The notes beneath the pieces were generated by a model that was not told where the DNA came from, did not search any database, and saw nothing but the letters and a program-made list of their open reading frames with translations. From contig OY969938.1 of NCBI GenBank assembly GCA_963704755.1, positions 1,740,001 to 1,772,000 on the forward strand: DNA of 32,000 nt. Reading direction: 5' to 3'. Within the stretch, counting starts at the first letter, position 1, and every line of letters starts with the position of its first letter. The translations under genes were made by a program, and so were the position numbers. This document shows positions 1-32,000 of this stretch, piece after piece. This DNA comes from an uncultured Chloroflexia bacterium (GTDB lineage: Bacteria; Chloroflexota; Anaerolineae; Anaerolineales; Anaerolineaceae).

Positions 1-557
1 ACGAAGTTGGTGCAATCCGAACCACCAAAGCTGCCATAATCGGGATTGATTTGAGAGGCGTAATCTTTGGCATATTTTGCAGCCGCTTGCCGATCATATG
101 TGACATATTTCGTCTTATAACCCGTTGGATCGACAAAGATGATCGGGTTAGCACTCGCGTATAACCATTGATTGAAAGTGATTGGGGTAAAATCGTCACC
201 CGCCCACGCATCCTTCCCGACAAACCTGCCCTCCACCGGGCTATAATACCTCGCCCGCAGATACACCAACCCTGTTTGCAGATCATACATCTCGCCGGTG
301 AAGGCATAATCGCTCACGGCATCGCCATCACTATACAATATCTCACCATAAGGGGTATAGCTTTGCGTCAGGGTAACTGCCCCGGCGTCATCTACTATCT
401 TTCGTACAGATCCCAAGGCGTCTGGAAGGAAATAACCCGCCTGGGTGTCGGATATCTGGGCAATGCGGCTAACTCCATAAAGGTAGGTATTCGTACTGTT
501 TTGCATCGAACCAGGATTGGCCCTACACACAAATTCAATAAGAAAGGGTGGTGCCAT
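1..557 (-). CDS. Orphan/truncated Rhs (YD-repeat) core C-terminus fused to a putative cell-wall amidase-type toxin domain; 3' end runs off the left edge (module 9)
   Basis: Absent from the ORF track because it is open at the window edge. My minus-strand translation starts at ATG 557..555, with a TAA just upstream. It reads MAPPFLIEFVCRANPGSMQNSTNTYLYGVSRIAQISDTQAGYFLPDALGSVRKIVDDAGAVTLTQSYTPYGEILYSDGDAVSDYAFTGEMYDLQTGLVYLRARYYSPVEGRFVGKDAWAGDDFTPITFNQWLYASANPIIFVDPTGY, then KTKYVTYDRQAAAKYAKDYASQINPDYGSFGGSDCTNFV. The first part is the canonical RHS repeat-associated core ending (FTGE..D..TGL.YLRARYY.P..GRF...NP....DP.G). The second matches the Y.R..A..YA...GG.DCTNF signature of the putative amidase / NlpC-like Cys-peptidase family. 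The + ORF 168..680 is its antisense shadow. Confidence 0.7.
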   Translation of the reverse strand, partial: MAPPFLIEFVCRANPGSMQNSTNTYLYGVSRIAQISDTQAGYFLPDALGSVRKIVDDAGAVTLTQSYTPYGEILYSDGDAVSDYAFTGEMYDLQTGLVYLRARYYSPVEGRFVGKDAWAGDDFTPITFNQWLYASANPIIFVDPTGYKTKYVTYDRQAAAKYAKDYASQINPDYGSFGGSDCTNF

Positions 558-577
558 AGCTCGTTAAAGGCAGCCCC

Positions 578-1921
578 CTACTCTACAGGGGCCAACCAAA
601 CCGCAGTGCCATACAAATATCCAAAATCAAAAACCTGGCGCTTTTCAACGTCAACCAGGTATGCAAACTTCCTGGCCTGAGCCAATAAATTGTTGGCCAG
701 GAATTGTTTCCCGTCCGGTGACCAAACCACTCCACCGGGATTCCCATTAAATTCGTCATGGGTATACTCAACGATCGCGGGGTCCCATACTTCTTCCCGT
801 TTAAAATCATAGACCAATAACCGGACATCCGCTTCCTCTTGGACGTAAAAGGAAAGATACTGTCCATCCGGAGACCAGGCAATCCCGCTGGCCCACAGGA
901 ACTTTTCTGAAATCGCCGGATCAAGTAAAGACTTTTCATTCCCTTCCCGATCGACCACGGTCAATTCCAGGGTTTTATGTTCACCGGCATCTGGGACGAA
1001 AATGGCAAAGCGGCTCCCGTCCGGTGACCATGCGGGTTCAGAACTCCACGGCCGGGCTGTCAACGAAATCAGGTTTCGCCGCCAAATTTCTGCATTCGTT
1101 TTTAGGTCCCAAAGTGAGATTGCACAAGTCGGTTGGACTGGGTCGGCTTCATAATATATCACCATCGAAAGTGAAGGGTCGTATTTCGGGGCGACTGAAG
1201 CGCTATACCAGTTTGGAACAGGCCAAAGTCTCCCATCGATCAGGTTAGGAAAAGTCGGCGTGATCAGTTGCGACTGCTGAGTAACCAGGTTATATAAAAT
1301 GAGCCTGCCCAAAGGGTATGGGTTTCCAACCGGGTATAGAAAAACCTGGGTATTCGAAGGCCAGTAGGCTATACCACTTGCTTGCAGCTTATCTAGATCC
1401 ACCGACTGATAGGAATCTCCATCGGTAAGGATCATGGAGGTTTTTACCGCTGTTTTGCTGAGCTCTTCCCGGATAAATGCAGCATGACGTTGATCCGGCG
1501 CCATCATCTGATTGCTATTATTATCTGCGAAAATGCAACAATCTTGTATCGAAAGGAACACTTCTGGAGATGCCATATCGCGTTGATATTTATCTACCAC
1601 TGCATGGAAACCAACCCCCTTCTGAACCGGATTGAACAAAATCGTGCCATCTGACAGGCTTTCTTTGTCCATAGCCGGGGGATTAACCTGAGGGTATTCG
1701 GATGCCGTCATCATTGAAGTAGGTGTTAAACTGGCAAACGGGGAAGGAGACGGCGTCGATCGCATGGGTATCGTTTCGGCCGTTGCCGGCCCTGGCGGTG
1801 TAACCGTCAGAGTCGAAATGCCAGTTGCCGTCATTTCTGGAGATGGATTGTTACAGCCGGCCAGGCAAAGAACAATCACGAGAACGCCAAATATTTTCAT
1901 TGTTTTTGATGAGAAGTTCAT
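578..1921 (-). CDS. Lipoprotein with PD40/TolB-like beta-propeller repeats (family-1 propeller); immunity candidate of module 8
   Basis: 447-aa ORF. Signal peptide MKIFGVLVIVLCLAGC carries a lipobox; an alternative start at 1900 is possible. Repeated WSPDG/AWSPDG blade motifs. The C-terminal architecture is shared with the ORFs at 2426..3742, 4193..5560 and 12483..13758. Confidence 0.75.
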   Translation of the reverse strand: MNFSSKTMKIFGVLVIVLCLAGCNNPSPEMTATGISTLTVTPPGPATAETIPMRSTPSPSPFASLTPTSMMTASEYPQVNPPAMDKESLSDGTILFNPVQKGVGFHAVVDKYQRDMASPEVFLSIQDCCIFADNNSNQMMAPDQRHAAFIREELSKTAVKTSMILTDGDSYQSVDLDKLQASGIAYWPSNTQVFLYPVGNPYPLGRLILYNLVTQQSQLITPTFPNLIDGRLWPVPNWYSASVAPKYDPSLSMVIYYEADPVQPTCAISLWDLKTNAEIWRRNLISLTARPWSSEPAWSPDGSRFAIFVPDAGEHKTLELTVVDREGNEKSLLDPAISEKFLWASGIAWSPDGQYLSFYVQEEADVRLLVYDFKREEVWDPAIVEYTHDEFNGNPGGVVWSPDGKQFLANNLLAQARKFAYLVDVEKRQVFDFGYLYGTAVWLAPVE

Positions 1922-1925
1922 TTTT

Positions 1926-2282
1926 CTACCATTGGCTTGCGAAATCCCGATAGCTCAGGCAATCGTTCGAAATGATTCGATCGGTTATTTCTTTAATCGA
2001 ATATCCTGGATCAGCTTGTGTTTTCCATACAATTTCTCCAAAGGTTTCTTCTTGATCATGAATATCGACAGGATGCTCAGGATCGAATAATTCGAGAACA
2101 ACATCTTTCTCTGTAGAATCGCCCAGGCAAATATTGGCCTGGGTGGTCGTTAAACTATCAATATTAGGGTAACCCAGGTAGGTTTTTCGATTCGAAACCC
2201 CCACGATGTCAGCCTCCAATGGGACCATTTTTCCATAGACCATTAGCGCCAATGGTGTCCGTTGATGCCTGGGCTCATTCAA
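1926..2282 (-). CDS. Hypothetical small protein (up to 118 aa), tightly coupled to the downstream propeller gene; lacks the conserved junction block
   Basis: The ORF ends 4 nt before the start of 578..1921. I recognise no motif. The listed start is TTG; in-frame ATGs at 2243 and 2228 are more compatible with the promoter-like element at 2282..2310. Confidence 0.4.
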   Translation of the reverse strand: MNEPRHQRTPLALMVYGKMVPLEADIVGVSNRKTYLGYPNIDSLTTTQANICLGDSTEKDVVLELFDPEHPVDIHDQEETFGEIVWKTQADPGYSIKEITDRIISNDCLSYRDFASQW

Positions 2283-2310
2283 TTATAAATTCGGACACTG
2301 TTTTCAGCAA
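2282..2310 (-). promoter_or_regulatory. Sigma70-like promoter candidate TTGCTG-17nt-TATAAT upstream of module 8
   Basis: The minus strand reads TTGCTG (2310..2305), a 17-nt spacer, then TATAAT (2287..2282), inside a 140-nt AT-rich gap. Such matches arise easily by chance in AT-rich DNA. Confidence 0.3.
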
Positions 2311-2425
2311 AATGAATTTTCTGCATTTTTGCTATATTACAGCAAAAACTTCATGTTTTTATAGAAAAGGTTTGTATTGGTCGATGTTTTTACCATACGC
2401 AAGAAATTTTCTCATGCCCACAAGC

Positions 2426-3742
2426 CTATTTCAACCAGCCCACAGGTTCGAATCCTTTTTTTACGATAGTTCCTTCCCCGGTTTGGATATCAAACACCAG
2501 TGTGGATGGATCATCATCTCCAGGTAGAATATAGGAAACAGCCAATTGATCGCTGGTTGGTGACCAGAAGGTCAAATAATCATAATTTTGGTTCCCGCTG
2601 TCGATGCAATAATCAGTAATGGATTGGGTTTGGGTATCCAATACGGCCAACTTCTGGTCGGTCCAGATGCGATGGGAGTCGTTGGTATACCAAAATGCCA
2701 GATAACGACCATCGGGAGACCAAACCAGTTTGGAGATCGAAACCGTCTCAAACGAGGAACTTAATTTGCTTGTGAGTAGGCTTTGACCATCTCGACCAAT
2801 GACGAAGATTTCGTACGCATAAGAGAGGTCGCTCGCCGGCACGAGTGGTGCAGTGTTGATGGCGACAGCAAATTTTTGGCTATCTGGTGACCAAGCCGGC
2901 CAATTGCCGTAAATATAAGTGCTTCGCAAGCTTGCCAGATCGGTGCCTTTCTCCATGTCTCGTAAAACCAGAACATGACCATTATCCTCATTGGAGGGAT
3001 ACACCATACGAGTCATCGTCGGATCATAGACATTTTAAAATGAACCAAAATATCCCCATTCAAGCAATGGTTCAAATACGAAGTTGTAGTCGGGAAGGTA
3101 AGGTTCTAGTAATTCTTGTCTTTGTGGCGATTCGAAAGGAGATACCAGCAATACCGAATTATCGTCGCGGTTGGGAGCGTTCATGAGGAATTGTTCATCG
3201 TTCAACCAGAAGTATTCGGATGGCTGTTCTAACGGTACCTGGGTAACCAAATTGGCCAACCGATCATAGATTTTTATGAAACCACTCGGACCTAAAGTAG
3301 AATAGATTCTTGTTGAAAAATAGCTACCCCCAGAAGAGGTATTTTCCGATAGAAAACGGTCTCCGCCAGGTGGTGAGATATATTGACCCTGGTTGGTTTC
3401 CAGGTCGAGGAACAAGATGTTTTTTAGGTTTTCCCGAACCAGATTTTCCATCACCAATATGCCTGGCAATTGGCCAGCAGGTTTGGGATTTATGGTGATG
3501 CACTGAATTTCTATCGTACCAGATTGTGCGGTTGGGGTCAGAGTAGGAGAGGATACAGGCACTTGTACTTGTGTTGCTGATGTTATTGCATTTGTAGGTA
3601 TAAGGCTTTCAGTGGTCGCGGTCCTTACAACTACGGAAGGTTTCACACTTTTGTACAAATTACACCCGGTAAGCACGACACACAAGGCTAACAGATTCAC
3701 AAAACCGAAGTAAACGAGCACAGAACGATCATTCCGGTTCAT
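2426..3742 (-). pseudogene. Family-1 PD40-like beta-propeller lipoprotein interrupted by a single in-frame TAA (module 7 immunity candidate)
   Basis: ORFs 3035..3742 and 2426..3016 are in the same frame, separated only by TAA 3035..3037 (...EWGYFGSF*NVYDPTMTRMVYPS...). The joined length of about 438 aa matches the paralogs. Signal peptide MNRNDRSVLVYFGFVNLLALCVVLTGC. WSPDS/WSPDG motifs. Ends ...PVGWLK like 4193..5560. Confidence 0.7.
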
Positions 3743-3765
3743 TGGCTTGATTTATTCCCAGGTAC

Positions 3766-4169
3766 GTCAAAACCAGTATCACTGTATCCCCCAACCAGGC
3801 TGCTGAAAAAACTTCACAGTAGCCGGTCACCAACAGAGCACCGGGGATACTGGTCCCTGGGTTTCTTTTATAAAAAGCATAATGAATATATTGGTTAAGA
3901 TTATATCCATTGATTTATGCTATTTTTCGCAATAAGGTGGCAAAGCTGAAGAAATGGCTGCTTGACTTTGGGTTCTCCCTTAAATAGTCATTGGGATTTC
4001 TGACGTCGTTGTTTGCGTTGACGTAGGTTCCACCTGGTCTTTTACCGCCCCCGAAGTAGTCTCCGGGGAAAGAGTAAACGCCGTCAAACTCATCCCAACC
4101 GCCGCCGCCATCACCAGTGCGATAATCAAACCATCCCACTTACCGCGTTTTTTCTTGCGGCCGAAGATC
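3766..4169 (-). pseudogene. Cassette stub (module 7): junction/signal-peptide block with lipobox Cys->Phe plus about 300 nt duplicated from the 14.1-14.5 kb cassette; no effector domain
   Basis: The signal-peptide frame reads IFGRKKKRGKWDGLIIALVMAAAVGMSLTAFTLSPETTSGAVKDQVEPTSTQTTTSEIPMTI*. The whole segment aligns by eye with 14062..14470. No ATG/GTG start lies in the selected frame. Confidence 0.6.
4078..4169 (-). repeat. Junction block copy 1 (FGRKKKRGK-WDGLIIALVMAAAVGMSLTAF)
   Basis: Hand alignment with the other six copies. GC-rich relative to its flanks. Confidence 0.85.
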
Positions 4170-4192
4170 GGCGTGATAACCGCATTTTGCGA

Positions 4193-5560
4193 TCATTTCA
4201 GCCAGCCTACCGGCCTCGCCTGATCTGCAATTTTCGTAATGGTATGGTTTTGAAGGTCCACCCAAAGAGTGCTGCTTTGCCAGTCTTTCCAATCCTCGAT
4301 TAGCAGAGATTTGCTATCCGGAGACCAGACGGGTCTGGTTGTATTTACTTGTCCCAATTGTGGGCCAAGATGGATATCATCTCCAAAACGAAATGGCCGC
4401 GAGTTTAGCTCCTGACAGAAGACATCCACTTTTTGGGTTTCCATATCTAATACTGCCAGTTTGCCTGTGTTCTTCGGAAGATTGGTCAAAAGCCAGAATG
4501 CAACGTAGCGGTTGTCAGGAGACCATACCGGTGAATCAATCAATAAATCCGGATAATCCTCCCGAAAGAAACTGACTTGCATCATCTCACCGGTTGAATT
4601 GATGAGATATAACTCATCGTGCCTTGTAAAAGGATCATTCTCCAAATCTGTAACCAGCAATAACTGGCTTCCGTCCGGTGACCATCTTACCCAATCAACA
4701 CGATTTATGGTTGAAAGTACCTTATTCTTTTTCACATTCCATAAGATTGAGGTATGCTTGTTTGAATCAAAATAATACGCATCATACAAAACCAATGAAG
4801 TATCAGGGCTATAGATGAGTGGAGACCCCCATGTCCAATAGATATCTCTATAAAAAATATTCGGAAAATTCGAGGACAGAATGTGTTGTTCATGATCAGA
4901 TAGGTTGATCGAAACCAGATCGTATACTGCTGTGCTTGTTGGATCCTGTAAATCTTCGCCATTTACGTACTGCCGGAAGAGAAGTTGTTCATTATTCAAC
5001 CAACCGAAAAAAGTCCAGCTTTCTGGAAATGAAAAGCGGTCGTATTCATGGCCATTGGAATCCACAATGTTTAGGTCTGCAGAAAAGTGTAAAGTTTTCC
5101 CTTCTGTTAATGCCAGTTTTTCCTTGTCCGGGGATTCGGCATAGATATAATATTCTGGTCCATCGGGCAAATCATAAAAAGAAACCTGGTTTAACTGTGG
5201 GTTCCAAAAAGTCAGTTTTGAGCCTGTATCCGGTTCCGGTATCCATAGCTCATCCCTTGTCAATTGATCGTCAGCGGCAAAGACAAGCGTTCCATCCAAA
5301 TTTGGTAATTCTTTAATCCCGACAATTTTCTCAGGGCAATAGGTATCGATCTCAAACTTATTGGCAGCAAAAGTAGGAGTCAAGTCTTTGATAGGTGTTG
5401 GTTGAAGTATCTCCGCTGTTTTTGTTGGTTCCACGGTTTGAGCACGGGTGCTTATTACAACCGGTACTTCCGTTCTCTGTGGTTGCTCTTTCGGAACTGC
5501 GGTACAACCCACCAGCAAAACCAGGAAAGATAACCCTAATGAGCTTCGAATACTTTTCAT
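4193..5560 (-). CDS. Family-1 PD40-like beta-propeller lipoprotein (module 6 immunity candidate)
   Basis: 476-aa ORF in the track. The probable start is MKSIRSSLGLSFLVLLVGC (ATG 5560), which carries a lipobox. Motifs RWSPDG, VWSPDN and VWSPDS. Ends ...RPVGWLK. Confidence 0.8.
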   Translation of the reverse strand: MKSIRSSLGLSFLVLLVGCTAVPKEQPQRTEVPVVISTRAQTVEPTKTAEILQPTPIKDLTPTFAANKFEIDTYCPEKIVGIKELPNLDGTLVFAADDQLTRDELWIPEPDTGSKLTFWNPQLNQVSFYDLPDGPEYYIYAESPDKEKLALTEGKTLHFSADLNIVDSNGHEYDRFSFPESWTFFGWLNNEQLLFRQYVNGEDLQDPTSTAVYDLVSINLSDHEQHILSSNFPNIFYRDIYWTWGSPLIYSPDTSLVLYDAYYFDSNKHTSILWNVKKNKVLSTINRVDWVRWSPDGSQLLLVTDLENDPFTRHDELYLINSTGEMMQVSFFREDYPDLLIDSPVWSPDNRYVAFWLLTNLPKNTGKLAVLDMETQKVDVFCQELNSRPFRFGDDIHLGPQLGQVNTTRPVWSPDSKSLLIEDWKDWQSSTLWVDLQNHTITKIADQARPVGWLK

Positions 5561-5626
5561 TGTTCGCCTTAATTTCAAGAACCGGTGTTTAGGACGATGG
5601 CCATTCACCACATAGTCTCCCATAAT

Positions 5627-5914
5627 TTATGTTGGTTTTAGTATCATTATACAAGTAGCTGTGGGTGCTTCTGTCGGGGACTCTGTAGCTGCAGGTAACG
5701 TAGATTCGATCTTCGCCGTTGCATTGATTTCATCGTTTGGCGCTGGTGTTGCGGTTATTGTTGCTGTTGCTGTAGGAGTTTCCACGGTCGTTGTCGTTGT
5801 GCCAGGCGTACACGCCGTCAAACTCATCCCGACTGCCGCCACCATCACCAGGGCGATAATCAAACCATCCCACTTGCCGTGCTTCCTCTTGCGGCCGAAG
5901 ATCAACACCAACAA
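5627..5914 (-). pseudogene. Cassette stub (module 6): junction block + Thr/Pro/Ala linker only, effector domain missing
   Basis: LVLIFGRKRKHGKWDGLIIALVMVAAVGMSLTACTPGTTTTTVETPTATATITATPAPNDEINATAKIESTLPAATESPTEAPTATCIMILKPT*, with the stop 3 nt before the next gene's longest ORF. The only possible start is TTG, with no RBS. Confidence 0.5.
5811..5912 (-). repeat. Junction block copy 2
   Basis: cacgccgtcaaactcatcccgactgccgccaccatcaccagggcgataatcaaaccatcccacttgcc... About 59% GC by hand count. Confidence 0.85.
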
Positions 5915-6046
5915 AGTGGATAAATCTTTGAGGCATGAGAGTTGAACTAGCCAGTTTAGGCATCGTGGGTGAGGAAACGTCTAATAATCTTCCTCGGGTT
6001 CAAGATTTCTGGATTCGCTTAGGAGCCTTTAGTTTTATTTTATCTA

Positions 6047-7297
6047 TCATCTAATAATTTGATATTTATAAATTTTATTGTATACGACCATCCAAAGATT
6101 GTGCTGGCTATCCTCTTTTACTGGACTATAGCCATTCGTTATCATACACCATTTACCTTTTTCATATCCCTCCCGAATATCTAGACTTATTACACCACCC
6201 GTGGTGCTAAACCAAACTAAGCCATTTGAGCTTTCAAATATTGCCATTGTTTCAACCCAACCGTATCCTGGTTCGGGCGACTCGGCGTATCGGATAAACT
6301 CGGGCGGTGGAATAAGTTTATAAAATACTAAGTGTTCAGTATCGGAAAAGTCTACCCATCCTTCATGATCCAACCAGAAACGTTGCGACCAATCGAAATA
6401 TTTTGTTAATGGCTGGCGTAACAAATTCGAGAGGTCAATAGAGGGGATATCGGGTTCATTATTCGTTATACTATCAAATAATTTTGTCGTTTGATCATCT
6501 ATAAAATATTGAATTATTTTTCCATTCACTTGATCCTCACTCCACAGGCTTGATCCATCAGGAGCAATATTCAGAAGAAGAAATTCGCCTTGAAGTTGTA
6601 GAGGTTGGCGTTCAACTTCTAATGTCTCTGGATCGAAGCTATAAAGCGTTGACACATTTAAATCAGCATCTTTTACGAACATCCAGAATAACCCTTTGTT
6701 ATCTTCTACGACATCCGAACGAATCTCTCTGGGTGATTGTAAAACTCCCTGGTTATCCAAGATGAAATTAAATCTATCAATGGAAGCATTGTATTGACTA
6801 AGTAAAGGTATACCTTCTTGGTGCGATTGAAATACGTAATTTTCCGCCCACAATATTCCGTTTTTACTAAAGAATAATTTGTGTATCGGCAAAACGAAGT
6901 CATTTTTATCCAGTGTATAAATTTCCTTTTCGTTTTTATCCAAAGAATAAAGAACCAGTTGATTTTGCCCACCATCTCCATATGAAATCCAAATTTGATC
7001 GCTGTCATTTATTGCAAAATCCATCAGATAGGCATCATCTGGAATGGATCCAACTAAATTCCATTGAATAGGCGGAATTTCTTCAATTGTTCGCTGTTGT
7101 ACATCTCCCCCCATCGGAATGACTCCAAGGGAATTAATTGGTTGAATGCACTCGTCTTTTGTTACAAAATGGGTAGTCGCGTCCATCTCTCTGGATCGAT
7201 TTCTGGTTTCTGAAATTATCCCACTACATGCGAAAAGCAAGAAAACAAAAAATATGGGGATTCCATGTCTAATTAGTTTTCTGTCCATTAATGACAT
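6047..7297 (-). CDS. Beta-propeller lipoprotein of a different type (two-component-regulator-propeller-like G.LW repeats); module 5 immunity candidate
   Basis: The track ORF runs 6047..7315 with a TTG start. The ATG at 7297 gives MSLMDRKLIRHGIPIFFVFLLFACSG, which has a lipobox. Repeated QIWISYG, GILWAEN, GLFWMF, SLWSED, GLVWFST and NLWMVV motifs. Confidence 0.7.
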   Translation of the reverse strand: MSLMDRKLIRHGIPIFFVFLLFACSGIISETRNRSREMDATTHFVTKDECIQPINSLGVIPMGGDVQQRTIEEIPPIQWNLVGSIPDDAYLMDFAINDSDQIWISYGDGGQNQLVLYSLDKNEKEIYTLDKNDFVLPIHKLFFSKNGILWAENYVFQSHQEGIPLLSQYNASIDRFNFILDNQGVLQSPREIRSDVVEDNKGLFWMFVKDADLNVSTLYSFDPETLEVERQPLQLQGEFLLLNIAPDGSSLWSEDQVNGKIIQYFIDDQTTKLFDSITNNEPDIPSIDLSNLLRQPLTKYFDWSQRFWLDHEGWVDFSDTEHLVFYKLIPPPEFIRYAESPEPGYGWVETMAIFESSNGLVWFSTTGGVISLDIREGYEKGKWCMITNGYSPVKEDSQHNLWMVVYNKIYKYQIIR

Positions 7298-7302
7298 CCG
7301 GT

Positions 7303-8161
7303 TTATTCTGTACAAGACCAGTTCATTGATTCCAGCACGTCCTGAAATACGTTATCGTTATTAGCCAGATCTATATGCTTAATATCTTTATATATTGGAT
7401 GATTTGCTTGCTCTAGATCCAAAATGGCCCTATCACCATATATAGCTCCTTTTATATTTATAAATATTGGATTTCTATTATTGTCTAGATCATTTGGGGT
7501 ATCGGCTAGAAACAGCGGGGTTTTTGAAGCAATATTGTCTGCTAATGTATCCATATCATTAATATTCGGATAATCAGGATATGCTGATAATGTTGGATCC
7601 AATAATACAATTCAATTGATCAAAGTAGTACCTATGATTGCAGAGGCAGTCAAAACAGCGACATCTGCTCCTCCACTATGACCAATAAAAATGAAATTTG
7701 CCTCTGAATTCTCGTTTTTTATTTGCCCAATTTCTTGTTCAGCCTCAGATGCACAATTTGTTTTTGGTGAACATGAATCGTAATTAATGGATTGAATCTC
7801 ATAATTATTGTCAGTGGCCCATTTATAATATGGCGAAAGCGATAGTCCCACACCGCAGGTTAACCCTTTTCCACAAAACAGAAAAACATAAGTGAAATCG
7901 AGAAGAAATTCACAAGGCTCTGGAGTTTCTACGGGAGATAATGTAAACGACATTGTCTGCTCACCTTCAATCGTAATGGCCGTTACATCAAGTTCATAAT
8001 TTTTGGTTTGGGGAATTGCTATCCATGTTGCAGTTACTGTTCCTTCACTATTATTGGCAGTACCACTGCTGCTTCCACACGCCGTCAAACTCATCCCGAC
8101 TGCCGCTACCATCACCAGGGCGATAATCAAACCATCCCACTTGCCGTGCTTTTTCTGACAT
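7303..8161 (-). pseudogene. Cassette (module 5): junction signal peptide + alpha/beta-hydrolase (lipase/esterase-like, GHSGG) domain, split by an in-frame TGA; ATG one nt out of frame
   Basis: ORFs 7612..8130 and 7303..7602 share one frame across TGA 7612..7614 (...IIGTTLIN*IVLLDPTLSAYP...). The nucleophile elbow FIFIGHSGGADV lies before the stop; candidate Asp (VLLDP) and His (IKHID) lie after it. ATG 8161..8159 sits just upstream of the block in the wrong frame (see findings). Confidence 0.65.
8088..8157 (-). repeat. Junction block copy 3 (QKKHGKWDGLIIALVMVAAVGMSLTAC)
   Basis: Hand alignment. This is the shortest copy; homology starts at the basic cluster. Confidence 0.85.
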
Positions 8162-8225
8162 TGTTATGATCAGATTTGCAACTATTGCTTGAAGCCAATA
8201 CATTTAATTGATTGATTGCTCTCAA

Positions 8226-8254
8226 ATTTAAACAAATCGTTAAATACATTGCAA
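8226..8254 (-). promoter_or_regulatory. Sigma70-like promoter candidate TTGCAA-17nt-TTAAAT upstream of module 5
   Basis: The minus strand reads taagaaTTGCAAtgtatttaacgatttgtTTAAATttgag, directly after the stop of 8258..9325. AT-rich context, so a chance match is plausible. Confidence 0.25.
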
Positions 8255-8257
8255 TTC

Positions 8258-9325
8258 TTAAGGGGCTAATGTCCAATCCGGTGAATCATTAAAACCTGGA
8301 AGATCAGTTAACTGGGTTATATTCGACCCATCTGGTTTCATTACATAGAGATTGTAATTCCCACTCAGGGTTGAAGAAAAAACAATATAATCGCCTCGCG
8401 GAGACCAAGAGGGATCAATATGGTTAATCAACGGAGTTGTTTCAGATCGAGGGGTAATTCTTAATATACAATCCTTGTTTGTGCCATCAGCGTTCATAAC
8501 GCTAATTCCCAAACAAGACCCTTGCAAAGAATTAAACGCAATTTGATTACTATCAGGCGACCAGCGAGGCGTTTTATCCATAGTGAACTGACTATTATTT
8601 AGCCCGGTTAATTGCCTTAGGATCGTGCCACTAATATTCATTAAATAGATACTTTCTGGTGAATATCTACTATTAATATTCTTTCTCAGAATTGCTGATA
8701 TTGCAATCACATCTCCATTTGGAGACCAGGATGGTTGACCTTTCCAATCGCTATTATTTGTTATTTGTTGTTGCTGTGAACCGTCATTGTTAATTATATA
8801 GTATTCGCTGGCAGAAGTATCTGGGTTTGAAATGTAAATGATTTTTTTTCCATCTGGTGACCAGGTGGGATATCCCGCACCAGTTGGAGTTGTATCTTGT
8901 GTTAGCTGGCGTTGATCACTGCCATCCGCATTCATAACAAAAATTTGAGGAAGCCCTCCAGTGCTTCCAGTAAAGGCAATTAGTTTTCCATCTGGTGACC
9001 AGACTGGGGCGTATCCAGAAACCAAATTGGGAGTTAGGTTTTTCAACCCAGTTCCATCTGCATTGATTACATACACATTAAAAGAAGCATCAAATACGAT
9101 TTTCCCTTCTAGCGAAGATAAATCGAGTCCCCCTTGAGTTCCTTTCTGAACTGGCATAAAGGTTGGAAGTGAAGTTTGTACAAATGTAGATGTAGTAGTT
9201 AAGGTAGCGGTCAAAGTGGAGTTATTTGCTTCTGGGCCATTCTCAAGGCTTGCCACACACCCCATGAACAATAAACCCACAAAAAACAATAGCATGATAT
9301 CGTATTTGTGTTTTAGGTTTCGCAT
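8258..9325 (-). CDS. Canonical TolB-like PD40 beta-propeller lipoprotein (module 4 immunity candidate)
   Basis: 355 aa. Signal peptide MRNLKHKYDIMLLFFVGLLFMGC. Regular PD40 blades: VWSPDGKLIAFTG, TWSPDGKKIIYIS, SWSPNGDVIAIS, RWSPDSNQIAFNS, SWSPRGDYIVFSS, plus VINADGTG / VMNADGSD / IINNDGSQ / VMNADGTN / VMKPDGSN turns. AGGTG RBS 5 nt upstream. Confidence 0.85.
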   Translation of the reverse strand: MRNLKHKYDIMLLFFVGLLFMGCVASLENGPEANNSTLTATLTTTSTFVQTSLPTFMPVQKGTQGGLDLSSLEGKIVFDASFNVYVINADGTGLKNLTPNLVSGYAPVWSPDGKLIAFTGSTGGLPQIFVMNADGSDQRQLTQDTTPTGAGYPTWSPDGKKIIYISNPDTSASEYYIINNDGSQQQQITNNSDWKGQPSWSPNGDVIAISAILRKNINSRYSPESIYLMNISGTILRQLTGLNNSQFTMDKTPRWSPDSNQIAFNSLQGSCLGISVMNADGTNKDCILRITPRSETTPLINHIDPSWSPRGDYIVFSSTLSGNYNLYVMKPDGSNITQLTDLPGFNDSPDWTLAP

Positions 9326-9332
9326 GACACAC

Positions 9333-10172
9333 CTATTGAATGATTTTGCTCACCCTGGAAATAAAGTGGGTATTTTCCCCATATGCGTTGTCAAAATCGG
9401 ATTTTTTCATTGCACCTACAAAGTTGTCCAATTGTCCTAATCCATTTTGGTTGCCTACTTTTAGGTCAGAACCTGTATCCGCTACAGTAAAAACTTTTCC
9501 AGGATAAGCATCGATCATAACTTTATCGCCACACGCTAAGTCAGGGTTATTAGTGGCTACCGTTTTCCCTTCTTCGATTGGATATGAATATTTGCAAGAA
9601 CCTCCTTTTTTATAAATAAACACGAATTTTCCATTCTCTTTATCACTCAAGCCATCATCAATTGAGATGTAATGGTTATCCGCAGTGAGACCTGTACCCT
9701 GGACAAGGACACTCCAATGTTGATCCGTGGCATCGTCGTCCTCATAAATAAAATCAACATTATGAGTTTGAGTTTCGATTTTGTTTCCAACTTTCACCTG
9801 AATATCTATCGAACGGTCAGCCCAAGATGAACGAACACTATCATATTTATAATAATCATCACTCTCCATTGGTATAGTATAGTGAGTTATTAGGAAATCG
9901 TAATTAAATGGAATGCTTACTTGGGTTGCCGTCGCGGTGCAATAAGTGGGAGACGATGTTACTGTTTCATCAGTTGAGGTAACCGTGGTAGAAATTGTTA
10001 CTGCTTCAGTTGGAGTTCTGAGTCGGCATCGATGTAGGCTCTATAACAATTTCATCCGTTCCTGTAGAAGTCGTCACCGTTTTACTACACGCCGTCAAAC
10101 TCATCCCGACTGCCGCCACCATGACCAGGGCAATAAGCAACCCGTCCCACTTGGCACGTTTCTTCTTGCGTC
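9333..10172 (-). pseudogene. Cassette (module 4): junction signal peptide + Thr-rich linker + 3D (MltA/YuiC-like double-psi barrel) domain, one frameshift in the linker
   Basis: The signal-peptide frame reads RFFRRKKKRAKWDGLLIALVMVAAVGMSLTACSKTVTTSTGTDEIVIEPTSMPTQNSN* with its stop at 10007..10009. The body frame opens after TAG 10041..10043 and reads TPTEAVTISTTVTSTDETVTSSPTYCTATATQ...MESDDYYKYD... The body ends with ACGDKVMIDAYPGKVFTVADTGSDL...LDNFVG, the 3D-domain Asp pattern. No start codon precedes the basic region. Confidence 0.65.
10088..10172 (-). repeat. Junction block copy 4
   Basis: Hand alignment. Confidence 0.85.
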
Positions 10173-10258
10173 TAAAGAATCTATCTAAAATTTGCCCGAA
10201 AAAGCTTGGGAGAATAATTCGCCCATTACCATAACAGCCATGGGACGAAAATCAATAA

Positions 10259-11290
10259 TTAATCCATTGAATTCCACCATACTGCATCGCCAATATTTAT
10301 ACTTTCTGATGTGCGGATTATTTGGGTCAATCCTGTTCCGTCAGAATTGATTGCATAAATTTTGTAGTCACCATCTAGGTTGGAATTAAGTAGGATATGT
10401 TTACCATCAGACGACCATGTGATTCCTGAAAAGTAGATAAGGGCATTGGATGATTGTTTCAGCAAACAATTTTGCTCAGTCAGATCGAAACTATCGATTT
10501 CGATCCCAACGCATTGAGAAGTTCTTCGATCAGGTGAATAGGCAACCCACTTCCCATCTGGAGACCAAGCTACTGGCCCAGTTGTTACAAGCTCAGGATA
10601 TTCCTTTTGGACGATACCATTCTCATCTACCACATAATTAACGAATGAAAATCTAGTATTAAACTCCGAAATCGCAATCAGCCCATCAGCACGGTAATAG
10701 CCCGTCAAAGGAATATCGTCAGGTTTTTTCTCCACAACAAATCGGTGTCTATCTGTTCCATCTGATTTCATAATATAGATTTGAGGCACTGATTTGCCGT
10801 TAATATTTACAAACTCATCATCAAATGAACCGAACATAATAGTTTTTCCATCCGGAGACCAGGAAGGTTTAAAATCACTTTTATCCCCAGATGTTAATCG
10901 GGTAAAGCCAGAGCCATCGGGTTTAATAATGTATATCCGATATATATCACCTTCCCACGCTGAAAAGGCAATAGATTTTCCATCAGAGGCCCAGGAAAGA
11001 TCGCCAATATACTTAAGACTCGGAGGAGTAACATCAACCTGATTACTGCCATCCGCATTCATAACTTGAATATGATAGTCAGGCATAACACCGGTTATAA
11101 AGGCAATTTTTCCGGTAAGAAATGCCAATGGCGAAGTAGCTGTTGCCAAACCAGATTCTGTTTCTGTTAATGAATGAGTGGGTTGTTGAGTAGGCATAGA
11201 TTCAAAAACAGAGCACCTAGAAAGATTGGTTATGGCAAGGAAGATAATATAAAAGGCCTTTATTATTACGATAACAAAATTCTTTCTCAT
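10259..11290 (-). CDS. Canonical TolB-like PD40 beta-propeller protein with N-terminal signal/anchor (module 3 immunity candidate)
   Basis: 343 aa. Motifs VMNADGSN, SWASDGKSIAFSA, IIKPDGSG, SWSPDGKTIMFGS, IMKSDGTD, AWSPDGKWVAYSP, TWSSDGKHILLNS, AINSDGTG. Its start overlaps the upstream stop as ATGA (11287..11290). Confidence 0.85.
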   Translation of the reverse strand: MRKNFVIVIIKAFYIIFLAITNLSRCSVFESMPTQQPTHSLTETESGLATATSPLAFLTGKIAFITGVMPDYHIQVMNADGSNQVDVTPPSLKYIGDLSWASDGKSIAFSAWEGDIYRIYIIKPDGSGFTRLTSGDKSDFKPSWSPDGKTIMFGSFDDEFVNINGKSVPQIYIMKSDGTDRHRFVVEKKPDDIPLTGYYRADGLIAISEFNTRFSFVNYVVDENGIVQKEYPELVTTGPVAWSPDGKWVAYSPDRRTSQCVGIEIDSFDLTEQNCLLKQSSNALIYFSGITWSSDGKHILLNSNLDGDYKIYAINSDGTGLTQIIRTSESINIGDAVWWNSMD

Positions 11291-12338
11291 GGTTGCACTC
11301 GGGCTGCCTTGAAACGTTTCCCATCATATTGTGTAAATGAGGGATTATGATAATAATTATCGTAGGTCTGTGCACCCACATAAATATCGAAGTGATCTGG
11401 GCCACCATCGGGAACCGTAAAGGTTCCCGAATCACTTACCGTAAAAACTGTGTTCTCGAATCCCGGAATGTCTAGATAATATTTATCACCACATCTATGA
11501 CCGTCCTCCAAATTCAATTTATCGCTGGCAACGGCAATACTTGCGTTTTCTGTCAATGAAATACCGCACGCGCCATGAATTTCGTTTGTAAAGTAATACA
11601 CAGCGCTGGGCTGCCAGTTGTTAACTGGATCGGGGAGGTGATTCTTATCAACGTCTGCTTGAACATATTTCAAACCTCCACTCATTTGCAATGATTGAGA
11701 TTCGGTTAACTCACCTGACCCTTGAAGGGATACACGCCAATTTCCACAGTTACCCTCACATGCATTTCCAACGTAGAAGGCATATTTAGGAACTTTATCG
11801 TAATAAATATCTGCTTTGCTTGAGAAGGGTGGTGAATAAAATGGCACATATTTTTGAAGATTTTTATCTTCGGAAGAAAAAAAAGGATCGTTTTCTGTCA
11901 CTGTAGCATAATGAGTGATTAATACTGTATCTGCGAGCCAATCCCTCAGAGCTGCTGTCCCAGTGCATAGAGTAGGTGTAACCGAAGGAGTCGGCGTTGG
12001 AGTTTGAGTTTTCTGTGTGATTGTTGCCGAATAATTAAAAGTCTGTGTTGCCGTTGATGGAGGCATTACCTGTCCTTCTATTGTTGCCGTGGGCGTCTCC
12101 GCCGAGAAAGAACATGCTGTCAAGGTAACACCGAATGCCGCCACCATGACCAACGCAATGAGCAGCCCATCCCACTTGCCACGCTTTTTCTTGCGCCCGA
12201 AGACCAGCGCCAGCAGGGCCAACGGCGCCACCAATGAGGCAGACGGGTCCCAGGGAACATATGGGTTGGTCTGGTTGGTTTTGGCGTCGCGGGTGAGGAA
12301 GCGCCCGGTAGATGGGTCATAATACTGGCCGTTGCCAA
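11287..12338 (-). CDS. Only uninterrupted cassette (module 3): Rhs-core remnant + hydrophobic/KKKRGK/lipoprotein-signal-peptide junction + Thr/Pro linker + 3D (MltA-like) domain
   Basis: The stop-to-stop frame is open from 12338. It reads VGNGQYYDPSTGRFLTRDAKTNQTNPYVPWDPSASLVAPLALLALVFGRKKKRGKWDGLLIALVMVAAFGVTLTACSFSAETPTATIEGQV...TPTPTPSVTPTLCTG...SIAVASDKLNLEDGHRCGDKYYLDIPGFENTVFTVSDSG...HFDIYVG. There is no ATG; the first alternative start is TTG 12234, so independent translation is doubtful. Confidence 0.7.
12112..12338 (-). repeat. Junction block copy 5, extended with Rhs-core remnant, core and signal peptide in phase
   Basis: Hand alignment. This is the most diverged copy, and most of its differences are synonymous in the signal-peptide frame. 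Confidence 0.8.
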
Positions 12339-12482
12339 CTTAACAGAGGCAAGTTATTAGTCCCATAATGCCACTCAATTAACCAGAGCAAAATTGAGCC
12401 CTACAAAATACTAACATAATTGCAATTAAGAACAAATAGCGGAATGGGAAAAAGAAATTATTGTCATTAACTTTGGCTTCAA

Positions 12483-13758
12483 TTAATTTGGTTTTACAAT
12501 CCATCCAATGGCATTAGAATCAGTGGCAAGATTATATAACTTTCGGGTTTGAATATCGACCAGGAGTAACTCACCAAAACCATTAACATCTGTATTGGAT
12601 ATTGCCAAAAAATGGCTGTCGGGTGACCAAACTGGTGGTACATTCTCATTGTTTGCTGAAGGCAGGGCGTTGATACAAAAACCTTGGGGAACCTCTGAAT
12701 GTAAATCCAGGATTATGTATTTTGAATCGGTTTCCCCGTTCCAATCATACTCGATTTGGAAGGCCAGGTATTTTCCATCCCAAGACCGGCTGGCTTTTGA
12801 AAAAACTGGGGGGCTTTTGAGAAAACTGTTGAAATTTGTAATTCGCTTGATATCCCCATTTCTGGTGATTTGATACCATTCTATCCCGTGATCTGGCCAA
12901 ACATCCATGATCAAAAAGTCGCTTCCATCACTTGACCAAAGTGGATTGTTTGTCCAACTTTCATAAAAATAATCCAGTTTTGCCACAACGGAGTTATTTT
13001 CAATATTCCATAATGCCAAATAAATCATGTCATCCGATTCTTGGGGATAAACCAACCGGGTAAGCGTAGGATCGGGCAAAACATCCCCATGTCCAAAAAA
13101 ATTTGGGGATGCTACGCCGCCCGATTTAAAGGTTTTATAATCCGGTAAATCCTCCAATCGGAATACATGTTCCTTTTCTGTGAATGGATTCCAGATAACT
13201 GTTGTAAAAAAACCTTCTCCATTTATTTGGTGGGTGATAAGTAATGAATCCTTGGAAAACCAGCCTTCTAAAAAGTGATAATCTTCTTTTCTTACTTTCT
13301 GACCTTCCGAACTACCCACTAAAAAACTAGAAACAGGTTCTACAGCAGAGAGAGTCTGGTCATTATTTTGATAGGCGACCCATTTCCCGTCCGGCGAAAT
13401 AAAATAATTCCATGGAAAATTCTCAAGAGAAATGTTTAGATCAACCTTTTTATTGGTATCGAAACTATACAAAGCTGGGATCCCTTCATGCACGACAAAC
13501 AGATTCCAAGGAAGATCGTCGCCGTCTAGAAACGAAGAAGATGTTTCCAAACAACCTGAGAATAACAAATCCTGCAAACTTTGTACTTTTGGTTGTGTCG
13601 TTATTTTTGTAGGAAGCAAAATAGGGGTAGTATTTTCTCCTCCGCTAGTCGCTGTGGGTTGATCGGAAATGCTAGAAGAATTTAAAACTGTGGTCACTGC
13701 AACCGATCAACAGTATAGTAACGAAAAAGTATCCGAGAAAAAATTTCCATTTTGGCAT
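12483..13758 (-). pseudogene. Family-1 PD40-like beta-propeller lipoprotein with a frameshift just after the lipobox (module 2 immunity candidate)
   Basis: ATG 13758 gives MPKWKFFLGYFFVTILLIGCSDHSFKFF*. The 404-aa body ORF (12483..13697) is in another frame that is closed upstream by TGA 13707..13709, so the shift lies within 13672..13707. The body has ISPDGKWVAY, LWSSDGSDF, SWDGKYLAF and VWSPDSHFLAIS motifs and ends ...AIGWIVKPN. Confidence 0.65.
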
Positions 13759-13787
13759 TTCTTGCCTTTCATTTCTCTTTATGGTTT

Positions 13788-14573
13788 TTATTCTGACCAT
13801 CGAGCCGGGTTATCGCAAAGTGCGGAATGAGTTATACCTCCTAATGGATTCGAGTTATTGTAGAAATTAAGTTGACAGAATGTGAAGGCATAGTAATTCT
13901 CTATATTAGCCCCAATCTGATTGATTTTTCGGCCAAATTTTTCCACTGTAGAAGATTTAGATATTACATTACTATAAAAAGTCGGATTAAATCCAGACTT
14001 GCTGTTTCCCCATTCTATTAGGGGATCATCTATCGCTGATCCTTCTTTCCAATGATCCATCAAAACCAGTGTCACTGTATCCCCCAATCAGCCTGCTGAA
14101 AAAACTTCACAGTAGCCGGTTACCAACAAAGCACCGGGGATACTGGTCCCTGGGTTTCTTTTGTAAAAAGCATAATGAATATATTGGTTAAGATTATATC
14201 CATTGATTTATGCTATTTTTCGCAACAAGGTGGCAAAACTGAAGAAATGGCTGCTTGACTTTGGGTTCTCCCTTAAATAGTCATCGAGAATTCTGACGTC
14301 GTTGTTGGCGTTGACGTAGGTTCCACCTGTCCTTCTACCGATGCCGATGGAGTCTCCGTAGAAAAAGTACACGCCGTCAAACTCATCCCGACTGCCGCCA
14401 CCATCACCAGGGCGATGATCAAACCATCCCACTTGCCGGTCTTCCCCTTGTGCATCAGCAGGGCTAATGGCGCCACCAGCGAGGCAGATGGGTCCTTGCG
14501 AAGCACCCTGTGGGCAGGGGACGTAGGGATTGGTCTGGTTCGCCTTGGCCTCGCGGGTCAGAAAGCGCCCGGT
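13788..14573 (-). pseudogene. Cassette (module 2): Rhs-core remnant + junction signal peptide + linker + unrecognised body; several lesions
   Basis: The remnant reads TGRFLTREAKANQTNPYVP. A 19-nt length difference relative to copy 5 puts it out of phase with MLRKDPSASLVAPLALLMHKGKTGKWDGLIIALVMVAAVGMSLTACTFSTETPSASVEGQVEPTSTPTTTSEFSMTI* (stop at 14273). The downstream frame is open to 13788 except for TAA 14208..14210 and TGA 14088..14090. I do not recognise the body domain (...GALLVTGYCEVFSAG*LGDTVTLVLMDHWKEGSAIDDPLIEWGN...) and its true frame is uncertain. Confidence 0.5.
14369..14573 (-). repeat. Junction block copy 6, extended with Rhs-core remnant (out of phase)
   Basis: 14487..14573 is identical by eye to 16709..16795 (87 nt). 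Confidence 0.85.
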
Positions 14574-14627
14574 GAAAACAAATCTTTAATATTAAAGAAT
14601 TAAAAGCACAGTCTTATCCTATTGCAT

Positions 14628-15658
14628 CTATTCATAAGGCCACAAATCTTTAGGGACCTGAATGCAATCTGGATAGTCTGAACTGGTAAAAGTGTTATAA
14701 AACTGATCAATAGACATAATTTGATCGATGGATCGATAGAAGTCCTTGAGGCGGCTTTCGCTCATCCATTTCCAATATTCTTGAGGAATATCTGCAACAA
14801 CATCAGCCAAACTTTTCGAACTCGTTCGGATTCCAGGAAATAATGGTAAGTTCATTAACCTGGCTCAAGCAACCAGTGAAATAATCACCTTCGATATTCT
14901 TAGGTAATAAATAATCAATCAAAAAACCTTGGCTCGGATAAAACAGCAGAACACTGAAAGGGATCCAGGACGATTGACGTGTAGGTACATCGTCTTCAGG
15001 GTCCGGGCCGAAATAAATATTTGTAGGTTTTCCATAGGCATTAAAAATTTGGGGTAACAAGTAATTGGCGTAATGAATTAGGAATGGCGATGTTTGATTC
15101 TTAAAAAATTCAGAAGATTTTTGGGTTTCAAAAACAGCAATATCTAAAAACAAATATTCTATTTCATTCCTTCCTCTATAGCGAAATGAAATATCCGTTT
15201 CCCAGTTGCCCTCCCAATCCATTAAATCTAGAGTTGAATCAAGCTCGGAAGATGCGCTATTTATATAATAATCACCCCAGGCATCAATATTCCCTGGTTT
15301 TCTGATAAATGCCAAAAAATCTTCCGGCGTTTGGGTTACAGGATTTATTCCCCAAATACAAGGCAAACTACAATCACCATTATTCTCGGAAATACCATAA
15401 AGAAAAGTCTTGAAATCAGAAGAGGTCATGGTCGGCGTAAATGTTTCGGTAAAGGAAGGCGTAATTGGGAAGGTGCCTTCTAGAGGTGGACTATTGATAT
15501 CCGCTTGAGTCGGTTTAATAAGAATTCGTAGGCGTATAAGTCACGACCGGAGACCAGGTTGAAGTTTCATTATAGGTGCCCACGCATCCGACCAACAAGA
15601 CCAGGAACCATAACCCGATCAATGGAAAATATATCTTTCTCAGTTGGATTTTATTCAT
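14628..15658 (-). pseudogene. Non-propeller lipoprotein with two frameshifts (module 1 immunity candidate)
   Basis: ATG 15658 gives MNKIQLRKIYFPLIGLWFLVLLVGCVGTYNETSTWSPVVTYTPTNSY* with its stop at 15515..15517. The 208-aa ORF 14803..15429 continues in another frame, open from about 15545 (IKPTQADINSPPLEGTFPITPSFTETFTPTMTSSDFK...). The 75-aa ORF 14628..14855 continues in a third frame. Confidence 0.55.
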
Positions 15659-15676
15659 AACGATTTTCCCAAGAAA

Positions 15677-16808
15677 TCAATTATTTGAAGGAAAAGGCGG
15701 GTTACCCGTCAGCCAAAGAGGCGTATGCTCGTTCATATAATCCCTCCTTTTCGTCCCCCAACTGTTTGCATCAATATCAACAAATCCTGCTCCATCATAA
15801 ACCCAACTCAGAAACATATCCGCAAATGCTTCACGATGCTTAATAATATCATCCTCAGGATTATTAGGTCTTACAGGATGCATTCTTCAAAGCATCGTTT
15901 GATATTCTGGACCTGGATAGTTAAACCCTGCAATTGTTAGAAATTCGCCATATGGATACGATAAAGTATATGGACTGCCAAGGACATATCCTTGTTTACC
16001 AGATTAGTCTTTATATGCCCAGAGATTCGCGAATGCATGACCTAACTCATGAATTACATTATGCACATTCATCTCATGGGCCATCTCAGGGGTTCTATTA
16101 TATTCGCCAGTCGCAGATTTAGATGGATCATAGAATGGCTTTTGAACTGCAAACTCTATCCACCAGGCTGAATGAGTATAACCACCTGCCCCATTACATG
16201 CAGGCAGGTTCCGACCAGAAATTTCAACTTATGGGATGCACTTAGCCGAAATATACTGATAAAACTTGTTATCGGATCCTTCCCTAAAGTACGCCCAAAT
16301 GCATTTGCCACCAGGATCACTGCGTCCTTGAAGTAGGATTTGTATTCGTCGATAACATCAACAAATTGTATAAGGTCCCATAATTCATCCCATCGATCGA
16401 TGGTGGGTTCAGGGGTTTTGGTTATAGTAGCCGTACAAGTAAACGTCGGGGGCGCTGTTACAGGCGGTGGGGTTTCTGTTTGATTAGGAACAATCGTCTT
16501 ACCAGTAGCTTCAACTGTATAATCTCCATTCGGTGTAGGCGTAGCCGTAATTTGGGCGGACAAGGTGGATGTATTAACCGCAGTTGGATCACACACCGTC
16601 AAACTCAAACCCACTGCCGCCACCATCACCAGGACGATAATCAAACTATCCCACTTACCACGCTTTTTCTTGCGGCCGAAGATCAGCACCAGCGCCACCA
16701 GAGAGGCGGATGGGTCCTTGCGAAGCACCCTGTGGGCAGGGGACGTAGGGATTGGTCTGGTTCGCCTTGGCCTCGCGGGTCAGAAAGCGCCCGGTAGATG
16801 GGTAGATC
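15677..16808 (-). pseudogene. Cassette (module 1): Rhs-core remnant + junction signal peptide + Thr/Pro linker + gluzincin-type metallopeptidase domain (HELGH ... EAFAD), decayed
   Basis: ORF 16156..16728 reads MLRKDPSASLVALVLIFGRKKKRGKWDSLIIVLVMVAAVGLSLTVC...TAPPTFTCTATITKTPEPT... There is then a frameshift within 16156..16228. My translation continues ...ACNGAGGYTHSAWWIEFAVQKPFYDPSKSATGEYNRTPEMAHEMNVHNVIHELGHAFANLWAYKD, then TAA (16004..16006), then SGKQGYVLGSPYTLSYPYGEFLTIAGFNYPGPEYQTML, then TGA (15887..15889), then RMHPVRPNNPEDDIIKHREAFADMFLSWVYDG... Confidence 0.65.
16591..16808 (-). repeat. Junction block copy 7, extended with Rhs-core remnant (out of phase)
   Basis: KIYPSTGRFLTREAKANQTNPYVP..., then the same 19-nt-longer variant seen in copy 6. 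Confidence 0.85.
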
Positions 16809-16831
16809 TTATTATCCGCAAAATCTTCATT

Positions 16832-17059
16832 TCACACCGTGTGATACACATTTTTATTCCAATCCGACCAATCTTCGGGGCCATGATACATATATGGAAT
16901 GCCTTTGCTTATTTGCTCTAAGCTTGTTCTTTCAAAAACCCCACCTTTTTTAGGGTGAGTACCTGTCACCCAATTCCCTTGAGTATCTGTAATGGCAGCA
17001 TTTTCGGGGTCGTAATAGGACCTTTTTTTCGGAGGTGGGGTGGGTTGTCGGACATTCAC
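16832..17059 (-). CDS. Hypothetical 75-aa ORF at the island edge, in frame (across one TGA) with the first Rhs remnant; possibly a decayed Rhs fragment
   Basis: MNVRQPTPPPKKRSYYDPENAAITDTQGNWVTG...NKNVYHTV*NEDFADNKIYPSTGRFLTRE, with the TGA at 16832..16834. SYYDPEN weakly resembles the RYYDPE.GRF core motif. The start is GTG with no spaced RBS, and the frame opens inside the terminator hairpin. Confidence 0.3.
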   Translation of the reverse strand: MNVRQPTPPPKKRSYYDPENAAITDTQGNWVTGTHPKKGGVFERTSLEQISKGIPYMYHGPEDWSDWNKNVYHTV

Positions 17060-17068
17060 TCCATCGAT

Positions 17069-17110
17069 TAAAAAGGGAAGAACCCCTCACATTCGGGGTT
17101 CTTCCCTTTT
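17069..17110 (-). terminator. Rho-independent (bidirectional) terminator after livM; boundary between core DNA and the island
   Basis: aaaaAAGGGAAGAACCCCtcacattcGGGGTTCTTCCCTTttt. A 14-bp perfect stem (17072..17085 / 17094..17107) with an 8-nt loop, flanked by an A-run and a T-run, 22 nt downstream of the livM stop. Confidence 0.85.
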
Positions 17111-17131
17111 TAGGCAGAGCAGGTACAAGTC

Positions 17132-18181
17132 TTATTTGGTTTTGGCCAGTTGACCTAGCCGTTTCCAGCCCTCTTTTAACTGGAAAGATTTCATTTTAAT
17201 CGTGCCAACGATGCCAAAGGGAATGAAAAGGACGAAAGCCACGTAGATTGCTCCGGTGATAAAACTGGCGCCCTCGCCAATGTAGCGGCGTAAGCCAAAA
17301 TCGAGCAGGCGGTAGGTCACTGCGCCAATGAATGCACCATTCAGCGTACCCACTCCACCCAGCAGCACGATCAGCAAAGCGGTCACGGTAAAGCCCATGT
17401 CCGCGACGTTCGGGCTGACAATAGGCTGGTAAAGTGCATGTAAACAACCCGCAAACGCCGCGACCAGCGAGGAGAGCATCAGGGCGATCAGCTTGAAAGC
17501 GAAAGTATTGTACCCCAGCATCTTTGCCCGCCCCTCGTTTTCTCGCACGGCCACGCAGACACGCCCAACCGGGGAGTTTACAAAACGCTGGAAGAGCAGG
17601 TAAAACGCAACCAGAACAATCGCGGCCACGAAGTAAAATCGCAATCGCTCCGCGGCCGGGTTGATATAGGCCGGCACGATCACGCCCTGCAAACCCACAT
17701 CCGACCCCGTGAATTTTCCCAGCTCACTCGAGGTGACGATGATATGGAAAACCGATGCCATACCCAGGGTAACCAGCGCAAACGTAATACCCTTGACCCT
17801 GGGCAATACCAGCCCAAACAGCAGGGCCTGAACGATTGAGGCAACAGCTACCAGGCCGATCACGATGGGTAAGGAAAGGCCAAAATTCTTTATGGCGATG
17901 CCGGTCAGGTATGCACCGACCGCGAAGAACATGGCATGGCCAAAAGAGAGCAGCCCCGTCACCCCAAAAATCAAGTCGTAACTCAAGCCGTAAATTGCTA
18001 GAATAAAAATTTCGATCCCAAGGCCTTCGATGAACTTGGAGATACTGCCCTGGTTCATCCAAACCGCGGCGGGCGAAACCCCTTCCAACAGACCCACCCC
18101 AAAGGGCAGCAAGGCCACGATCAGGAATGAAATTAAAATAAACCGGTTGTTGGCGAAAAAAGAAGATTTTGATTTTTGCAT
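17132..18181 (-). CDS. livM: Branched-chain amino acid ABC transporter permease, LivM type
   Basis: Trimmed to ATG 18181 (MQKSKSSFFANNRFILISFLIVALLPF...), 349 aa. The 149-aa N-terminal extension of the track ORF overlaps livH out of frame and reads as GC-rich nonsense. Polytopic membrane protein with LSFGHAMFFAVGAY and LLGGVGTLNGAFIGA motifs typical of the family. Confidence 0.85.
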   Translation of the reverse strand: MQKSKSSFFANNRFILISFLIVALLPFGVGLLEGVSPAAVWMNQGSISKFIEGLGIEIFILAIYGLSYDLIFGVTGLLSFGHAMFFAVGAYLTGIAIKNFGLSLPIVIGLVAVASIVQALLFGLVLPRVKGITFALVTLGMASVFHIIVTSSELGKFTGSDVGLQGVIVPAYINPAAERLRFYFVAAIVLVAFYLLFQRFVNSPVGRVCVAVRENEGRAKMLGYNTFAFKLIALMLSSLVAAFAGCLHALYQPIVSPNVADMGFTVTALLIVLLGGVGTLNGAFIGAVTYRLLDFGLRRYIGEGASFITGAIYVAFVLFIPFGIVGTIKMKSFQLKEGWKRLGQLAKTK

Positions 18182-18183
18182 GA

Positions 18184-19731
18184 TTATTCCTTTTTCCCCA
18201 ACAGACCGCCGGGCAGGATAAGAAGAACGATAACCATAAGCAGCAGCGTCGAGGCGGGCACGATCGGCGGCGTAGGCTTGAACACAATATCCGTGAAGGG
18301 GATGGCAATCCCAATCTGGCCATATTTGATGATCATTTGCTGGATCAACCCGACCAATAAAGAGCCCAGGGCCGCCCCCGGGAAACTGGTCAGGCCACCG
18401 ATTGCCAGGGCGATCAATGCGCCGAGCAAAAGACTTTCTCCCATCGAATTGGACAGGCCCATAGAAGGCGCCGCGATGGCGCCCCCAAATGTCGCCAGGC
18501 CAACGCCCAGGGCGAAAACCAGGGTGAACACTCGGCGAACATTGATCCCCAGTGCTTCCACCATCTCGCGATCCTGGACGCCGGCGCGAATAATCATGCC
18601 AAGGCGAGTCCGCTTGAGCAATATCCATATTCCGATGAGAACGATGATGCCCACCAGCGGAATGATGATTTCATCGTAAACCCGTACCCGTCCGTTGAGC
18701 AGGAAAATTGTGGAACAATGGTTTTGCCACCAATCCGCAAGGCTGGTCGCCGGGCAATTCGTTCCGGCATTATTGAAAAGCGAAGCCTTGGGCATGACGA
18801 ATTCTGGCCGGCCCCAGACCGCCCGTACCATTTCGACGCCAATCGAGCTTAGTCCAACGGTCAGCATCAATTGATAAATTGGGCGGGAGTACAGCGGCCG
18901 GATGAGGGTCAACTCCATCAATGCGCCTAAACCCATGCCGCTGGCTGTAGCAACCACCAGCGCAATCAAAAACAACCAGGCCGAATCCATAGCAAGCAGA
19001 GCATTGGTCAGCCCATCGTTGAAGACAAAAATTACTACCCCAATAACCAGCAGGGCGCCAAAGAGGACGAAATTTCGCCAGGTCAATTTCGCCGGCCGCT
19101 GTACCGATTTTCCGAAGAGTGCCAGTGAAAAGGCCCCTAACATGCTGGCGGCCAGCAAACCCACAATCGCCAGGCCGGGTGAAATTGCCTGGAATATCGC
19201 TTTCACCGCGGGAAGGCGTGTGCCTTGATTGGCCATGAACGAGTAGGTCACCGGGCTCTGGGCATAATTGCCGAGATTCCAGATAGCAATCGGATATTTC
19301 GGAAGGACCAGCACAAAGAGACCTATCGAGATCGCGATCAATATCCACGGTAAGAACCGGCCAAACTTCGCATCGATCCGCAGGCGGCCGTGAATATAAT
19401 TCCACAAATCCCGCAGGGCAAATCCACTCAAGATGAACAAGAGGAGGGGCAGCAAATCGACGAAGGTATCCGGGCGGACGAAAACCGTCCAGGCAATGTA
19501 CGCCCCAATCATGAACAGGGTCCCATGGGCAAGGTTGAGCACATCCAGCAGCCCAAATACCAGCGAGAAGCCCGAAGCCACGAGAAACGTAACCGATCCA
19601 ACCGAGAGACCGCGCAGCAGGGTAATCACAAAATCTTGAGGCGACAATCCCTGGGAAGCGGCAAAGAACAGGACCACAATAATGGCCAGTGTGAAAATCA
19701 GCAGGGTGTTTTTTCGGAAGAATTGGTTCAC
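18184..19731 (-). CDS. livH: Branched-chain amino acid ABC transporter permease, LivH type, with a large internal insertion (515 aa)
   Basis: The N-terminal part LRGLSVGSVTFLVASGFSLVFGLLDVLNLAHGTLFMIGAY and the C-terminal part IRPLYSRP...GINVRRVFTLVFALGVGLATFGGAI match the LivH family. Its stop is 2 nt before the livM ATG. Confidence 0.85.
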   Translation of the reverse strand: MNQFFRKNTLLIFTLAIIVVLFFAASQGLSPQDFVITLLRGLSVGSVTFLVASGFSLVFGLLDVLNLAHGTLFMIGAYIAWTVFVRPDTFVDLLPLLLFILSGFALRDLWNYIHGRLRIDAKFGRFLPWILIAISIGLFVLVLPKYPIAIWNLGNYAQSPVTYSFMANQGTRLPAVKAIFQAISPGLAIVGLLAASMLGAFSLALFGKSVQRPAKLTWRNFVLFGALLVIGVVIFVFNDGLTNALLAMDSAWLFLIALVVATASGMGLGALMELTLIRPLYSRPIYQLMLTVGLSSIGVEMVRAVWGRPEFVMPKASLFNNAGTNCPATSLADWWQNHCSTIFLLNGRVRVYDEIIIPLVGIIVLIGIWILLKRTRLGMIIRAGVQDREMVEALGINVRRVFTLVFALGVGLATFGGAIAAPSMGLSNSMGESLLLGALIALAIGGLTSFPGAALGSLLVGLIQQMIIKYGQIGIAIPFTDIVFKPTPPIVPASTLLLMVIVLLILPGGLLGKKE

Positions 19732-19739
19732 TTCTAATC

Positions 19740-20444
19740 CTATGCCGCCCCTAAATAGCGATGGATGTCTGCTTTGTTATTGACCAGGTCTTCCATCTTT
19801 CCAGATTGGACGGAACGACCTTCTTCGATAATGACGTAATACTCGGCCAGTTTACTGGCCACGAGGAAATTTTGTTCCACCAACACAACCGTGCTTTCTT
19901 TGGAAAGTTGTTGAATGACCGCAATCATGTGCTCGATGATCACCGGTGCAAGTCCTTCACTGGGCTCGTCGATCAACAAAAGATTATTGTCGGCCACCAG
20001 CGCCCGGGCAATAGCGAGCATTTGCTGCTGGCCGCCAGACAGGCTGGTACCCGGCAGAGCCATAAAACGCTTCAAATCGGGGAAAAGATCGAAAATAAAA
20101 TCGTGCTTGCGGCTGTAATCGCCTTTCACCCGTTCTGCCAGCTTGAGGTTTTCTTCCACACTCAAATCCCTGAAGATCGACCGGTGCTCAGGCACATACC
20201 CAATGCCCATCGAGGCGATATCAAAGGAGCGCATTCCCTGAACTTCCTGGTTTTCGAAAATCACCTTGCCTTGGCGCACAGGCGTCAGTCCCAGAATGGA
20301 TTTAAGCGTCGTCGTTTTACCGGCCCCGTTGCGTCCCAGCAATGCCGTGATCGAGCCGGTGGGAATGCGTACATCGATACCTTGCAAAATATGAAATTGG
20401 CCGATGAATGTATGGATGCCTTGAACTTCTAGAATATAGTCCAT
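19740..20444 (-). CDS. livF: ABC transporter ATP-binding protein, LivF type
   Basis: MDYILEVQGIHTFIGQFHILQGIDVRIPTGSITALLGRNGAGKTT (Walker A), LSGGQQQML (signature), LLLIDEPSEGL (Walker B), GYVPEHRSIFRDLSVEENL. The track ORF extends to 20507, where ATGTATGA overlaps the livG stop; the 21 extra residues have no family counterpart, so the start is uncertain. Confidence 0.85.
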   Translation of the reverse strand: MDYILEVQGIHTFIGQFHILQGIDVRIPTGSITALLGRNGAGKTTTLKSILGLTPVRQGKVIFENQEVQGMRSFDIASMGIGYVPEHRSIFRDLSVEENLKLAERVKGDYSRKHDFIFDLFPDLKRFMALPGTSLSGGQQQMLAIARALVADNNLLLIDEPSEGLAPVIIEHMIAVIQQLSKESTVVLVEQNFLVASKLAEYYVIIEEGRSVQSGKMEDLVNNKADIHRYLGAA

Positions 20445-20499
20445 GTGTACCCCGTTGCATGAATGGGTGTTGACTGCTTGAAACGACGGATCAGGGGAT

Positions 20500-21270
20500 T
20501 CATACATTCAGCTCGTAAAGGCCGCCGAGGTACGCGGTCTGCACTTCTTTATTGGCCGCAATTTCGGCAGGCGCCCCTTCAGCCAGGACTTTTCCTAAAT
20601 GCATCACCGTGATCACGTCCGAGATGCTCATGACTACGTTCATGTTATGCTCTACCAGCATCACGGTTTTGTTGCCCCCCTTCTGGATCTCCTGGATCAA
20701 AGCGATCAACTCAGGCACCTGTTCCGCGGCCATTCCGGCGGTGGGCTCATCGAGCAGCAGAATCTCGGGGTCCGGAGCTAAGATCATACCGAGTTCGAGT
20801 TTCCTTTGATCGCCATGCGGCAGGGTACGGGCAAGAGTTTGGGCCCGGTTTTTCAGCCCCACCTTTTCGATCGCTTCCCAGGCGCTATCCTCGCAATCTT
20901 TCAGGCGGGAAACGTCCATCCAGAATTTGAAATTCCCATTTCCCATGGCCTGCGAAGCCAGGCGAATATTTTCGAAAACGGTGAGATTTGGAAAGATATT
21001 GGTGATCTGAAATGAGCGTCCAATACCGTTATGGATCATCCGGTGGATCGGTTGGTGGGTCAGGTCATGGCCCTTGAAAATCACTTTGCCGCTGGTCGGT
21101 TCGATATTTCTGCTCAATAAATTAAAAAGGGTGGTCTTTCCGGCACCGTTTGGACCGATAATGGCGTGCAGCGTGTTCTTGCGGACCTTAAGGTTGACAC
21201 TGTCAACCGCGACCAGGGCGCCAAAGTGTTTGGATAAATTGATGGTTTCGATAATAATTTCGTTGTCCAT
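20500..21270 (-). CDS. livG: ABC transporter ATP-binding protein, LivG type
   Basis: Trimmed to MDNEIIIETINLSKHFGALVAVDSVNLKV...GPNGAGKTTLFN, GIGRSFQITNIFPNLTVFENI, LLLLDEPTAGM and the C-terminal ...VQTAYLGG. 256 aa. Confidence 0.85.
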   Translation of the reverse strand: MDNEIIIETINLSKHFGALVAVDSVNLKVRKNTLHAIIGPNGAGKTTLFNLLSRNIEPTSGKVIFKGHDLTHQPIHRMIHNGIGRSFQITNIFPNLTVFENIRLASQAMGNGNFKFWMDVSRLKDCEDSAWEAIEKVGLKNRAQTLARTLPHGDQRKLELGMILAPDPEILLLDEPTAGMAAEQVPELIALIQEIQKGGNKTVMLVEHNMNVVMSISDVITVMHLGKVLAEGAPAEIAANKEVQTAYLGGLYELNV

Positions 21271-21337
21271 CCGGCCTTCCAATGTCTGAAAGTTCCTGCA
21301 AAATCTATCTGGCTCTTGTGTTTCTGACGGGTTGTTC

Positions 21338-21394
21338 CCCCAGGTTTGGGGTGTGTGGGCCGGCTTCGCCGGCCCACACACCCCAAACCTGGGG
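21338..21394 (-). promoter_or_regulatory. Very long perfect intercistronic hairpin (27-bp stem, 3-nt loop) between the binding-protein gene and livG
   Basis: ccccaggtttggggtgtgtgggccggc ttc gccggcccacacaccccaaacctgggg. There is no U-tract after it on the transcribed strand. Confidence 0.6.
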
Positions 21395-21419
21395 ACTTTC
21401 CCATTTAACGTTATTTTGG

Positions 21420-21452
21420 GGTCCCTAAAAGCCCAAAGGGCTTTTAGGGACC
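21420..21452 (-). promoter_or_regulatory. Second intercistronic hairpin (15-bp perfect stem, 3-nt loop) 12 nt after the binding-protein stop
   Basis: ggtccctaaaagccc aaa gggcttttagggacc. On the minus strand it is followed by CCAAAATAAC, so it is not a canonical terminator. Confidence 0.55.
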
Positions 21453-21463
21453 AGGAACCAGTA

Positions 21464-22885
21464 TTAATTACCGCTCAGGTTGCCGTAAGGCAAGGAACCG
21501 CAGCGAGCTTTCATCGATTCGGGCAGCAGACAGGGTGGTTCAGGGCGCGTGGTATCGACGTAGGTGTAAAAATTCGCGTTGGGATCGGTCAGGTTATTCA
21601 GGGTCAAAATGTACATATCCTGAATAGCGTCGTGATCTTCGGGGCGAATATCGATTGTGCCTTTGGGCCCATCGAAGCTCAGGCCCTCCATTGCGCCAAC
21701 CAAAGCATCCCCGCTCGCGTCGCCATTGGTTTTCTGCAGGGCAGCAGCGATCATTAGAGCGGCATTCATTCCATCGGCATCGAACAGGTCAGGCGAGACG
21801 CCGTAGCGAGCCTGTTCCTGTGCCACCAGAAAATCATTGGCCGCATTTTTGGGAGCGCTGAAGTGGTAGAGAATGCCCGCTGTTGTACCGATGGCATTGG
21901 TAAAGAAGGTGGGCATCAATACATTATCGATGAAGGTTGCGCCCAGGGCCATCTTGGAGGTCACGCCTTGATCCTGTGCGGCTTGCATCAAGGAGACGAA
22001 ACCCGATCCAGCCCAGGTAACGATGTACGCTTCAGCGCCGGAATTTGCGATCTGTTCCATGTAAGGGGTGAAATCCGTTGTGTCGGTGGGGGCGAAAATA
22101 TCGTCCGCCACAAAGGTCCCCCCATCCAGGGTGCAGGCATCCCGGAAGGCATCCGCGGAACCGTGGCCGAAAGCATAATCCGGGGCGATCTGAACGAAGG
22201 TCTTGTATTGCTTGGTCAGGGCAAGACATTCATTCATCGCGTCCTGGTAGTTATTGCGGCTGGTCCTGAAGGTGTACTCGTTGAAATTGACACCGGTAAT
22301 ATCGTTTGCAGCGGCGGGAGCCACGATCAAGGGGATCTTGTTTTGCAGGGCAATACCCTGCAGTGTGGCGGTCGCGGCTGAAGAAACTGTCCCAACCAGG
22401 ATGTTCACTTTTTCGACATCGATAAGCTCGTTGGCAGCCGTAGTGGTTGTATCGGGGTTGCTGCCATCATCGCGGACAAAGACCTGGATATCGCAATTGC
22501 CGAGTTTGAAATCGTTTTCCTGGGTTTTCGAGAAATCGAACACATCCCCAGCCGATCCGGCCGCACCTGTGGCGTATTCCATGCCAAGCATGAAGGAACG
22601 TGGGATCATGACGCCATAGATGGCCAGGGCCCCGGTCAAATCCGTGATTAAACCGATCTTGACGGGTTGGCTGCAATCGAGACTGGCCGGCGCAACTGTC
22701 GGCGCTTCGGTTACTGCCGCTTCGCCGGCAGGAGCCGTGGTCGGTGGTAATTCAGTTGCAGGTACCTGGGTTGGGGCGGCAGGGGGTTCGGTCGCCACTG
22801 GGGCGGGCGTTGCTGTGGGAGCGCAGGCGGAGAGCATGAGGACCAGCACTACACCAATTATCGATATGAGACGAACAGTTTTCAT
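21464..22885 (-). CDS. ABC transporter substrate-binding lipoprotein, Leu/Ile/Val-binding (type I periplasmic binding protein) family
   Basis: 473 aa. Signal peptide MKTVRLISIIGVVLVLMLSAC (lipobox), then a long Pro/Thr/Ala linker. Then PVKIGLITDLTGALAIYG...ILVGTVSSAATATLQGIALQNKIPLIVAPAAA, typical of the family. AAGGAGG RBS 9 nt upstream. Confidence 0.85.
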   Translation of the reverse strand: MKTVRLISIIGVVLVLMLSACAPTATPAPVATEPPAAPTQVPATELPPTTAPAGEAAVTEAPTVAPASLDCSQPVKIGLITDLTGALAIYGVMIPRSFMLGMEYATGAAGSAGDVFDFSKTQENDFKLGNCDIQVFVRDDGSNPDTTTTAANELIDVEKVNILVGTVSSAATATLQGIALQNKIPLIVAPAAANDITGVNFNEYTFRTSRNNYQDAMNECLALTKQYKTFVQIAPDYAFGHGSADAFRDACTLDGGTFVADDIFAPTDTTDFTPYMEQIANSGAEAYIVTWAGSGFVSLMQAAQDQGVTSKMALGATFIDNVLMPTFFTNAIGTTAGILYHFSAPKNAANDFLVAQEQARYGVSPDLFDADGMNAALMIAAALQKTNGDASGDALVGAMEGLSFDGPKGTIDIRPEDHDAIQDMYILTLNNLTDPNANFYTYVDTTRPEPPCLLPESMKARCGSLPYGNLSGN

Positions 22886-22914
22886 GAGCTTATTCCTCCT
22901 TAGAATCGATAGAA

Positions 22915-22928
22915 CTGTTGATCAACAG
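22915..22928. promoter_or_regulatory. 14-bp perfect palindrome CTGTTGATCAACAG 30-43 nt upstream of the transporter operon start; candidate operator
   Basis: Seen directly in the sequence, in the 126-nt gap between 23012 and 22885. I could not place a convincing -35/-10 pair. Confidence 0.25.
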
Positions 22929-23011
22929 CACCAATGGGCAGATTTTTGGTCTTTTCCTCCTTTTCACAAATCAACAATTTGACAACAAAACGCCAAAAGT
23001 GCATGATCTGG

Positions 23012-23809
23012 TCAAATTTGGTGGATTGTCACGAAGCCAAGCAGAATGGCGTTGAAAAGATCCGGTTTTTCCAGACAAACCGCATGCCCGGCACCGGGTA
23101 TCGTGACCAGTTGGGCACCGGGAATTTCGCCAACGATCCGTTCGCTATATTTTCGCGGTTTCAAATTATCGCTTTCACCAACCAGCACCAAAGTTGGCAC
23201 CTGGATCAGGTGTAATTCACCGGTGATGTCCATGCGCTCGAAACAATCGAGCAGTTCCAACACTGCATCCATATCCAATTCAGCATACCGGCCGGCGGCA
23301 GTTTCCAGGCCCGCCCGGTTCGCCGCAATATAGGAATCCGAGAAATTCAGCATATAACTGGCTTCGAACAACTTCTGGGGATCGCGAGCTTTGGCCGCCT
23401 CCGACCAGGTATGGGTGAACCCCCTTAAAACCGGGCCAGATTCGCTGACCGCCGAGGAAAGGAACAAGGTTTTTACCCGCCAGGGATATTTTGCCGCGAA
23501 CGCCATGCTCACTTCTGCACCATAAGAGATGCCGGCAATATGCGCTTTTTCGATTTGCAGGGCATCCATCAAAGCCGCCAGGTCGTCAGCGTGCATTTCC
23601 ATGGAGTACGGGCCTTTTGGATGAGCTGATTTCCACATCCCGCGGCAGTCGTAAAGCAAGACCTGATAATGCTTCGATAATACGGGAACCTGAAGAGCCC
23701 AACTGGCGGTACTCATGAGCACGCCGTTGGAGAGCACAATCGTGTCAGCTCCCTTAGGGCCGTGCAATTCGGCGTAAATATCCGTACCGTTCACATGAAT
23801 GACTGGCAT
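23012..23809 (-). CDS. Alpha/beta hydrolase fold protein
   Basis: 265 aa. HG-like loop VLSNGVLMS, nucleophile elbow AGISYGA, C-terminal PGAGHAVCLEKPDLF (catalytic His region). Confidence 0.8.
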   Translation of the reverse strand: MPVIHVNGTDIYAELHGPKGADTIVLSNGVLMSTASWALQVPVLSKHYQVLLYDCRGMWKSAHPKGPYSMEMHADDLAALMDALQIEKAHIAGISYGAEVSMAFAAKYPWRVKTLFLSSAVSESGPVLRGFTHTWSEAAKARDPQKLFEASYMLNFSDSYIAANRAGLETAAGRYAELDMDAVLELLDCFERMDITGELHLIQVPTLVLVGESDNLKPRKYSERIVGEIPGAQLVTIPGAGHAVCLEKPDLFNAILLGFVTIHQI

Positions 23810-23823
23810 AAAATTTACTGTTC

Positions 23824-24237
23824 CTAAATTTGAAAACCGAGGTACGTTTTTGTGCTTTCACCCTCGACCCGGTCCAGGAAGGTGATGGCCGCGGGTGCAC
23901 CAATTCTTATCGTCTCGGGATGAAATACATCTGCGCCAACGATTTGAGCGCTGATGCAAGGTCCCTCATCGAGCTGGACGATGCCGGTGCAATACGGATT
24001 CTTACGGTTATAACCGGCCTGGATCATGGCGGTCGTGGCGATATAAATCACCGAAAACGCGGTCAGCCTGCCCTTGCCGGATAGCTCCACGGCTTCCATC
24101 TCACTTCCATGACATTCGGGGCACATCGGGCGCGCCGGCACATACAGCTTTCCGCAGGATTTACAGCGGCTGCCAACCAGTTTGTGTTCGCCGAGGGCTT
24201 TGTAATGGGTTGCGCTGGTGAATTCCGTGTCTCCCAT
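23824..24237 (-). CDS. DUF35-type Zn-ribbon + OB-fold protein (thiolase partner)
   Basis: 137 aa. CKSCGKLYVPARPMCPECHG four-Cys ribbon followed by an OB-like region. The ATG is 3 nt after the thiolase stop, and the GGAGG RBS overlaps that stop. Confidence 0.8.
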   Translation of the reverse strand: MGDTEFTSATHYKALGEHKLVGSRCKSCGKLYVPARPMCPECHGSEMEAVELSGKGRLTAFSVIYIATTAMIQAGYNRKNPYCTGIVQLDEGPCISAQIVGADVFHPETIRIGAPAAITFLDRVEGESTKTYLGFQI

Positions 24238-24240
24238 GAT

Positions 24241-25503
24241 TTACCTCCGTTCGAAAATGTGAACTGTGCAAGTCTGGCCGGTGCCGCCGACATTATGGGC
24301 CAGGCCAAGATTGGGACTGCCCGGCAACTGGCGTTCACCTGCCGTTCCACGCAGTTGTTCCCAGATCTCGACCACCTGCCCAACCCCAGAGGCGCCTACC
24401 GGGTGGCCCTTGGATTTCAATCCGCCGGAGGTGTTGATGGGGCGTGAACCGTTGCGGGCCGTCATTCCTTCTTCGACGGCTTTCCAGCCATCTCCGGGTT
24501 GGAAGAACCCTAGATCCTCGGTCGCAATGATTTCGGCGATGGTGAAACAATCATGAACCTCAACCGCCTTGATATCGGACGGTTTAACCCCGGCCATCTC
24601 ATAAGCCGCCGCCGCGGCATAGGCTGCCGCCGGGATCGAGGTCATCGTCGGCCGGCTGTGGGTGGCCCCGTCGCTGCCCTGGCCCGATCCAATCACGTAG
24701 AGCGGGTCGTCCGTAAAGCGTTTGGCGATTTCCTCCCCTACCAGCAGCACCGCCGCGGCCCCATCCGAAACCGGGGAACAATCGTAGAGATGCATCGGCC
24801 AGGCAATGATAGGGTTAGCCCGATCGTCCTTAAGAAATTCCATTTCGTCGGCCCAGGTGGGCTCGGGCAGGCCTTTCTTGACCGCGCTGGCTTTGCGGGC
24901 TTTCATTATCGAGCTTATCTTTTGGCCAAATTGGGCCTTCTCATTGAGAGCACCGTTCTCGTGGTTCTTGTATCCGACCTTCAAGAAAACATCCGGGTCG
25001 GCCCCGTATTTCGCCATATAGGCCGTGGCCATCGAAGCATACAGCCCCGGGAAGGTGAAGCCAGCAGGGACCTCGTAAAGCGCGTCCGCAGCCGTGGCCA
25101 GTGAGTTGGTCACCTGCTCGATGGGCAGATCGGTCATTTTTTCGATGCCGCCCACCAGGACAATGTCGTACATACCGGATGCGATAGCCATCAAACCCTG
25201 GCGCAAGGCGACCCCGCCGCTGGCGCAGGCATCCTCGACCCGCGTCGCCGGTCGCGGGGTCAGGCCGACCCAATCAGCCATGATGGGTGCGGTGTGGCCC
25301 TGACCCTCGAAAAGGTCGCTGCTGTAATTACCAATGAAGAGCGCCTCGATATCGTTGGCCTCCATGCCCTTATCCACCGAGGCGAGCATCTCCTGAAAAG
25401 CTTCGACGAATAAATCGCGGCTGGCCTTACCCGGAAAGGAGCCAAATTTGGACATCCCTGCTCCGACCAATGCGACCCCGCGATTTAATTTGCTTGATGT
25501 CAT
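24241..25503 (-). CDS. Thiolase-superfamily protein (SCP-x/archaeal-type acetyl-CoA C-acyltransferase-like)
   Basis: 420 aa. VALVGAGMSKFG, the active-site Cys context RVEDACASGGVA, and C-terminal NTSGGLKSKGHPVGASG and AHNVGGTG. AAGGAG RBS. Confidence 0.85.
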   Translation of the reverse strand: MTSSKLNRGVALVGAGMSKFGSFPGKASRDLFVEAFQEMLASVDKGMEANDIEALFIGNYSSDLFEGQGHTAPIMADWVGLTPRPATRVEDACASGGVALRQGLMAIASGMYDIVLVGGIEKMTDLPIEQVTNSLATAADALYEVPAGFTFPGLYASMATAYMAKYGADPDVFLKVGYKNHENGALNEKAQFGQKISSIMKARKASAVKKGLPEPTWADEMEFLKDDRANPIIAWPMHLYDCSPVSDGAAAVLLVGEEIAKRFTDDPLYVIGSGQGSDGATHSRPTMTSIPAAAYAAAAAYEMAGVKPSDIKAVEVHDCFTIAEIIATEDLGFFQPGDGWKAVEEGMTARNGSRPINTSGGLKSKGHPVGASGVGQVVEIWEQLRGTAGERQLPGSPNLGLAHNVGGTGQTCTVHIFERR

Positions 25504-25561
25504 TCTTCAATCTCCTTTGCCCAAGGACTCTACAATCTCGGATCAATCTCGTCTCTTGCGT

Positions 25562-26656
25562 TCAGGCCTTGCGAATGAAGGCGTGGAACAGGGCATTGAA
25601 TTCATCCGGCTTTTCGATGAACGGGCCGTGAGCCGTGTTCTCGATGACTCTTTCCTCAAACCGGCCGCCCGTGGCGGCATATTTTTCAAAGACGGCGCGG
25701 GTCTGCGAAACCATCGGCTGGGGTGGATAGACCTCATCGCCAGGCCACCCGGGCACGTAGCCCAATTTTCCCAGGGCGCCCAAATCGAACATCGAATTAT
25801 CCGAAACGATCATGTCCGCATTCCCGCGGACCCACAATATGGGCGGCTTAGGGGTGGCCGCGATCAGTTCTGCCACGTCGTTGCCCAGGTATTTCGGTGA
25901 CCAGCAGTTGACCGTCCCTTTCGTGCCGGGGCCGACATTTGGCCAATTGGGAGATGCTACAAAATCGCCCGGGTATTTATCCGAGCCTGTTTTTTCCATC
26001 AAGGCTGACGTGAGGAAATCTTCTTCCCGGGCTGGGCGGAAAGGTGGTTTGTAATAAAAAGTATTGATCACGTTGCGGGGCGAGTTCGGGTCAGCCTCAC
26101 CGCGGTCCCCGGCTTGAATAAGCTTGATAAAATCGGTGTTGACCACCCCGCCGCCGGATCCGGCGAAATCGTCATAACAGGGCACCCCATCGACGCCCTT
26201 CGAACCGCCAAACCCGTAGGGAGATACCGGCGAGATCAGGGTCACCGAGAAAGCTCTGCCCGGGTAATCGGTAATGAGCCGGTATATCACCCCGGCCCCC
26301 ATGGACCAGCCCACAAAGTGCGCTTTTTCGATCTTCATGGTATCCATCAATGCCGCAATGTCGTCGCTCATATCGCGCATACCGCGGGTCGAATTTATGA
26401 GCTTATCCTCGCTCCAACCGTATCCGCGCAGGTCAGGAGCGATCCCGCGATAATTATCGGGAAGAGCCAGCATGGTCTCTTCCCAGTACAAAGCGGCCGA
26501 AAAGTTACCGTGCAGAAAAATCACCGGGATGCCGGCATCCGGACCGGTGAAGTAAGTGTTCAGGCTGATGCGGTCTGTCTCGACCATTTTATTGGTCACG
26601 CCATGCATCGGTAAAGGCTTGTTCAATCGAACCTCCTTTGAGTGGTTAAGGCTCAC
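25562..26656 (-). CDS. Alpha/beta hydrolase fold protein (second copy, different subfamily)
   Basis: IPVIFLHGNFSAALYW, nucleophile elbow HFVGWSMGAG, C-terminal ENTAHGPFIEKPDEF. The start is uncertain: GTG 26656 in the track, but TTG 26626 has an AAGGAGG 5 nt upstream. Confidence 0.8.
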   Translation of the reverse strand: MSLNHSKEVRLNKPLPMHGVTNKMVETDRISLNTYFTGPDAGIPVIFLHGNFSAALYWEETMLALPDNYRGIAPDLRGYGWSEDKLINSTRGMRDMSDDIAALMDTMKIEKAHFVGWSMGAGVIYRLITDYPGRAFSVTLISPVSPYGFGGSKGVDGVPCYDDFAGSGGGVVNTDFIKLIQAGDRGEADPNSPRNVINTFYYKPPFRPAREEDFLTSALMEKTGSDKYPGDFVASPNWPNVGPGTKGTVNCWSPKYLGNDVAELIAATPKPPILWVRGNADMIVSDNSMFDLGALGKLGYVPGWPGDEVYPPQPMVSQTRAVFEKYAATGGRFEERVIENTAHGPFIEKPDEFNALFHAFIRKA

Positions 26657-26713
26657 TAGATTTTCTGATAAACACGTCCATTCTTGCTATCCAATTTTCG
26701 GGCGGCCCGGTTT

Positions 26714-28018
26714 TCATAGGACAATGCCAAGTTTGCGAGCCTCTTCCCGTATTTGCCCGCGAAAGTCGGGGTGGGCGATCCGGATCAGGGTTTCCATCCG
26801 GTCTTTAAGGCACAGCCCTTTTAATTCGGCAATACCGTATTCGGTCACGATGGTATCCACATCCTGGCTGGGGATCGTCACTTCCGCGCCGGGAGAGAGG
26901 GTTGGCACGATGGTCGAAACCGTTCCATTTTTCGCCGTAGAACGGAGGGCAATGATTCCGCGCCCGCCCGGAGAGAGCTGGGCCCCGCGATGGGTATCCA
27001 GTTGGCCTCCCGTTCCGCTAAAATGTTTGTAACCGATGCTTTGCGAACAGACCTGGCCGAGAATATCCACCTGCAGGGCTGTGTTGATGCTGACCATCCT
27101 GTAATTTTGGCCGATGACGTAGGGGTCATTAGTCACTTTGCCCTGCTGGAACTCAACTCCCAGGTTGTTATCCAGGAAATCGTACAGTTTTTGGGTTCCC
27201 AGGGCGAAAGCGCCGACCATTTTTTCTTTCCACAAGGCCTTGCGTTTGTTGGTGATCACACCTGCGTTATACAGGTCCACCACCCCGTCGGTGAACATCT
27301 CGGTATGGACGCCAAGGTCGTGCCGGTTGAGCAGGAATGGGGTAATGGCGTTCGGAATACCGCCGATCCCCAACTGGAGCGTCGAGCCGTCTTCGATCAG
27401 GTCGGCAATAAAACCGCCGATGGCCTTTTCCGTTTCGGAAGGCGGGGTGGGGAGCAGCTCGAACAAGGGCACATGATTTTCGACCACGTAGTCCACGTCA
27501 TCGATATGCAATTGGGTATCGCCCAACGTCCAGGGCAGATTTTCGTTCACTTCGATGATGACCAGGTCGGCCGCTTCGATCAGTTGTTTTTCGATGACCA
27601 GCCCCAGCGAAAGGGACATATAGCCGCGTTCGTCGGGCGGGGTCGCCGTGCCGAAGAAGACATTCAACCGGCCTTTCGAAGCCAGCAATTTGTCGGAAGC
27701 AGCCCGGTGGAGATTGTTGGGGATGTATGAGACGCGGCCTTCCGGGTGTACCATCCGGTCGGGGGCACCGTAAAACCAGTTTTCGACGAAGAAATGGCCC
27801 GTCATCTCCGGTTTCAAAATGAAATCATAGGTGCGCATGGGCAGGCAAACCCATACCGTTACGTCCTCCAGGCGATCTTTATGCCTGCCGAGTTCGGTCA
27901 GCAAACCGGGGGGTTCAGAGGCTGCCATACCAACGCCAATCGTCTGGTGGGAATGAACCAGGGATACAGCCTCAGGGATGCTGATGCGCTTCTGCTTATA
28001 GGTTTCCTTGGGGTTCAT
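26714..28018 (-). CDS. Acetyl-CoA hydrolase/transferase family protein (4-hydroxybutyrate CoA-transferase-like)
   Basis: Trimmed to MNPKETYKQKRISIPEAVSLVHSHQTIGVGMAASEP (434 aa). HTEMFTDG and SGTGGQLD motifs of the family. The 43-aa upstream extension in the track overlaps the preceding gene. Confidence 0.85.
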   Translation of the reverse strand: MNPKETYKQKRISIPEAVSLVHSHQTIGVGMAASEPPGLLTELGRHKDRLEDVTVWVCLPMRTYDFILKPEMTGHFFVENWFYGAPDRMVHPEGRVSYIPNNLHRAASDKLLASKGRLNVFFGTATPPDERGYMSLSLGLVIEKQLIEAADLVIIEVNENLPWTLGDTQLHIDDVDYVVENHVPLFELLPTPPSETEKAIGGFIADLIEDGSTLQLGIGGIPNAITPFLLNRHDLGVHTEMFTDGVVDLYNAGVITNKRKALWKEKMVGAFALGTQKLYDFLDNNLGVEFQQGKVTNDPYVIGQNYRMVSINTALQVDILGQVCSQSIGYKHFSGTGGQLDTHRGAQLSPGGRGIIALRSTAKNGTVSTIVPTLSPGAEVTIPSQDVDTIVTEYGIAELKGLCLKDRMETLIRIAHPDFRGQIREEARKLGIVL

Positions 28019-28046
28019 CTTTGTCTCTTCCCAATGCCGGCTTGAT

Positions 28047-29033
28047 CTAGGGCATGATAAATGCGGAACCGGCCTGGTTGTACCCCACCCCTGATCCGAC
28101 AAATGTAACCAGGTCACCCGATTTGATCTTTCCTGACTTCCAGGCATCGTCGAACACCATGGGGATACAGGCCGAACCGGTATAGCCCCATTTATCCATG
28201 ATCCAATGCGTTTTTTCGATCGGAAGCCCCAGCGCTTCCTGAACGATCTTGATGCTGTTCAGGCGGACCTGGGTGTACAGGGCCAGGTCAACGTCCTTCA
28301 AATCAAAATCGCCGTTTTTGGCCAGCTCATGCATTCGATCCGGCCAGCCTTCATTATTCACCGAGGCCGGGAAGGGTGTAATCAGGCGGACCTGGGTGCG
28401 CCCGGCTTCAATGCTGTCTTTGGAGGCCGGCTCATAGGTGCCGCCCGCATAGATGCCCCAGTTCTTGTGGTACGAACCATCGGCAAAGAAAGTACTCGAC
28501 ACAAAACCGGGTTTGTCGCTGGCGGTCAGGATTGCGGCGCCGGCCCCATCGCCATAGAAGAAAGACATGACGTCATTTTCCCAGTCGGAGAGCCGGTGCA
28601 TCATATACGCGCCGATGACCATGACGTACTTCATATGGGGATTGGCCTGGATGAGCCCCGCAGCCGTATTGAGACCGGTCGGGAAGGAGGCGCAGGCACA
28701 GCCAATATCGAACGTCCCGGCTTTGGTCGCCCCCAGCTTATATTGCACCACCGCCGAAGTGGCCGGCGTGATGTAATCCGGGCTGTCGGTGCCCAGCAGG
28801 ATCATATCCAGATCACCCGGCTGAAGACCGGCCTGCTCGAGGGCATCTTTGGCTGCTTCGACGGCCAGGTCGGAAGTCGCCTGGTCATCCGTAGCGTACC
28901 AGCGGGTTTTGATCCCGCTCGAGGCTTCGAATTTGCCCACCACCTCGCCGAATTTCTCCCGCATCGAATCATTCGTCCGTTCGATGGGGGGCAGGTAATG
29001 GCCTGAAGAAATAATCTTAGCAGAACGAGACAT
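28047..29033 (-). CDS. KASIII (FabH)-like thiolase-fold protein retaining the Cys but lacking the canonical His and Asn
   Basis: 328 aa. SGIKTRWYA, GTDSPDYITPATSAVVQYKLG, active-site context FDIGCACASF. At the FabH PHQAN position it reads LYTQVR, and at the GNTSAAS position it reads GYTGSAC (hand alignment to the E. coli FabH C-terminus). Confidence 0.8.
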   Translation of the reverse strand: MSRSAKIISSGHYLPPIERTNDSMREKFGEVVGKFEASSGIKTRWYATDDQATSDLAVEAAKDALEQAGLQPGDLDMILLGTDSPDYITPATSAVVQYKLGATKAGTFDIGCACASFPTGLNTAAGLIQANPHMKYVMVIGAYMMHRLSDWENDVMSFFYGDGAGAAILTASDKPGFVSSTFFADGSYHKNWGIYAGGTYEPASKDSIEAGRTQVRLITPFPASVNNEGWPDRMHELAKNGDFDLKDVDLALYTQVRLNSIKIVQEALGLPIEKTHWIMDKWGYTGSACIPMVFDDAWKSGKIKSGDLVTFVGSGVGYNQAGSAFIMP

Positions 29034-29043
29034 TCAGCACCTC

Positions 29044-29808
29044 CTACGTACCAATAACAATTCCACCATCAACGCTGATGGTTGCACCATGCACGAAAGA
29101 AGCTTCATCGCTCGCCAGCCAAAGGTAAGCATTGGCAATATCGCGCGGATCGCCCAGCCGGCCAATAGGCGTATGCGATTTCATATCCGCCAGCACGTTT
29201 TCGGGCATCTTCTGGACCATTTCGGTCAGCACAAAACCAGGGGCGACCGCATTGACCCGAATATGGAACCGGCCCATCTCGCGCGCCCAAACTTTAGTCA
29301 TGCCAATGACGCCCGCCTTGGTGGCCACGTAGTTCGTCTGGCCGAAATTGCCGTACAGCCCGACCACCGAAGAGGCATTTACGATCACGCCCCCACCCTG
29401 TTTGGCCATGTAAGGGGCAACTGCCTGGGTACAATTGAAAACGCCTTTCAGATTGACCTGAACCACCGCATCAAAAGCGCTTTCGTCCATCTGGCCGGTC
29501 AATTCGCCATTTTTCACTTTGACGAAAATCGCGTCCCGGGTAATGCCGGCATTGTTGATCAGCACATCCACATGGCCGTATTGCGAATAGACCGCATCCA
29601 CCCAGGCTTGAACTTCCTGTCGATCGGTCACGTTCACCTGATCGAACCGGGCCGTGGGTCCAAGGCTGGCCAGGAGCGCGTTACCGGCCGCTTCATTCAC
29701 GTCGCAAATGGCCACCTGGGCGCCTTCCTCGGCGAAGCGAAGGGCAGTCGCTTTTCCAATCCCTGAGGCGCCTCCAGTGATGAGCGTCACTTTACCTTGC
29801 AATCGCAT
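29044..29808 (-). CDS. Short-chain dehydrogenase/reductase (FabG-like 3-oxoacyl reductase)
   Basis: 254 aa. TGGASGIGKA, NNAGI, SSVVGLYGNFGQTNYVATKAG (Ser...YxxxK). AGGAG RBS 7 nt upstream. Confidence 0.9.
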   Translation of the reverse strand: MRLQGKVTLITGGASGIGKATALRFAEEGAQVAICDVNEAAGNALLASLGPTARFDQVNVTDRQEVQAWVDAVYSQYGHVDVLINNAGITRDAIFVKVKNGELTGQMDESAFDAVVQVNLKGVFNCTQAVAPYMAKQGGGVIVNASSVVGLYGNFGQTNYVATKAGVIGMTKVWAREMGRFHIRVNAVAPGFVLTEMVQKMPENVLADMKSHTPIGRLGDPRDIANAYLWLASDEASFVHGATISVDGGIVIGT

Positions 29809-30069
29809 AGCGAGACTCCTTTTCTGTAATGCATCGATGAGACTCCTGAAAAAACTCTAACTGCGGAAGAAGTCCGCTACATGTGAGAAAGCGGCTGCGC
29901 TGCTTTCCTGCATATAGCGTTCCTTTCCTACCAGGATTGCTTTTTTAGTGAACCTGTTGATTTTGGGGTTGCTATGAATAAATTGGGGAGAAGGTAAGCG
30001 GGTTGCTCACCTGAGGTTAGCGTCTATCCGCAAGTTTTTACGGGTAGGTTTTTATAATATCAGGTGGCT

Positions 30070-30097
30070 GTTACAGGGCAGTTACAAAAGAGTTACA
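30070..30097 (-). promoter_or_regulatory. Three direct GTTACA (minus strand TGTAAC) repeats at exact 11-bp spacing followed by TATTAT/TATAAA; candidate SARP-type activator site and promoter for the acyl-CoA operon
   Basis: The minus strand reads tttTGTAACtctttTGTAACtgcccTGTAACagccacctgatatTATAAAaacc. Repeats start at + 30070, 30081 and 30092. The site is 8 nt downstream of the regulator stop and about 260 nt upstream of the SDR ATG. Confidence 0.4.
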
Positions 30098-30104
30098 AAT
30101 AGGA

Positions 30105-32000
30105 TCAATTTACCAGAGTGAGCATTTGGTGCAGCCGCTGGATGCTCACAGAAGGTTCGATACCCAATTCGTCCTCTAAAATCGTTTTGAAATGCTGGTA
30201 CGTAGCTTCGGCCTGGGGAAGGTTCCCTTGCGCGGTATGGACCTGCATCATTATTCCATAGGCCGGCTCACAAAACCTGTCACGGCGGAGGGCGCCGGTG
30301 CATACGGCCAGAGCTTCATTCCATTGTTGGGCTTGAAGGTAGGCGCGGGCCAGGCGTTCGGCCAGGTTCAAATATTGCTGGCGATAATTGCCCCGTTCGA
30401 TGGACGACCAGTCGCAATACAGGCAGTCCGGAAGGTAATCTTCCTCGTATAGATTGAGGGCTGCCTGCATTTTCTCCGGATTATCCAGAGCGGCCATCTG
30501 CGAAAAAACTTCGCCATCCGTCACGATACTTGCCTGTGGATTGATCCCATAAGCATTGCCCTGGCGAATGATAAAGTAAGGTTTTAAATTTCGCGGGCGG
30601 GTGGGTTCGATTGCGCGGTTTAGTGCATTCAAAGCCACTTTAAAATCGCTTAATGCACTTTCAGGGGTTGATTCAGGCCAGAGCATATCCATAATTTGCT
30701 CGCGCAGCAGCCATTGACCGCGCGATGTAATCAGTAGCTGGAATAGCTGCCTGGCCTTTTCCCTCTGCCATTCGCGCGACGTGACCAGATCATCCCCCCG
30801 CCAGAGATTGAAAGGCCCAAGGGTTCGCACCCATAACGTGTAGCCGGGATGGAACTCGAGGCCGGCTTTGCCTGCCCTGGAAAGCAGTTTGAGCACAAAT
30901 TCACGCTGGATACCCTGGCGATAGGCTTCCATCAAAAGAGGAATCGCGGCCTGGTCATCTTTTAAACCCGCATGGGTAGGCTTGATCAGCAAGGAATCAT
31001 AGCCATTTTCAGCGACCACCCCTAACAGGGCGGAGAGGTGCTGGAGGGCGCTCTCGACCTGCCCGCTCCACCAGGCATTCAAGCTCAACCACAGCTTGGC
31101 CGCTGACCAGGCGTACGTATCCTGCACCTTCACCAATCCTTCGGCCGCCTCGTTCAACCAGCGAGCCGCAACCTGCGGGCGCTGGCTCATGGCGTAAGAG
31201 GCCCCCATGATGATCCGGACGTAGTGGCCAAACCATTCGTCGCCGGCGGAGGTGGCCAGTTCAATGGCATTGACGGCGTGCCCTTCCGCAACTTCCAGGT
31301 CACCCGCATATCCATAGGCTCTGCATAACCCCCACAGCGGTTCCAATCCTACGCGGGCGACCTTGAATGGGCGGATTTTGCCCATAACGCTTTCGTAACA
31401 ATCGATCGCTGCCTGGCGCTGGTCCCCGCCCCAGGGAGAAAAGCTGCCCAGTTGCAGGGCATGCCCCAGCCGCATAAAGCCAACCGCTTCGACATACGTG
31501 GATTGCATATTTTGCCCGATCGCGATCCCTTCGCGGGCATATCGTTCCGCATCCGCTTGATTGCCCTGCAATACACACACCAGGGATAAAAGCAGTTCCT
31601 TTTCGCGATGAAAATGAACCTCGCGGTTCTGGCCCAGGAGTTGTTCGTCCAGCTTGTAGCTCTCGAGCAGCCGTTGAGATTCGGCCAGTTTACCCGTACG
31701 CAAAAGAATGCGCGTTTCGAGGTAAATATCGGCCGATTTGGCCTCACCGTGCAGCCGCAGCGATTCGCGATGCAGCTCCTTGGCCTGGTCCGGCATGCCG
31801 GCATTGAGCTTATTCTCCGCCAGCATTTCCAGCAGGTCGGCAGTCTCTTGGGCATAAGCAGCCGGGTCAAGCAGGTCGAGCGCCTCGGCGAGTAATGGAA
31901 CCGCCTGCAGCGGGCGGACGGTATCCAGGTATACCTGCGCCTGTCCGCTGATCGCCTGGCTCTGGCCCAGGTTATTGGCTTCATCCTGGTACAGGCCAAG
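30105..32000 (-). CDS. Large transcriptional regulator: TPR-like helical repeats followed by a C-terminal OmpR-type winged helix + BTAD (SARP/AfsR-like) module; 5' end beyond the right edge
   Basis: The track ORF is 30105..31826, but the same frame stays open to position 32000 (LGLYQDEANNLGQSQAISGQAQVYLDTVRPLQAVPLLAEALDLLDPAAYAQETADLLEMLAENK...). The C-terminus has LGPFNLWRGDDLVTSREWQREKARQLFQLLI...IMDMLWPE (winged helix) and ...EPAYGIMMQVHTAQGNLPQAEATYQHFKTILEDELGIEPSVSIQRL (BTAD). Confidence 0.8.
   Translation of the reverse strand, partial: LGLYQDEANNLGQSQAISGQAQVYLDTVRPLQAVPLLAEALDLLDPAAYAQETADLLEMLAENKLNAGMPDQAKELHRESLRLHGEAKSADIYLETRILLRTGKLAESQRLLESYKLDEQLLGQNREVHFHREKELLLSLVCVLQGNQADAERYAREGIAIGQNMQSTYVEAVGFMRLGHALQLGSFSPWGGDQRQAAIDCYESVMGKIRPFKVARVGLEPLWGLCRAYGYAGDLEVAEGHAVNAIELATSAGDEWFGHYVRIIMGASYAMSQRPQVAARWLNEAAEGLVKVQDTYAWSAAKLWLSLNAWWSGQVESALQHLSALLGVVAENGYDSLLIKPTHAGLKDDQAAIPLLMEAYRQGIQREFVLKLLSRAGKAGLEFHPGYTLWVRTLGPFNLWRGDDLVTSREWQREKARQLFQLLITSRGQWLLREQIMDMLWPESTPESALSDFKVALNALNRAIEPTRPRNLKPYFIIRQGNAYGINPQASIVTDGEVFSQMAALDNPEKMQAALNLYEEDYLPDCLYCDWSSIERGNYRQQYLNLAERLARAYLQAQQWNEALAVCTGALRRDRFCEPAYGIMMQVHTAQGNLPQAEATYQHFKTILEDELGIEPSVSIQRLHQMLTLVN

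Follow-up and report, generated by a model that had tools for sequence, protein, structure and literature searches.

The AT-rich island at positions 1 to 17110 of the window (the whole stretch of DNA that was analysed, 32,000 nucleotides) is most probably an 'orphan' array in decay, made up of displaced C-terminal toxin cassettes and the immunity genes that go with them, from a subclass of Rhs (YD-shell) polymorphic toxins that is specific to Anaerolineae. The first-pass annotation had described an AT-rich, co-directional array of nine modules that abuts a housekeeping transporter operon with no full-length rhs gene upstream, and most of this description stands. The GC content is 37–49% over positions 1–17000 compared with 52–60% in the genes to the right, and every long ORF of the island is on the minus strand. 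By part, the payloads and immunity genes have 36–43% GC, the junctions 54–60% and the neighbouring genes 55%. The right border is the terminator of the Liv/Urt-type ABC transporter operon, and the array starts directly past it, inside a truncated toxin. No YD-repeat gene is present upstream of the island within the window, where the neighbours are the transporter genes. None of the 12 neighbouring genes beyond the island is interrupted.

About ten toxin-like units, all reading in the same direction, make up the island, and a gene for an exported β-propeller or lipoprotein follows eight of them. The repeated toxin/lipoprotein theme is as first described, but the conserved junction that was said to head each unit is found in only seven of the nine. 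Unit 8 has no junction, unit 9 has a canonical Rhs core instead, and a toxin fragment next to the terminator (unit 0) is a tenth piece. From right to left, the features are:

17070–17110, minus strand: intrinsic terminator of the upstream transporter operon, with a perfect 15-bp stem (AAAAGGGAAGAACCCC/GGGGTTCTTCCCTTTT), an 8-nt loop and a T-run
16832–17059, minus strand: unit 0, internal zincin-toxin fragment without junction or N-terminal part, 54% identical to residues 256–322 of the 374-aa zincin payload P0069; fused to the next junction after '..NEDFAD', just downstream of 16832
16590–16806, minus strand: junction copy 1 (IYPSTGRFLTREAKANQTNPYVP..KDPSASLVALVLIFGRKKKRGKWDSLIIVLVMVAAVGLSLTVC), its frame shifted by a 19-nt insertion at 16717–16735 (repeat comparison, translation)
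15677–16590, minus strand: unit 1 payload, gluzincin-like toxin (HELGH...EAFAD) with frameshifts and stops; the pieces match one continuous gene, L024 5476–6336
14628–15665, minus strand: unit 1 immunity-like lipoprotein (signal MNKIQLRK..LLVGC, body 'DCSLPCIWGI'), a frameshifted pseudogene by three-frame reading
14370–14590, minus strand: junction copy 2, with the same insertion at 14495–14513 (repeat comparison)
13788–14370, minus strand: unit 2 payload remnants, a linker stopping 33 aa past the Cys and then a 99-aa ORF that corresponds to the C-terminus of a P0025-type payload (38% identity to residues 348–424 of 434 in P0025)
12483–13760, minus strand: unit 2 immunity-like propeller, lipoprotein signal (MPKWKFF..LLIGC) out of frame with the 404-aa body (profile matches, translation)
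11290–12339, minus strand: unit 3, 11-aa YD remnant, junction, Thr/Pro linker and MltA-like domain; the sole uninterrupted toxin frame (P0002 is 52% identical over 100% of the query)
10259–11290, minus strand: unit 3 immunity-like PD40 propeller, intact, with an ATGA overlap with the toxin stop (PD40 E 6.5e-18)
9333–10185, minus strand: unit 4, junction copy with its upstream half lost and a second MltA-like payload, frameshift in the linker (translation, homologue comparison)
8258–9325, minus strand: unit 4 immunity-like PD40 lipoprotein (LFMGC), intact (PD40 E 3.7e-30)
7303–8156, minus strand: unit 5, lipoprotein-signal half of the junction only and GHSGG lipase-like hydrolase with one in-frame stop (Lipase_3 E 1.3e-5)
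6047–7315, minus strand: unit 5 immunity-like lipoprotein (LLFAC) with Reg_prop propeller repeats, intact (32% identity to L010 13616–14959)
5627–5980, minus strand: unit 6, degenerate core trace (RRFLTHDA*), junction and Thr/Pro linker, toxin domain deleted (translation)
4193–about 5560 (PD40 ORF to 5623), minus strand: unit 6 immunity-like PD40 lipoprotein (LLVGC), intact (PD40 match)
3767–4173, minus strand: unit 7, junction copy with Cys changed to Phe and a frameshifted payload start duplicating unit 2 (92% identity)
2426–3742, minus strand: unit 7 immunity-like PD40 lipoprotein (VLTGC) in two ORFs of the same frame, separated by one in-frame stop; PD40 at 2426–3016
1926–2282, minus strand: unit 8, 118-aa ORF in the toxin position, without junction
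578–1921, minus strand: unit 8 immunity-like PD40 lipoprotein (CLAGC), intact (PD40 match)
1–563, minus strand: unit 9, canonical Rhs core remnant of about 110 aa (..RARYYSPVEGRF..NPIIFVDPTG; TIGR03696 E 3.3e-18) and the start of Amidase_6 (E 2.2e-7), running off the window

The junction is a block of about 100–120 nt, with copies at 4053, 5787, 8054, 10064, 12089, 14346 and 16568, spaced 1.7–2.3 kb apart. Its 66-nt core has a mean identity of 86%, and the flanks about 38%. Third codon positions of the core are 75% identical, so conservation extends to synonymous sites, at the DNA level. The encoded segment begins with a shortened Rhs core end (consensus GQYYDPxTGRFLTRDxxPNxxNPYVPWDPxGA), passes through a short hydrophobic helix and the loop RKKKRGK, and closes with a lipoprotein-type signal whose last residues are L-[AS]-[AG]-C. 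The first hydrophobic segment, of about 13 residues, is short for a membrane span. Across 111 junctions of the family, the medians are a net charge of +5 for the loop and 21 residues for the second helix, and 73 have LAAC, LSAC or LTAC as their lipobox; the linker after the Cys is 20% Thr and 20% Pro, and the post-Cys part has a median length of 271 aa. A clear Rhs-derived stretch (TGRFLTR..NPYVP) is present in three of the seven junction units of the window and a degenerate trace in one; core remnants are 0–14 aa long, compared with 120–540 aa in the active-looking arrays of relatives. The 19-nt insertion is recurrent, marks orphan modules, occurs in other genomes too and creates an in-frame GTG start in two copies. 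Members of this family often lack the Asp pair of the Rhs autoprotease. Only 29 of 113 junctions retain both, although these positions are Asp in 19/19 and 26/26 canonical-core relatives, and replacement of either by Asn abolishes cleavage in RhsA (PMC8765631).

The recognised payloads are all predicted to be envelope-type enzymes: MltA-like, gluzincin, lipase-like and amidase. The domain assignments of the first-pass annotation hold at profile or fold level, including the Rhs core fused to an amidase-like domain at the left edge and the GHSGG α/β hydrolase, both halves of which match one continuous protein (P0108 or L030) with 50–62% identity. In the zincin family, the HExxH...E motif is invariant in 17 homologues, in agreement with the proposed gluzincin, and weak fold and sequence matches to zinc peptidases include the gluzincin anthrax lethal factor. 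Two payloads had been labelled 3D/MltA-like. The MltA part is borne out by a predicted structure (pLDDT 84) that matches MltA lytic transglycosylases (E 1e-4, probability 1.0), while the 3D part finds no support in the profile searches, no Pfam model, PF06725 included, having matched either unit. The unit 8 ORF has no family match in profile searches and no homologue outside its own genome. The payloads of the scanned homologues include peptidoglycan deacetylase, lysozyme and Peptidase_C39_2; neither a nuclease nor a deaminase is found among them.

The proposal that the candidate immunity proteins are exported is supported by the related modules, since in 33 of 33 the downstream gene encodes a signal peptide or membrane anchor at its start, in most cases including a lipobox. 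Sequence comparison shows that adjacent toxin/lipoprotein pairs stay together from genome to genome. The MltA-like toxin and the PD40 gene are also adjacent in L003 (60% and 51% identity, the latter between the unit 3 PD40 protein and the gene after P0002), again with a 4-nt overlap; the ATGA overlap reported for the window is real and lies at 11287–11290. The zincin and its 'CxLPCxWGI' lipoprotein recur as a pair in L024 and L010, the unit 1 immunity-like gene being 33% identical to the gene after the L024 zincin, with weaker matches after that of L010. Homologues of the unit 6 immunity-like gene follow junction modules in L012, which has a full-length Rhs gene, and in L043 (43% and 39% identity, full length).

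Homologue searches gave 262 proteins, mostly from Anaerolineae MAGs and metagenomes, and the Rhs core TIGR03696 is present in 94 of the 117 that were scanned. In related Anaerolineales genomes, the junction ends Rhs proteins of 2,300–3,500 aa, and similar toxin/lipoprotein pairs and orphan copies then follow. The 3,490-aa ORF of L010 has 22 RHS repeats, DUF6531 and an N-terminal signal peptide, the 2,342-aa ORF of L037 ends in the junction and Amidase_6 and is followed by a PD40 lipoprotein, and more than 2,000 aa precede the junction in L008, L011, L012, L013, L014 and L039. Orphan arrays of similar build occur in L001 (seven modules in 17 kb), L003, L010 and L037. Full-length YD genes with the same junction therefore exist in relatives and, together with the orphan arrays and the conserved pairs, support the orphan-array layout suggested earlier. 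From the source genome, the two homologue searches that could reveal such a gene trace only P0001 and a 126-aa core fragment, P0127. They show no full-length junction rhs, and no junction protein of this genome is among the 120 best matches, where a copy like the window's own should have scored; a recombination partner may therefore not exist.

A mechanism for the full-length protein can be drawn from the relatives only; the window holds cassettes alone. An N-terminal signal peptide would export a YD shell of 2,000–3,400 aa, whose core end runs into the 13-residue helix and the basic loop, followed by the 21-residue helix with its canonical lipobox, the Thr/Pro linker and an enzyme domain of about 200 aa. 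Helix 1 would act as a stop-transfer segment, the loop would be cytoplasmic and helix 2 would re-export the toxin. Lgt and then signal peptidase II, cleaving before the Cys of the putative internal lipobox, would leave a lipid-anchored toxin on the outward-facing side of the membrane, with the shell retained by the hairpin. The candidate cognate immunity proteins, lipoproteins that are mostly β-propellers, would share this compartment. The GC-rich junction may serve as a homology handle by which cassettes could swap into the full-length gene.

The island is largely pseudogenised and 5′-truncated, a feature given too little weight in the first-pass annotation. Frameshifts, stop codons, deletions and a Cys-to-Phe change affect most units, and 14060–14438 is 92% identical to 3767–4145, a duplication between units 2 and 7. 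Only one of about ten toxin frames is intact, that of unit 3, and no plausible start codon is present upstream of its junction; five of the eight immunity-like genes are intact, a difference that is suggestive, although the numbers are small. The array is thus better seen as a relic, and as a store of immunity, than as an armed system, and its present role is likely to be protection against Rhs toxins of related cells, plus that of a residual reservoir.

It is possible, though rather doubtful, that the array is still a live cassette store, in which a full-length rhs elsewhere in the 4.87-Mb genome has the same junction, recombines through a GC-rich handle of about 100–250 nt and draws both toxins and immunity from it. 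In enterobacterial Rhs systems, orphan modules do recombine into the main rhs gene. The conservation of the junction at synonymous sites, the intact unit 3, which reads from junction to stop codon, and the full-length genes with orphan modules behind them in relatives all agree with such a store. However, nine of the roughly ten toxin units are damaged, cut short or of uncertain identity, the 120 best matches include no junction protein from the same genome, and the core remnants are far shorter than those of active-looking arrays.

The complete lipoprotein-type signal in every junction, the GTG codons gained by two copies and the use of such payload types in wall turnover could also point to independent lipoprotein genes, wall-remodelling enzymes and TolB-like propellers, that share a signal peptide and resemble Rhs incidentally. 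This is very unlikely, since the long Rhs proteins of relatives carry this very signal, in frame, at their end, most of the scanned homologues have the Rhs core domain, most window copies are interrupted and lack a start codon, and hypervariable, AT-rich payloads whose partners co-vary with them are typical of polymorphic toxins. That the modules are really intact, and the interruptions assembly or sequencing errors in AT-rich DNA, is hardly credible. Even though the source consists of one contig that may come from a long-read assembly, and single-base frameshifts are among the breaks, the in-frame stops of units 5 and 7, the toxin-domain loss in unit 6, the truncation of units 0, 2 and 7, the Cys-to-Phe change and an insertion shared with other genomes are not indel errors; moreover, all A/T runs of at least 7 lie within uninterrupted ORFs, and the twelve genes outside the island read without a break.

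The decaying orphan array resembles the rhs-CT/rhsI orphan arrays that lie downstream of rhs genes in Enterobacteriaceae, and the equivalent wapA and cdiA-CT arrays, in which co-directional modules consist of a short 3′ core piece, a variable toxin end and a small downstream immunity gene, and in which a GC-rich core next to AT-rich cassettes is a handle that permits swapping into the main gene. Unlike them, the island has no adjacent full-length gene, is cut at the terminator of a housekeeping operon and keeps only minimal core remnants in its junction units. Those arrays have PxxxxDPxGL directly before the toxin and small cytoplasmic immunity proteins, while the island has a membrane hairpin with a lipobox and exported lipoproteins as candidates. 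As in poly-immunity loci and acquired interbacterial defence islands, immunity genes are kept without working cognate toxins; here, however, they still adjoin recognisable toxin wrecks, and the window shows no genes for recombinases or mobile elements.

Like the junction, the NCBIfam model NF058595, 'lipo-invert putative C-terminal anchoring domain', combines a hydrophobic segment with a basic cluster and a lipoprotein-signal-like segment whose last residue is Cys. It matches 66 of the 117 scanned proteins (best E 1.3e-8); the window copy has E 1.6e-4 and 21.9 bits, under the curated cut-off of 37. A literature search found no paper on NF058595, so its proposed role is known from its name only. 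The junction differs in being internal, with about 270 aa of linker and enzyme domain after the Cys in place of a short tail. In teneurins and bacterial teneurin-like proteins, the C-terminal plug of the YD shell is not cleaved, or not in all cases, and the C-terminal domain lies outside the shell (PMC8765631), which fits the frequent loss of the Asp pair. Teneurins, however, are anchored in the membrane by their N-terminus and lack a lipobox hairpin, and the bacterial teneurin-like proteins described so far have N-terminal lipoprotein or S-layer anchors (PMC13018210). The SitA toxins of Myxococcus are polymorphic lipoproteins passed between related cells by outer-membrane exchange (PMC5562445). 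The island toxins are likewise polymorphic and putative lipoproteins, but SitA toxins carry a lipoprotein signal of the ordinary kind at the N-terminus, lack a fused Rhs shell and act in the cytoplasm. The Anaerolineae proteins, in which a membrane hairpin ending in a lipobox precedes the toxin, are apparently an undescribed type of Rhs.

The island is best read as a relic orphan array that is now mainly a set of immunity genes, with its junctions as leftover recombination handles, because it starts inside a toxin gene, its Rhs cores are short, nearly all of its toxins are broken and most of its lipoprotein genes are intact. All of its substantial ORFs lie on the minus strand. The toxin-position cassettes (units 0 to 9, numbered 5' to 3' on that strand) and the terminator that borders them are listed below; P-handles denote proteins from the homologue searches, and L-handles denote loci of relatives or metagenome contigs.

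Features of the island and its right border
17110-17070: operon terminator, a perfect 15-bp hairpin followed by a T-run
17059-16832, minus strand: unit 0, part of the interior of a zincin toxin (54% identity to P0069, a homologue, over its residues 256-322); no downstream gene
Unit 1, minus strand: junction and zincin (HELGH...EAFAD) with several frame breaks; downstream lipoprotein gene, also frameshifted
Unit 2, minus strand: junction, truncated payload and the C-terminal end of a P0025-type payload; downstream propeller gene with its signal peptide out of frame
Unit 3, 12339..11290, minus strand: intact junction and MltA-like domain (11290-11934); intact PD40 protein (10259-11290) joined through an ATGA overlap
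Unit 4, minus strand: junction and second MltA-like domain, with a frameshift in the linker; downstream intact PD40 lipoprotein (8258-9325)
Unit 5, minus strand: half junction and GHSGG lipase-like hydrolase with one in-frame stop; downstream intact Reg_prop lipoprotein (6047-7315)
Unit 6, minus strand: junction and linker only, toxin domain deleted; downstream intact PD40 lipoprotein (4193-5560)
Unit 7, minus strand: junction with Cys changed to Phe and a truncated payload; downstream PD40 lipoprotein with one in-frame stop
Unit 8, minus strand: 118-aa ORF with no junction and no homologues; downstream intact PD40 lipoprotein (578-1921)
Unit 9, minus strand: canonical Rhs core of about 110 aa and the first 35 positions of Amidase_6, running off the window; downstream gene beyond the window

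The island begins inside a toxin gene, directly after the terminator of an operon of five ABC transporter genes. The operon is of the Liv/Urt type (branched-chain amino acid / urea), and 'liv' is an approximate label because all operon matches score below equivalog cut-offs. The terminator was read directly from the sequence, and the automatic terminator scan has no match there. Unit 0 is cut off at its start by this terminator and is fused at its end, after '..NEDFAD', to the next junction. Since unit 0 (16832-17059) is the middle of a zincin toxin gene whose start is lost, the array must formerly have reached further upstream. Within the window, no full-length rhs gene is present upstream of the array, and the Rfam and tRNA scans are empty. 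In the operon itself, a 498-aa ORF listed at 17132-18628 shares about 440 nt with the end of the permease gene before it. The real permease gene within this ORF probably starts near 18190 (MQKSKSS..), which would make the long N-terminal extension of the listed ORF an artefact of ORF listing.

The GC content is 37-49% in the left 17 kb of the window compared with 52-60% in the remainder. The junctions (e.g. 12110-12339) have a GC content of 54-60%, close to the 55% of the neighbouring genes, and the payloads (e.g. 7303-8050) and downstream genes one of 36-43%. Such a contrast between junction and payload would be expected of cassettes that came from elsewhere, joined to a handle that evolves together with resident rhs genes.

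Only one toxin frame of about ten, that of unit 3, is intact, and it has no credible start codon, whereas five of the eight immunity-like genes are intact. The downstream gene follows its toxin after a gap of 4-30 nt or through an ATGA overlap. A 379-nt stretch comprising a junction and the start of a payload is duplicated at 92% identity in unit 7 (3767-4145) and unit 2 (14060-14438), and each copy lies beside a different lipoprotein gene, which points to rearrangement within the array. The ORF of unit 8 retrieves only itself in a homologue search. We think that the gene breaks are real rather than sequencing artefacts. In-frame stops, a missing domain, truncations, a Cys-to-Phe change and a 19-nt insertion cannot be produced by homopolymer indel errors, every A/T run of at least 7 sits within ORFs that read through, and twelve neighbouring genes outside the island are uninterrupted. 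The first-pass annotation described one theme repeated nine times; the count is about right, but the theme resolves into seven junction units, one canonical-core unit, one of unknown type and one extra fragment (unit 0).

The junction is a block of about 100-120 nt, present in seven copies at intervals of 1.7-2.3 kb. Its 66-nt core encodes KWDGLIIALVMVAAVGMSLTAC and is on average 86%, and up to 98%, identical between copies; the third codon positions of this core are 75% identical, compared with about 38% identity in the 100 nt on each side. The sole uninterrupted copy (12339..11290, unit 3) reads VGNGQYYDPSTGRFLTRDAKTNQTNPYVPWDPSASLVAPLALLALVFGRKKKRGKWDGLLIALVMVAAFGVTLTAC directly after a stop codon and is followed by a Thr/Pro-rich linker and then by a 215-aa domain. 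As this copy shows, the junction is built of four elements. A trimmed end of the Rhs core runs into a short hydrophobic helix, and a strongly basic loop then leads to a second helix that terminates in a lipobox. At most, 'GQYYDPSTGRFLTRD..NPYVPWDPSA' is left of the Rhs core in the junction units of the window, and the core remnants of the island are far shorter than those of its relatives.

The second half of the junction has the features of a lipoprotein signal, namely the basic RKKKRGK, a hydrophobic stretch of 21 residues and a lipobox of the form LTAC, LAAC or LSAC (pattern [LVI][ASTVI][GAS]C), whose Cys is kept in more than 90% of homologues. Its location is not that of such a signal, since in full-length relatives it lies 2,000-3,400 residues from the N-terminus. 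In a set of 111 junctions, the median values are a net charge of +5 for the basic loop and a length of 21 residues for the second helix, and 73 of the junctions carry LAAC, LSAC or LTAC as the lipobox. The 40 residues after the Cys are 20% Thr and 20% Pro, and the whole part after the Cys has a median length of 271 aa. A PEP-CTERM- or sortase-type C-terminal sorting signal was considered for the first half of the junction and rejected, because the frame runs on into the lipobox helix and payload in every case. The hairpin has already been noticed by the NCBIfam curators: their profile NF058595, 'lipo-invert putative C-terminal anchoring domain', aligns with residues 22-110 of the window copy over profile positions 22-98 of 113, with a score of 21.9 bits (E 1.6e-4), under the curated cut-off of 37. 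The C-terminal position implied by that name does not apply here, given the median of 271 aa downstream of the junction.

The junction family comprises 262 matches, mostly from MAGs of Anaerolineae / Anaerolineales and from metagenomes. Among 117 homologues scanned, the Rhs core TIGR03696 is found in 94 and NF058595 in 66. Loci of GTDB representative genomes contain full-length genes that end in the same junction. One (L010) encodes a 3,490-aa Rhs ORF with a terminal junction, 22 RHS repeats, DUF6531, an N-terminal signal sequence and a zincin payload, another (L037) a 2,342-aa Rhs ORF with a terminal junction, a signal peptide and an Amidase_6 payload, and six more (L008, L011, L012, L013, L014 and L039) have more than 2,000 aa upstream of the junction. 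The view that the family lacks full-length genes, based on the best 120 of the 262 matches all being at most 572 aa, was dropped, since these genome loci show many; the junctions of full-length genes probably score just below those of the 120. In the relatives, a lipoprotein gene comes after the full-length gene, and orphan modules that retain 4-540 aa of core come next; in L001, seven such modules lie within 17 kb, interleaved with PD40/Tricorn-type propellers.

Toxin and partner are also conserved as pairs. The MltA-like toxin of the window and its PD40 partner are neighbours in L003 too (60% and 51% identity), with the same 4-nt overlap, and the pair of a zincin and a 'CxLPCxWGI' lipoprotein is present again in L024 and L010. 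The unit 6 lipoprotein has 39% identity to the product encoded behind the full-length Rhs gene of L012 and 43% to that encoded behind a short junction module of L043. The downstream gene starts with a signal peptide or membrane anchor in all 33 related modules, with a lipobox recognised by eye in about 28. The arrays of the relatives, the conserved pairs and the export of the downstream products support both the orphan-array reading, proposed earlier from the window sequence, and a meeting of toxin and immunity protein outside the cytoplasm; taken as a whole, the first-pass observation is partly confirmed. The downstream genes co-vary with toxin type, as cognate immunity genes would.

For the source genome itself, two proteins, P0001 and P0127, are the only traceable ones among the matches listed in the two homologue searches able to reveal a full-length partner gene, and a lookup of a degenerate 34-nt junction pattern that fits all seven window copies found none in genome or metagenome contigs. 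Another junction in the source genome, if it resembled the query as closely as the copies in the window do, should rank among the listed matches; pseudogenes and unlisted matches are possible. P0127 is a 126-aa fragment of a canonical Rhs core with almost no C-terminal domain, which is located outside the window and may lie just beyond its left edge.

A single type of junction precedes variable C-terminal domains, in the window MltA-like, zincin, lipase-like and others. The first-pass calls of 3D/MltA-like, hydrolase and amidase-like domains stand, at different strengths, on the predicted model, the invariant residues and the profile matches of the payloads, and the gluzincin stands as a candidate. 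The MltA-like payloads have no Pfam match up to E 1, and a profile of the family (12 sequences) has no match among PDB sequences. The predicted model of the domain (pLDDT 84, pTM 0.83) retrieves only MltA-family transglycosylases as its top 12 matches in a PDB structure search (E 1e-4 to 2e-2, probability 0.91-1.0, TM 0.36-0.49), and E14, D16, D168 and D183 are invariant in the family. The MltA-like half of this call is thus upheld by the fold of the model, but the 3D profile PF06725 does not match. In the zincin family, H94, E95 and H98 of HExxH and a downstream Glu, E181, are invariant (n=17 homologues); the window copy is a pseudogene. Among fold matches, the gluzincin anthrax lethal factor ranks first (E 7e-3, probability 0.96), and weak sequence matches are to myroilysin (E 1e-3) and Peptidase_MA_2 (E 0.07). 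The unit 5 hydrolase matches Lipase_3 (E 1e-5). Unit 9 matches TIGR03696 with 66 bits (E 3.3e-18, cut-off 32.5) and Amidase_6 (PF12671) with 31.6 bits against a gathering threshold of 23.2, over profile positions 2-35 of 163 within the window.

Among the homologues, recognised payloads are peptidoglycan deacetylase, lysozyme, C39-like peptidase, amidase and MltA-like domains, and HExxH enzymes account for 25 of the best 120 of the 262 matches. No nuclease, deaminase or ADP-ribosyltransferase was found in profile scans of these payloads. On the partner side, PD40 (cut-off 20.9) matches 8258-9325 with 103.6 bits, 10259-11290 with 64.6 bits, and 578-1921, 2426-3016 and 4193-5623 with 28-35 bits. 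The ORFs of units 2 and 8, the zincin immunity protein and the L012 payload have no match in the Pfam scan. At the position of the standard lipobox (LAGC) of its L003 homologue, the PD40 partner of the intact toxin (10259-11290) reads 'NLSRC', and it may be signal-anchored rather than lipidated.

In RhsA, an Asp pair, D1324 and D1346, cleaves off the toxin, and replacement of either by Asn blocks cleavage (PMC8765631). The PxxxxDPxGL signature of autoproteolysis is not maintained in the hairpin family, as both Asp residues are present in 29 of 113 members (P0002-P0120) and the second position is Asn in 47 of 113. In canonical-core relatives of unit 9 (P0122-P0173), Asp occupies both positions in all alignable sequences (26/26 and 19/19). 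The difference between the two families at the second position is significant (Fisher p = 2e-5); for the first position, equivalence between the families comes from the motif alignment alone. The intact copy of the window reads TRD...WDPSA, with Ala in place of Gly, and unit 9 has the standard VDPTG. The frequent loss of the Asp pair suggests that the hairpin family has given up self-cleavage, and it fits a changed toxin-release step.

Two junction copies are interrupted by a 19-nt insertion, CCCACAGGGTGCTTCGCAA, within the CCCTGG Pro-Trp codon pair, which makes two matches in the window compared with 0.02 expected by chance:

16717-16735, minus strand: 19-nt insertion
14495-14513, minus strand: 19-nt insertion

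In Rhs cores, the insertion (CCCWMAGGRTGCTTCGCRA) falls within a (C)CTGG Pro/Ala-Trp codon pair, and two different Trp codons are affected. With small variants, it interrupts orphan Rhs cores in L010 (12430 and 18660) and L030 (8410), and 11 copies are found on ten JGI metagenome contigs (L051-L060), most of which carry another Rhs family. The core domain opens with a 'Y-x-P/A-W-G-D/E' motif, and ten of these 11 copies lie at its Trp; one contig has two copies 1,666 nt apart. None was seen in full-length genes; all are in orphan modules, from several unrelated genomes. The insertion puts the upstream frame out by +1, and through it the downstream part gains an in-frame start codon, GTG or ATG, that is always kept; gene callers begin P0004 and P0031 at this codon. 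Translational bypassing across the insertion was rejected, since take-off and landing codons that match are absent. The candidate explanations are a small targeted insertion, an excision footprint and a start-codon cassette. A 24-nt copy of the motif in L059 (175-198) has no recognisable Rhs sequence around it, so the motif may not be strictly tied to Rhs.

Rhs toxins are known mainly from Gram-negative secretion systems, in which the toxin is caged in a shell and freed by self-cleavage, and the host phylum of the island is little studied, filamentous and mostly uncultured. The island and its relatives hint at a possible second Rhs arrangement, in which the lipoprotein signal is internal, the enzymes would act on the envelope and the immunity proteins would be lipoprotein propellers. 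Its observed base is the anatomy of the junction, together with the signal peptides that full-length proteins have at the N-terminus, payloads of envelope type and exported partners. Shell and payload would both be outside and the RKKKRGK loop inside, following the positive-inside rule, and Lgt and signal peptidase II would act on the second helix and its lipobox. Cleavage would then free a lipid-anchored toxin, and the hairpin would keep the shell on the producer's membrane. If the internal lipobox is processed, the release of the toxin would pass to a general housekeeping protease. A more ambitious combination, which we regard as rather unlikely, is that Anaerolineae rebuilt Rhs delivery around a hairpin-tied shell and release by signal peptidase II, with neither caging nor aspartyl autoproteolysis and with the toxin displayed as a lipid-anchored cell-wall enzyme that is restrained by immunity proteins of the beta-propeller lipoprotein type, and that the 19-nt insertion is a small targeted element that locks orphan cassettes off or gives them a start codon.

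Rhs orphan arrays are already known; the novelty of this family lies in its junction, its partners, which are lipoprotein propellers, and its degenerate autoprotease. In the searchable literature, no description of a hairpin-type Rhs architecture was found, including for Rhs with Chloroflexi/Anaerolineae, nor one of 'lipo-invert'. As a sharp sequence handle, the junction makes many uncharacterised cell-wall-active enzymes and their inhibitors findable in metagenomes, and the island illustrates how such arrays end, with decayed toxins and surviving immunity genes. In a 2012 survey of polymorphic toxins, the authors state that they found no propeller domains among immunity proteins (PMC3482391). 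A precedent for lipoprotein polymorphic toxins is SitA of Myxococcus (PMC5562445). In teneurins, the plug is uncleaved and the C-terminal domain is outside the shell (PMC8765631), an arrangement that fits the frequent loss of the Asp pair in the hairpin family.

Follow-up and report, generated by a model that had tools for sequence, protein, structure and literature searches.

What function is served by the beta-propeller lipoproteins whose genes lie directly behind the toxin cassettes of this locus? The window, i.e. the whole 32,000-nt stretch of DNA that was analyzed, derives from an Anaerolineae-type bacterium. In its region 1-17060, C-terminal cassettes of RHS polymorphic toxins form an orphan array; this array and every gene treated here lie on the minus strand. 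The seven propellers were labeled P1 to P7 from low to high coordinates, and the cassettes upstream of each partner were labeled C1 to C8; C8 precedes N8, and C9 is cut by the left edge (Table 1). The open reading frames called in a first-pass annotation of this DNA were recovered at the same coordinates.

Table 1. Cassettes and partner genes of the array.
Feature	Coordinates	Strand	Description
P1	578..1921	(-)	Family-1 beta-propeller lipoprotein, 447 aa; lipobox LAGC; intact
P2	2426..3742	(-)	Family-1 propeller lipoprotein; lipobox LTGC; in-frame TAA at 3035-3037
P3	4193..5623	(-)	Family-1 propeller lipoprotein; lipobox LVGC; likely start 5560; intact
P4	6047..7315	(-)	Reg_prop-type (G.LW repeat) propeller lipoprotein; lipobox LFAC; intact
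P5	8258..9325	(-)	Canonical PD40 propeller lipoprotein; lipobox FMGC; intact
P6	10259..11290	(-)	Canonical PD40 propeller with signal peptide; PD40 65 bits; intact
P7	12483..13758	(-)	Family-1 propeller; body 13697-12483
N8	14803..15658	(-)	Non-propeller partner; body 14803-15429
C1	1926..2282	(-)	Small ORF without the conserved block
C2	3766..4169	(-)	Stub copied from module 7: block, linker and first part of dead payload
C3	5627..5914	(-)	Stub: block, lipobox signal peptide, Thr/Pro linker; payload missing
C4	7303..8130	(-)	Alpha/beta-hydrolase payload (GHSGG, Lipase_3-like); in-frame TGA at 7612-7614
C5	9333..10172	(-)	Short MltA-like (3D/DPBB) payload; frameshift within linker
C6	11287..12338	(-)	Sole intact cassette; RHS core end YYDPSTGRFLTRD...NPYVPWDPSAS
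C7	13788..14573	(-)	Cassette with payload; several disruptions
C8	15677..16803	(-)	First cassette of the array; block and HExxH-containing payload; one frameshift, two in-frame stops
C9	1..565	(-)	Cut by window edge; canonical RHS core end RARYYSPVEGRFVGKD...FVDPTGY leads directly into payload

Among the repeats of the window is a 120-nt block present in seven copies at a spacing of 1.7-2.3 kb. When translated, it yields the RHS core end, then a transmembrane segment and a basic cluster, and finally a lipobox; in a full cassette, the lipobox signal peptide is followed by a Thr/Pro-rich linker and a variable payload. Homologs carry TEN_YD-shell or RHS_repeat domains and exceeded the cut-off of TIGR03696. 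Full-length RHS genes are located at the head of comparable arrays in loci L001, L006 and L008 of other genomes; none is visible within the window, so that the system may not be active here. All cassettes except C6 contain frameshifts or stops or are stubs. The partners start between -4 and +29 nt relative to the cassette stop; the ATG of P6 overlaps the stop of C6 (ATGA), and P1 starts 4 nt past the point where the remnant ORF ahead of it stops. Five of the eight partners are intact, compared to one of eight cassettes, a weak difference (one-sided Fisher p=0.059). The disrupted partners are P2, P7 and N8; the lipoprotein signal peptide of N8 (ATG 15658, LVGC) lies upstream of the body in a different frame.

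The identifiable payloads of the window attack the envelope from outside; they are an MltA-like lytic transglycosylase and an alpha/beta-hydrolase or lipase. In C6, the core end is followed by the transmembrane segment, RKKKRGK, a lipobox signal peptide (LTAC), the Thr/Pro linker and an MltA-like payload. The AlphaFold model of this payload (pLDDT 85) was submitted to Foldseek, and the top 13 PDB matches were all MltA lytic transglycosylases. Pfam gives no detection of a 3D domain in the payloads; the “3D” label of the first-pass annotation was nevertheless borne out by this structural match. The C5 payload is 26% identical to that of C6 (E 6e-6) and has conserved Asp/Gly motifs. The C4 payload has a Lipase_3 match in Pfam and is homologous to payloads of L002. 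C9 has neither the transmembrane segment nor the lipobox, and the visible start of its payload looks like an NlpC/P60-type amidase. C1 may be what is left of the 3' end of a payload; it had no match in a Pfam search and no likeness to the other payloads compared. Domains present in relatives elsewhere include lysozyme, polysaccharide deacetylase and amidase (PF00959, PF01522 and PF12671). Export and lipobox signals are present on payloads and propellers alike, which would therefore share the outer face of the membrane.

Seven of the eight partners are, as first annotated, beta-propellers, here measured as stand-alone proteins of 343-455 aa, and the eighth is not a propeller; the assignment derives from profile matches, from alignment for P7 and from a structural model for P3. 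Clustering returned the three groups proposed beforehand. Family 1 (P1, P2, P3 and P7) has mutual identities of 22-28% (E 4e-6 to 2e-22), P5 and P6 are 28% identical (E 6e-28), and P4 groups with no other propeller of the window. PD40 matches are weak in P1 (which has three WSPDG motifs), P2 and P3. P7 has next to no Pfam signal, and it aligns end-to-end with family 1; its signal peptide and lipobox (LIGC, 13758-13699) are in a frame that differs from that of the body. The AlphaFold model of P3 (pLDDT 82, pTM 0.82) features a disordered tether and is all-beta from ca. residue 70; TolB propellers were its best Foldseek matches in the PDB (E 2e-12). About 30 orthologs of P3 were found at roughly 37-50% identity; the window contains no cognate payload for P3. 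P4 matches Reg_prop at 23 bits and has six x-x-[LIVF]-W motifs (regular-expression search) spaced ca. 50 aa apart. P5 matches PD40 at 104 bits. Lipobox signal peptides are present in nearly all window propellers and at seven other loci; that of P6 (LSRC) is atypical. Profile searches detected no peptidase or other enzymatic domain in the seven window propellers.

The first-pass annotation had proposed that propeller type tracks cassette type, as expected of cognate inhibitors. Within the window, this relationship barely exceeds chance. The 3D cassettes C6 and C5 do precede the PD40 propellers P6 and P5, and the GHSGG hydrolase cassette C4 does precede the distinct G.LW propeller P4. The single informative pair is the former; the chance that two adjacent 3D cassettes both have the two PD40 propellers is ca. 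1 in 21, and a tandem duplication is another possible explanation of this pairing. The positions of C7 and C2 ahead of family-1 members, also cited as covariation, are uninformative. C2 shares ca. 390 nt at >90% identity with module 7, internal stops included (alignment; repeats D1 and D2), and is a recent copy of a cassette that was dead beforehand. The homology stops at ca. 3767, 25 nt ahead of P2, and P2 and P7 are just 28% identical; hence, the C2 pairing is not evidence of covariation. Nor do the payload-less stub C3 and the blockless C1, both followed by family-1 members, inform on cognate pairing. Family 1 is not bound to a single type of payload, as different payloads go with its different subfamilies.

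Across other genomes, the claim fared better. The external sample was small (ca. 10 contigs) and was reached via homology to window genes; its payload-type evidence covers P3-, P4-, P5- and P6-type propellers. Most of the partner slots sampled there hold propellers. All eight external MltA-like payloads are followed by a propeller gene, seven of which resemble the PD40 pair of the window; the remaining partner, in L007, has faint propeller matches only. Whether a payload is C6-like or C5-like predicts a P6-like or P5-like propeller in six of six clear cases: C6-like payloads have P6 orthologs (39-51% identity) behind them in L001, L003, L005 and L006, and C5-like payloads have P5-like partners in L005 and L006. 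Payload and propeller distances are correlated (Mantel r 0.85-0.86, p 4e-4 to 1e-3), and paralogs inside one genome group with their type rather than with their genome. Behind alpha/beta-hydrolase payloads, the propeller is P4-like (G.LW) in three of three cases, including L002. A P3-type propeller is located directly 3' of a full-length, 3474-aa RHS toxin gene in L008, and another follows a decayed copy of that RHS payload in a different genome (L012); the P3 type is thus found with one payload family in two independent contexts (L008/L011 and L012/L013). Orphan propellers occur as a run of four in L005, singly beside the decayed payload in L012, and as P1 and P3 in the window. Related systems also use PQQ_2-type propellers.

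The propellers are probably cognate immunity lipoproteins of the RHS payloads, acting outside the cytoplasmic membrane as putative inhibitors. The propeller fold, the signal and lipobox sequences, the gene order, the co-inheritance of subtypes and the orphan propellers were directly established. The gene just after each cassette would encode the immunity protein of that cassette, and seven of eight such proteins would be propeller lipoproteins on flexible tethers of their own, on the same membrane face as the payload. By analogy to Tsi1, X-Tfi and PliI, each propeller may bind its payload one-to-one and block the active site, with specificity presumably residing in variable loops on a rigid propeller scaffold. 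Decayed toxins alongside five of eight intact partners would fit antidotes kept against the toxins of neighbors. The immunity proposal of the first-pass annotation thus gains support from pairings in other genomes that it lacked, and two of its four lines of argument proved uninformative.

Some observations count against immunity. An obligate helper would also show co-inheritance of payload and partner, the propellers are far larger than typical immunity proteins, the 2012 survey of polymorphic toxins (see below) has none among its immunity proteins, and P2, P7 and N8 are themselves disrupted, with P6 having its atypical lipobox. It is accordingly worth asking whether the propellers are payload-specific chaperones, activators or stabilizers, needed by the tethered enzyme for its folding, retention or activation, or whether they have both roles. 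Tight coupling and covariation suit a dedicated helper equally, and there are precedents: loss of PefE, a predicted beta-propeller “immunity” protein, abolishes PefD activity, and the Tli immunity protein activates its own lipase (bioRxiv 10.1101/2023.03.28.534661). However, a pure helper would be useless without its payload, and intact propellers survive where the payload is missing or decayed (P1, P3, the L005 run and L012); the greater decay of window cassettes than of their partners points weakly the same way. We consider the helper role unlikely.

Two further readings were considered. The propellers could be targeting or adhesion modules (lectin-like, in the style of umbrella toxins) or receptors that aid toxin delivery to neighbors; the window propellers are predicted from their lipobox signals to be surface-tethered, and the targets of Streptomyces umbrella toxins are reportedly set by beta-propeller lectins. 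Yet the propellers covary with the C-terminal payload and not with the constant RHS delivery part, are lipoproteins in their own right that show no evident connection to the RHS shell, and form orphan arrays typical of immunity genes, making this role very improbable. It is harder still to credit that chance or hitch-hiking placed ordinary lipoproteins of the envelope (TolB-like, or peptidase N-terminal domains), functionally unrelated to the payloads, between the cassettes. PD40 propellers are indeed common in Chloroflexota, and many among the matches listed are 550-790 aa long, some with peptidase or kinase domains. Nonetheless, propellers fill seven of eight partner slots here and most of the slots sampled in other genomes, the subtype pairing is kept across genomes, and the TolB models score far under their cut-offs, with neither tol-pal neighbors nor peptidase domains.

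Among solved structures and in sequence, the window propeller domain comes closest to TolB of the Tol-Pal system. The window propellers differ in having no TolB N-terminal domain, in being lipoprotein-tethered and in residing inside a toxin array. TIGR02800 scores were 169 (P5), 90 or <=32 bits, far under the cut-off of 343, and no tol-pal genes are nearby. NCBIfam NF058595 (“lipo-invert putative C-terminal anchoring domain”, invert_tail) covers the transmembrane segment, basic cluster, lipobox and a short tail; the window block and its homologs scored 17-30 bits (C3, 16.7 bits), all under the cut-off of 37. Unlike that domain, the window element is not a tail, as a payload domain of median 269 residues comes after it.

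The locus resembles the Rhs/YD-repeat loci of Zhang et al. 2012 (PMC3482391) in having a conserved junction with the end of an RHS core (YDPxTGRF...NPY..DPxG), in its variable C-terminal payloads, each with a gene immediately downstream that covaries with it, and in its orphan-cassette arrays and decay. Sec signal-peptide export is one listed route for RHS-repeat toxins (PMC3482391). In contrast to those loci, the window adds a transmembrane segment, basic cluster and lipobox signal peptide between core and payload, its payloads target the envelope rather than the cytoplasm, and its partners are large beta-propeller lipoproteins. Beta-propellers are absent among the immunity proteins of the 2012 survey, in which Imm65 is the sole lipoprotein immunity family (PMC3482391). 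In PefD-PefE of Proteus mirabilis, a predicted beta-propeller immunity gene also adjoins a polymorphic effector; there, PefE is needed for effector activity, the system is of the PAAR/T6SS kind, and it is non-homologous as far as compared.

Tse1-Tsi1, X-Tfe/X-Tfi (XAC2609/XAC2610) and the lysozyme inhibitor PliI share with the window partners a propeller-like topology and, as extracytoplasmic inhibitors of peptidoglycan hydrolases, the activity proposed here. In Tsi1 and PliI-Ah, a loop reaches into the active site of the enzyme, as is also predicted for X-Tfi (PMC3391265; PMC10933484). Those inhibitors come from proteobacterial T6SS/T4SS or housekeeping settings and are small propellers or incomplete ones, such as the three-sheet Tsi1, whereas the window encodes complete propellers of the PD40, Reg_prop or family-1 kind within Sec-exported RHS systems of Chloroflexota; sequence comparison of the two sets gave no similarity. 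Tsi1, X-Tfi and PliI are thus precedents for the immunity role proposed here. That propellers and cell-wall- or membrane-attacking toxins travel together in the genomes compared, subtype with subtype, is what would be expected of antidotes.

Seven of the eight partner genes visible in the array (P1–P7, numbered from low to high coordinates) were confirmed as stand-alone beta-propellers at the positions of the first-pass annotation using Pfam, sequence alignment and a structure model of P3. Strong PD40 matches were obtained for P5 and P6, and weak ones for P1, P2 and P3. P4 is of the Reg_prop type, with six x-x-[LIVF]-W motifs (located by regular expression) ca. 50 aa apart, and P7 was recognised mainly through its full-length alignment to family 1 (P1, P2, P3 and P7). 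The three propeller groups proposed earlier were reproduced by all-vs-all BLAST. The P3 model (pLDDT 82) features a disordered tether of ca. 50 residues followed by an all-beta body, and its best PDB matches were TolB propellers. A lipobox was defined as an N-terminal signal peptide ending in [LVI][ASTVI][GAS]C. Canonical lipoboxes are present in P1 (LAGC), P2 (LTGC), P3 (LVGC) and P7 (LIGC, out of frame), and near-canonical ones in P4 (LFAC) and P5 (FMGC); that of P6 (LSRC) is atypical, and the P6 orthologs have LAGC, LSGC, LTGC or MTGC. From these N-terminal signals, the partner propellers are predicted to be lipoproteins. The eighth partner, N8, has a non-propeller body with no family match.

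The cassettes upstream of the partners (C1–C8, with C8 preceding N8) and the partners themselves form a series of minus-strand modules that runs from ca. 17060 to the left edge of the window at a spacing of 1.7–2.3 kb. A conserved 120-nt block (seven copies, 66–100% identity) opens the modules, and additional conserved sequence lies upstream of it in three of them. Its translation, ...YYDPSTGRFLTRDAKTNQTNPYVPWDPSAS / LVAPLALLALVFG / RKKKRGK / WDGLLIALVMVAAFGVTLTAC, reads as an RHS core end, then a hydrophobic segment and a basic cluster, and finally a signal peptide of the lipoprotein type with its lipobox Cys; after the block come a Thr/Pro-rich linker and the variable C-terminal payload. The C6 block scored 15 bits against TIGR03696 (RHS-associated core; cut-off 32.5), and homologous cassettes with the same junction scored 33.7–34.2 bits, above the cut-off. 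Most of the 148 block homologs have TEN_YD-shell or RHS_repeat domains upstream of this junction, and some have lysozyme, polysaccharide deacetylase or amidase domains downstream of it; the organism-named matches were all from Anaerolineae or related MAGs, bar one Methanosarcinaceae record. Because RHS domains and core-model matches precede a common junction in the homologs, the window cassettes are, on sequence grounds, orphan C-terminal ends of RHS polymorphic toxins. The arrangement of TM segment, basic cluster and lipobox Cys is kept in at least 104 of 113 block-bearing homologs, in which a median of 269 residues follows the Cys. A lipobox located inside a protein, downstream of the RHS core, is unusual and suggests that the payload may become a lipoprotein.

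No full-length YD-repeat/RHS shell gene heads the array in the window; such genes are present at three related loci on other genomes' contigs that were reached by homology to the window genes (L001, L006, 2689 aa, and L008, 3474 aa). The array begins directly downstream of a permease gene at 17132 and adjoins a group of ABC-transporter genes. The GC content is 37–49% in the array (1–17000) versus 52–60% on the ABC-transporter/housekeeping side (17000–32000). A 75-aa ORF near this boundary contains a YD-like "SYYDPENA" remnant. C9, which is cut by the window edge, is a second kind of cassette with neither TM segment nor lipobox, and its payload start (...GGSDCTNF) looks like an NlpC/P60-type amidase in sequence. 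Scans of the array for promoters and terminators gave counts no higher than those of shuffled sequence, the tRNA scan found no tRNA genes, and the block had no match among the viral contigs searched. A profile scan of the genome contigs with a narrower payload alignment returned two loci. Mobile elements occur at or inside related arrays: L008 has a phage-type integrase, and L006 has DDE transposases. In L004, a predicted transposase ORF, read by eye from the sequence, cuts a PD40 partner.

Coordinates of features in the window and at related loci; the disrupted stretches comprise four cassettes, two propellers and N8
Feature	Location	Positions	Strand	Remark
C9	window	1-565	minus	canonical RHS core end RARYYSPVEGRFVGKD...FVDPTGY joined directly to payload start
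P2	window	2426-3742	minus	disrupted stretch
C2 stub	window	3767-4160	minus	homologous to module 7
Block copy	window	4053-4172	minus
Block copy	window	5787-5906	minus
Disrupted stretch	window	7303-8130	minus
Block copy	window	8054-8173	minus
P5	window	8258-9325	minus
Disrupted stretch	window	9333-10172	minus
Block copy	window	10064-10183	minus
P6	window	10259-11290	minus
C6	window	12338-11287	minus	intact cassette
Block copy	window	12089-12208	minus
P7	window	12483-13758	minus	disrupted stretch
Disrupted stretch	window	13788-16803	minus
Module 7, part homologous to C2 stub	window	14050-14450	minus
Block copy	window	14346-14465	minus
N8	window	14803-15658	minus	disrupted stretch; body 14803-15429
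C8 payload	window	15677-16200	minus
Block copy	window	16568-16687	minus
75-aa ORF	window	16832-17059
ABC-transporter genes	window	17132-19731
PQQ_2-type partner	L001	9034-9879
PQQ_2-type partner	L001	16126-17307
Three cassettes of one payload family	L002	2328-12290
Transposase ORF	L004	6611-8227
Propeller run	L005	5918-10736
PQQ_2-type partner	L006	91-1305
DDE transposases	L006	1551-2431
Integrase	L008	9913-10788

C6 is the only intact cassette. C8, C7, C5 and C4 are broken by frameshifts or stops, and only stubs are left of C3 and C2. Among the partners, P2 has an in-frame TAA, and in both P7 and N8 the lipobox-type signal peptide lies in another frame than the body. Long-read homopolymer artefacts were rejected as the whole explanation of the frameshifts, since several disruptions are in-frame TAA/TGA stops and the P7 shift lies outside any homopolymer; several disruptions in the array are substitutions. 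The flanking housekeeping ORFs appear intact in the ORF list. Partners remain intact in five of eight cases versus one of eight for the cassettes (p = 0.059), a difference that fits cognate immunity weakly.

The payloads of C5 and C6 had been labelled 3D domains in the first-pass annotation. A Pfam match to that domain (PF06725) was obtained for only one of ten members of the C6 payload family (E = 0.16), and a profile search of PDB sequences with the C6-type payload found nothing; identification thus came from structure comparison alone. With the C6 payload model (pLDDT 85, pTM 0.83) as the Foldseek query, the top 13 PDB matches were all MltA (E-values of 5e-5 to 2e-2), with probabilities of 0.92–1.00 (ten of the first 11 reached 1.00) but TM-scores of only 0.39–0.49. 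The label is therefore plausible from the fold of the model, though it is not borne out by Pfam. D168, G170 and D183 (motif D.G...HFDIYVG) are invariant in the family, and D183 would be the counterpart of the catalytic Asp of MltA. The C5 payload is a shorter homolog of that of C6; except for this pair, the payloads of the window are mutually unrelated. The C4 payload, an alpha/beta-hydrolase, has a G-H-S-G-G elbow and matches Lipase_3 weakly. That of C8 contains an HExxH motif (VIHELGHAF), which suggests a metallopeptidase.

Taken by itself, the window makes a thin case for covariation of payload and propeller. The MltA-like pair is its only replicated payload type, the chance of this pair taking both PD40 propellers is ca. 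1 in 21, and the C5-P5 and C6-P6 modules are adjacent, such that one old tandem duplication would explain the match. The occurrence of C7 and its duplicated stub C2 before two family-1 propellers had also been offered as covariation, and this part of the claim was not sustained. The C2 stub is a recent copy of the block, linker and payload start of module 7: over ca. 390 nt the two are >90% identical and share the same internal stop codons, which indicates duplication or recombination, inside the array, of a cassette that was already dead. The homology stops 25 nt before the P2 start codon, and P2 shares only 28% identity with P7; the copy thus landed upstream of an unrelated family-1 gene. 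The C3 stub and the blockless ORF (C1), likewise cited for preceding family-1 members, have no payload to covary.

The pairing of "3D" cassettes with PD40 propellers was, however, borne out at external loci. The next gene after an MltA-like payload encodes a propeller with a lipobox-type start at all eight of them (L001, L003, L004, two in L005, two in L006 and a distant one in L007). Seven of these partners match the PD40 pair of the window, and the propeller in L007 has faint Pfam matches only. C6-like payloads (46–62% identical) are followed by P6-like propellers (39–51%), and C5-like payloads (38–40%) by P5-like propellers (35–47%), in six of six clear cases, among them paralogous pairs of a single genome. 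The similarity matrices of payloads and propellers were correlated (r = 0.85–0.86; permutation p = 4e-4 to 1e-3). L002 has two C4-related hydrolase payloads, and a P4-like propeller comes next in both cases, in agreement with the earlier pairing of the GHSGG hydrolase with the G.LW-repeat propeller.

When the search was started from the propeller side, P3 orthologs were found directly after the full-length RHS protein of L008, in which block, lipobox and payload are intact; the same arrangement recurs in L009–L011, and a frameshifted relic of the same payload precedes P3 orthologs in another assembly (L012/L013). No remnants of a P3-type payload were found in the window. A second L008 payload, of a different type, is followed by a different family-1 propeller, and in L014 (the context of the nearest P2 relative) only a remnant without identifiable payload lies upstream. 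Because different payloads precede different family-1 propellers, family 1 consists of subfamilies with different partners rather than of a single type matched to a single payload.

Partners of other kinds were also encountered. Three cassettes in L002 have a common payload family (motif ...PDYRG...GIAIQGNY...), and their partners are always proteins of 251–256 aa with a hydrophobic N-terminus, no Pfam match and no detectable propeller, i.e. a non-propeller partner class with equal payload-partner fidelity. In L001 and L006, the partner genes that follow other RHS ends encode lipoproteins with PQQ_2-type propellers, in one case directly after the 2689-aa RHS gene; with the other types, at least four propeller classes have been recruited to the partner role. 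A run of propellers in L005 (P6-like, P4-like, family-1-like and PD40) is interrupted by hardly any cassette sequence, or none, and has the look of an orphan-immunity island.

The propellers are probably cognate immunity proteins for the adjoining payloads, with putative binding and protection. Partner genes begin −4 to +29 nt from the stop of the cassette, and export and lipobox signals and long flexible tethers are found on both payload and partner. The RHS protein would be exported through Sec (at the L001 locus, the first protein carries a signal peptide), the TM segment and lipobox would leave the payload tethered outside the membrane, and the propeller lipoprotein, on the same face, would bind the payload and block its cleft. 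The main rival, a less likely one, holds that the propellers are payload-specific helpers or activators, as reported for PefE (bioRxiv 10.1101/2023.03.28.534661); propellers that stand without a toxin (the run of four in L005, that in L012, and P1 and P3 in the window) argue against it. According to the cross-genome pairing data, payload and partner move and diverge as a unit, and it is unlikely that the propellers are targeting lectins or envelope proteins unrelated to the payloads.

A wider proposal is advanced only tentatively and may well prove wrong: full propeller lipoproteins (of the PD40, Reg_prop and PQQ-like types, plus a new "GW[IL]-ending" family) might be an unrecognised major immunity class for Chloroflexota-specific, Sec-exported RHS toxins, the internal TM segment and lipobox making the payload a lipid-anchored enzyme outside the membrane. 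Anchoring could take place either in the producer, through Lgt/Lsp processing, or in the recipient, and lipoprotein-based toxin display or exchange between filament cells would be implied. Should cognate immunity hold, the little-studied Anaerolineae (Chloroflexota) would run a large envelope-aimed RHS toxin family with toxin and antidote both lipid-anchored. The matched pairs, with their graded divergence, would then offer a natural set for following how specificity for enzyme inhibition evolves on a rigid repeat scaffold, and they could yield protein inhibitors specific to lytic transglycosylases and lipases.

The propellers were compared with known families. Against TolB (TIGR02800; cut-off 343 bits), P5 scored 169 bits, P6 90 and the others at most 32; the TolB N-terminal domain (PF04052) is absent from the Pfam matches of P1–P7, and no tol-pal genes lie near the array in the window. 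Of the S9 peptidases (DPP-IV/prolyl oligopeptidase), P1–P7 match only the N-terminal propeller models DPPIV_N and Peptidase_S9_N. Signal peptide, tether and propeller cover the full protein length, and P1–P7 have no catalytic domain of the kind that would have made them peptidases, a possibility raised earlier against immunity. The NCBIfam model NF058595 "lipo-invert tail" scored 22 bits with the window block and 17–30 bits in 11 proteins, below its cut-off of 37, and the tail is C-terminal in the model but internal here; the existence of the model shows that curators had noticed a related tail. A literature search returned no relevant work on PD40 immunity proteins, Anaerolineae RHS toxins or the "lipo-invert" element.

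In the window cassettes and their homologs, a conserved junction is followed by unrelated, swappable payloads and by a covarying gene immediately downstream; apart from a full-length gene in view, all tested traits match those of RHS polymorphic toxin arrays. A survey of polymorphic toxins did not find beta-propellers among immunity proteins and recorded only one lipoprotein immunity family (PMC3482391). If the propellers are true antidotes, immunity folds would be extended to full-size beta-propellers, noted as absent in that survey. A phmmer search of PDB sequences with P6 returned only TolB and other PD40 proteins, and neither Tsi1 nor X-Tfi was among the best 50 Foldseek matches of P3. Tsi1, PliI and X-Tfi are propeller-like inhibitors of peptidoglycan hydrolases (PMC3391265; PMC10933484), and the proposed blocking of the payload cleft resembles the action of Tsi1 and PliI and that predicted for X-Tfi; the likeness to the window propellers would be one of function, not of family membership.

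What the first reader, a model, noticed from the sequence alone, without database searches (positions are those of the whole stretch)
4078..16808. Seven copies of a GC-rich block encoding hydrophobic stretch + KKKRGK + lipoprotein signal peptide head the cassettes; the substitution pattern shows the signal-peptide frame is the selected one
The copies lie at 4078..4169, 5811..5912, 8088..8157, 10088..10172, 12112..12338, 14369..14573 and 16591..16808. All encode (F)GRK(K/R)K(R/H)GKWDGLIIALVMVAAVGMSLTAC, a textbook n-region, h-region and lipobox, but without an initiator Met.

I hand-aligned the 66-nt core. Relative to the 5811 copy, roughly two thirds of the differences (about 22 of 34 by my count) are synonymous third-position changes in this frame. 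Most of the remainder are I/L/V/M/A/F swaps.

The block is therefore maintained as protein, not merely as a recombination sequence. Because it sits at the head of unrelated payloads, it could also act as a homology handle for swapping cassettes into an expressed locus.
Basis: seen in the sequence. Interest (0 to 1): 0.8.

Follow-up and report, generated by a model that had tools for sequence, protein, structure and literature searches.

The report
Spare Rhs toxin cassettes, shared head
The seven repeated blocks are the conserved first 45 or so codons of spare, mostly decayed toxin-plus-immunity cassettes that belong to giant Rhs surface proteins of Anaerolineales bacteria. What is unusual is that this conserved head is a lipoprotein-type signal peptide sitting inside the protein, in a lineage where the normal Rhs self-cleavage residues are largely lost.

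Summary
Seven minus-strand copies of a block with 54-62% G+C head seven AT-rich cassettes. Their differences are mostly synonymous in the signal-peptide frame: pN/pS is 0.17, against 1.6-2.0 in the other two frames.

The block is not a free-standing N-terminal signal peptide. In the copy at 12112-12338 it continues in frame from GNGQYYDPSTGRFLTRD...NPYVPWDPSAS, the end of an RHS repeat-associated core.

In related Anaerolineales contigs the same junction ends full-length, Sec-signal-bearing RHS proteins with about 1,900 to over 3,300 residues upstream of the junction. Those genes are followed by tandem orphan cassettes. Payloads C and E of the window occur elsewhere as the C-termini of such full-length genes, and cassette A occurs in another genome with different neighbours.

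So this is an orphan Rhs toxin/immunity island, and the block is the recombination handle. Only cassette C is intact. The beta-propeller lipoprotein genes, which I take to be immunity genes, are mostly intact.

The new element is the module itself: hydrophobic segment, basic cluster, hydrophobic segment, lipobox. It is present in 77 of 79 family junctions and in 0 of 53 canonical Rhs junctions from other lineages. It coincides with loss of the autoprotease Arg and first Asp, which no full-length gene retains.

I infer that Lgt/Lsp processing replaces autoproteolysis. A related NCBIfam model (NF058595) matches below its cut-off.

The parts
16591..16808 (-). Cassette A head: remnant of the Rhs core end (PSTGRFLTREAKANQTNPYVP, out of frame with the rest) followed by the module (short hydrophobic segment, GRKKKRGK, second hydrophobic segment, LTVC)
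15680..16707 (-). Payload A, function unknown. Homologous to an intact 336-aa ORF in L075, but frameshifted at about 16204-16207 in the window
14631..15429 (-). Second gene of cassette A. Homologous to a 266-aa ORF in L075, frameshifted near 14820 in the window. Candidate immunity gene, not a beta-propeller by Pfam
14369..14581 (-). Cassette B head: Rhs core remnant (TGRFLTREAKANQTNPYVP, out of frame) plus the module. This is the only copy with an in-frame ATG (LLMHKGKTGKWDG...LTAC)
14060..14359 (-). Truncated payload stub of cassette B plus downstream DNA. It is 93% identical to 3767-4066, an intra-array duplication
   Evidence: (family D2)
12483..13697 (-). Beta-propeller-like gene of cassette B (404 aa). 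No signal peptide at the called start
12112..12338 (-). Cassette C head: in-frame Rhs core end GNGQYYDPSTGRFLTRDAKTNQTNPYVPWDPSAS plus the module LVAPLALLALVFGRKKKRGKWDGLLIALVMVAAFGVTLTAC
11287..12234 (-). The only intact cassette ORF (315 aa as listed): module, Pro/Thr-rich linker, and a payload related to the 3D / MltA-like double-psi beta-barrel (probable peptidoglycan lytic transglycosylase). Its end overlaps the start of the next gene by 4 nt
10259..11290 (-). PD40 beta-propeller gene of cassette C (343 aa), candidate immunity
10087..10176 (-). Cassette D head: module only. A stop follows 27 codons after the Cys
9333..9869 (-). Payload D remnant (178 aa), in a different frame from its head. 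27% identical to payload C, same 3D-like family
8258..9325 (-). PD40 beta-propeller lipoprotein of cassette D (355 aa, lipobox Cys at residue 23)
8077..8157 (-). Cassette E head. Homology starts inside the basic cluster (QCQKKHGKWDG...LTAC)
7306..8130 (-). Payload E: alpha/beta-hydrolase of lipase class 3 type with a GHSGG motif. 56% identical to the C-terminus of a full-length Rhs gene in L025. Interrupted by an in-frame stop at 7612-7614
6047..7315 (-). Propeller-like (Reg_prop) lipoprotein of cassette E (422 aa)
5810..5914 (-). Cassette F head: part of the first hydrophobic segment plus the module
5627..5809 (-). Pro/Thr-rich linker only. No payload remains in cassette F
4193..5623 (-). PD40 beta-propeller lipoprotein of cassette F (476 aa as listed)
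4076..4172 (-). Cassette G head: module with the lipobox Cys replaced by Phe (LTAF)
3767..4066 (-). Truncated payload stub, the duplicate of 14060-14359
2426..3742 (-). Beta-propeller lipoprotein of cassette G, split by an in-frame stop at 3035-3037. 51% identical to an intact 416-aa gene in L075
578..1921 (-). A further PD40 beta-propeller lipoprotein (447 aa, LAGC lipobox) at the distal end of the island

Best explanation
Window positions 578-16808 (minus strand) hold an island of orphan Rhs C-terminal toxin and immunity cassettes from an Anaerolineales-type genome. Each repeated block is the conserved head of the polymorphic C-terminal region of a Sec-exported RHS/YD-repeat protein family.

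The block encodes, directly after the Rhs core end (...YYDPxTGRFLTRx...NPYVPW-DPxGA):
- a short hydrophobic segment (h1);
- a cluster of net charge +4 to +6;
- a second hydrophobic segment (h2) that ends in a lipobox Cys;
- a Pro/Thr-rich tether and then the variable enzyme.

Shown:
- the block's identity and its Rhs context;
- that the same payload families end full-length genes elsewhere;
- that cassettes sit next to different neighbours in related genomes;
- that most local payloads are decayed while most propeller lipoprotein genes are intact.

Inferred, as DNA: the GC-rich block, about 90-230 nt long, is the homology through which a cassette can recombine into a full-length rhs gene. The island serves as a reservoir of spare toxins and, mainly, as a store of immunity genes.

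Inferred, as protein in the full-length gene:
1. The N-terminal signal peptide starts Sec export.
2. h1 stops transfer.
3. The basic loop stays in the cytoplasm.
4. h2 restarts export of the payload.
5. Lgt and Lsp lipidate and cut at the Cys.

This would release an envelope-degrading enzyme as a lipoprotein. It would do the job that aspartyl autoproteolysis does in canonical Rhs toxins. A lipoprotein beta-propeller neutralises the enzyme in the same compartment.
For: Rhs context
- The 12177 copy reads GNGQYYDPSTGRFLTRD...DPSAS in frame with the block.
- Metagenome homologues extend this upstream into ...YTPWGD...GLLYVGNGQYYDP. Several carry PF25023 or the source name 'RHS repeat-associated protein'.
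- TIGR03696 Rhs_assc_core is detected at the junction. P0031 (38.7 bits) and P0007 (37.6 bits) pass the 32.5-bit cut-off.

Full-length genes
- Eleven have at least 1,553 residues upstream of the junction, in several cases limited by a contig end: L007, L009, L010, L016, L019, L024, L025, L026, L029, L093 and P0032.
- Those tested carry 17-24 RHS/YD repeats.
- All five with a complete N-terminus start with a Sec-type signal peptide by eye.
- Tandem orphans follow the main gene in L007, L009, L010, L016 and L026.

The module across the family
- The module is present in 50/52 plus 27/27 junctions.
- A PS51257-type lipobox is present in 39/47 junctions, including 8/8 main genes. All 27 junctions from the metagenome scan carry a lipobox-like motif by a looser four-residue pattern.
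- The module is absent from 53/53 canonical Rhs junctions (L037-L073, mostly Armatimonadota). Those keep the Arg in 52/52 and the first Asp in 53/53.

Autoprotease residues in the family
- The Arg position is Gln in 68 of 76 junctions that could be scored.
- The first catalytic Asp is kept in 29 of 79 junctions and in 0 of 11 full-length genes.
- Catalytic assignments: PMC8765631 gives D1324 and D1346, where either D-to-N change abolishes cleavage. PMC13018210 gives R2103, D2116 and D2140. PDB entry 8h8a provides an alignment.

Payloads act on the cell envelope
- Pfam finds Amidase_6 twice, Polysacc_deac_1 and Lipase_3 among 38 C-terminal regions. NCBIfam finds peptidoglycan deacetylase models.
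- Payload C is linked to the 3D domain through distant homologues. MltA structures are the top nine Foldseek hits, though weakly.

Partner genes
- The neighbouring genes are beta-propeller lipoproteins, in the window and in L007, L016, L075 and L077.

Alternative joins
- Payload C ends the 2,762-aa protein P0032. It is also joined to other variants of the module in P0024, P0031, P0034 and P0044.
- Payload E is the C-terminus of the L025 main gene.
- Cassette A is 74% identical to L075:7727-10096, where it has different neighbours.

Composition and selection
- A GC-rich conserved part next to an AT-rich variable part is the classical Rhs pattern (the comparison is from my own knowledge).
Against: - No full-length rhs gene lies within 15 kb upstream. 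The flank holds liv ABC-transporter and other housekeeping genes. The source genome could not be retrieved. A recombination partner in this genome is therefore assumed, not seen.
- Six of the seven local payloads are broken. Toxin switching from this island may be rare or no longer possible.
- Three heads (F, E, B) differ by only 1-2 nt in the 66-nt core. Part of the block's conservation is recent duplication or gene conversion rather than selection.
- The topology and the Lgt/Lsp processing are wholly inferred. SignalP, LipoP and TM predictors were not available.
- The window's own in-frame copy keeps both Asp residues: Arg is Gln, and DPxG[L/W/F] reads DPSAS. Autoprotease loss is thus not proven for this lineage.
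- If the chain after the core lies inside the Rhs shell, as in canonical Rhs proteins, h1 cannot also be a membrane span.
- The role of the propellers as immunity proteins rests on position alone.
Confidence: 0.72

Rival explanations
1. Each block is the working N-terminal lipoprotein signal peptide of an independently translated gene that starts at TTG, GTG or ATG. The seven cassettes would then be seven expressed lipoprotein operons.
For: - The n-region, h-region and lipobox are complete in five of seven copies.
- In-frame TTG or GTG codons lie upstream in several copies, and an ATG in the 14434 copy.
- Gene callers do pick such starts: P0022 begins at a GTG inside h1.
Against: - Rhs-core coding DNA continues upstream of three heads, in frame in the 12177 copy.
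- The same junction is internal to proteins with about 1,900 to over 3,300 residues upstream of it.
- In the 8142 copy the first available start removes the whole basic n-region.
- Payloads are absent, truncated, frameshifted or nonsense-interrupted in six of seven cassettes.
- Promoter-like sites are no more frequent than in shuffled sequence: 32 found against 38.2 +/- 5.8 expected.
Confidence: 0.12
2. The island is essentially an acquired interbacterial-defence (polyimmunity) cluster. Only the propeller lipoprotein genes are under selection, to protect against neighbours' Rhs toxins. The blocks and payload stubs are inert debris carried along when toxin-immunity pairs were captured. This largely complements the best explanation rather than excluding it.
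For: - Propeller genes are mostly intact: 476, 447, 422, 404, 355 and 343 aa. Payloads are mostly decayed.
- The genes are co-oriented and low in G+C next to a 55% G+C genome.
- A similar island, L077, starts next to a Phage_integrase gene.
- Bacteroidales rAID-1 clusters share the same hallmarks: a recombinase, low G+C, and repeated intergenic sequence (bioRxiv 10.1101/471110).
Against: - No recombinase lies in the 32-kb window.
- Cassette C is an intact toxin-immunity pair whose genes overlap by 4 nt, which suggests translational coupling.
- The blocks are coding remnants with pN/pS of 0.17, not attC-like non-coding repeats.
- One propeller gene (cassette G) and the second gene of cassette A are themselves broken.
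Confidence: 0.4
3. The module is only a C-terminal membrane anchor for the Rhs body, as the name of the related NCBIfam model suggests ('lipo-invert putative C-terminal anchoring domain'). No cleavage occurs at the Cys. The payload stays covalently attached to the Rhs protein at the producer's surface.
For: - NF058595 invert_tail matches 19 of 38 family C-terminal regions, with a best E-value of 1e-08. The match spans from GRFLTR to the Pro/Thr linker.
- Two hydrophobic segments flanking a basic loop form a standard helical hairpin.
- Teneurins keep an uncleaved C-terminal domain outside the YD shell (PMC8765631).
Against: - A plain anchor would not need the lipobox, which is present in 39/47 junctions by PS51257 and as a lipobox-like motif in a further 27/27.
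- In the junctions that lack a Cys, h2 ends in AXA-like sites such as SSIAMPVQA. That points to signal-peptidase cleavage, not to mere anchoring.
- All matches to the model are below its 37-bit cut-off.
Confidence: 0.18
4. The C-terminal region is encapsulated in the Rhs shell as in canonical toxins and delivered into a target cell's cytoplasm. There its signal peptide uses the victim's Sec, Lgt and Lsp machinery to reach the cell wall compartment.
For: - Hydrophobic C-terminal domains can be housed in Rhs or YD shells, as in Tse5 and BiTLP.
- The payloads need an extracytoplasmic location.
Against: - The autoprotease residues needed for release are lost in all 11 full-length genes.
- About 300-430 residues follow the GRFLTR motif in intact cassettes. 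Encapsulated bacterial teneurin-like C-terminal domains average about 15 kDa, which their authors suggest may be a limit set by the shell cavity.
- Routing an envelope-acting enzyme through the victim's cytoplasm is roundabout when the producer is itself Sec-exporting.
Confidence: 0.07

Closest known systems
Rhs / WapA polymorphic toxin loci with orphan C-terminal toxin and immunity cassettes (E. coli, Salmonella and Dickeya Rhs; Bacillus subtilis WapA)
   Same: - YD/RHS repeats and a YYDPxxGRF core end.
- A sharp switch from a GC-rich conserved part to an AT-rich variable C-terminal region with a downstream partner gene.
- Tandem orphans that keep a piece of core as recombination homology.
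- Sec-dependent export through an N-terminal signal peptide, as in WapA.
   Different: - The autoprotease Arg and first Asp are largely lost, and the core loop between the two Asp positions is 13 residues instead of 22.
- A conserved hydrophobic / basic / hydrophobic / lipobox module follows the core.
- Payloads are envelope enzymes rather than nucleases, and the partner genes are lipoprotein beta-propellers.
- The island in the window is detached from any main gene.
NCBIfam NF058595 'invert_tail' (lipo-invert putative C-terminal anchoring domain)
   Same: The profile aligns from GRFLTR through NPYVPW, both hydrophobic segments and the Cys into the Pro/Thr linker. It matches 19 of 38 family C-terminal regions at E-values down to 1e-08.
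   Different: - Every match is below the curated 37-bit cut-off.
- The model's name implies an anchor at the end of a protein, whereas here 200-300 residues of enzyme follow.
- No publication describing the model was found.
Myxococcus SitA lipoprotein polymorphic toxins (eLife 2017, PMC5562445; compared from my own knowledge of the system, the paper was not opened)
   Same: Polymorphic toxins that are lipoproteins, with a conserved head, a variable toxin and an adjacent immunity gene.
   Different: In SitA the lipobox is at the true N-terminus, there is no Rhs carrier, the toxins are cytoplasm-acting nucleases, and delivery is by outer-membrane exchange.
Teneurins and bacterial teneurin-like proteins
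   Same: A YD shell (PF25023 hits). In metazoan teneurins the core is not cleaved and the C-terminal domain sits outside the shell.
   Different: Bacterial teneurin-like proteins keep the R/D/D site and encapsulate a small C-terminal domain. Neither kind has a signal-peptide-like module after the core.
Bacteroidales AID / rAID-1 orphan immunity clusters
   Same: Co-oriented, low-G+C arrays of orphan immunity genes with repeated sequence between them. One related island, L077, abuts an integrase gene.
   Different: The repeats here are coding remnants of the toxin gene head. No recombinase lies in the window. Toxin parts are still recognisable, and one is intact.

Membership tests
Rhs / YD-repeat polymorphic toxin system (orphan cassette array) | The conserved Rhs core end (YYDPxxGRFxxxD ... 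DPxG) lies immediately upstream of the variable region | tested here: met
   In frame in the 12177 copy, as out-of-frame remnants in the 14434 and 16656 copies. TIGR03696 is detected at the junction of relatives; P0031 and P0007 pass the cut-off, while the window copy scores 15.3 bits, below it.
Rhs / YD-repeat polymorphic toxin system (orphan cassette array) | A full-length gene with many RHS/YD repeats carries the same junction | tested here: met
   Met in relatives only. L007 has 22 and L024 has 17 RHS_repeat stretches. P0032 has 24 YD_repeat_2x stretches. None is present in the window, and the source genome was not retrievable.
Rhs / YD-repeat polymorphic toxin system (orphan cassette array) | Unrelated C-terminal domains sit behind one conserved junction, each with its own downstream partner gene | tested here: met
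   Seven different downstream regions in the window. The 38 C-terminal regions from relatives have a mean column identity of 14%. Partner genes are seen.
Rhs / YD-repeat polymorphic toxin system (orphan cassette array) | An aspartyl autoprotease site (Arg plus two Asp) releases the toxin | tested here: not met
   Arg is Gln in 68 of 76 junctions. The first Asp is present in 29 of 79 junctions and in 0 of 11 full-length genes. Controls from other lineages keep 52/52 Arg and 53/53 Asp. Actual cleavage activity was not testable.
Rhs / YD-repeat polymorphic toxin system (orphan cassette array) | The toxin is toxic and is neutralised by the adjacent gene product | not testable with these tools
   Only domain predictions are available: the 3D/MltA-like link, Lipase_3, Amidase_6 and deacetylase.
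Bacterial lipoprotein (signal peptidase II) signal peptide | A positively charged n-region, a hydrophobic h-region and a lipobox [LVI][ASTVI][GAS]C | tested here: met
   The PS51257 pattern is met in 5 of 7 window copies and 39 of 47 family junctions. Median net charge is +5 and median h-region length is 20 residues. A looser lipobox-like pattern is met in 27 of 27 further junctions.
Bacterial lipoprotein (signal peptidase II) signal peptide | Located at the N-terminus of the translated product, after an initiator codon | tested here: not met
   The module is internal, with about 1,900 to over 3,300 residues before it in full-length genes. The orphan copies lack credible starts.
Bacterial lipoprotein (signal peptidase II) signal peptide | Diacylglyceryl transfer by Lgt and cleavage by Lsp | not testable with these tools
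The neighbouring propeller genes carry ordinary N-terminal lipoboxes, so the organism evidently makes lipoproteins.
NCBIfam NF058595 invert_tail | A whole-protein score of at least 37 bits, the curated cut-off | tested here: not met
   The listed scores are 13.9-28.3 bits for five proteins, with the window copy at 22.0. The best E-value among 38 C-terminal regions is 1e-08, and 19 of the 38 match at E <= 0.01.
rAID-1-type recombinase-associated immunity array | [quoted passage not shown] | tested here: not met
   The low-G+C co-oriented array is present. No recombinase was found among the ORFs scanned in the 32 kb. Only the related island L077 has a Phage_integrase gene at its edge.

The most novel reading that the evidence does not exclude
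In Anaerolineales Rhs proteins the toxin is not released by the Rhs aspartyl autoprotease, which has decayed. Instead a built-in helical hairpin threads the chain back through the membrane and presents a lipobox to Lgt and Lsp. One Sec-exported polypeptide would then be split by the general lipoprotein machinery into a membrane-anchored Rhs body and a lipid-tethered, cell-envelope-degrading enzyme. This would be a previously undescribed way of maturing a polymorphic toxin, and an example of an internal, C-terminally placed lipoprotein signal peptide.
Probability: 0.35. Interest if true: 0.75.

Novelty: new variant of a known kind. Interest (0 to 1): 0.55.

Why it matters
Orphan Rhs cassettes are textbook material. 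All well-studied Rhs toxins, however, release an encapsulated toxin by aspartyl autoproteolysis.

Here a whole clade of environmental, filamentous Chloroflexota appears to have swapped that step for an internal lipoprotein-type signal peptide. It carries enzymes that attack the cell envelope, paired with lipoprotein beta-propellers.

If the inferred processing is real, it would:
- broaden the known ways polymorphic toxins are matured and displayed;
- give a natural example of stop-transfer and re-export followed by Lsp cleavage inside a giant protein;
- define a new class of candidate immunity proteins.

There is also a practical point. Gene callers start these cassettes at spurious internal codons: P0021 begins at an internal Met and P0022 at a GTG inside h1. 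Both the Rhs link and the module are therefore lost in annotation.

Tried and rejected
Locating the source genome or a main rhs gene
- Exact look-ups of window proteins failed. The cluster look-up gave no accession: P0021 is 100% identical and sits on a 4.87-Mb contig, but the record is unnamed.
- The genome and metagenome scans returned only relatives at 79% identity or less.

Payload function
- Direct Pfam and PDB sequence searches of payloads C and D gave nothing.
- The AlphaFold model was poor, with mean pLDDT 50, so the MltA hits from Foldseek (E 0.2-0.6) are only suggestive.
- The link to the 3D domain rests on two distant homologues.

Expression and flanks
- The promoter and terminator scan was uninformative.
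- No tRNA flanks the island.

Literature
- Searches for an internal or post-core lipobox in Rhs or polymorphic toxins, and for 'lipo-invert', found nothing.
- The last homologue search, using a module-only profile, returned 7 short fragments and no non-Rhs context.

Readings considered and rejected
- A sortase or exosortase-type C-terminal sorting signal (motif, TM, basic tail): the ORFs continue into h2, a lipobox and an enzyme.
- Integron-like attC repeats: the repeats are coding, with a clear codon-position bias.

Full report
**1. The observation**

All large ORFs between 578 and about 29,800 run on the minus strand. The repeat finder reports one family of seven 120-nt copies: 4053-4172, 5787-5906, 8054-8173, 10064-10183, 12089-12208, 14346-14465 and 16568-16687. 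They are 66-81% identical to the reference copy and spaced 1.7-2.3 kb apart. Three of them (12xxx, 14xxx, 16xxx) share extra upstream homology.

Translated on the minus strand, every copy reads a basic cluster followed by KWDGLIIALVMVAAVGMSLTAC or a close variant. The exceptions are:
- the 4141 copy ends in LTAF;
- the 16656 copy ends in LTVC;
- the 8142 copy begins QCQKKHGK;
- the 14434 copy reads MHKGKTGK and so does contain an in-frame ATG.

There are 34 differences from the 5875 copy in the 66-nt core, 21 at third positions and 20 in synonymous codons. Variable columns by codon position are 6/5/14. Pooled pN/pS is 0.17 in this frame, against 1.64 and 2.02 in the other two.

The blocks have 54-62% G+C, like the housekeeping flank at 55%. 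The cassette bodies have 37-45%.

**2. What the block is**

The copy at 12112-12338 continues upstream in frame as GNGQYYDPSTGRFLTRDAKTNQTNPYVPWDPSAS-LVAPLALLALVFGRKKKRGKWDG.... This is the end of an RHS repeat-associated core. The 14434 and 16656 copies carry the same DNA, but out of frame with the module.

Metagenome homologues of this 99-residue stretch extend further upstream into typical core sequence (...YTPWGD...GLLYVGNGQYYDPxTGRF). Several carry PF25023 or the source name 'RHS repeat-associated protein'.

A scan of one genome per species found the junction in about 36 loci, almost all from Anaerolineales or Chloroflexota metagenome-assembled genomes. Nine of these loci hold genes with 1,553 to over 3,300 residues upstream of the junction, some cut by a contig end. 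A tenth turned up in the metagenome scan (L093). An eleventh is the complete 2,762-aa protein P0032.

The full-length genes tested have 17-24 RHS/YD repeats. The five with complete N-termini begin with Sec-type signal peptides. I judged this by eye.

In L007, L009, L010, L016 and L026 the main gene is followed by one to four tandem orphans that start with a core remnant and the same module. The window therefore holds an orphan Rhs cassette island. The block is the first 45 or so codons of the polymorphic C-terminal region.

**3. The cassettes**

Each cassette has a head, a Pro/Thr-rich linker, a payload and a second gene.

The second genes are mostly beta-propellers (PD40, Reg_prop) with ordinary N-terminal lipoprotein signal peptides. 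The same kind of partner gene recurs in L007, L016, L075 and L077.

Only cassette C is intact (11287-12234 plus 10259-11290, overlapping by 4 nt). The others are damaged:
- Payload A is frameshifted near 16205, and its partner gene near 14820, relative to intact homologues in L075.
- B and G keep only a 30-residue stub. That stub lies in a 300-nt duplication that is 93% identical between the two.
- D is out of frame with its head.
- E has an in-frame stop at 7612-7614.
- F has a linker but no payload.
- The propeller gene of cassette G has an in-frame stop.

The propeller genes of B, C, D, E and F, and the extra one at 578-1921, are open.

**4. Payload identity**

Payload E is an alpha/beta-hydrolase with a GHSGG motif and a Lipase_3 match.

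Payloads C and D are 27% identical to each other. A profile search of 1.84 billion representative proteins found 43 relatives. Two of the distant ones match the Pfam 3D domain (best E 4.6e-08) and one matches an expansin-like double-psi barrel. The nine best Foldseek hits of a low-confidence model are all MltA-type lytic transglycosylases, at E 0.2-0.6.

Among 38 family C-terminal regions, Pfam and NCBIfam recognise two Amidase_6 domains, one polysaccharide or peptidoglycan deacetylase, and the lipase. No nuclease, deaminase or ADP-ribosyltransferase family was recognised. Most of the regions remain unassigned. All assigned ones act on the cell envelope.

**5.

- Payload C is found fused to the Rhs core and module in P0024, P0031, P0034 and P0044, and at the end of the full-length P0032. 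In each case the sequence variant of the module is different.
- Payload E is 56% identical to the C-terminus of the full-length gene in L025.
- Cassette A as a whole is 74% identical to L075:7727-10096. There it is preceded by a homologue of the window's cassette G propeller and followed by a different payload, P0017.

Cassettes are thus reshuffled at the blocks between related genomes. Switching within this genome was not shown.

**6. The module and the autoprotease**

Across 47 family junctions the parts are:
- an uncharged run, median 17 residues (h1);
- a cluster of net charge +4 to +6;
- a second run, median 20 residues (h2);
- in 39 of the 47, including 8 of 8 main genes, a lipobox that satisfies PS51257.

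The eight exceptions come from two or three genomes. Several of them end h2 in AXA-like sites such as SSIAMPVQA. A further 27 junctions from metagenomes all carry the module and a lipobox-like motif.

Published work fixes the Rhs autoprotease residues:
- In RhsA they are D1324 and D1346, with cleavage after W1350 in PxxxxDPxG[W/L/F]. Either D-to-N change abolishes cleavage (PMC8765631).
- In a bacterial teneurin-like protein they are R2103, D2116 and D2140 (PMC13018210).

By their spacing these are the R of RYYDP, the D of GRFxxxD and the D of DPxG. The alignment of L007 to PDB entry 8h8a places QYYDPSTGRFLTRN against RYYDPKLGRFIQQD.

In the Anaerolineales family:
- the Arg position is Gln in 68 of 76 junctions;
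- the first Asp is kept in 29 of 79 junctions and in none of the 11 full-length genes, where it is Gly, Gln or Asn;
- the second Asp is Asn in about half of the full-length genes;
- the loop between the two Asp positions is 13 residues instead of 22.

The 53 Rhs junctions from other lineages found with the same search pattern (mostly Armatimonadota) keep Arg in 52 of 52 and Asp in 53 of 53. None of them has the module. The module and the decay of the autoprotease site go together.

**7. Mechanism (inferred)**

The chain starts with a Sec signal peptide, so a hydrophobic segment followed by five or six positive charges is the classical stop-transfer arrangement. A following basic-then-hydrophobic segment is the classical re-initiation arrangement, and it ends in a lipobox.

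The simplest reading is a helical hairpin with the basic loop in the cytoplasm. The payload would be re-exported, then lipidated and cut by Lgt and Lsp, or by signal peptidase I in the AXA variants. The enzyme would end up tethered by a long Pro/Thr linker, in the same compartment as the lipoprotein propeller that I take to be its immunity protein.

This accounts for four things: the envelope-directed payloads, the exported partner proteins, the conserved Cys, and the dispensability of the autoprotease.

Three things remain unexplained or uncertain:
- how the enzyme reaches a competitor cell;
- whether the chain after the core can leave the shell, though uncleaved teneurins show that it can;
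- whether the window's own lineage has lost autoproteolysis, since the in-frame copy keeps both Asp residues.

**8. What is known**

Orphan Rhs, CdiA and MafB cassettes, and recombination through the conserved junction, are established.

I found no description of a lipobox or signal peptide placed after an Rhs core. It is absent from the comprehensive 2012 survey of polymorphic toxins and from the other searches.

NCBIfam release 20 does contain NF058595, 'lipo-invert putative C-terminal anchoring domain'. It aligns across exactly this region, from GRFLTR to the Pro/Thr linker. It matches 19 of 38 family C-terminal regions at E-values down to 1e-08, always below its 37-bit cut-off. Curators have therefore seen a related module. 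No paper on it was found.

The island also resembles Bacteroidales AID and rAID immunity arrays in its low G+C, co-orientation and mostly intact immunity genes. It differs in lacking a recombinase within the window.

**9. Verdict**

It is wrong in one respect: these are not heads of independent lipoprotein genes. They are internal junction modules of Rhs toxins, here mostly attached to dead payloads.
- The locus is an ordinary kind of thing, an orphan toxin and immunity island, built on an unusual Rhs variant that deserves an experiment.

Noticed in passing
L007 ~12440, L013 ~4680, L022 ~12440, L027 ~9980, L033 ~1030, L034 ~4005, L035 ~160: A 27-nt or so palindromic element, GGAG(TT/CC)T(A/G)CCCTGAG(N5-7)CGAAGGG, is inserted in the Rhs-core coding DNA of orphan cassettes. 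It sits at two recurrent sites, after GNGQY and after GLI, and brings an in-frame TGA. It appears in at least six different Anaerolineales metagenome-assembled genomes and in none of the window's copies. It may be a small insertion element, or a mark of how orphans are made.
   Followed up: no
window 3767-4066 and 14060-14359: A 300-nt direct repeat, 93% identical, covers the truncated payload stubs of cassettes G and B and the DNA downstream of them. Each copy includes an identical terminator-like hairpin on the plus strand, at 3841-3860 and 14134-14153. It is evidence of duplication or conversion within the array.
   Followed up: partly
L077:1-721: A related orphan island, from Anaerolineaceae assembly GCA_035414945.1, starts directly downstream of a Phage_integrase (tyrosine recombinase) gene at the contig edge. 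This recalls the rAID-1 clusters of Bacteroidales.
   Followed up: no
window 11287-12234; P0021, P0022: Public gene calls start these cassettes at spurious internal codons. P0021, which is the window's cassette C, starts at an internal Met 56 codons in and so loses the module. P0022 starts at a GTG inside h1. Annotation therefore hides the link to Rhs.
   Followed up: yes
L005, L015, L016 (for example L016:7740, L016:10628, L015:1932): In two or three genomes h2 has no Cys and ends in an AXA-like site (SSIAMPVQA|A). The same module therefore seems to exist in a signal-peptidase-I flavour.
   Followed up: partly
window 17132-18628: The ORF for the LivM-type permease carries a 150-residue or so Arg/Gly/Pro-rich N-terminal extension before the BPD_transp_2 domain, which begins at residue 206. 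This is probably an over-extended ORF call rather than real protein.
   Followed up: no
window 16832-17059: A 75-aa ORF lies between the first cassette head and the liv operon. It contains the sequence SYYDPENAAITD and has no family match. Whether it is a further degraded Rhs fragment was not resolved.
   Followed up: no

Follow-up and report, generated by a model that had tools for sequence, protein, structure and literature searches.

Rhs toxins are thought to cage their toxin and to free it by self-cleavage. In an uncultured member of the Anaerolineaceae, the end of an Rhs core is followed by two hydrophobic segments with a basic cluster between them, and the second segment resembles a lipoprotein signal peptide. 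This raises the question of what an export signal does between an Rhs core and the variable domain behind it, and whether it takes part in the release of that domain.

A headless cassette with two hydrophobic segments

The window, which is the whole stretch of 32,000 nucleotides analysed here, contains seven occurrences of the signal-peptide segment spaced about 2 kb apart. To check the in-phase copy, we translated positions 11287–12345 of the window on the minus strand. After a cysteine codon and a stop, the translation reads VGNGQYYDPSTGRFLTRDAKTNQTNPYVPWDPSA, SLVAPLALLALVFG, RKKKRGK, WDGLLIALVMVAAFGVTLTAC and SFSAETPTAT, and continues to a stop codon at 11287–11289. The coordinates and reading of the initial annotation are thus exact, including the Cys codon (Table 1). 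As the TAA codon lies directly upstream of the Rhs remnant, the in-phase copy is an orphan. This cassette had been taken for part of an Rhs gene, but it is headless: behind the stop codon, only 34 residues of core are left in this copy, and the array of seven cassettes is preceded by a Liv-type ABC operon, with no Rhs gene at its head. The match of the Rhs_assc_core model TIGR03696 to the window is weak, at 15.4 bits where the cutoff is 32.5, because just the last third of the domain is left.

Table 1. Features of the cassette array, with positions counted in the window.
Feature	Position	Strand	Description and basis
Copy 1	4053–4172	minus	Lipobox Cys replaced by Phe (SLTAF); decayed
Copy 2, LIFGRKRKHGKWDGLIIALVMVAAVGMSLTAC	5787–5906	minus	ORF ends after linker
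Copy 3, KKHGKWDGLIIALVMVAAVGMSLTAC	8054–8173	minus	Payload with Lipase_3
Copy 4, RRKKKRAKWDGLLIALVMVAAVGMSLTAC	10064–10183	minus	Stop after linker; payload ORF 9333–9869 detached
Partner gene, PD40/TolB-like beta-propeller	10259–11290	minus	PD40 6.5e-18; N-terminal hydrophobic lipobox-like signal
Variable payload domain, 224 aa plus stop	11287–11961	minus	In-phase copy
Thr/Pro/Ser-rich linker, ~50 aa	11962–12111	minus	Disordered; translation, AF2
Signal peptide h- and c-regions WDGLLIALVMVAAFGVTLTAC, 21 aa	12112–12174	minus	Lipobox L-T-A-C; Cys codon 12112–12114; AF2 helix 55–74, reaching the lipobox
Basic loop RKKKRGK	12175–12195	minus	Charge +5; translation
Hydrophobic segment 1 SLVAPLALLALVFG, 14 aa	12196–12237	minus	Invariant Pro-Leu; hydropathy; AF2 helix 33–48
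Rhs core C-terminus remnant VGNGQYYDPSTGRFLTRDAKTNQTNPYVPWDPSA, 34 aa	12238–12339	minus	Translation; TIGR03696; alignment to solved Rhs shell ends
In-frame TAA stop	12340–12342	minus	Translation C-stop-VGNGQYYDP; five codons upstream of YYDP
Copy 6	14346–14590	minus	YD remnant, 19-nt insertion, eroded basic loop MHKGKTGK, lipobox intact, payload broken
Copy 7, array head	16568–16810	minus	YD remnant, frame-shifting 19-nt insertion, signal peptide ending LTVC

The hydropathy profile of the in-phase copy shows two peaks with the +5 cluster between them. In an AlphaFold2 model of the 99-residue module (23-sequence alignment, mean pLDDT 63), residues 33–48 form a helix, 49–54 a loop and 55–74 a second helix, followed by disorder. 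The first hydrophobic segment is predicted to be a stop-transfer helix forming the first arm of a hairpin, and the basic loop is predicted to be cytoplasmic and to act as the n-region of the signal peptide. The features of a type II signal peptide are present in order: RKKKRGK, then WDGLLIALVMVAAFGV, then TLTAC, compared with the pattern [LVI][ASTVI][GAS]C. The host makes other lipoproteins with a lipobox and a Thr/Pro stalk, e.g., the ABC substrate-binding lipoprotein at 21464–22885, whose post-lipobox stalk the linker resembles.

The existing record of the window's gene is a 259-residue protein that lacks the signal peptide, and one relative (P0191) is 100% identical to the window protein. 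No ribosome-binding site is evident for the window copy, and a promoter scan of the orphan found nothing convincing (6 matches against 3.3 ± 2.0 in shuffled sequences). Translation of the copy, if there is any, must begin at TTG 12234 or GTG 12231; the product would then behave as the precursor of a lipoprotein, extended at its N-terminus by a hydrophobic stretch.

Only copies 5, 6 and 7 of the array contain the YD remnant; copies 1–4 retain the signal-peptide part alone. In copies 6 and 7, a 19-nt insertion between NPYVP and DPSA shifts the frame, which leaves a single in-phase copy, as the initial annotation held. The arrangement lies well outside chance: neither a 40-nt probe nor the 19-nt element had any match in shuffled sequence. 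Each cassette has a partner ORF, and the array shows the features of orphan cassettes: headless copies of the core end, a variable domain, a partner gene and a tandem arrangement. Of the six other cassettes, five show visible decay; in copy 7, for example, the payload ORF (16156–16728) is truncated relative to its counterpart in a related locus (L003, 7799–8812). The modules have a GC content of 58–60%, compared with 33–45% in the cassettes, and this GC-rich module DNA is a shared homology handle for cassette recombination.

The module is found in frame in full-length Rhs proteins

An exhaustive profile search with the module against 1.84 billion proteins identified 255 cluster representatives at E ≤ 1e-30, with E-values reaching 1e-62; among them are Rhs proteins of 1,800–3,000 residues that have an N-terminal Sec signal peptide and the module in frame. 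A first homologue search had found only proteins of up to 173 residues, suggesting that the relatives were fragments; the exhaustive search overturned this. In full-length relatives, which are Rhs proteins of 1,800–3,300 residues with an ordinary signal peptide at the N-terminus, the module follows the last YD repeats in frame. The order is YD repeats, helix 1, loop, signal peptide, Thr/Pro stalk and variable enzyme, followed by a partner gene whose product is exported and usually a lipoprotein. Full-length Rhs proteins with the module include P0127 (2983 residues), P0128, P0140 and P0165. Three of these (P0127, P0128 and P0165) contain 16–22 RHS repeats plus DUF6531, and a Pfam scan of the same three found no PAAR or VgrG domain.

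The same contiguity was found in genomes. At 10 loci (L010, L015, L017–L019, L025, L030 and L039–L041), the module is in frame with an Rhs gene, forming an upstream in-frame ORF of 2,000–3,300 residues, with orphan cassettes downstream. The initial annotation would have been contradicted had the module never been contiguous with an Rhs core in full-length homologues; these proteins and loci show that it is. N-terminal Sec signal peptides were found on P0127, P0137, P0140 and P0165, and at loci L015, L039 and L040. TIGR03696 matched 100 of 104 relatives at E ≤ 1e-3. A metagenome DNA scan for the module gave a single match, which is due to chance and lies in L052, an M23-peptidase-like gene; the pattern is also absent from the retrieved loci. 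The 46 genome loci belong almost entirely to Chloroflexota/Anaerolineae, and nearly all genomic matches are Anaerolineae MAGs. The segment in the window is the conserved junction ('pre-toxin') module of an orphan cassette, and the family to which it belongs consists of Rhs polymorphic toxins that are exported through Sec and specific to Anaerolineae.

The lipobox is conserved and the Rhs protease motif is not

Across the family, helix 1 has a median length of 14 residues (range 12–16), the loop has a median net charge of +4 over 6 residues, and the signal peptide extends over 20–23 residues to the lipobox Cys. Residues P39 and L40 are invariant in the module alignment, helix 1 and the loop are conserved as strongly as the signal peptide, and there is no conserved start codon between helix 1 and the basic loop. 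The lipobox Cys follows the strict pattern in 158 of 181 unique modules and a relaxed pattern in about 5 more, i.e., in ~87–90%. About 10 modules instead have a signal-peptidase-I AxA site at the lipobox position, e.g., AMPVQA/AS in P0149 and PAFA/DE in P0181. This conservation across 181 modules rules out hydrophobic low complexity by chance. The sequence pattern marks the second hydrophobic segment as a genuine signal peptide of the lipoprotein type, placed directly behind the Rhs core end, as first proposed. Its position is internal and not at the precursor N-terminus, as helix 1 and, in full genes, 1,800–3,300 further residues precede it. As helix 1 is short and contains an invariant Pro, it may be an inefficient stop-transfer segment.

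The ends of canonical Rhs proteins contain a pair of DPLGL motifs at a distance of 17 residues, and cleavage is lost when Asp is mutated to Asn (PMC8636562, PMC8765631). We obtained the reference motif context, PxxxxDPxG[LWF], with a canonical Rhs-end query against the PDB; a query with the short module against PDB sequences returned only noise. The Rhs remnant can be aligned with solved Rhs shells at their ends. In the family, the first DPxGL motif is missing (DAKT in the window), and the spacing is 13–15 instead of 22. The first candidate position is Asp in 31% of modules, and the second is Asp in 49% and Asn in 39%. Both candidate aspartates are present in 33 of 162 modules (~20%), among them the window copy, and in none of 8 long proteins, all 8 of which lack the first. 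The claim that NPYVPWDPSA represents the Rhs pattern NP-x4-DP-x-G fares differently between alignments: the MAFFT alignment keeps P-x4-D-P-x-G, and in the other possible alignment the second Asp is never present. On these sequence patterns, the family has a degenerate Rhs aspartyl-protease dyad, which makes the proposed release of the toxin at the Rhs cleavage motif doubtful. Some autoproteolysis may occur in the ~20% of modules with both candidate aspartates.

Payloads and partner genes

The payload of the in-phase copy had been called a 3D domain. The Pfam 3D domain (PF06725) did not match it even at E ≤ 10, and an AlphaFold2 model from a 6-sequence alignment reached a pLDDT of 45, with 70–78 in the last 90 residues only. 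A Foldseek search with this low-confidence model returned MltA-type transglycosylases as all top 10 matches, with a weak best E-value of 9.6e-3; given the poor model, the similarity is a hint only. The payload may be a cell-wall enzyme with an MltA/3D-like double-psi beta-barrel. It also follows the same module in P0167, P0192 and P0194. It shares 31% identity with the payload of P0165, which carries DTGTFPD..HLDVFIG. Payload domains across the window and the family comprise Polysacc_deac_1, Amidase_6, Amidase_2, SLT, NlpC/P60, an expansin-like DPBB, Lipase_3 and Ntox44, along with a GH19-like motif and the putative MltA-like fold. From their domain content, the recognisable payloads are cell-envelope enzymes that act outside the cytoplasm.

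Behind the in-phase copy, the start of the partner gene overlaps the payload stop by 4 nt (ATGA), and the same overlap is found in many partner genes of the family. A strict lipobox is present in 25 of 41 family partners, and most others have a transmembrane or lipobox-like N-terminus. The PD40 partner is a candidate immunity protein.

A proposed release by signal peptidase and its alternatives

Taken together, the patterns described above point to a Sec-exported polyprotein whose internal signal peptide would re-export the toxin, with signal peptidase II (Lsp) freeing and lipid-anchoring the payload. We favour this mechanism, at slightly better than an even chance. While the Rhs body is exported through Sec, helix 1 would halt transfer, the basic loop would remain in the cytoplasm, and helix 2 would act as an internal signal peptide that restarts translocation. 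Lgt would then lipidate the Cys and signal peptidase II would cut the payload free; in the AxA variants, signal peptidase I would make the cut. The payload would end as a lipid-anchored, stalked cell-envelope enzyme on the membrane's outer face, and the Rhs shell would stay tethered through the hairpin. As the aspartyl-protease dyad has decayed, a signal peptidase would take over the release step, and the payload is probably freed in this way and not by Rhs self-cleavage. Two difficulties remain with this mechanism: a payload cut off outside the shell gives the large Rhs cage no explained role, and a lipid-anchored enzyme would still need a route to a competitor.

The hairpin and lipobox could instead be a C-terminal anchor for the Rhs body, with the payload displayed at the surface as a domain of one anchored assembly and release of a toxin not the purpose. 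This is the sense of NCBIfam NF058595 ('lipo-invert putative C-terminal anchoring domain'), the sole curated model that covers the region from NPYVPW over both helices to the stalk (profile positions 21–101 of 113). The model matches 56 of 104 members at E ≤ 1e-3 (best E 7.4e-8), and the layout of motif, hydrophobic stretch and basic cluster is like that of retention signals. However, all 104 tested members score below its curated 37-bit cutoff (21.9 bits for the window), and the tail it describes is C-terminal, whereas the module is followed by 270–400 residues of polymorphic enzyme and so lies inside the protein. A payload with a tightly coupled partner gene in a cassette array is moreover a toxin-immunity signature, and the AxA variants at the lipobox position imply cleavage, so that we consider an anchor-only function unlikely. 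It is quite unlikely, too, that the junction is a recombination scar, in which the cassettes are independently expressed lipoprotein genes and the Rhs fragment and helix 1 are untranslated leftovers without function. The window itself would fit such a scar, with its stop before the remnant, the lack of an Rhs gene heading the array and the bare signal-peptide parts in copies 1–4, as would annotated starts inside the module in relatives (MYTGKRKRSK in P0192, VAPLALL in L003). A scar does not account for the in-frame junction of the module with complete Rhs genes, which occurs in at least 10 diverged genomes, for the conservation of helix 1 and the loop at the level of the signal peptide, including P39 and L40, or for the lack of a conserved start codon ahead of the loop.

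Two further readings retain release of the toxin from the Rhs shell. Canonical autoproteolysis at [DN]PxG could yield a toxin that inserts into the membrane of a target and translocates itself through its two leading helices, like the hydrophobic regions of some Rhs effectors, and both the paired aspartates of the window copy and the P-x4-D-P-x-G retained under MAFFT would suit it. We find it very unlikely, as the family lacks the first DPxGL motif and has an altered spacing, the Asn found at the second position in 39% of modules equals the inactivating D-to-N mutants, and the conserved lipobox Cys with its AxA alternatives points to signal peptidases. Alternatively, the Rhs shell might deliver the payload into the cytoplasm of a neighbour, where the Sec/Lgt/Lsp machinery of the victim would export it and lipid-anchor it against the victim's own wall. 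The module lies exactly where released Rhs toxins begin and the payloads need the extracytoplasmic face, but the proteins leave through Sec, the three full-length members scanned contain no domain of an injection apparatus, and the protease dyad required for release is degenerate. Such an in-and-out route would also be roundabout for a wall enzyme whose target is exposed, and leaves helix 1 without a role; we regard it as highly improbable. Because of the N-terminal Sec signals, the wall-acting payloads and the lipoprotein partners, membrane insertion on the producer side, as predicted from sequence, fits better than re-export in a recipient.

Comparison with known systems

Like the Rhs toxins of E. 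coli, Serratia and Salmonella and the Tc-toxin TcC, the family has a YD-repeat shell whose core end is conserved, a lower-GC variable C-terminal domain, an adjacent immunity gene and downstream headless cassettes with 5' homology for recombination. It differs from them in its N-terminal Sec export in place of T6SS or Tc partners, its degenerate two-DPxGL dyad, the hairpin with internal signal peptide and lipobox between core and payload, the wall or membrane enzymes as payloads and the lipoprotein immunity candidates. The WapA-type Sec-dependent YD-repeat toxins of Gram-positive bacteria, like the family, have a polymorphic C-terminus with an immunity gene; to our knowledge WapA toxins are nucleases that are set free from the C-terminus and lack an internal signal peptide or lipobox. 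They also share an N-terminal signal peptide and surface display without a classical outer membrane (see also PMC12704120). Teneurins and bacterial teneurin-like proteins resemble the family in their YD shell and in a C-terminal plug that is not an active aspartyl protease, and PDB teneurins match the shell only. The C-terminal domain of teneurins lies outside the YD shell (PMC8765631), as that of the family would. Teneurins differ from the family in being anchored by an N-terminal transmembrane helix, and they lack the C-terminal hairpin, the lipobox and the cassette array.

SitA of Myxococcus (PMC5562445) and lipobox-linker-toxin pairs of Gram-positive bacteria (PMC12419801) also combine a lipobox with an unstructured linker, a polymorphic toxin and an immunity gene next to it. 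Those toxins are small proteins with the lipobox signal at their very N-terminus, whereas here it lies 1,800–3,300 residues into an Rhs protein and behind a predicted stop-transfer helix. The tripartite sorting signals (LPXTG/sortase, PEP-CTERM/exosortase and MYXO-CTERM/myxosortase; PMC11980579) share the succession of short motif, hydrophobic stretch and basic cluster, and the initial annotation offered a C-terminal sorting signal of the sortase/exosortase type as one reading. Such signals form the end of a protein, from which a dedicated sorting enzyme removes them, whereas here the chain continues with a signal peptide and an entire domain. As ~295 residues follow the segment, which is thus not C-terminal, we rejected this reading; no gene for a sortase-like or other sorting enzyme was found among the ORFs of the window. 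The arrangement had also been thought undescribed. Our literature search found no paper on an Rhs junction with an internal lipoprotein signal peptide and no publication on NF058595 or 'lipo-invert', in line with that view, but NF058595 does match the region, below its cutoff.

Implications for Rhs toxins of Anaerolineae

Annotation would gain from the hypothesis, as gene callers currently truncate the genes of the family. The proposed mechanism suggests a different solution for bacteria without injection machines, in which general signal peptidases split one long Sec substrate. If this is true, the products would be an Rhs shell that stays tethered and a wall-degrading enzyme with a lipid anchor, and the family would be a rare bacterial case of an internal type II signal peptide that makes two exported products from one gene. 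It would also raise the question of which role the apparently empty Rhs shell plays. With signal peptidase II in place of Rhs autoproteolysis, we infer that orphan cassettes would be export-competent without an Rhs head. On this reading, orphan cassettes need not be silent spare parts, as each has its own export signal.

The junction module and its Rhs context

The initial annotation had described an Rhs cleavage-type motif that continues directly into an internal lipoprotein signal peptide at the start of the toxin. This observation was confirmed. Retranslation of positions 12345 to 11287 on the minus strand gave a stop codon followed by a single open frame, in agreement with the transcription and coordinates first proposed (see the table below). 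In this copy of the module (copy 5), the basic cluster separates two hydrophobic peaks in the hydropathy profile. The AlphaFold2 model of the 99-aa module (mean pLDDT 63) contains a YD beta-hairpin, a helix (33-48), a loop (49-54) and a second helix (55-74) that extends to the lipobox, followed by disorder. The public gene call (P0191, 259 aa, window 11287-12063) starts at an internal methionine in the linker (MPPSTATQ...), and thus omits the signal peptide, hairpin and Rhs remnant. Relatives are likewise mis-started: P0192 at MYTGKRKRSK and the genes of contig L003 at VAPLALL.

Features of the copy 5 reading frame, the module copies and the candidate immunity genes (window positions)
Feature	Position	Strand	Basis
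Stop codon TAA	12340-12342	minus	translation
Rhs core remnant, VGNGQYYDPSTGRFLTRDAKTNQTNPYVPWDPSA	12238-12339	minus	translation
Hydrophobic segment 1, SLVAPLALLALVFG	12196-12237	minus	translation
Basic loop, RKKKRGK	12175-12195	minus	translation
Signal peptide with lipobox, WDGLLIALVMVAAFGVTLTAC	12112-12174	minus	translation
Thr/Pro linker, ~50 aa	3' of signal peptide	minus	translation
Payload domain, 224 aa	ends at 11287	minus	translation
Module copy 1, start	4053	minus	repeat search
Module copy 2, start	5787	minus	repeat search
Module copy 3, start	8054	minus	repeat search
Module copy 4, start	10064	minus	repeat search
Module copy 5, start	12089	minus	repeat search
Module copy 6, start	14346	minus	repeat search
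Module copy 7, start	16568	minus	repeat search
Candidate immunity gene	578-1921		PD40/TolB-like
Candidate immunity gene	2426-3016		PD40/TolB-like
Candidate immunity gene	4193-5623		PD40/TolB-like
Candidate immunity gene	8258-9325		PD40/TolB-like
Candidate immunity gene	10259-11290		PD40/TolB-like
Candidate immunity gene	12483-13697		PD40/TolB-like

A word-indexed search for the module found 47 relatives, all short. With an exhaustive HMMER profile search, the number of cluster representatives reached 1,491 at E<=1e-3 (255 at E<=1e-30). The possibility that the module is never contiguous with an Rhs core did not hold, as it is internal in the long proteins P0127 (2983 aa, module at 2556-2699), P0128 (2662 aa), P0140 (2816 aa), P0165 (2227 aa), P0170, P0092, P0137 and P0115. 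Three were scanned, and all proved to be genuine Rhs proteins carrying DUF6531 and 16-22 RHS repeats; P0127, P0137, P0140 and P0165 have ordinary Sec-type signal peptides at their N-termini. A scan of GTDB species genomes identified 46 module loci, almost all in Anaerolineae or Chloroflexota MAGs. At ten of these, 2,000-3,300 residues lie in frame upstream of the module and 270-380 downstream, followed by shorter orphan cassettes in the classic main-gene-plus-orphans layout; N-terminal signal peptides were also visible in the genes at L015, L039 and L040. The junction is therefore real biology, and by architecture and homology the family is an Rhs polymorphic-toxin system.

A decayed cassette array in the window

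The signal-peptide segment occurs seven times in the window at ~2 kb spacing, always on the minus strand. Every module copy is an island of 58-60% GC in cassettes of 33-45%, with adjoining housekeeping genes at 53-60%. Each cassette consists of the module, then a variable ORF, then a gene for a PD40 or Reg_prop beta-propeller that has a separate lipoprotein-like signal. Copies 1-4 retain only the basic loop and signal peptide, and copies 5-7 additionally contain the YD remnant. As NPYVP and DPSA are separated by a frame-disrupting insertion of 19 nt in copies 6 and 7, copy 5 is the sole in-phase copy, as initially annotated. The payload ORFs are mostly broken or truncated and intact in copy 5 only: copy 1 has Phe in place of the lipobox Cys, copies 2 and 4 run into a stop after the linker, and the ORF is broken in copy 6 and truncated in copy 7. 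Across the array (578-16850), the beta-propeller genes remain intact, as expected for an immunity island that keeps protection after toxin loss. A near-identical array with intact cassettes was found on L003, a 424-kb metagenomic contig.

No Rhs head gene for the array was found in the window. Translated ORFs at 17132-22885, directly preceding copy 7, form a Liv-type ABC transporter operon instead, so that the array is headless here and the copy 5 ORF is an orphan cassette, possibly a silent one. Two permease ORFs of this operon overlap by ~445 nt as listed (17132-18628 and 18184-19731); the initial 150 residues of the former look non-genic (Arg/Gly/Pro-rich), and the gene probably begins at the internal MQKSKSSFF....

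A 300-nt direct repeat (93% identical, 3767-4066 and 14060-14359) lies just downstream of modules 1 and 6, which thus share their payload start; this suggests recent duplication or gene conversion inside the array. The 19-nt insertion, CCCACAGGGTGCTTCGCAA (14494-14514 and 16716-16736, minus strand), takes the place of the Trp codon in PWG/PWD. In relatives it is in frame, adding ~8 residues (L[SP][RP][ES]GMLRE), and it occurs in 12 of 190 proteins (P0023, P0026, P0096, P0152, P0005, P0013, P0017, P0018, P0106, P0126, P0154 and P0177) at two Rhs-tail sites (-38/-47 and +29 from YYDP). Several orphan fragments have this insertion at their 5' boundary. It includes a near-palindrome, GCTTCGCGAAGG, and is possibly a small element that is mobile or associated with recombination.

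Apparent loss of Rhs self-cleavage

Solved Rhs proteins end in ...YDPxxGRFxxxDPIGLxGGxNLYQYxxNPxxWIDPxG[LW], in which DPxGL occurs twice at a 17-residue interval, and Asp to Asn substitution at either catalytic Asp of the autoprotease abolishes cleavage (PMC8636562, PMC8765631). The family can be aligned to these ends in two ways. The MAFFT alignment agrees with the initial reading of NPYVPWDPSA as NPxxxxDPxG: NPYVPW[DN]PxG corresponds to this motif and a 9-residue deletion has removed the first DPxGL. The first position is then D in 31%, G in 27% and N in 26%, the second is D in 49% and N in 39%, and their spacing is 13-15 versus 22. The end-points of the TIGR03696 HMM pair the residues differently, NPY with NLY and [DN]PxGA with NPxxxx, leaving the DPxGL relic as 'xPLGL' where helix 1 begins; here the residue preceding PL is A, G, S, T, L or V, but never D. 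In the MAFFT alignment, both positions are Asp in only 33 of 162 modules and in none of eight long proteins. Copy 5 retains both, but the context of the first motif is missing and the second has no Gly. The Asp dyad is incomplete under either alignment, and we infer that most or all members, like teneurins, no longer cleave themselves.

The second helix as a signal peptide

A strict lipobox is found at the same position in 158 of 181 unique modules, and a relaxed one (GMAC) in ~5 more. Some ten modules without the Cys instead have an AxA-type signal-peptidase-I site there (e.g., ...AMPVQA|AS, PAFA|DE, VFA|N). It is difficult to account for two types of peptidase site at one position other than by cleavage of helix 2 as a signal peptide. 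The tight geometry of the module (helix 1, 12-16 residues; loop, median length 6 residues with a net charge of +4; loop to Cys, 20-23 residues) also supports this reading, as do the lipobox and Thr/Pro-stalk lipoproteins of the host, exemplified by an ABC substrate-binding protein starting ...LMLSAC-APTATPAP. The AxA sub-clade includes L012, L026 and L027 (Leptolinea and other Chloroflexota MAGs), P0149, P0159, P0161 and P0181; its payloads would be freed as soluble rather than lipid-anchored proteins.

Recognised C-terminal domains (Pfam/NCBIfam) are polysaccharide/peptidoglycan deacetylase, Amidase_6, Amidase_2, SLT, NlpC/P60, an expansin-like barrel, Peptidase_C39_2 and Ntox44, and we read a GH19-like motif in P0127. 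One variable ORF of the window contains Lipase_3; the others had no Pfam match. The copy 5 payload is also found after the module in P0167, P0192 and P0194. Its initial assignment as a 3D domain was not recovered by Pfam, but the top ten Foldseek matches of its poor AlphaFold2 model (pLDDT 45) are all MltA-type lytic transglycosylases (best E 9.6e-3), making a 3D-like fold plausible but unproven. Among 41 partners encoded downstream in intact cassettes, 25 have a strict lipobox; in most others the N-terminus is a TM segment or lipobox-like, and many partner genes share an ATGA overlap with the payload stop. Payloads that act outside the membrane and exported partners fit payload export by the internal signal. 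All candidate immunity genes in the window encode PD40/TolB-like beta-propellers of 196-476 aa that carry WSPDG repeats as well as lipoprotein-type signals; for polymorphic-toxin immunity proteins, both their fold and their large size are unusual.

Proposed mechanism and relation to known systems

We infer that the Rhs body would enter the Sec pathway by its N-terminal signal peptide, helix 1 would act as a stop-transfer segment, the +4 loop would remain inside and helix 2 would re-start translocation. The payload would then be lipidated and cut free by Lgt and LspA, or by signal peptidase I in the AxA variants, yielding a stalked, lipid-anchored enzyme and a hairpin-tethered Rhs shell. Orphans translated from any in-frame start upstream would stay export-competent, and the module DNA may double as a recombination handle. 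The weak points are helix 1, which is short and contains Pro, and the Rhs shell, which would apparently be empty.

The junction differs from that of every described Rhs protein, and the autoprotease is apparently lost. The probable Sec dependence is shared with WapA, the apparent absence of self-cleavage with teneurins, and the predicted lipid anchoring with SitA and Gram-positive lipobox-linker toxins (PMC5562445, PMC12419801). In the 2012 polymorphic-toxin survey, the lipobox is mentioned for one immunity family and for the N-terminal prodomains of Amoebophilus, but nowhere else. Among curated models, NCBIfam NF058595 ('lipo-invert putative C-terminal anchoring domain') alone overlaps the module, and a literature search found no paper on it; copy 5 scored 21.9 bits, and 56 of 104 relatives had E<=1e-3 but none reached the 37-bit cutoff. 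The initial interpretation is supported in part: in relatives the module is contiguous with full Rhs genes, but the cassette in the window is headless. At the level of the family, this is a well-conserved variant of the Rhs toxin architecture, unpublished as far as could be found, with a testable mechanism.
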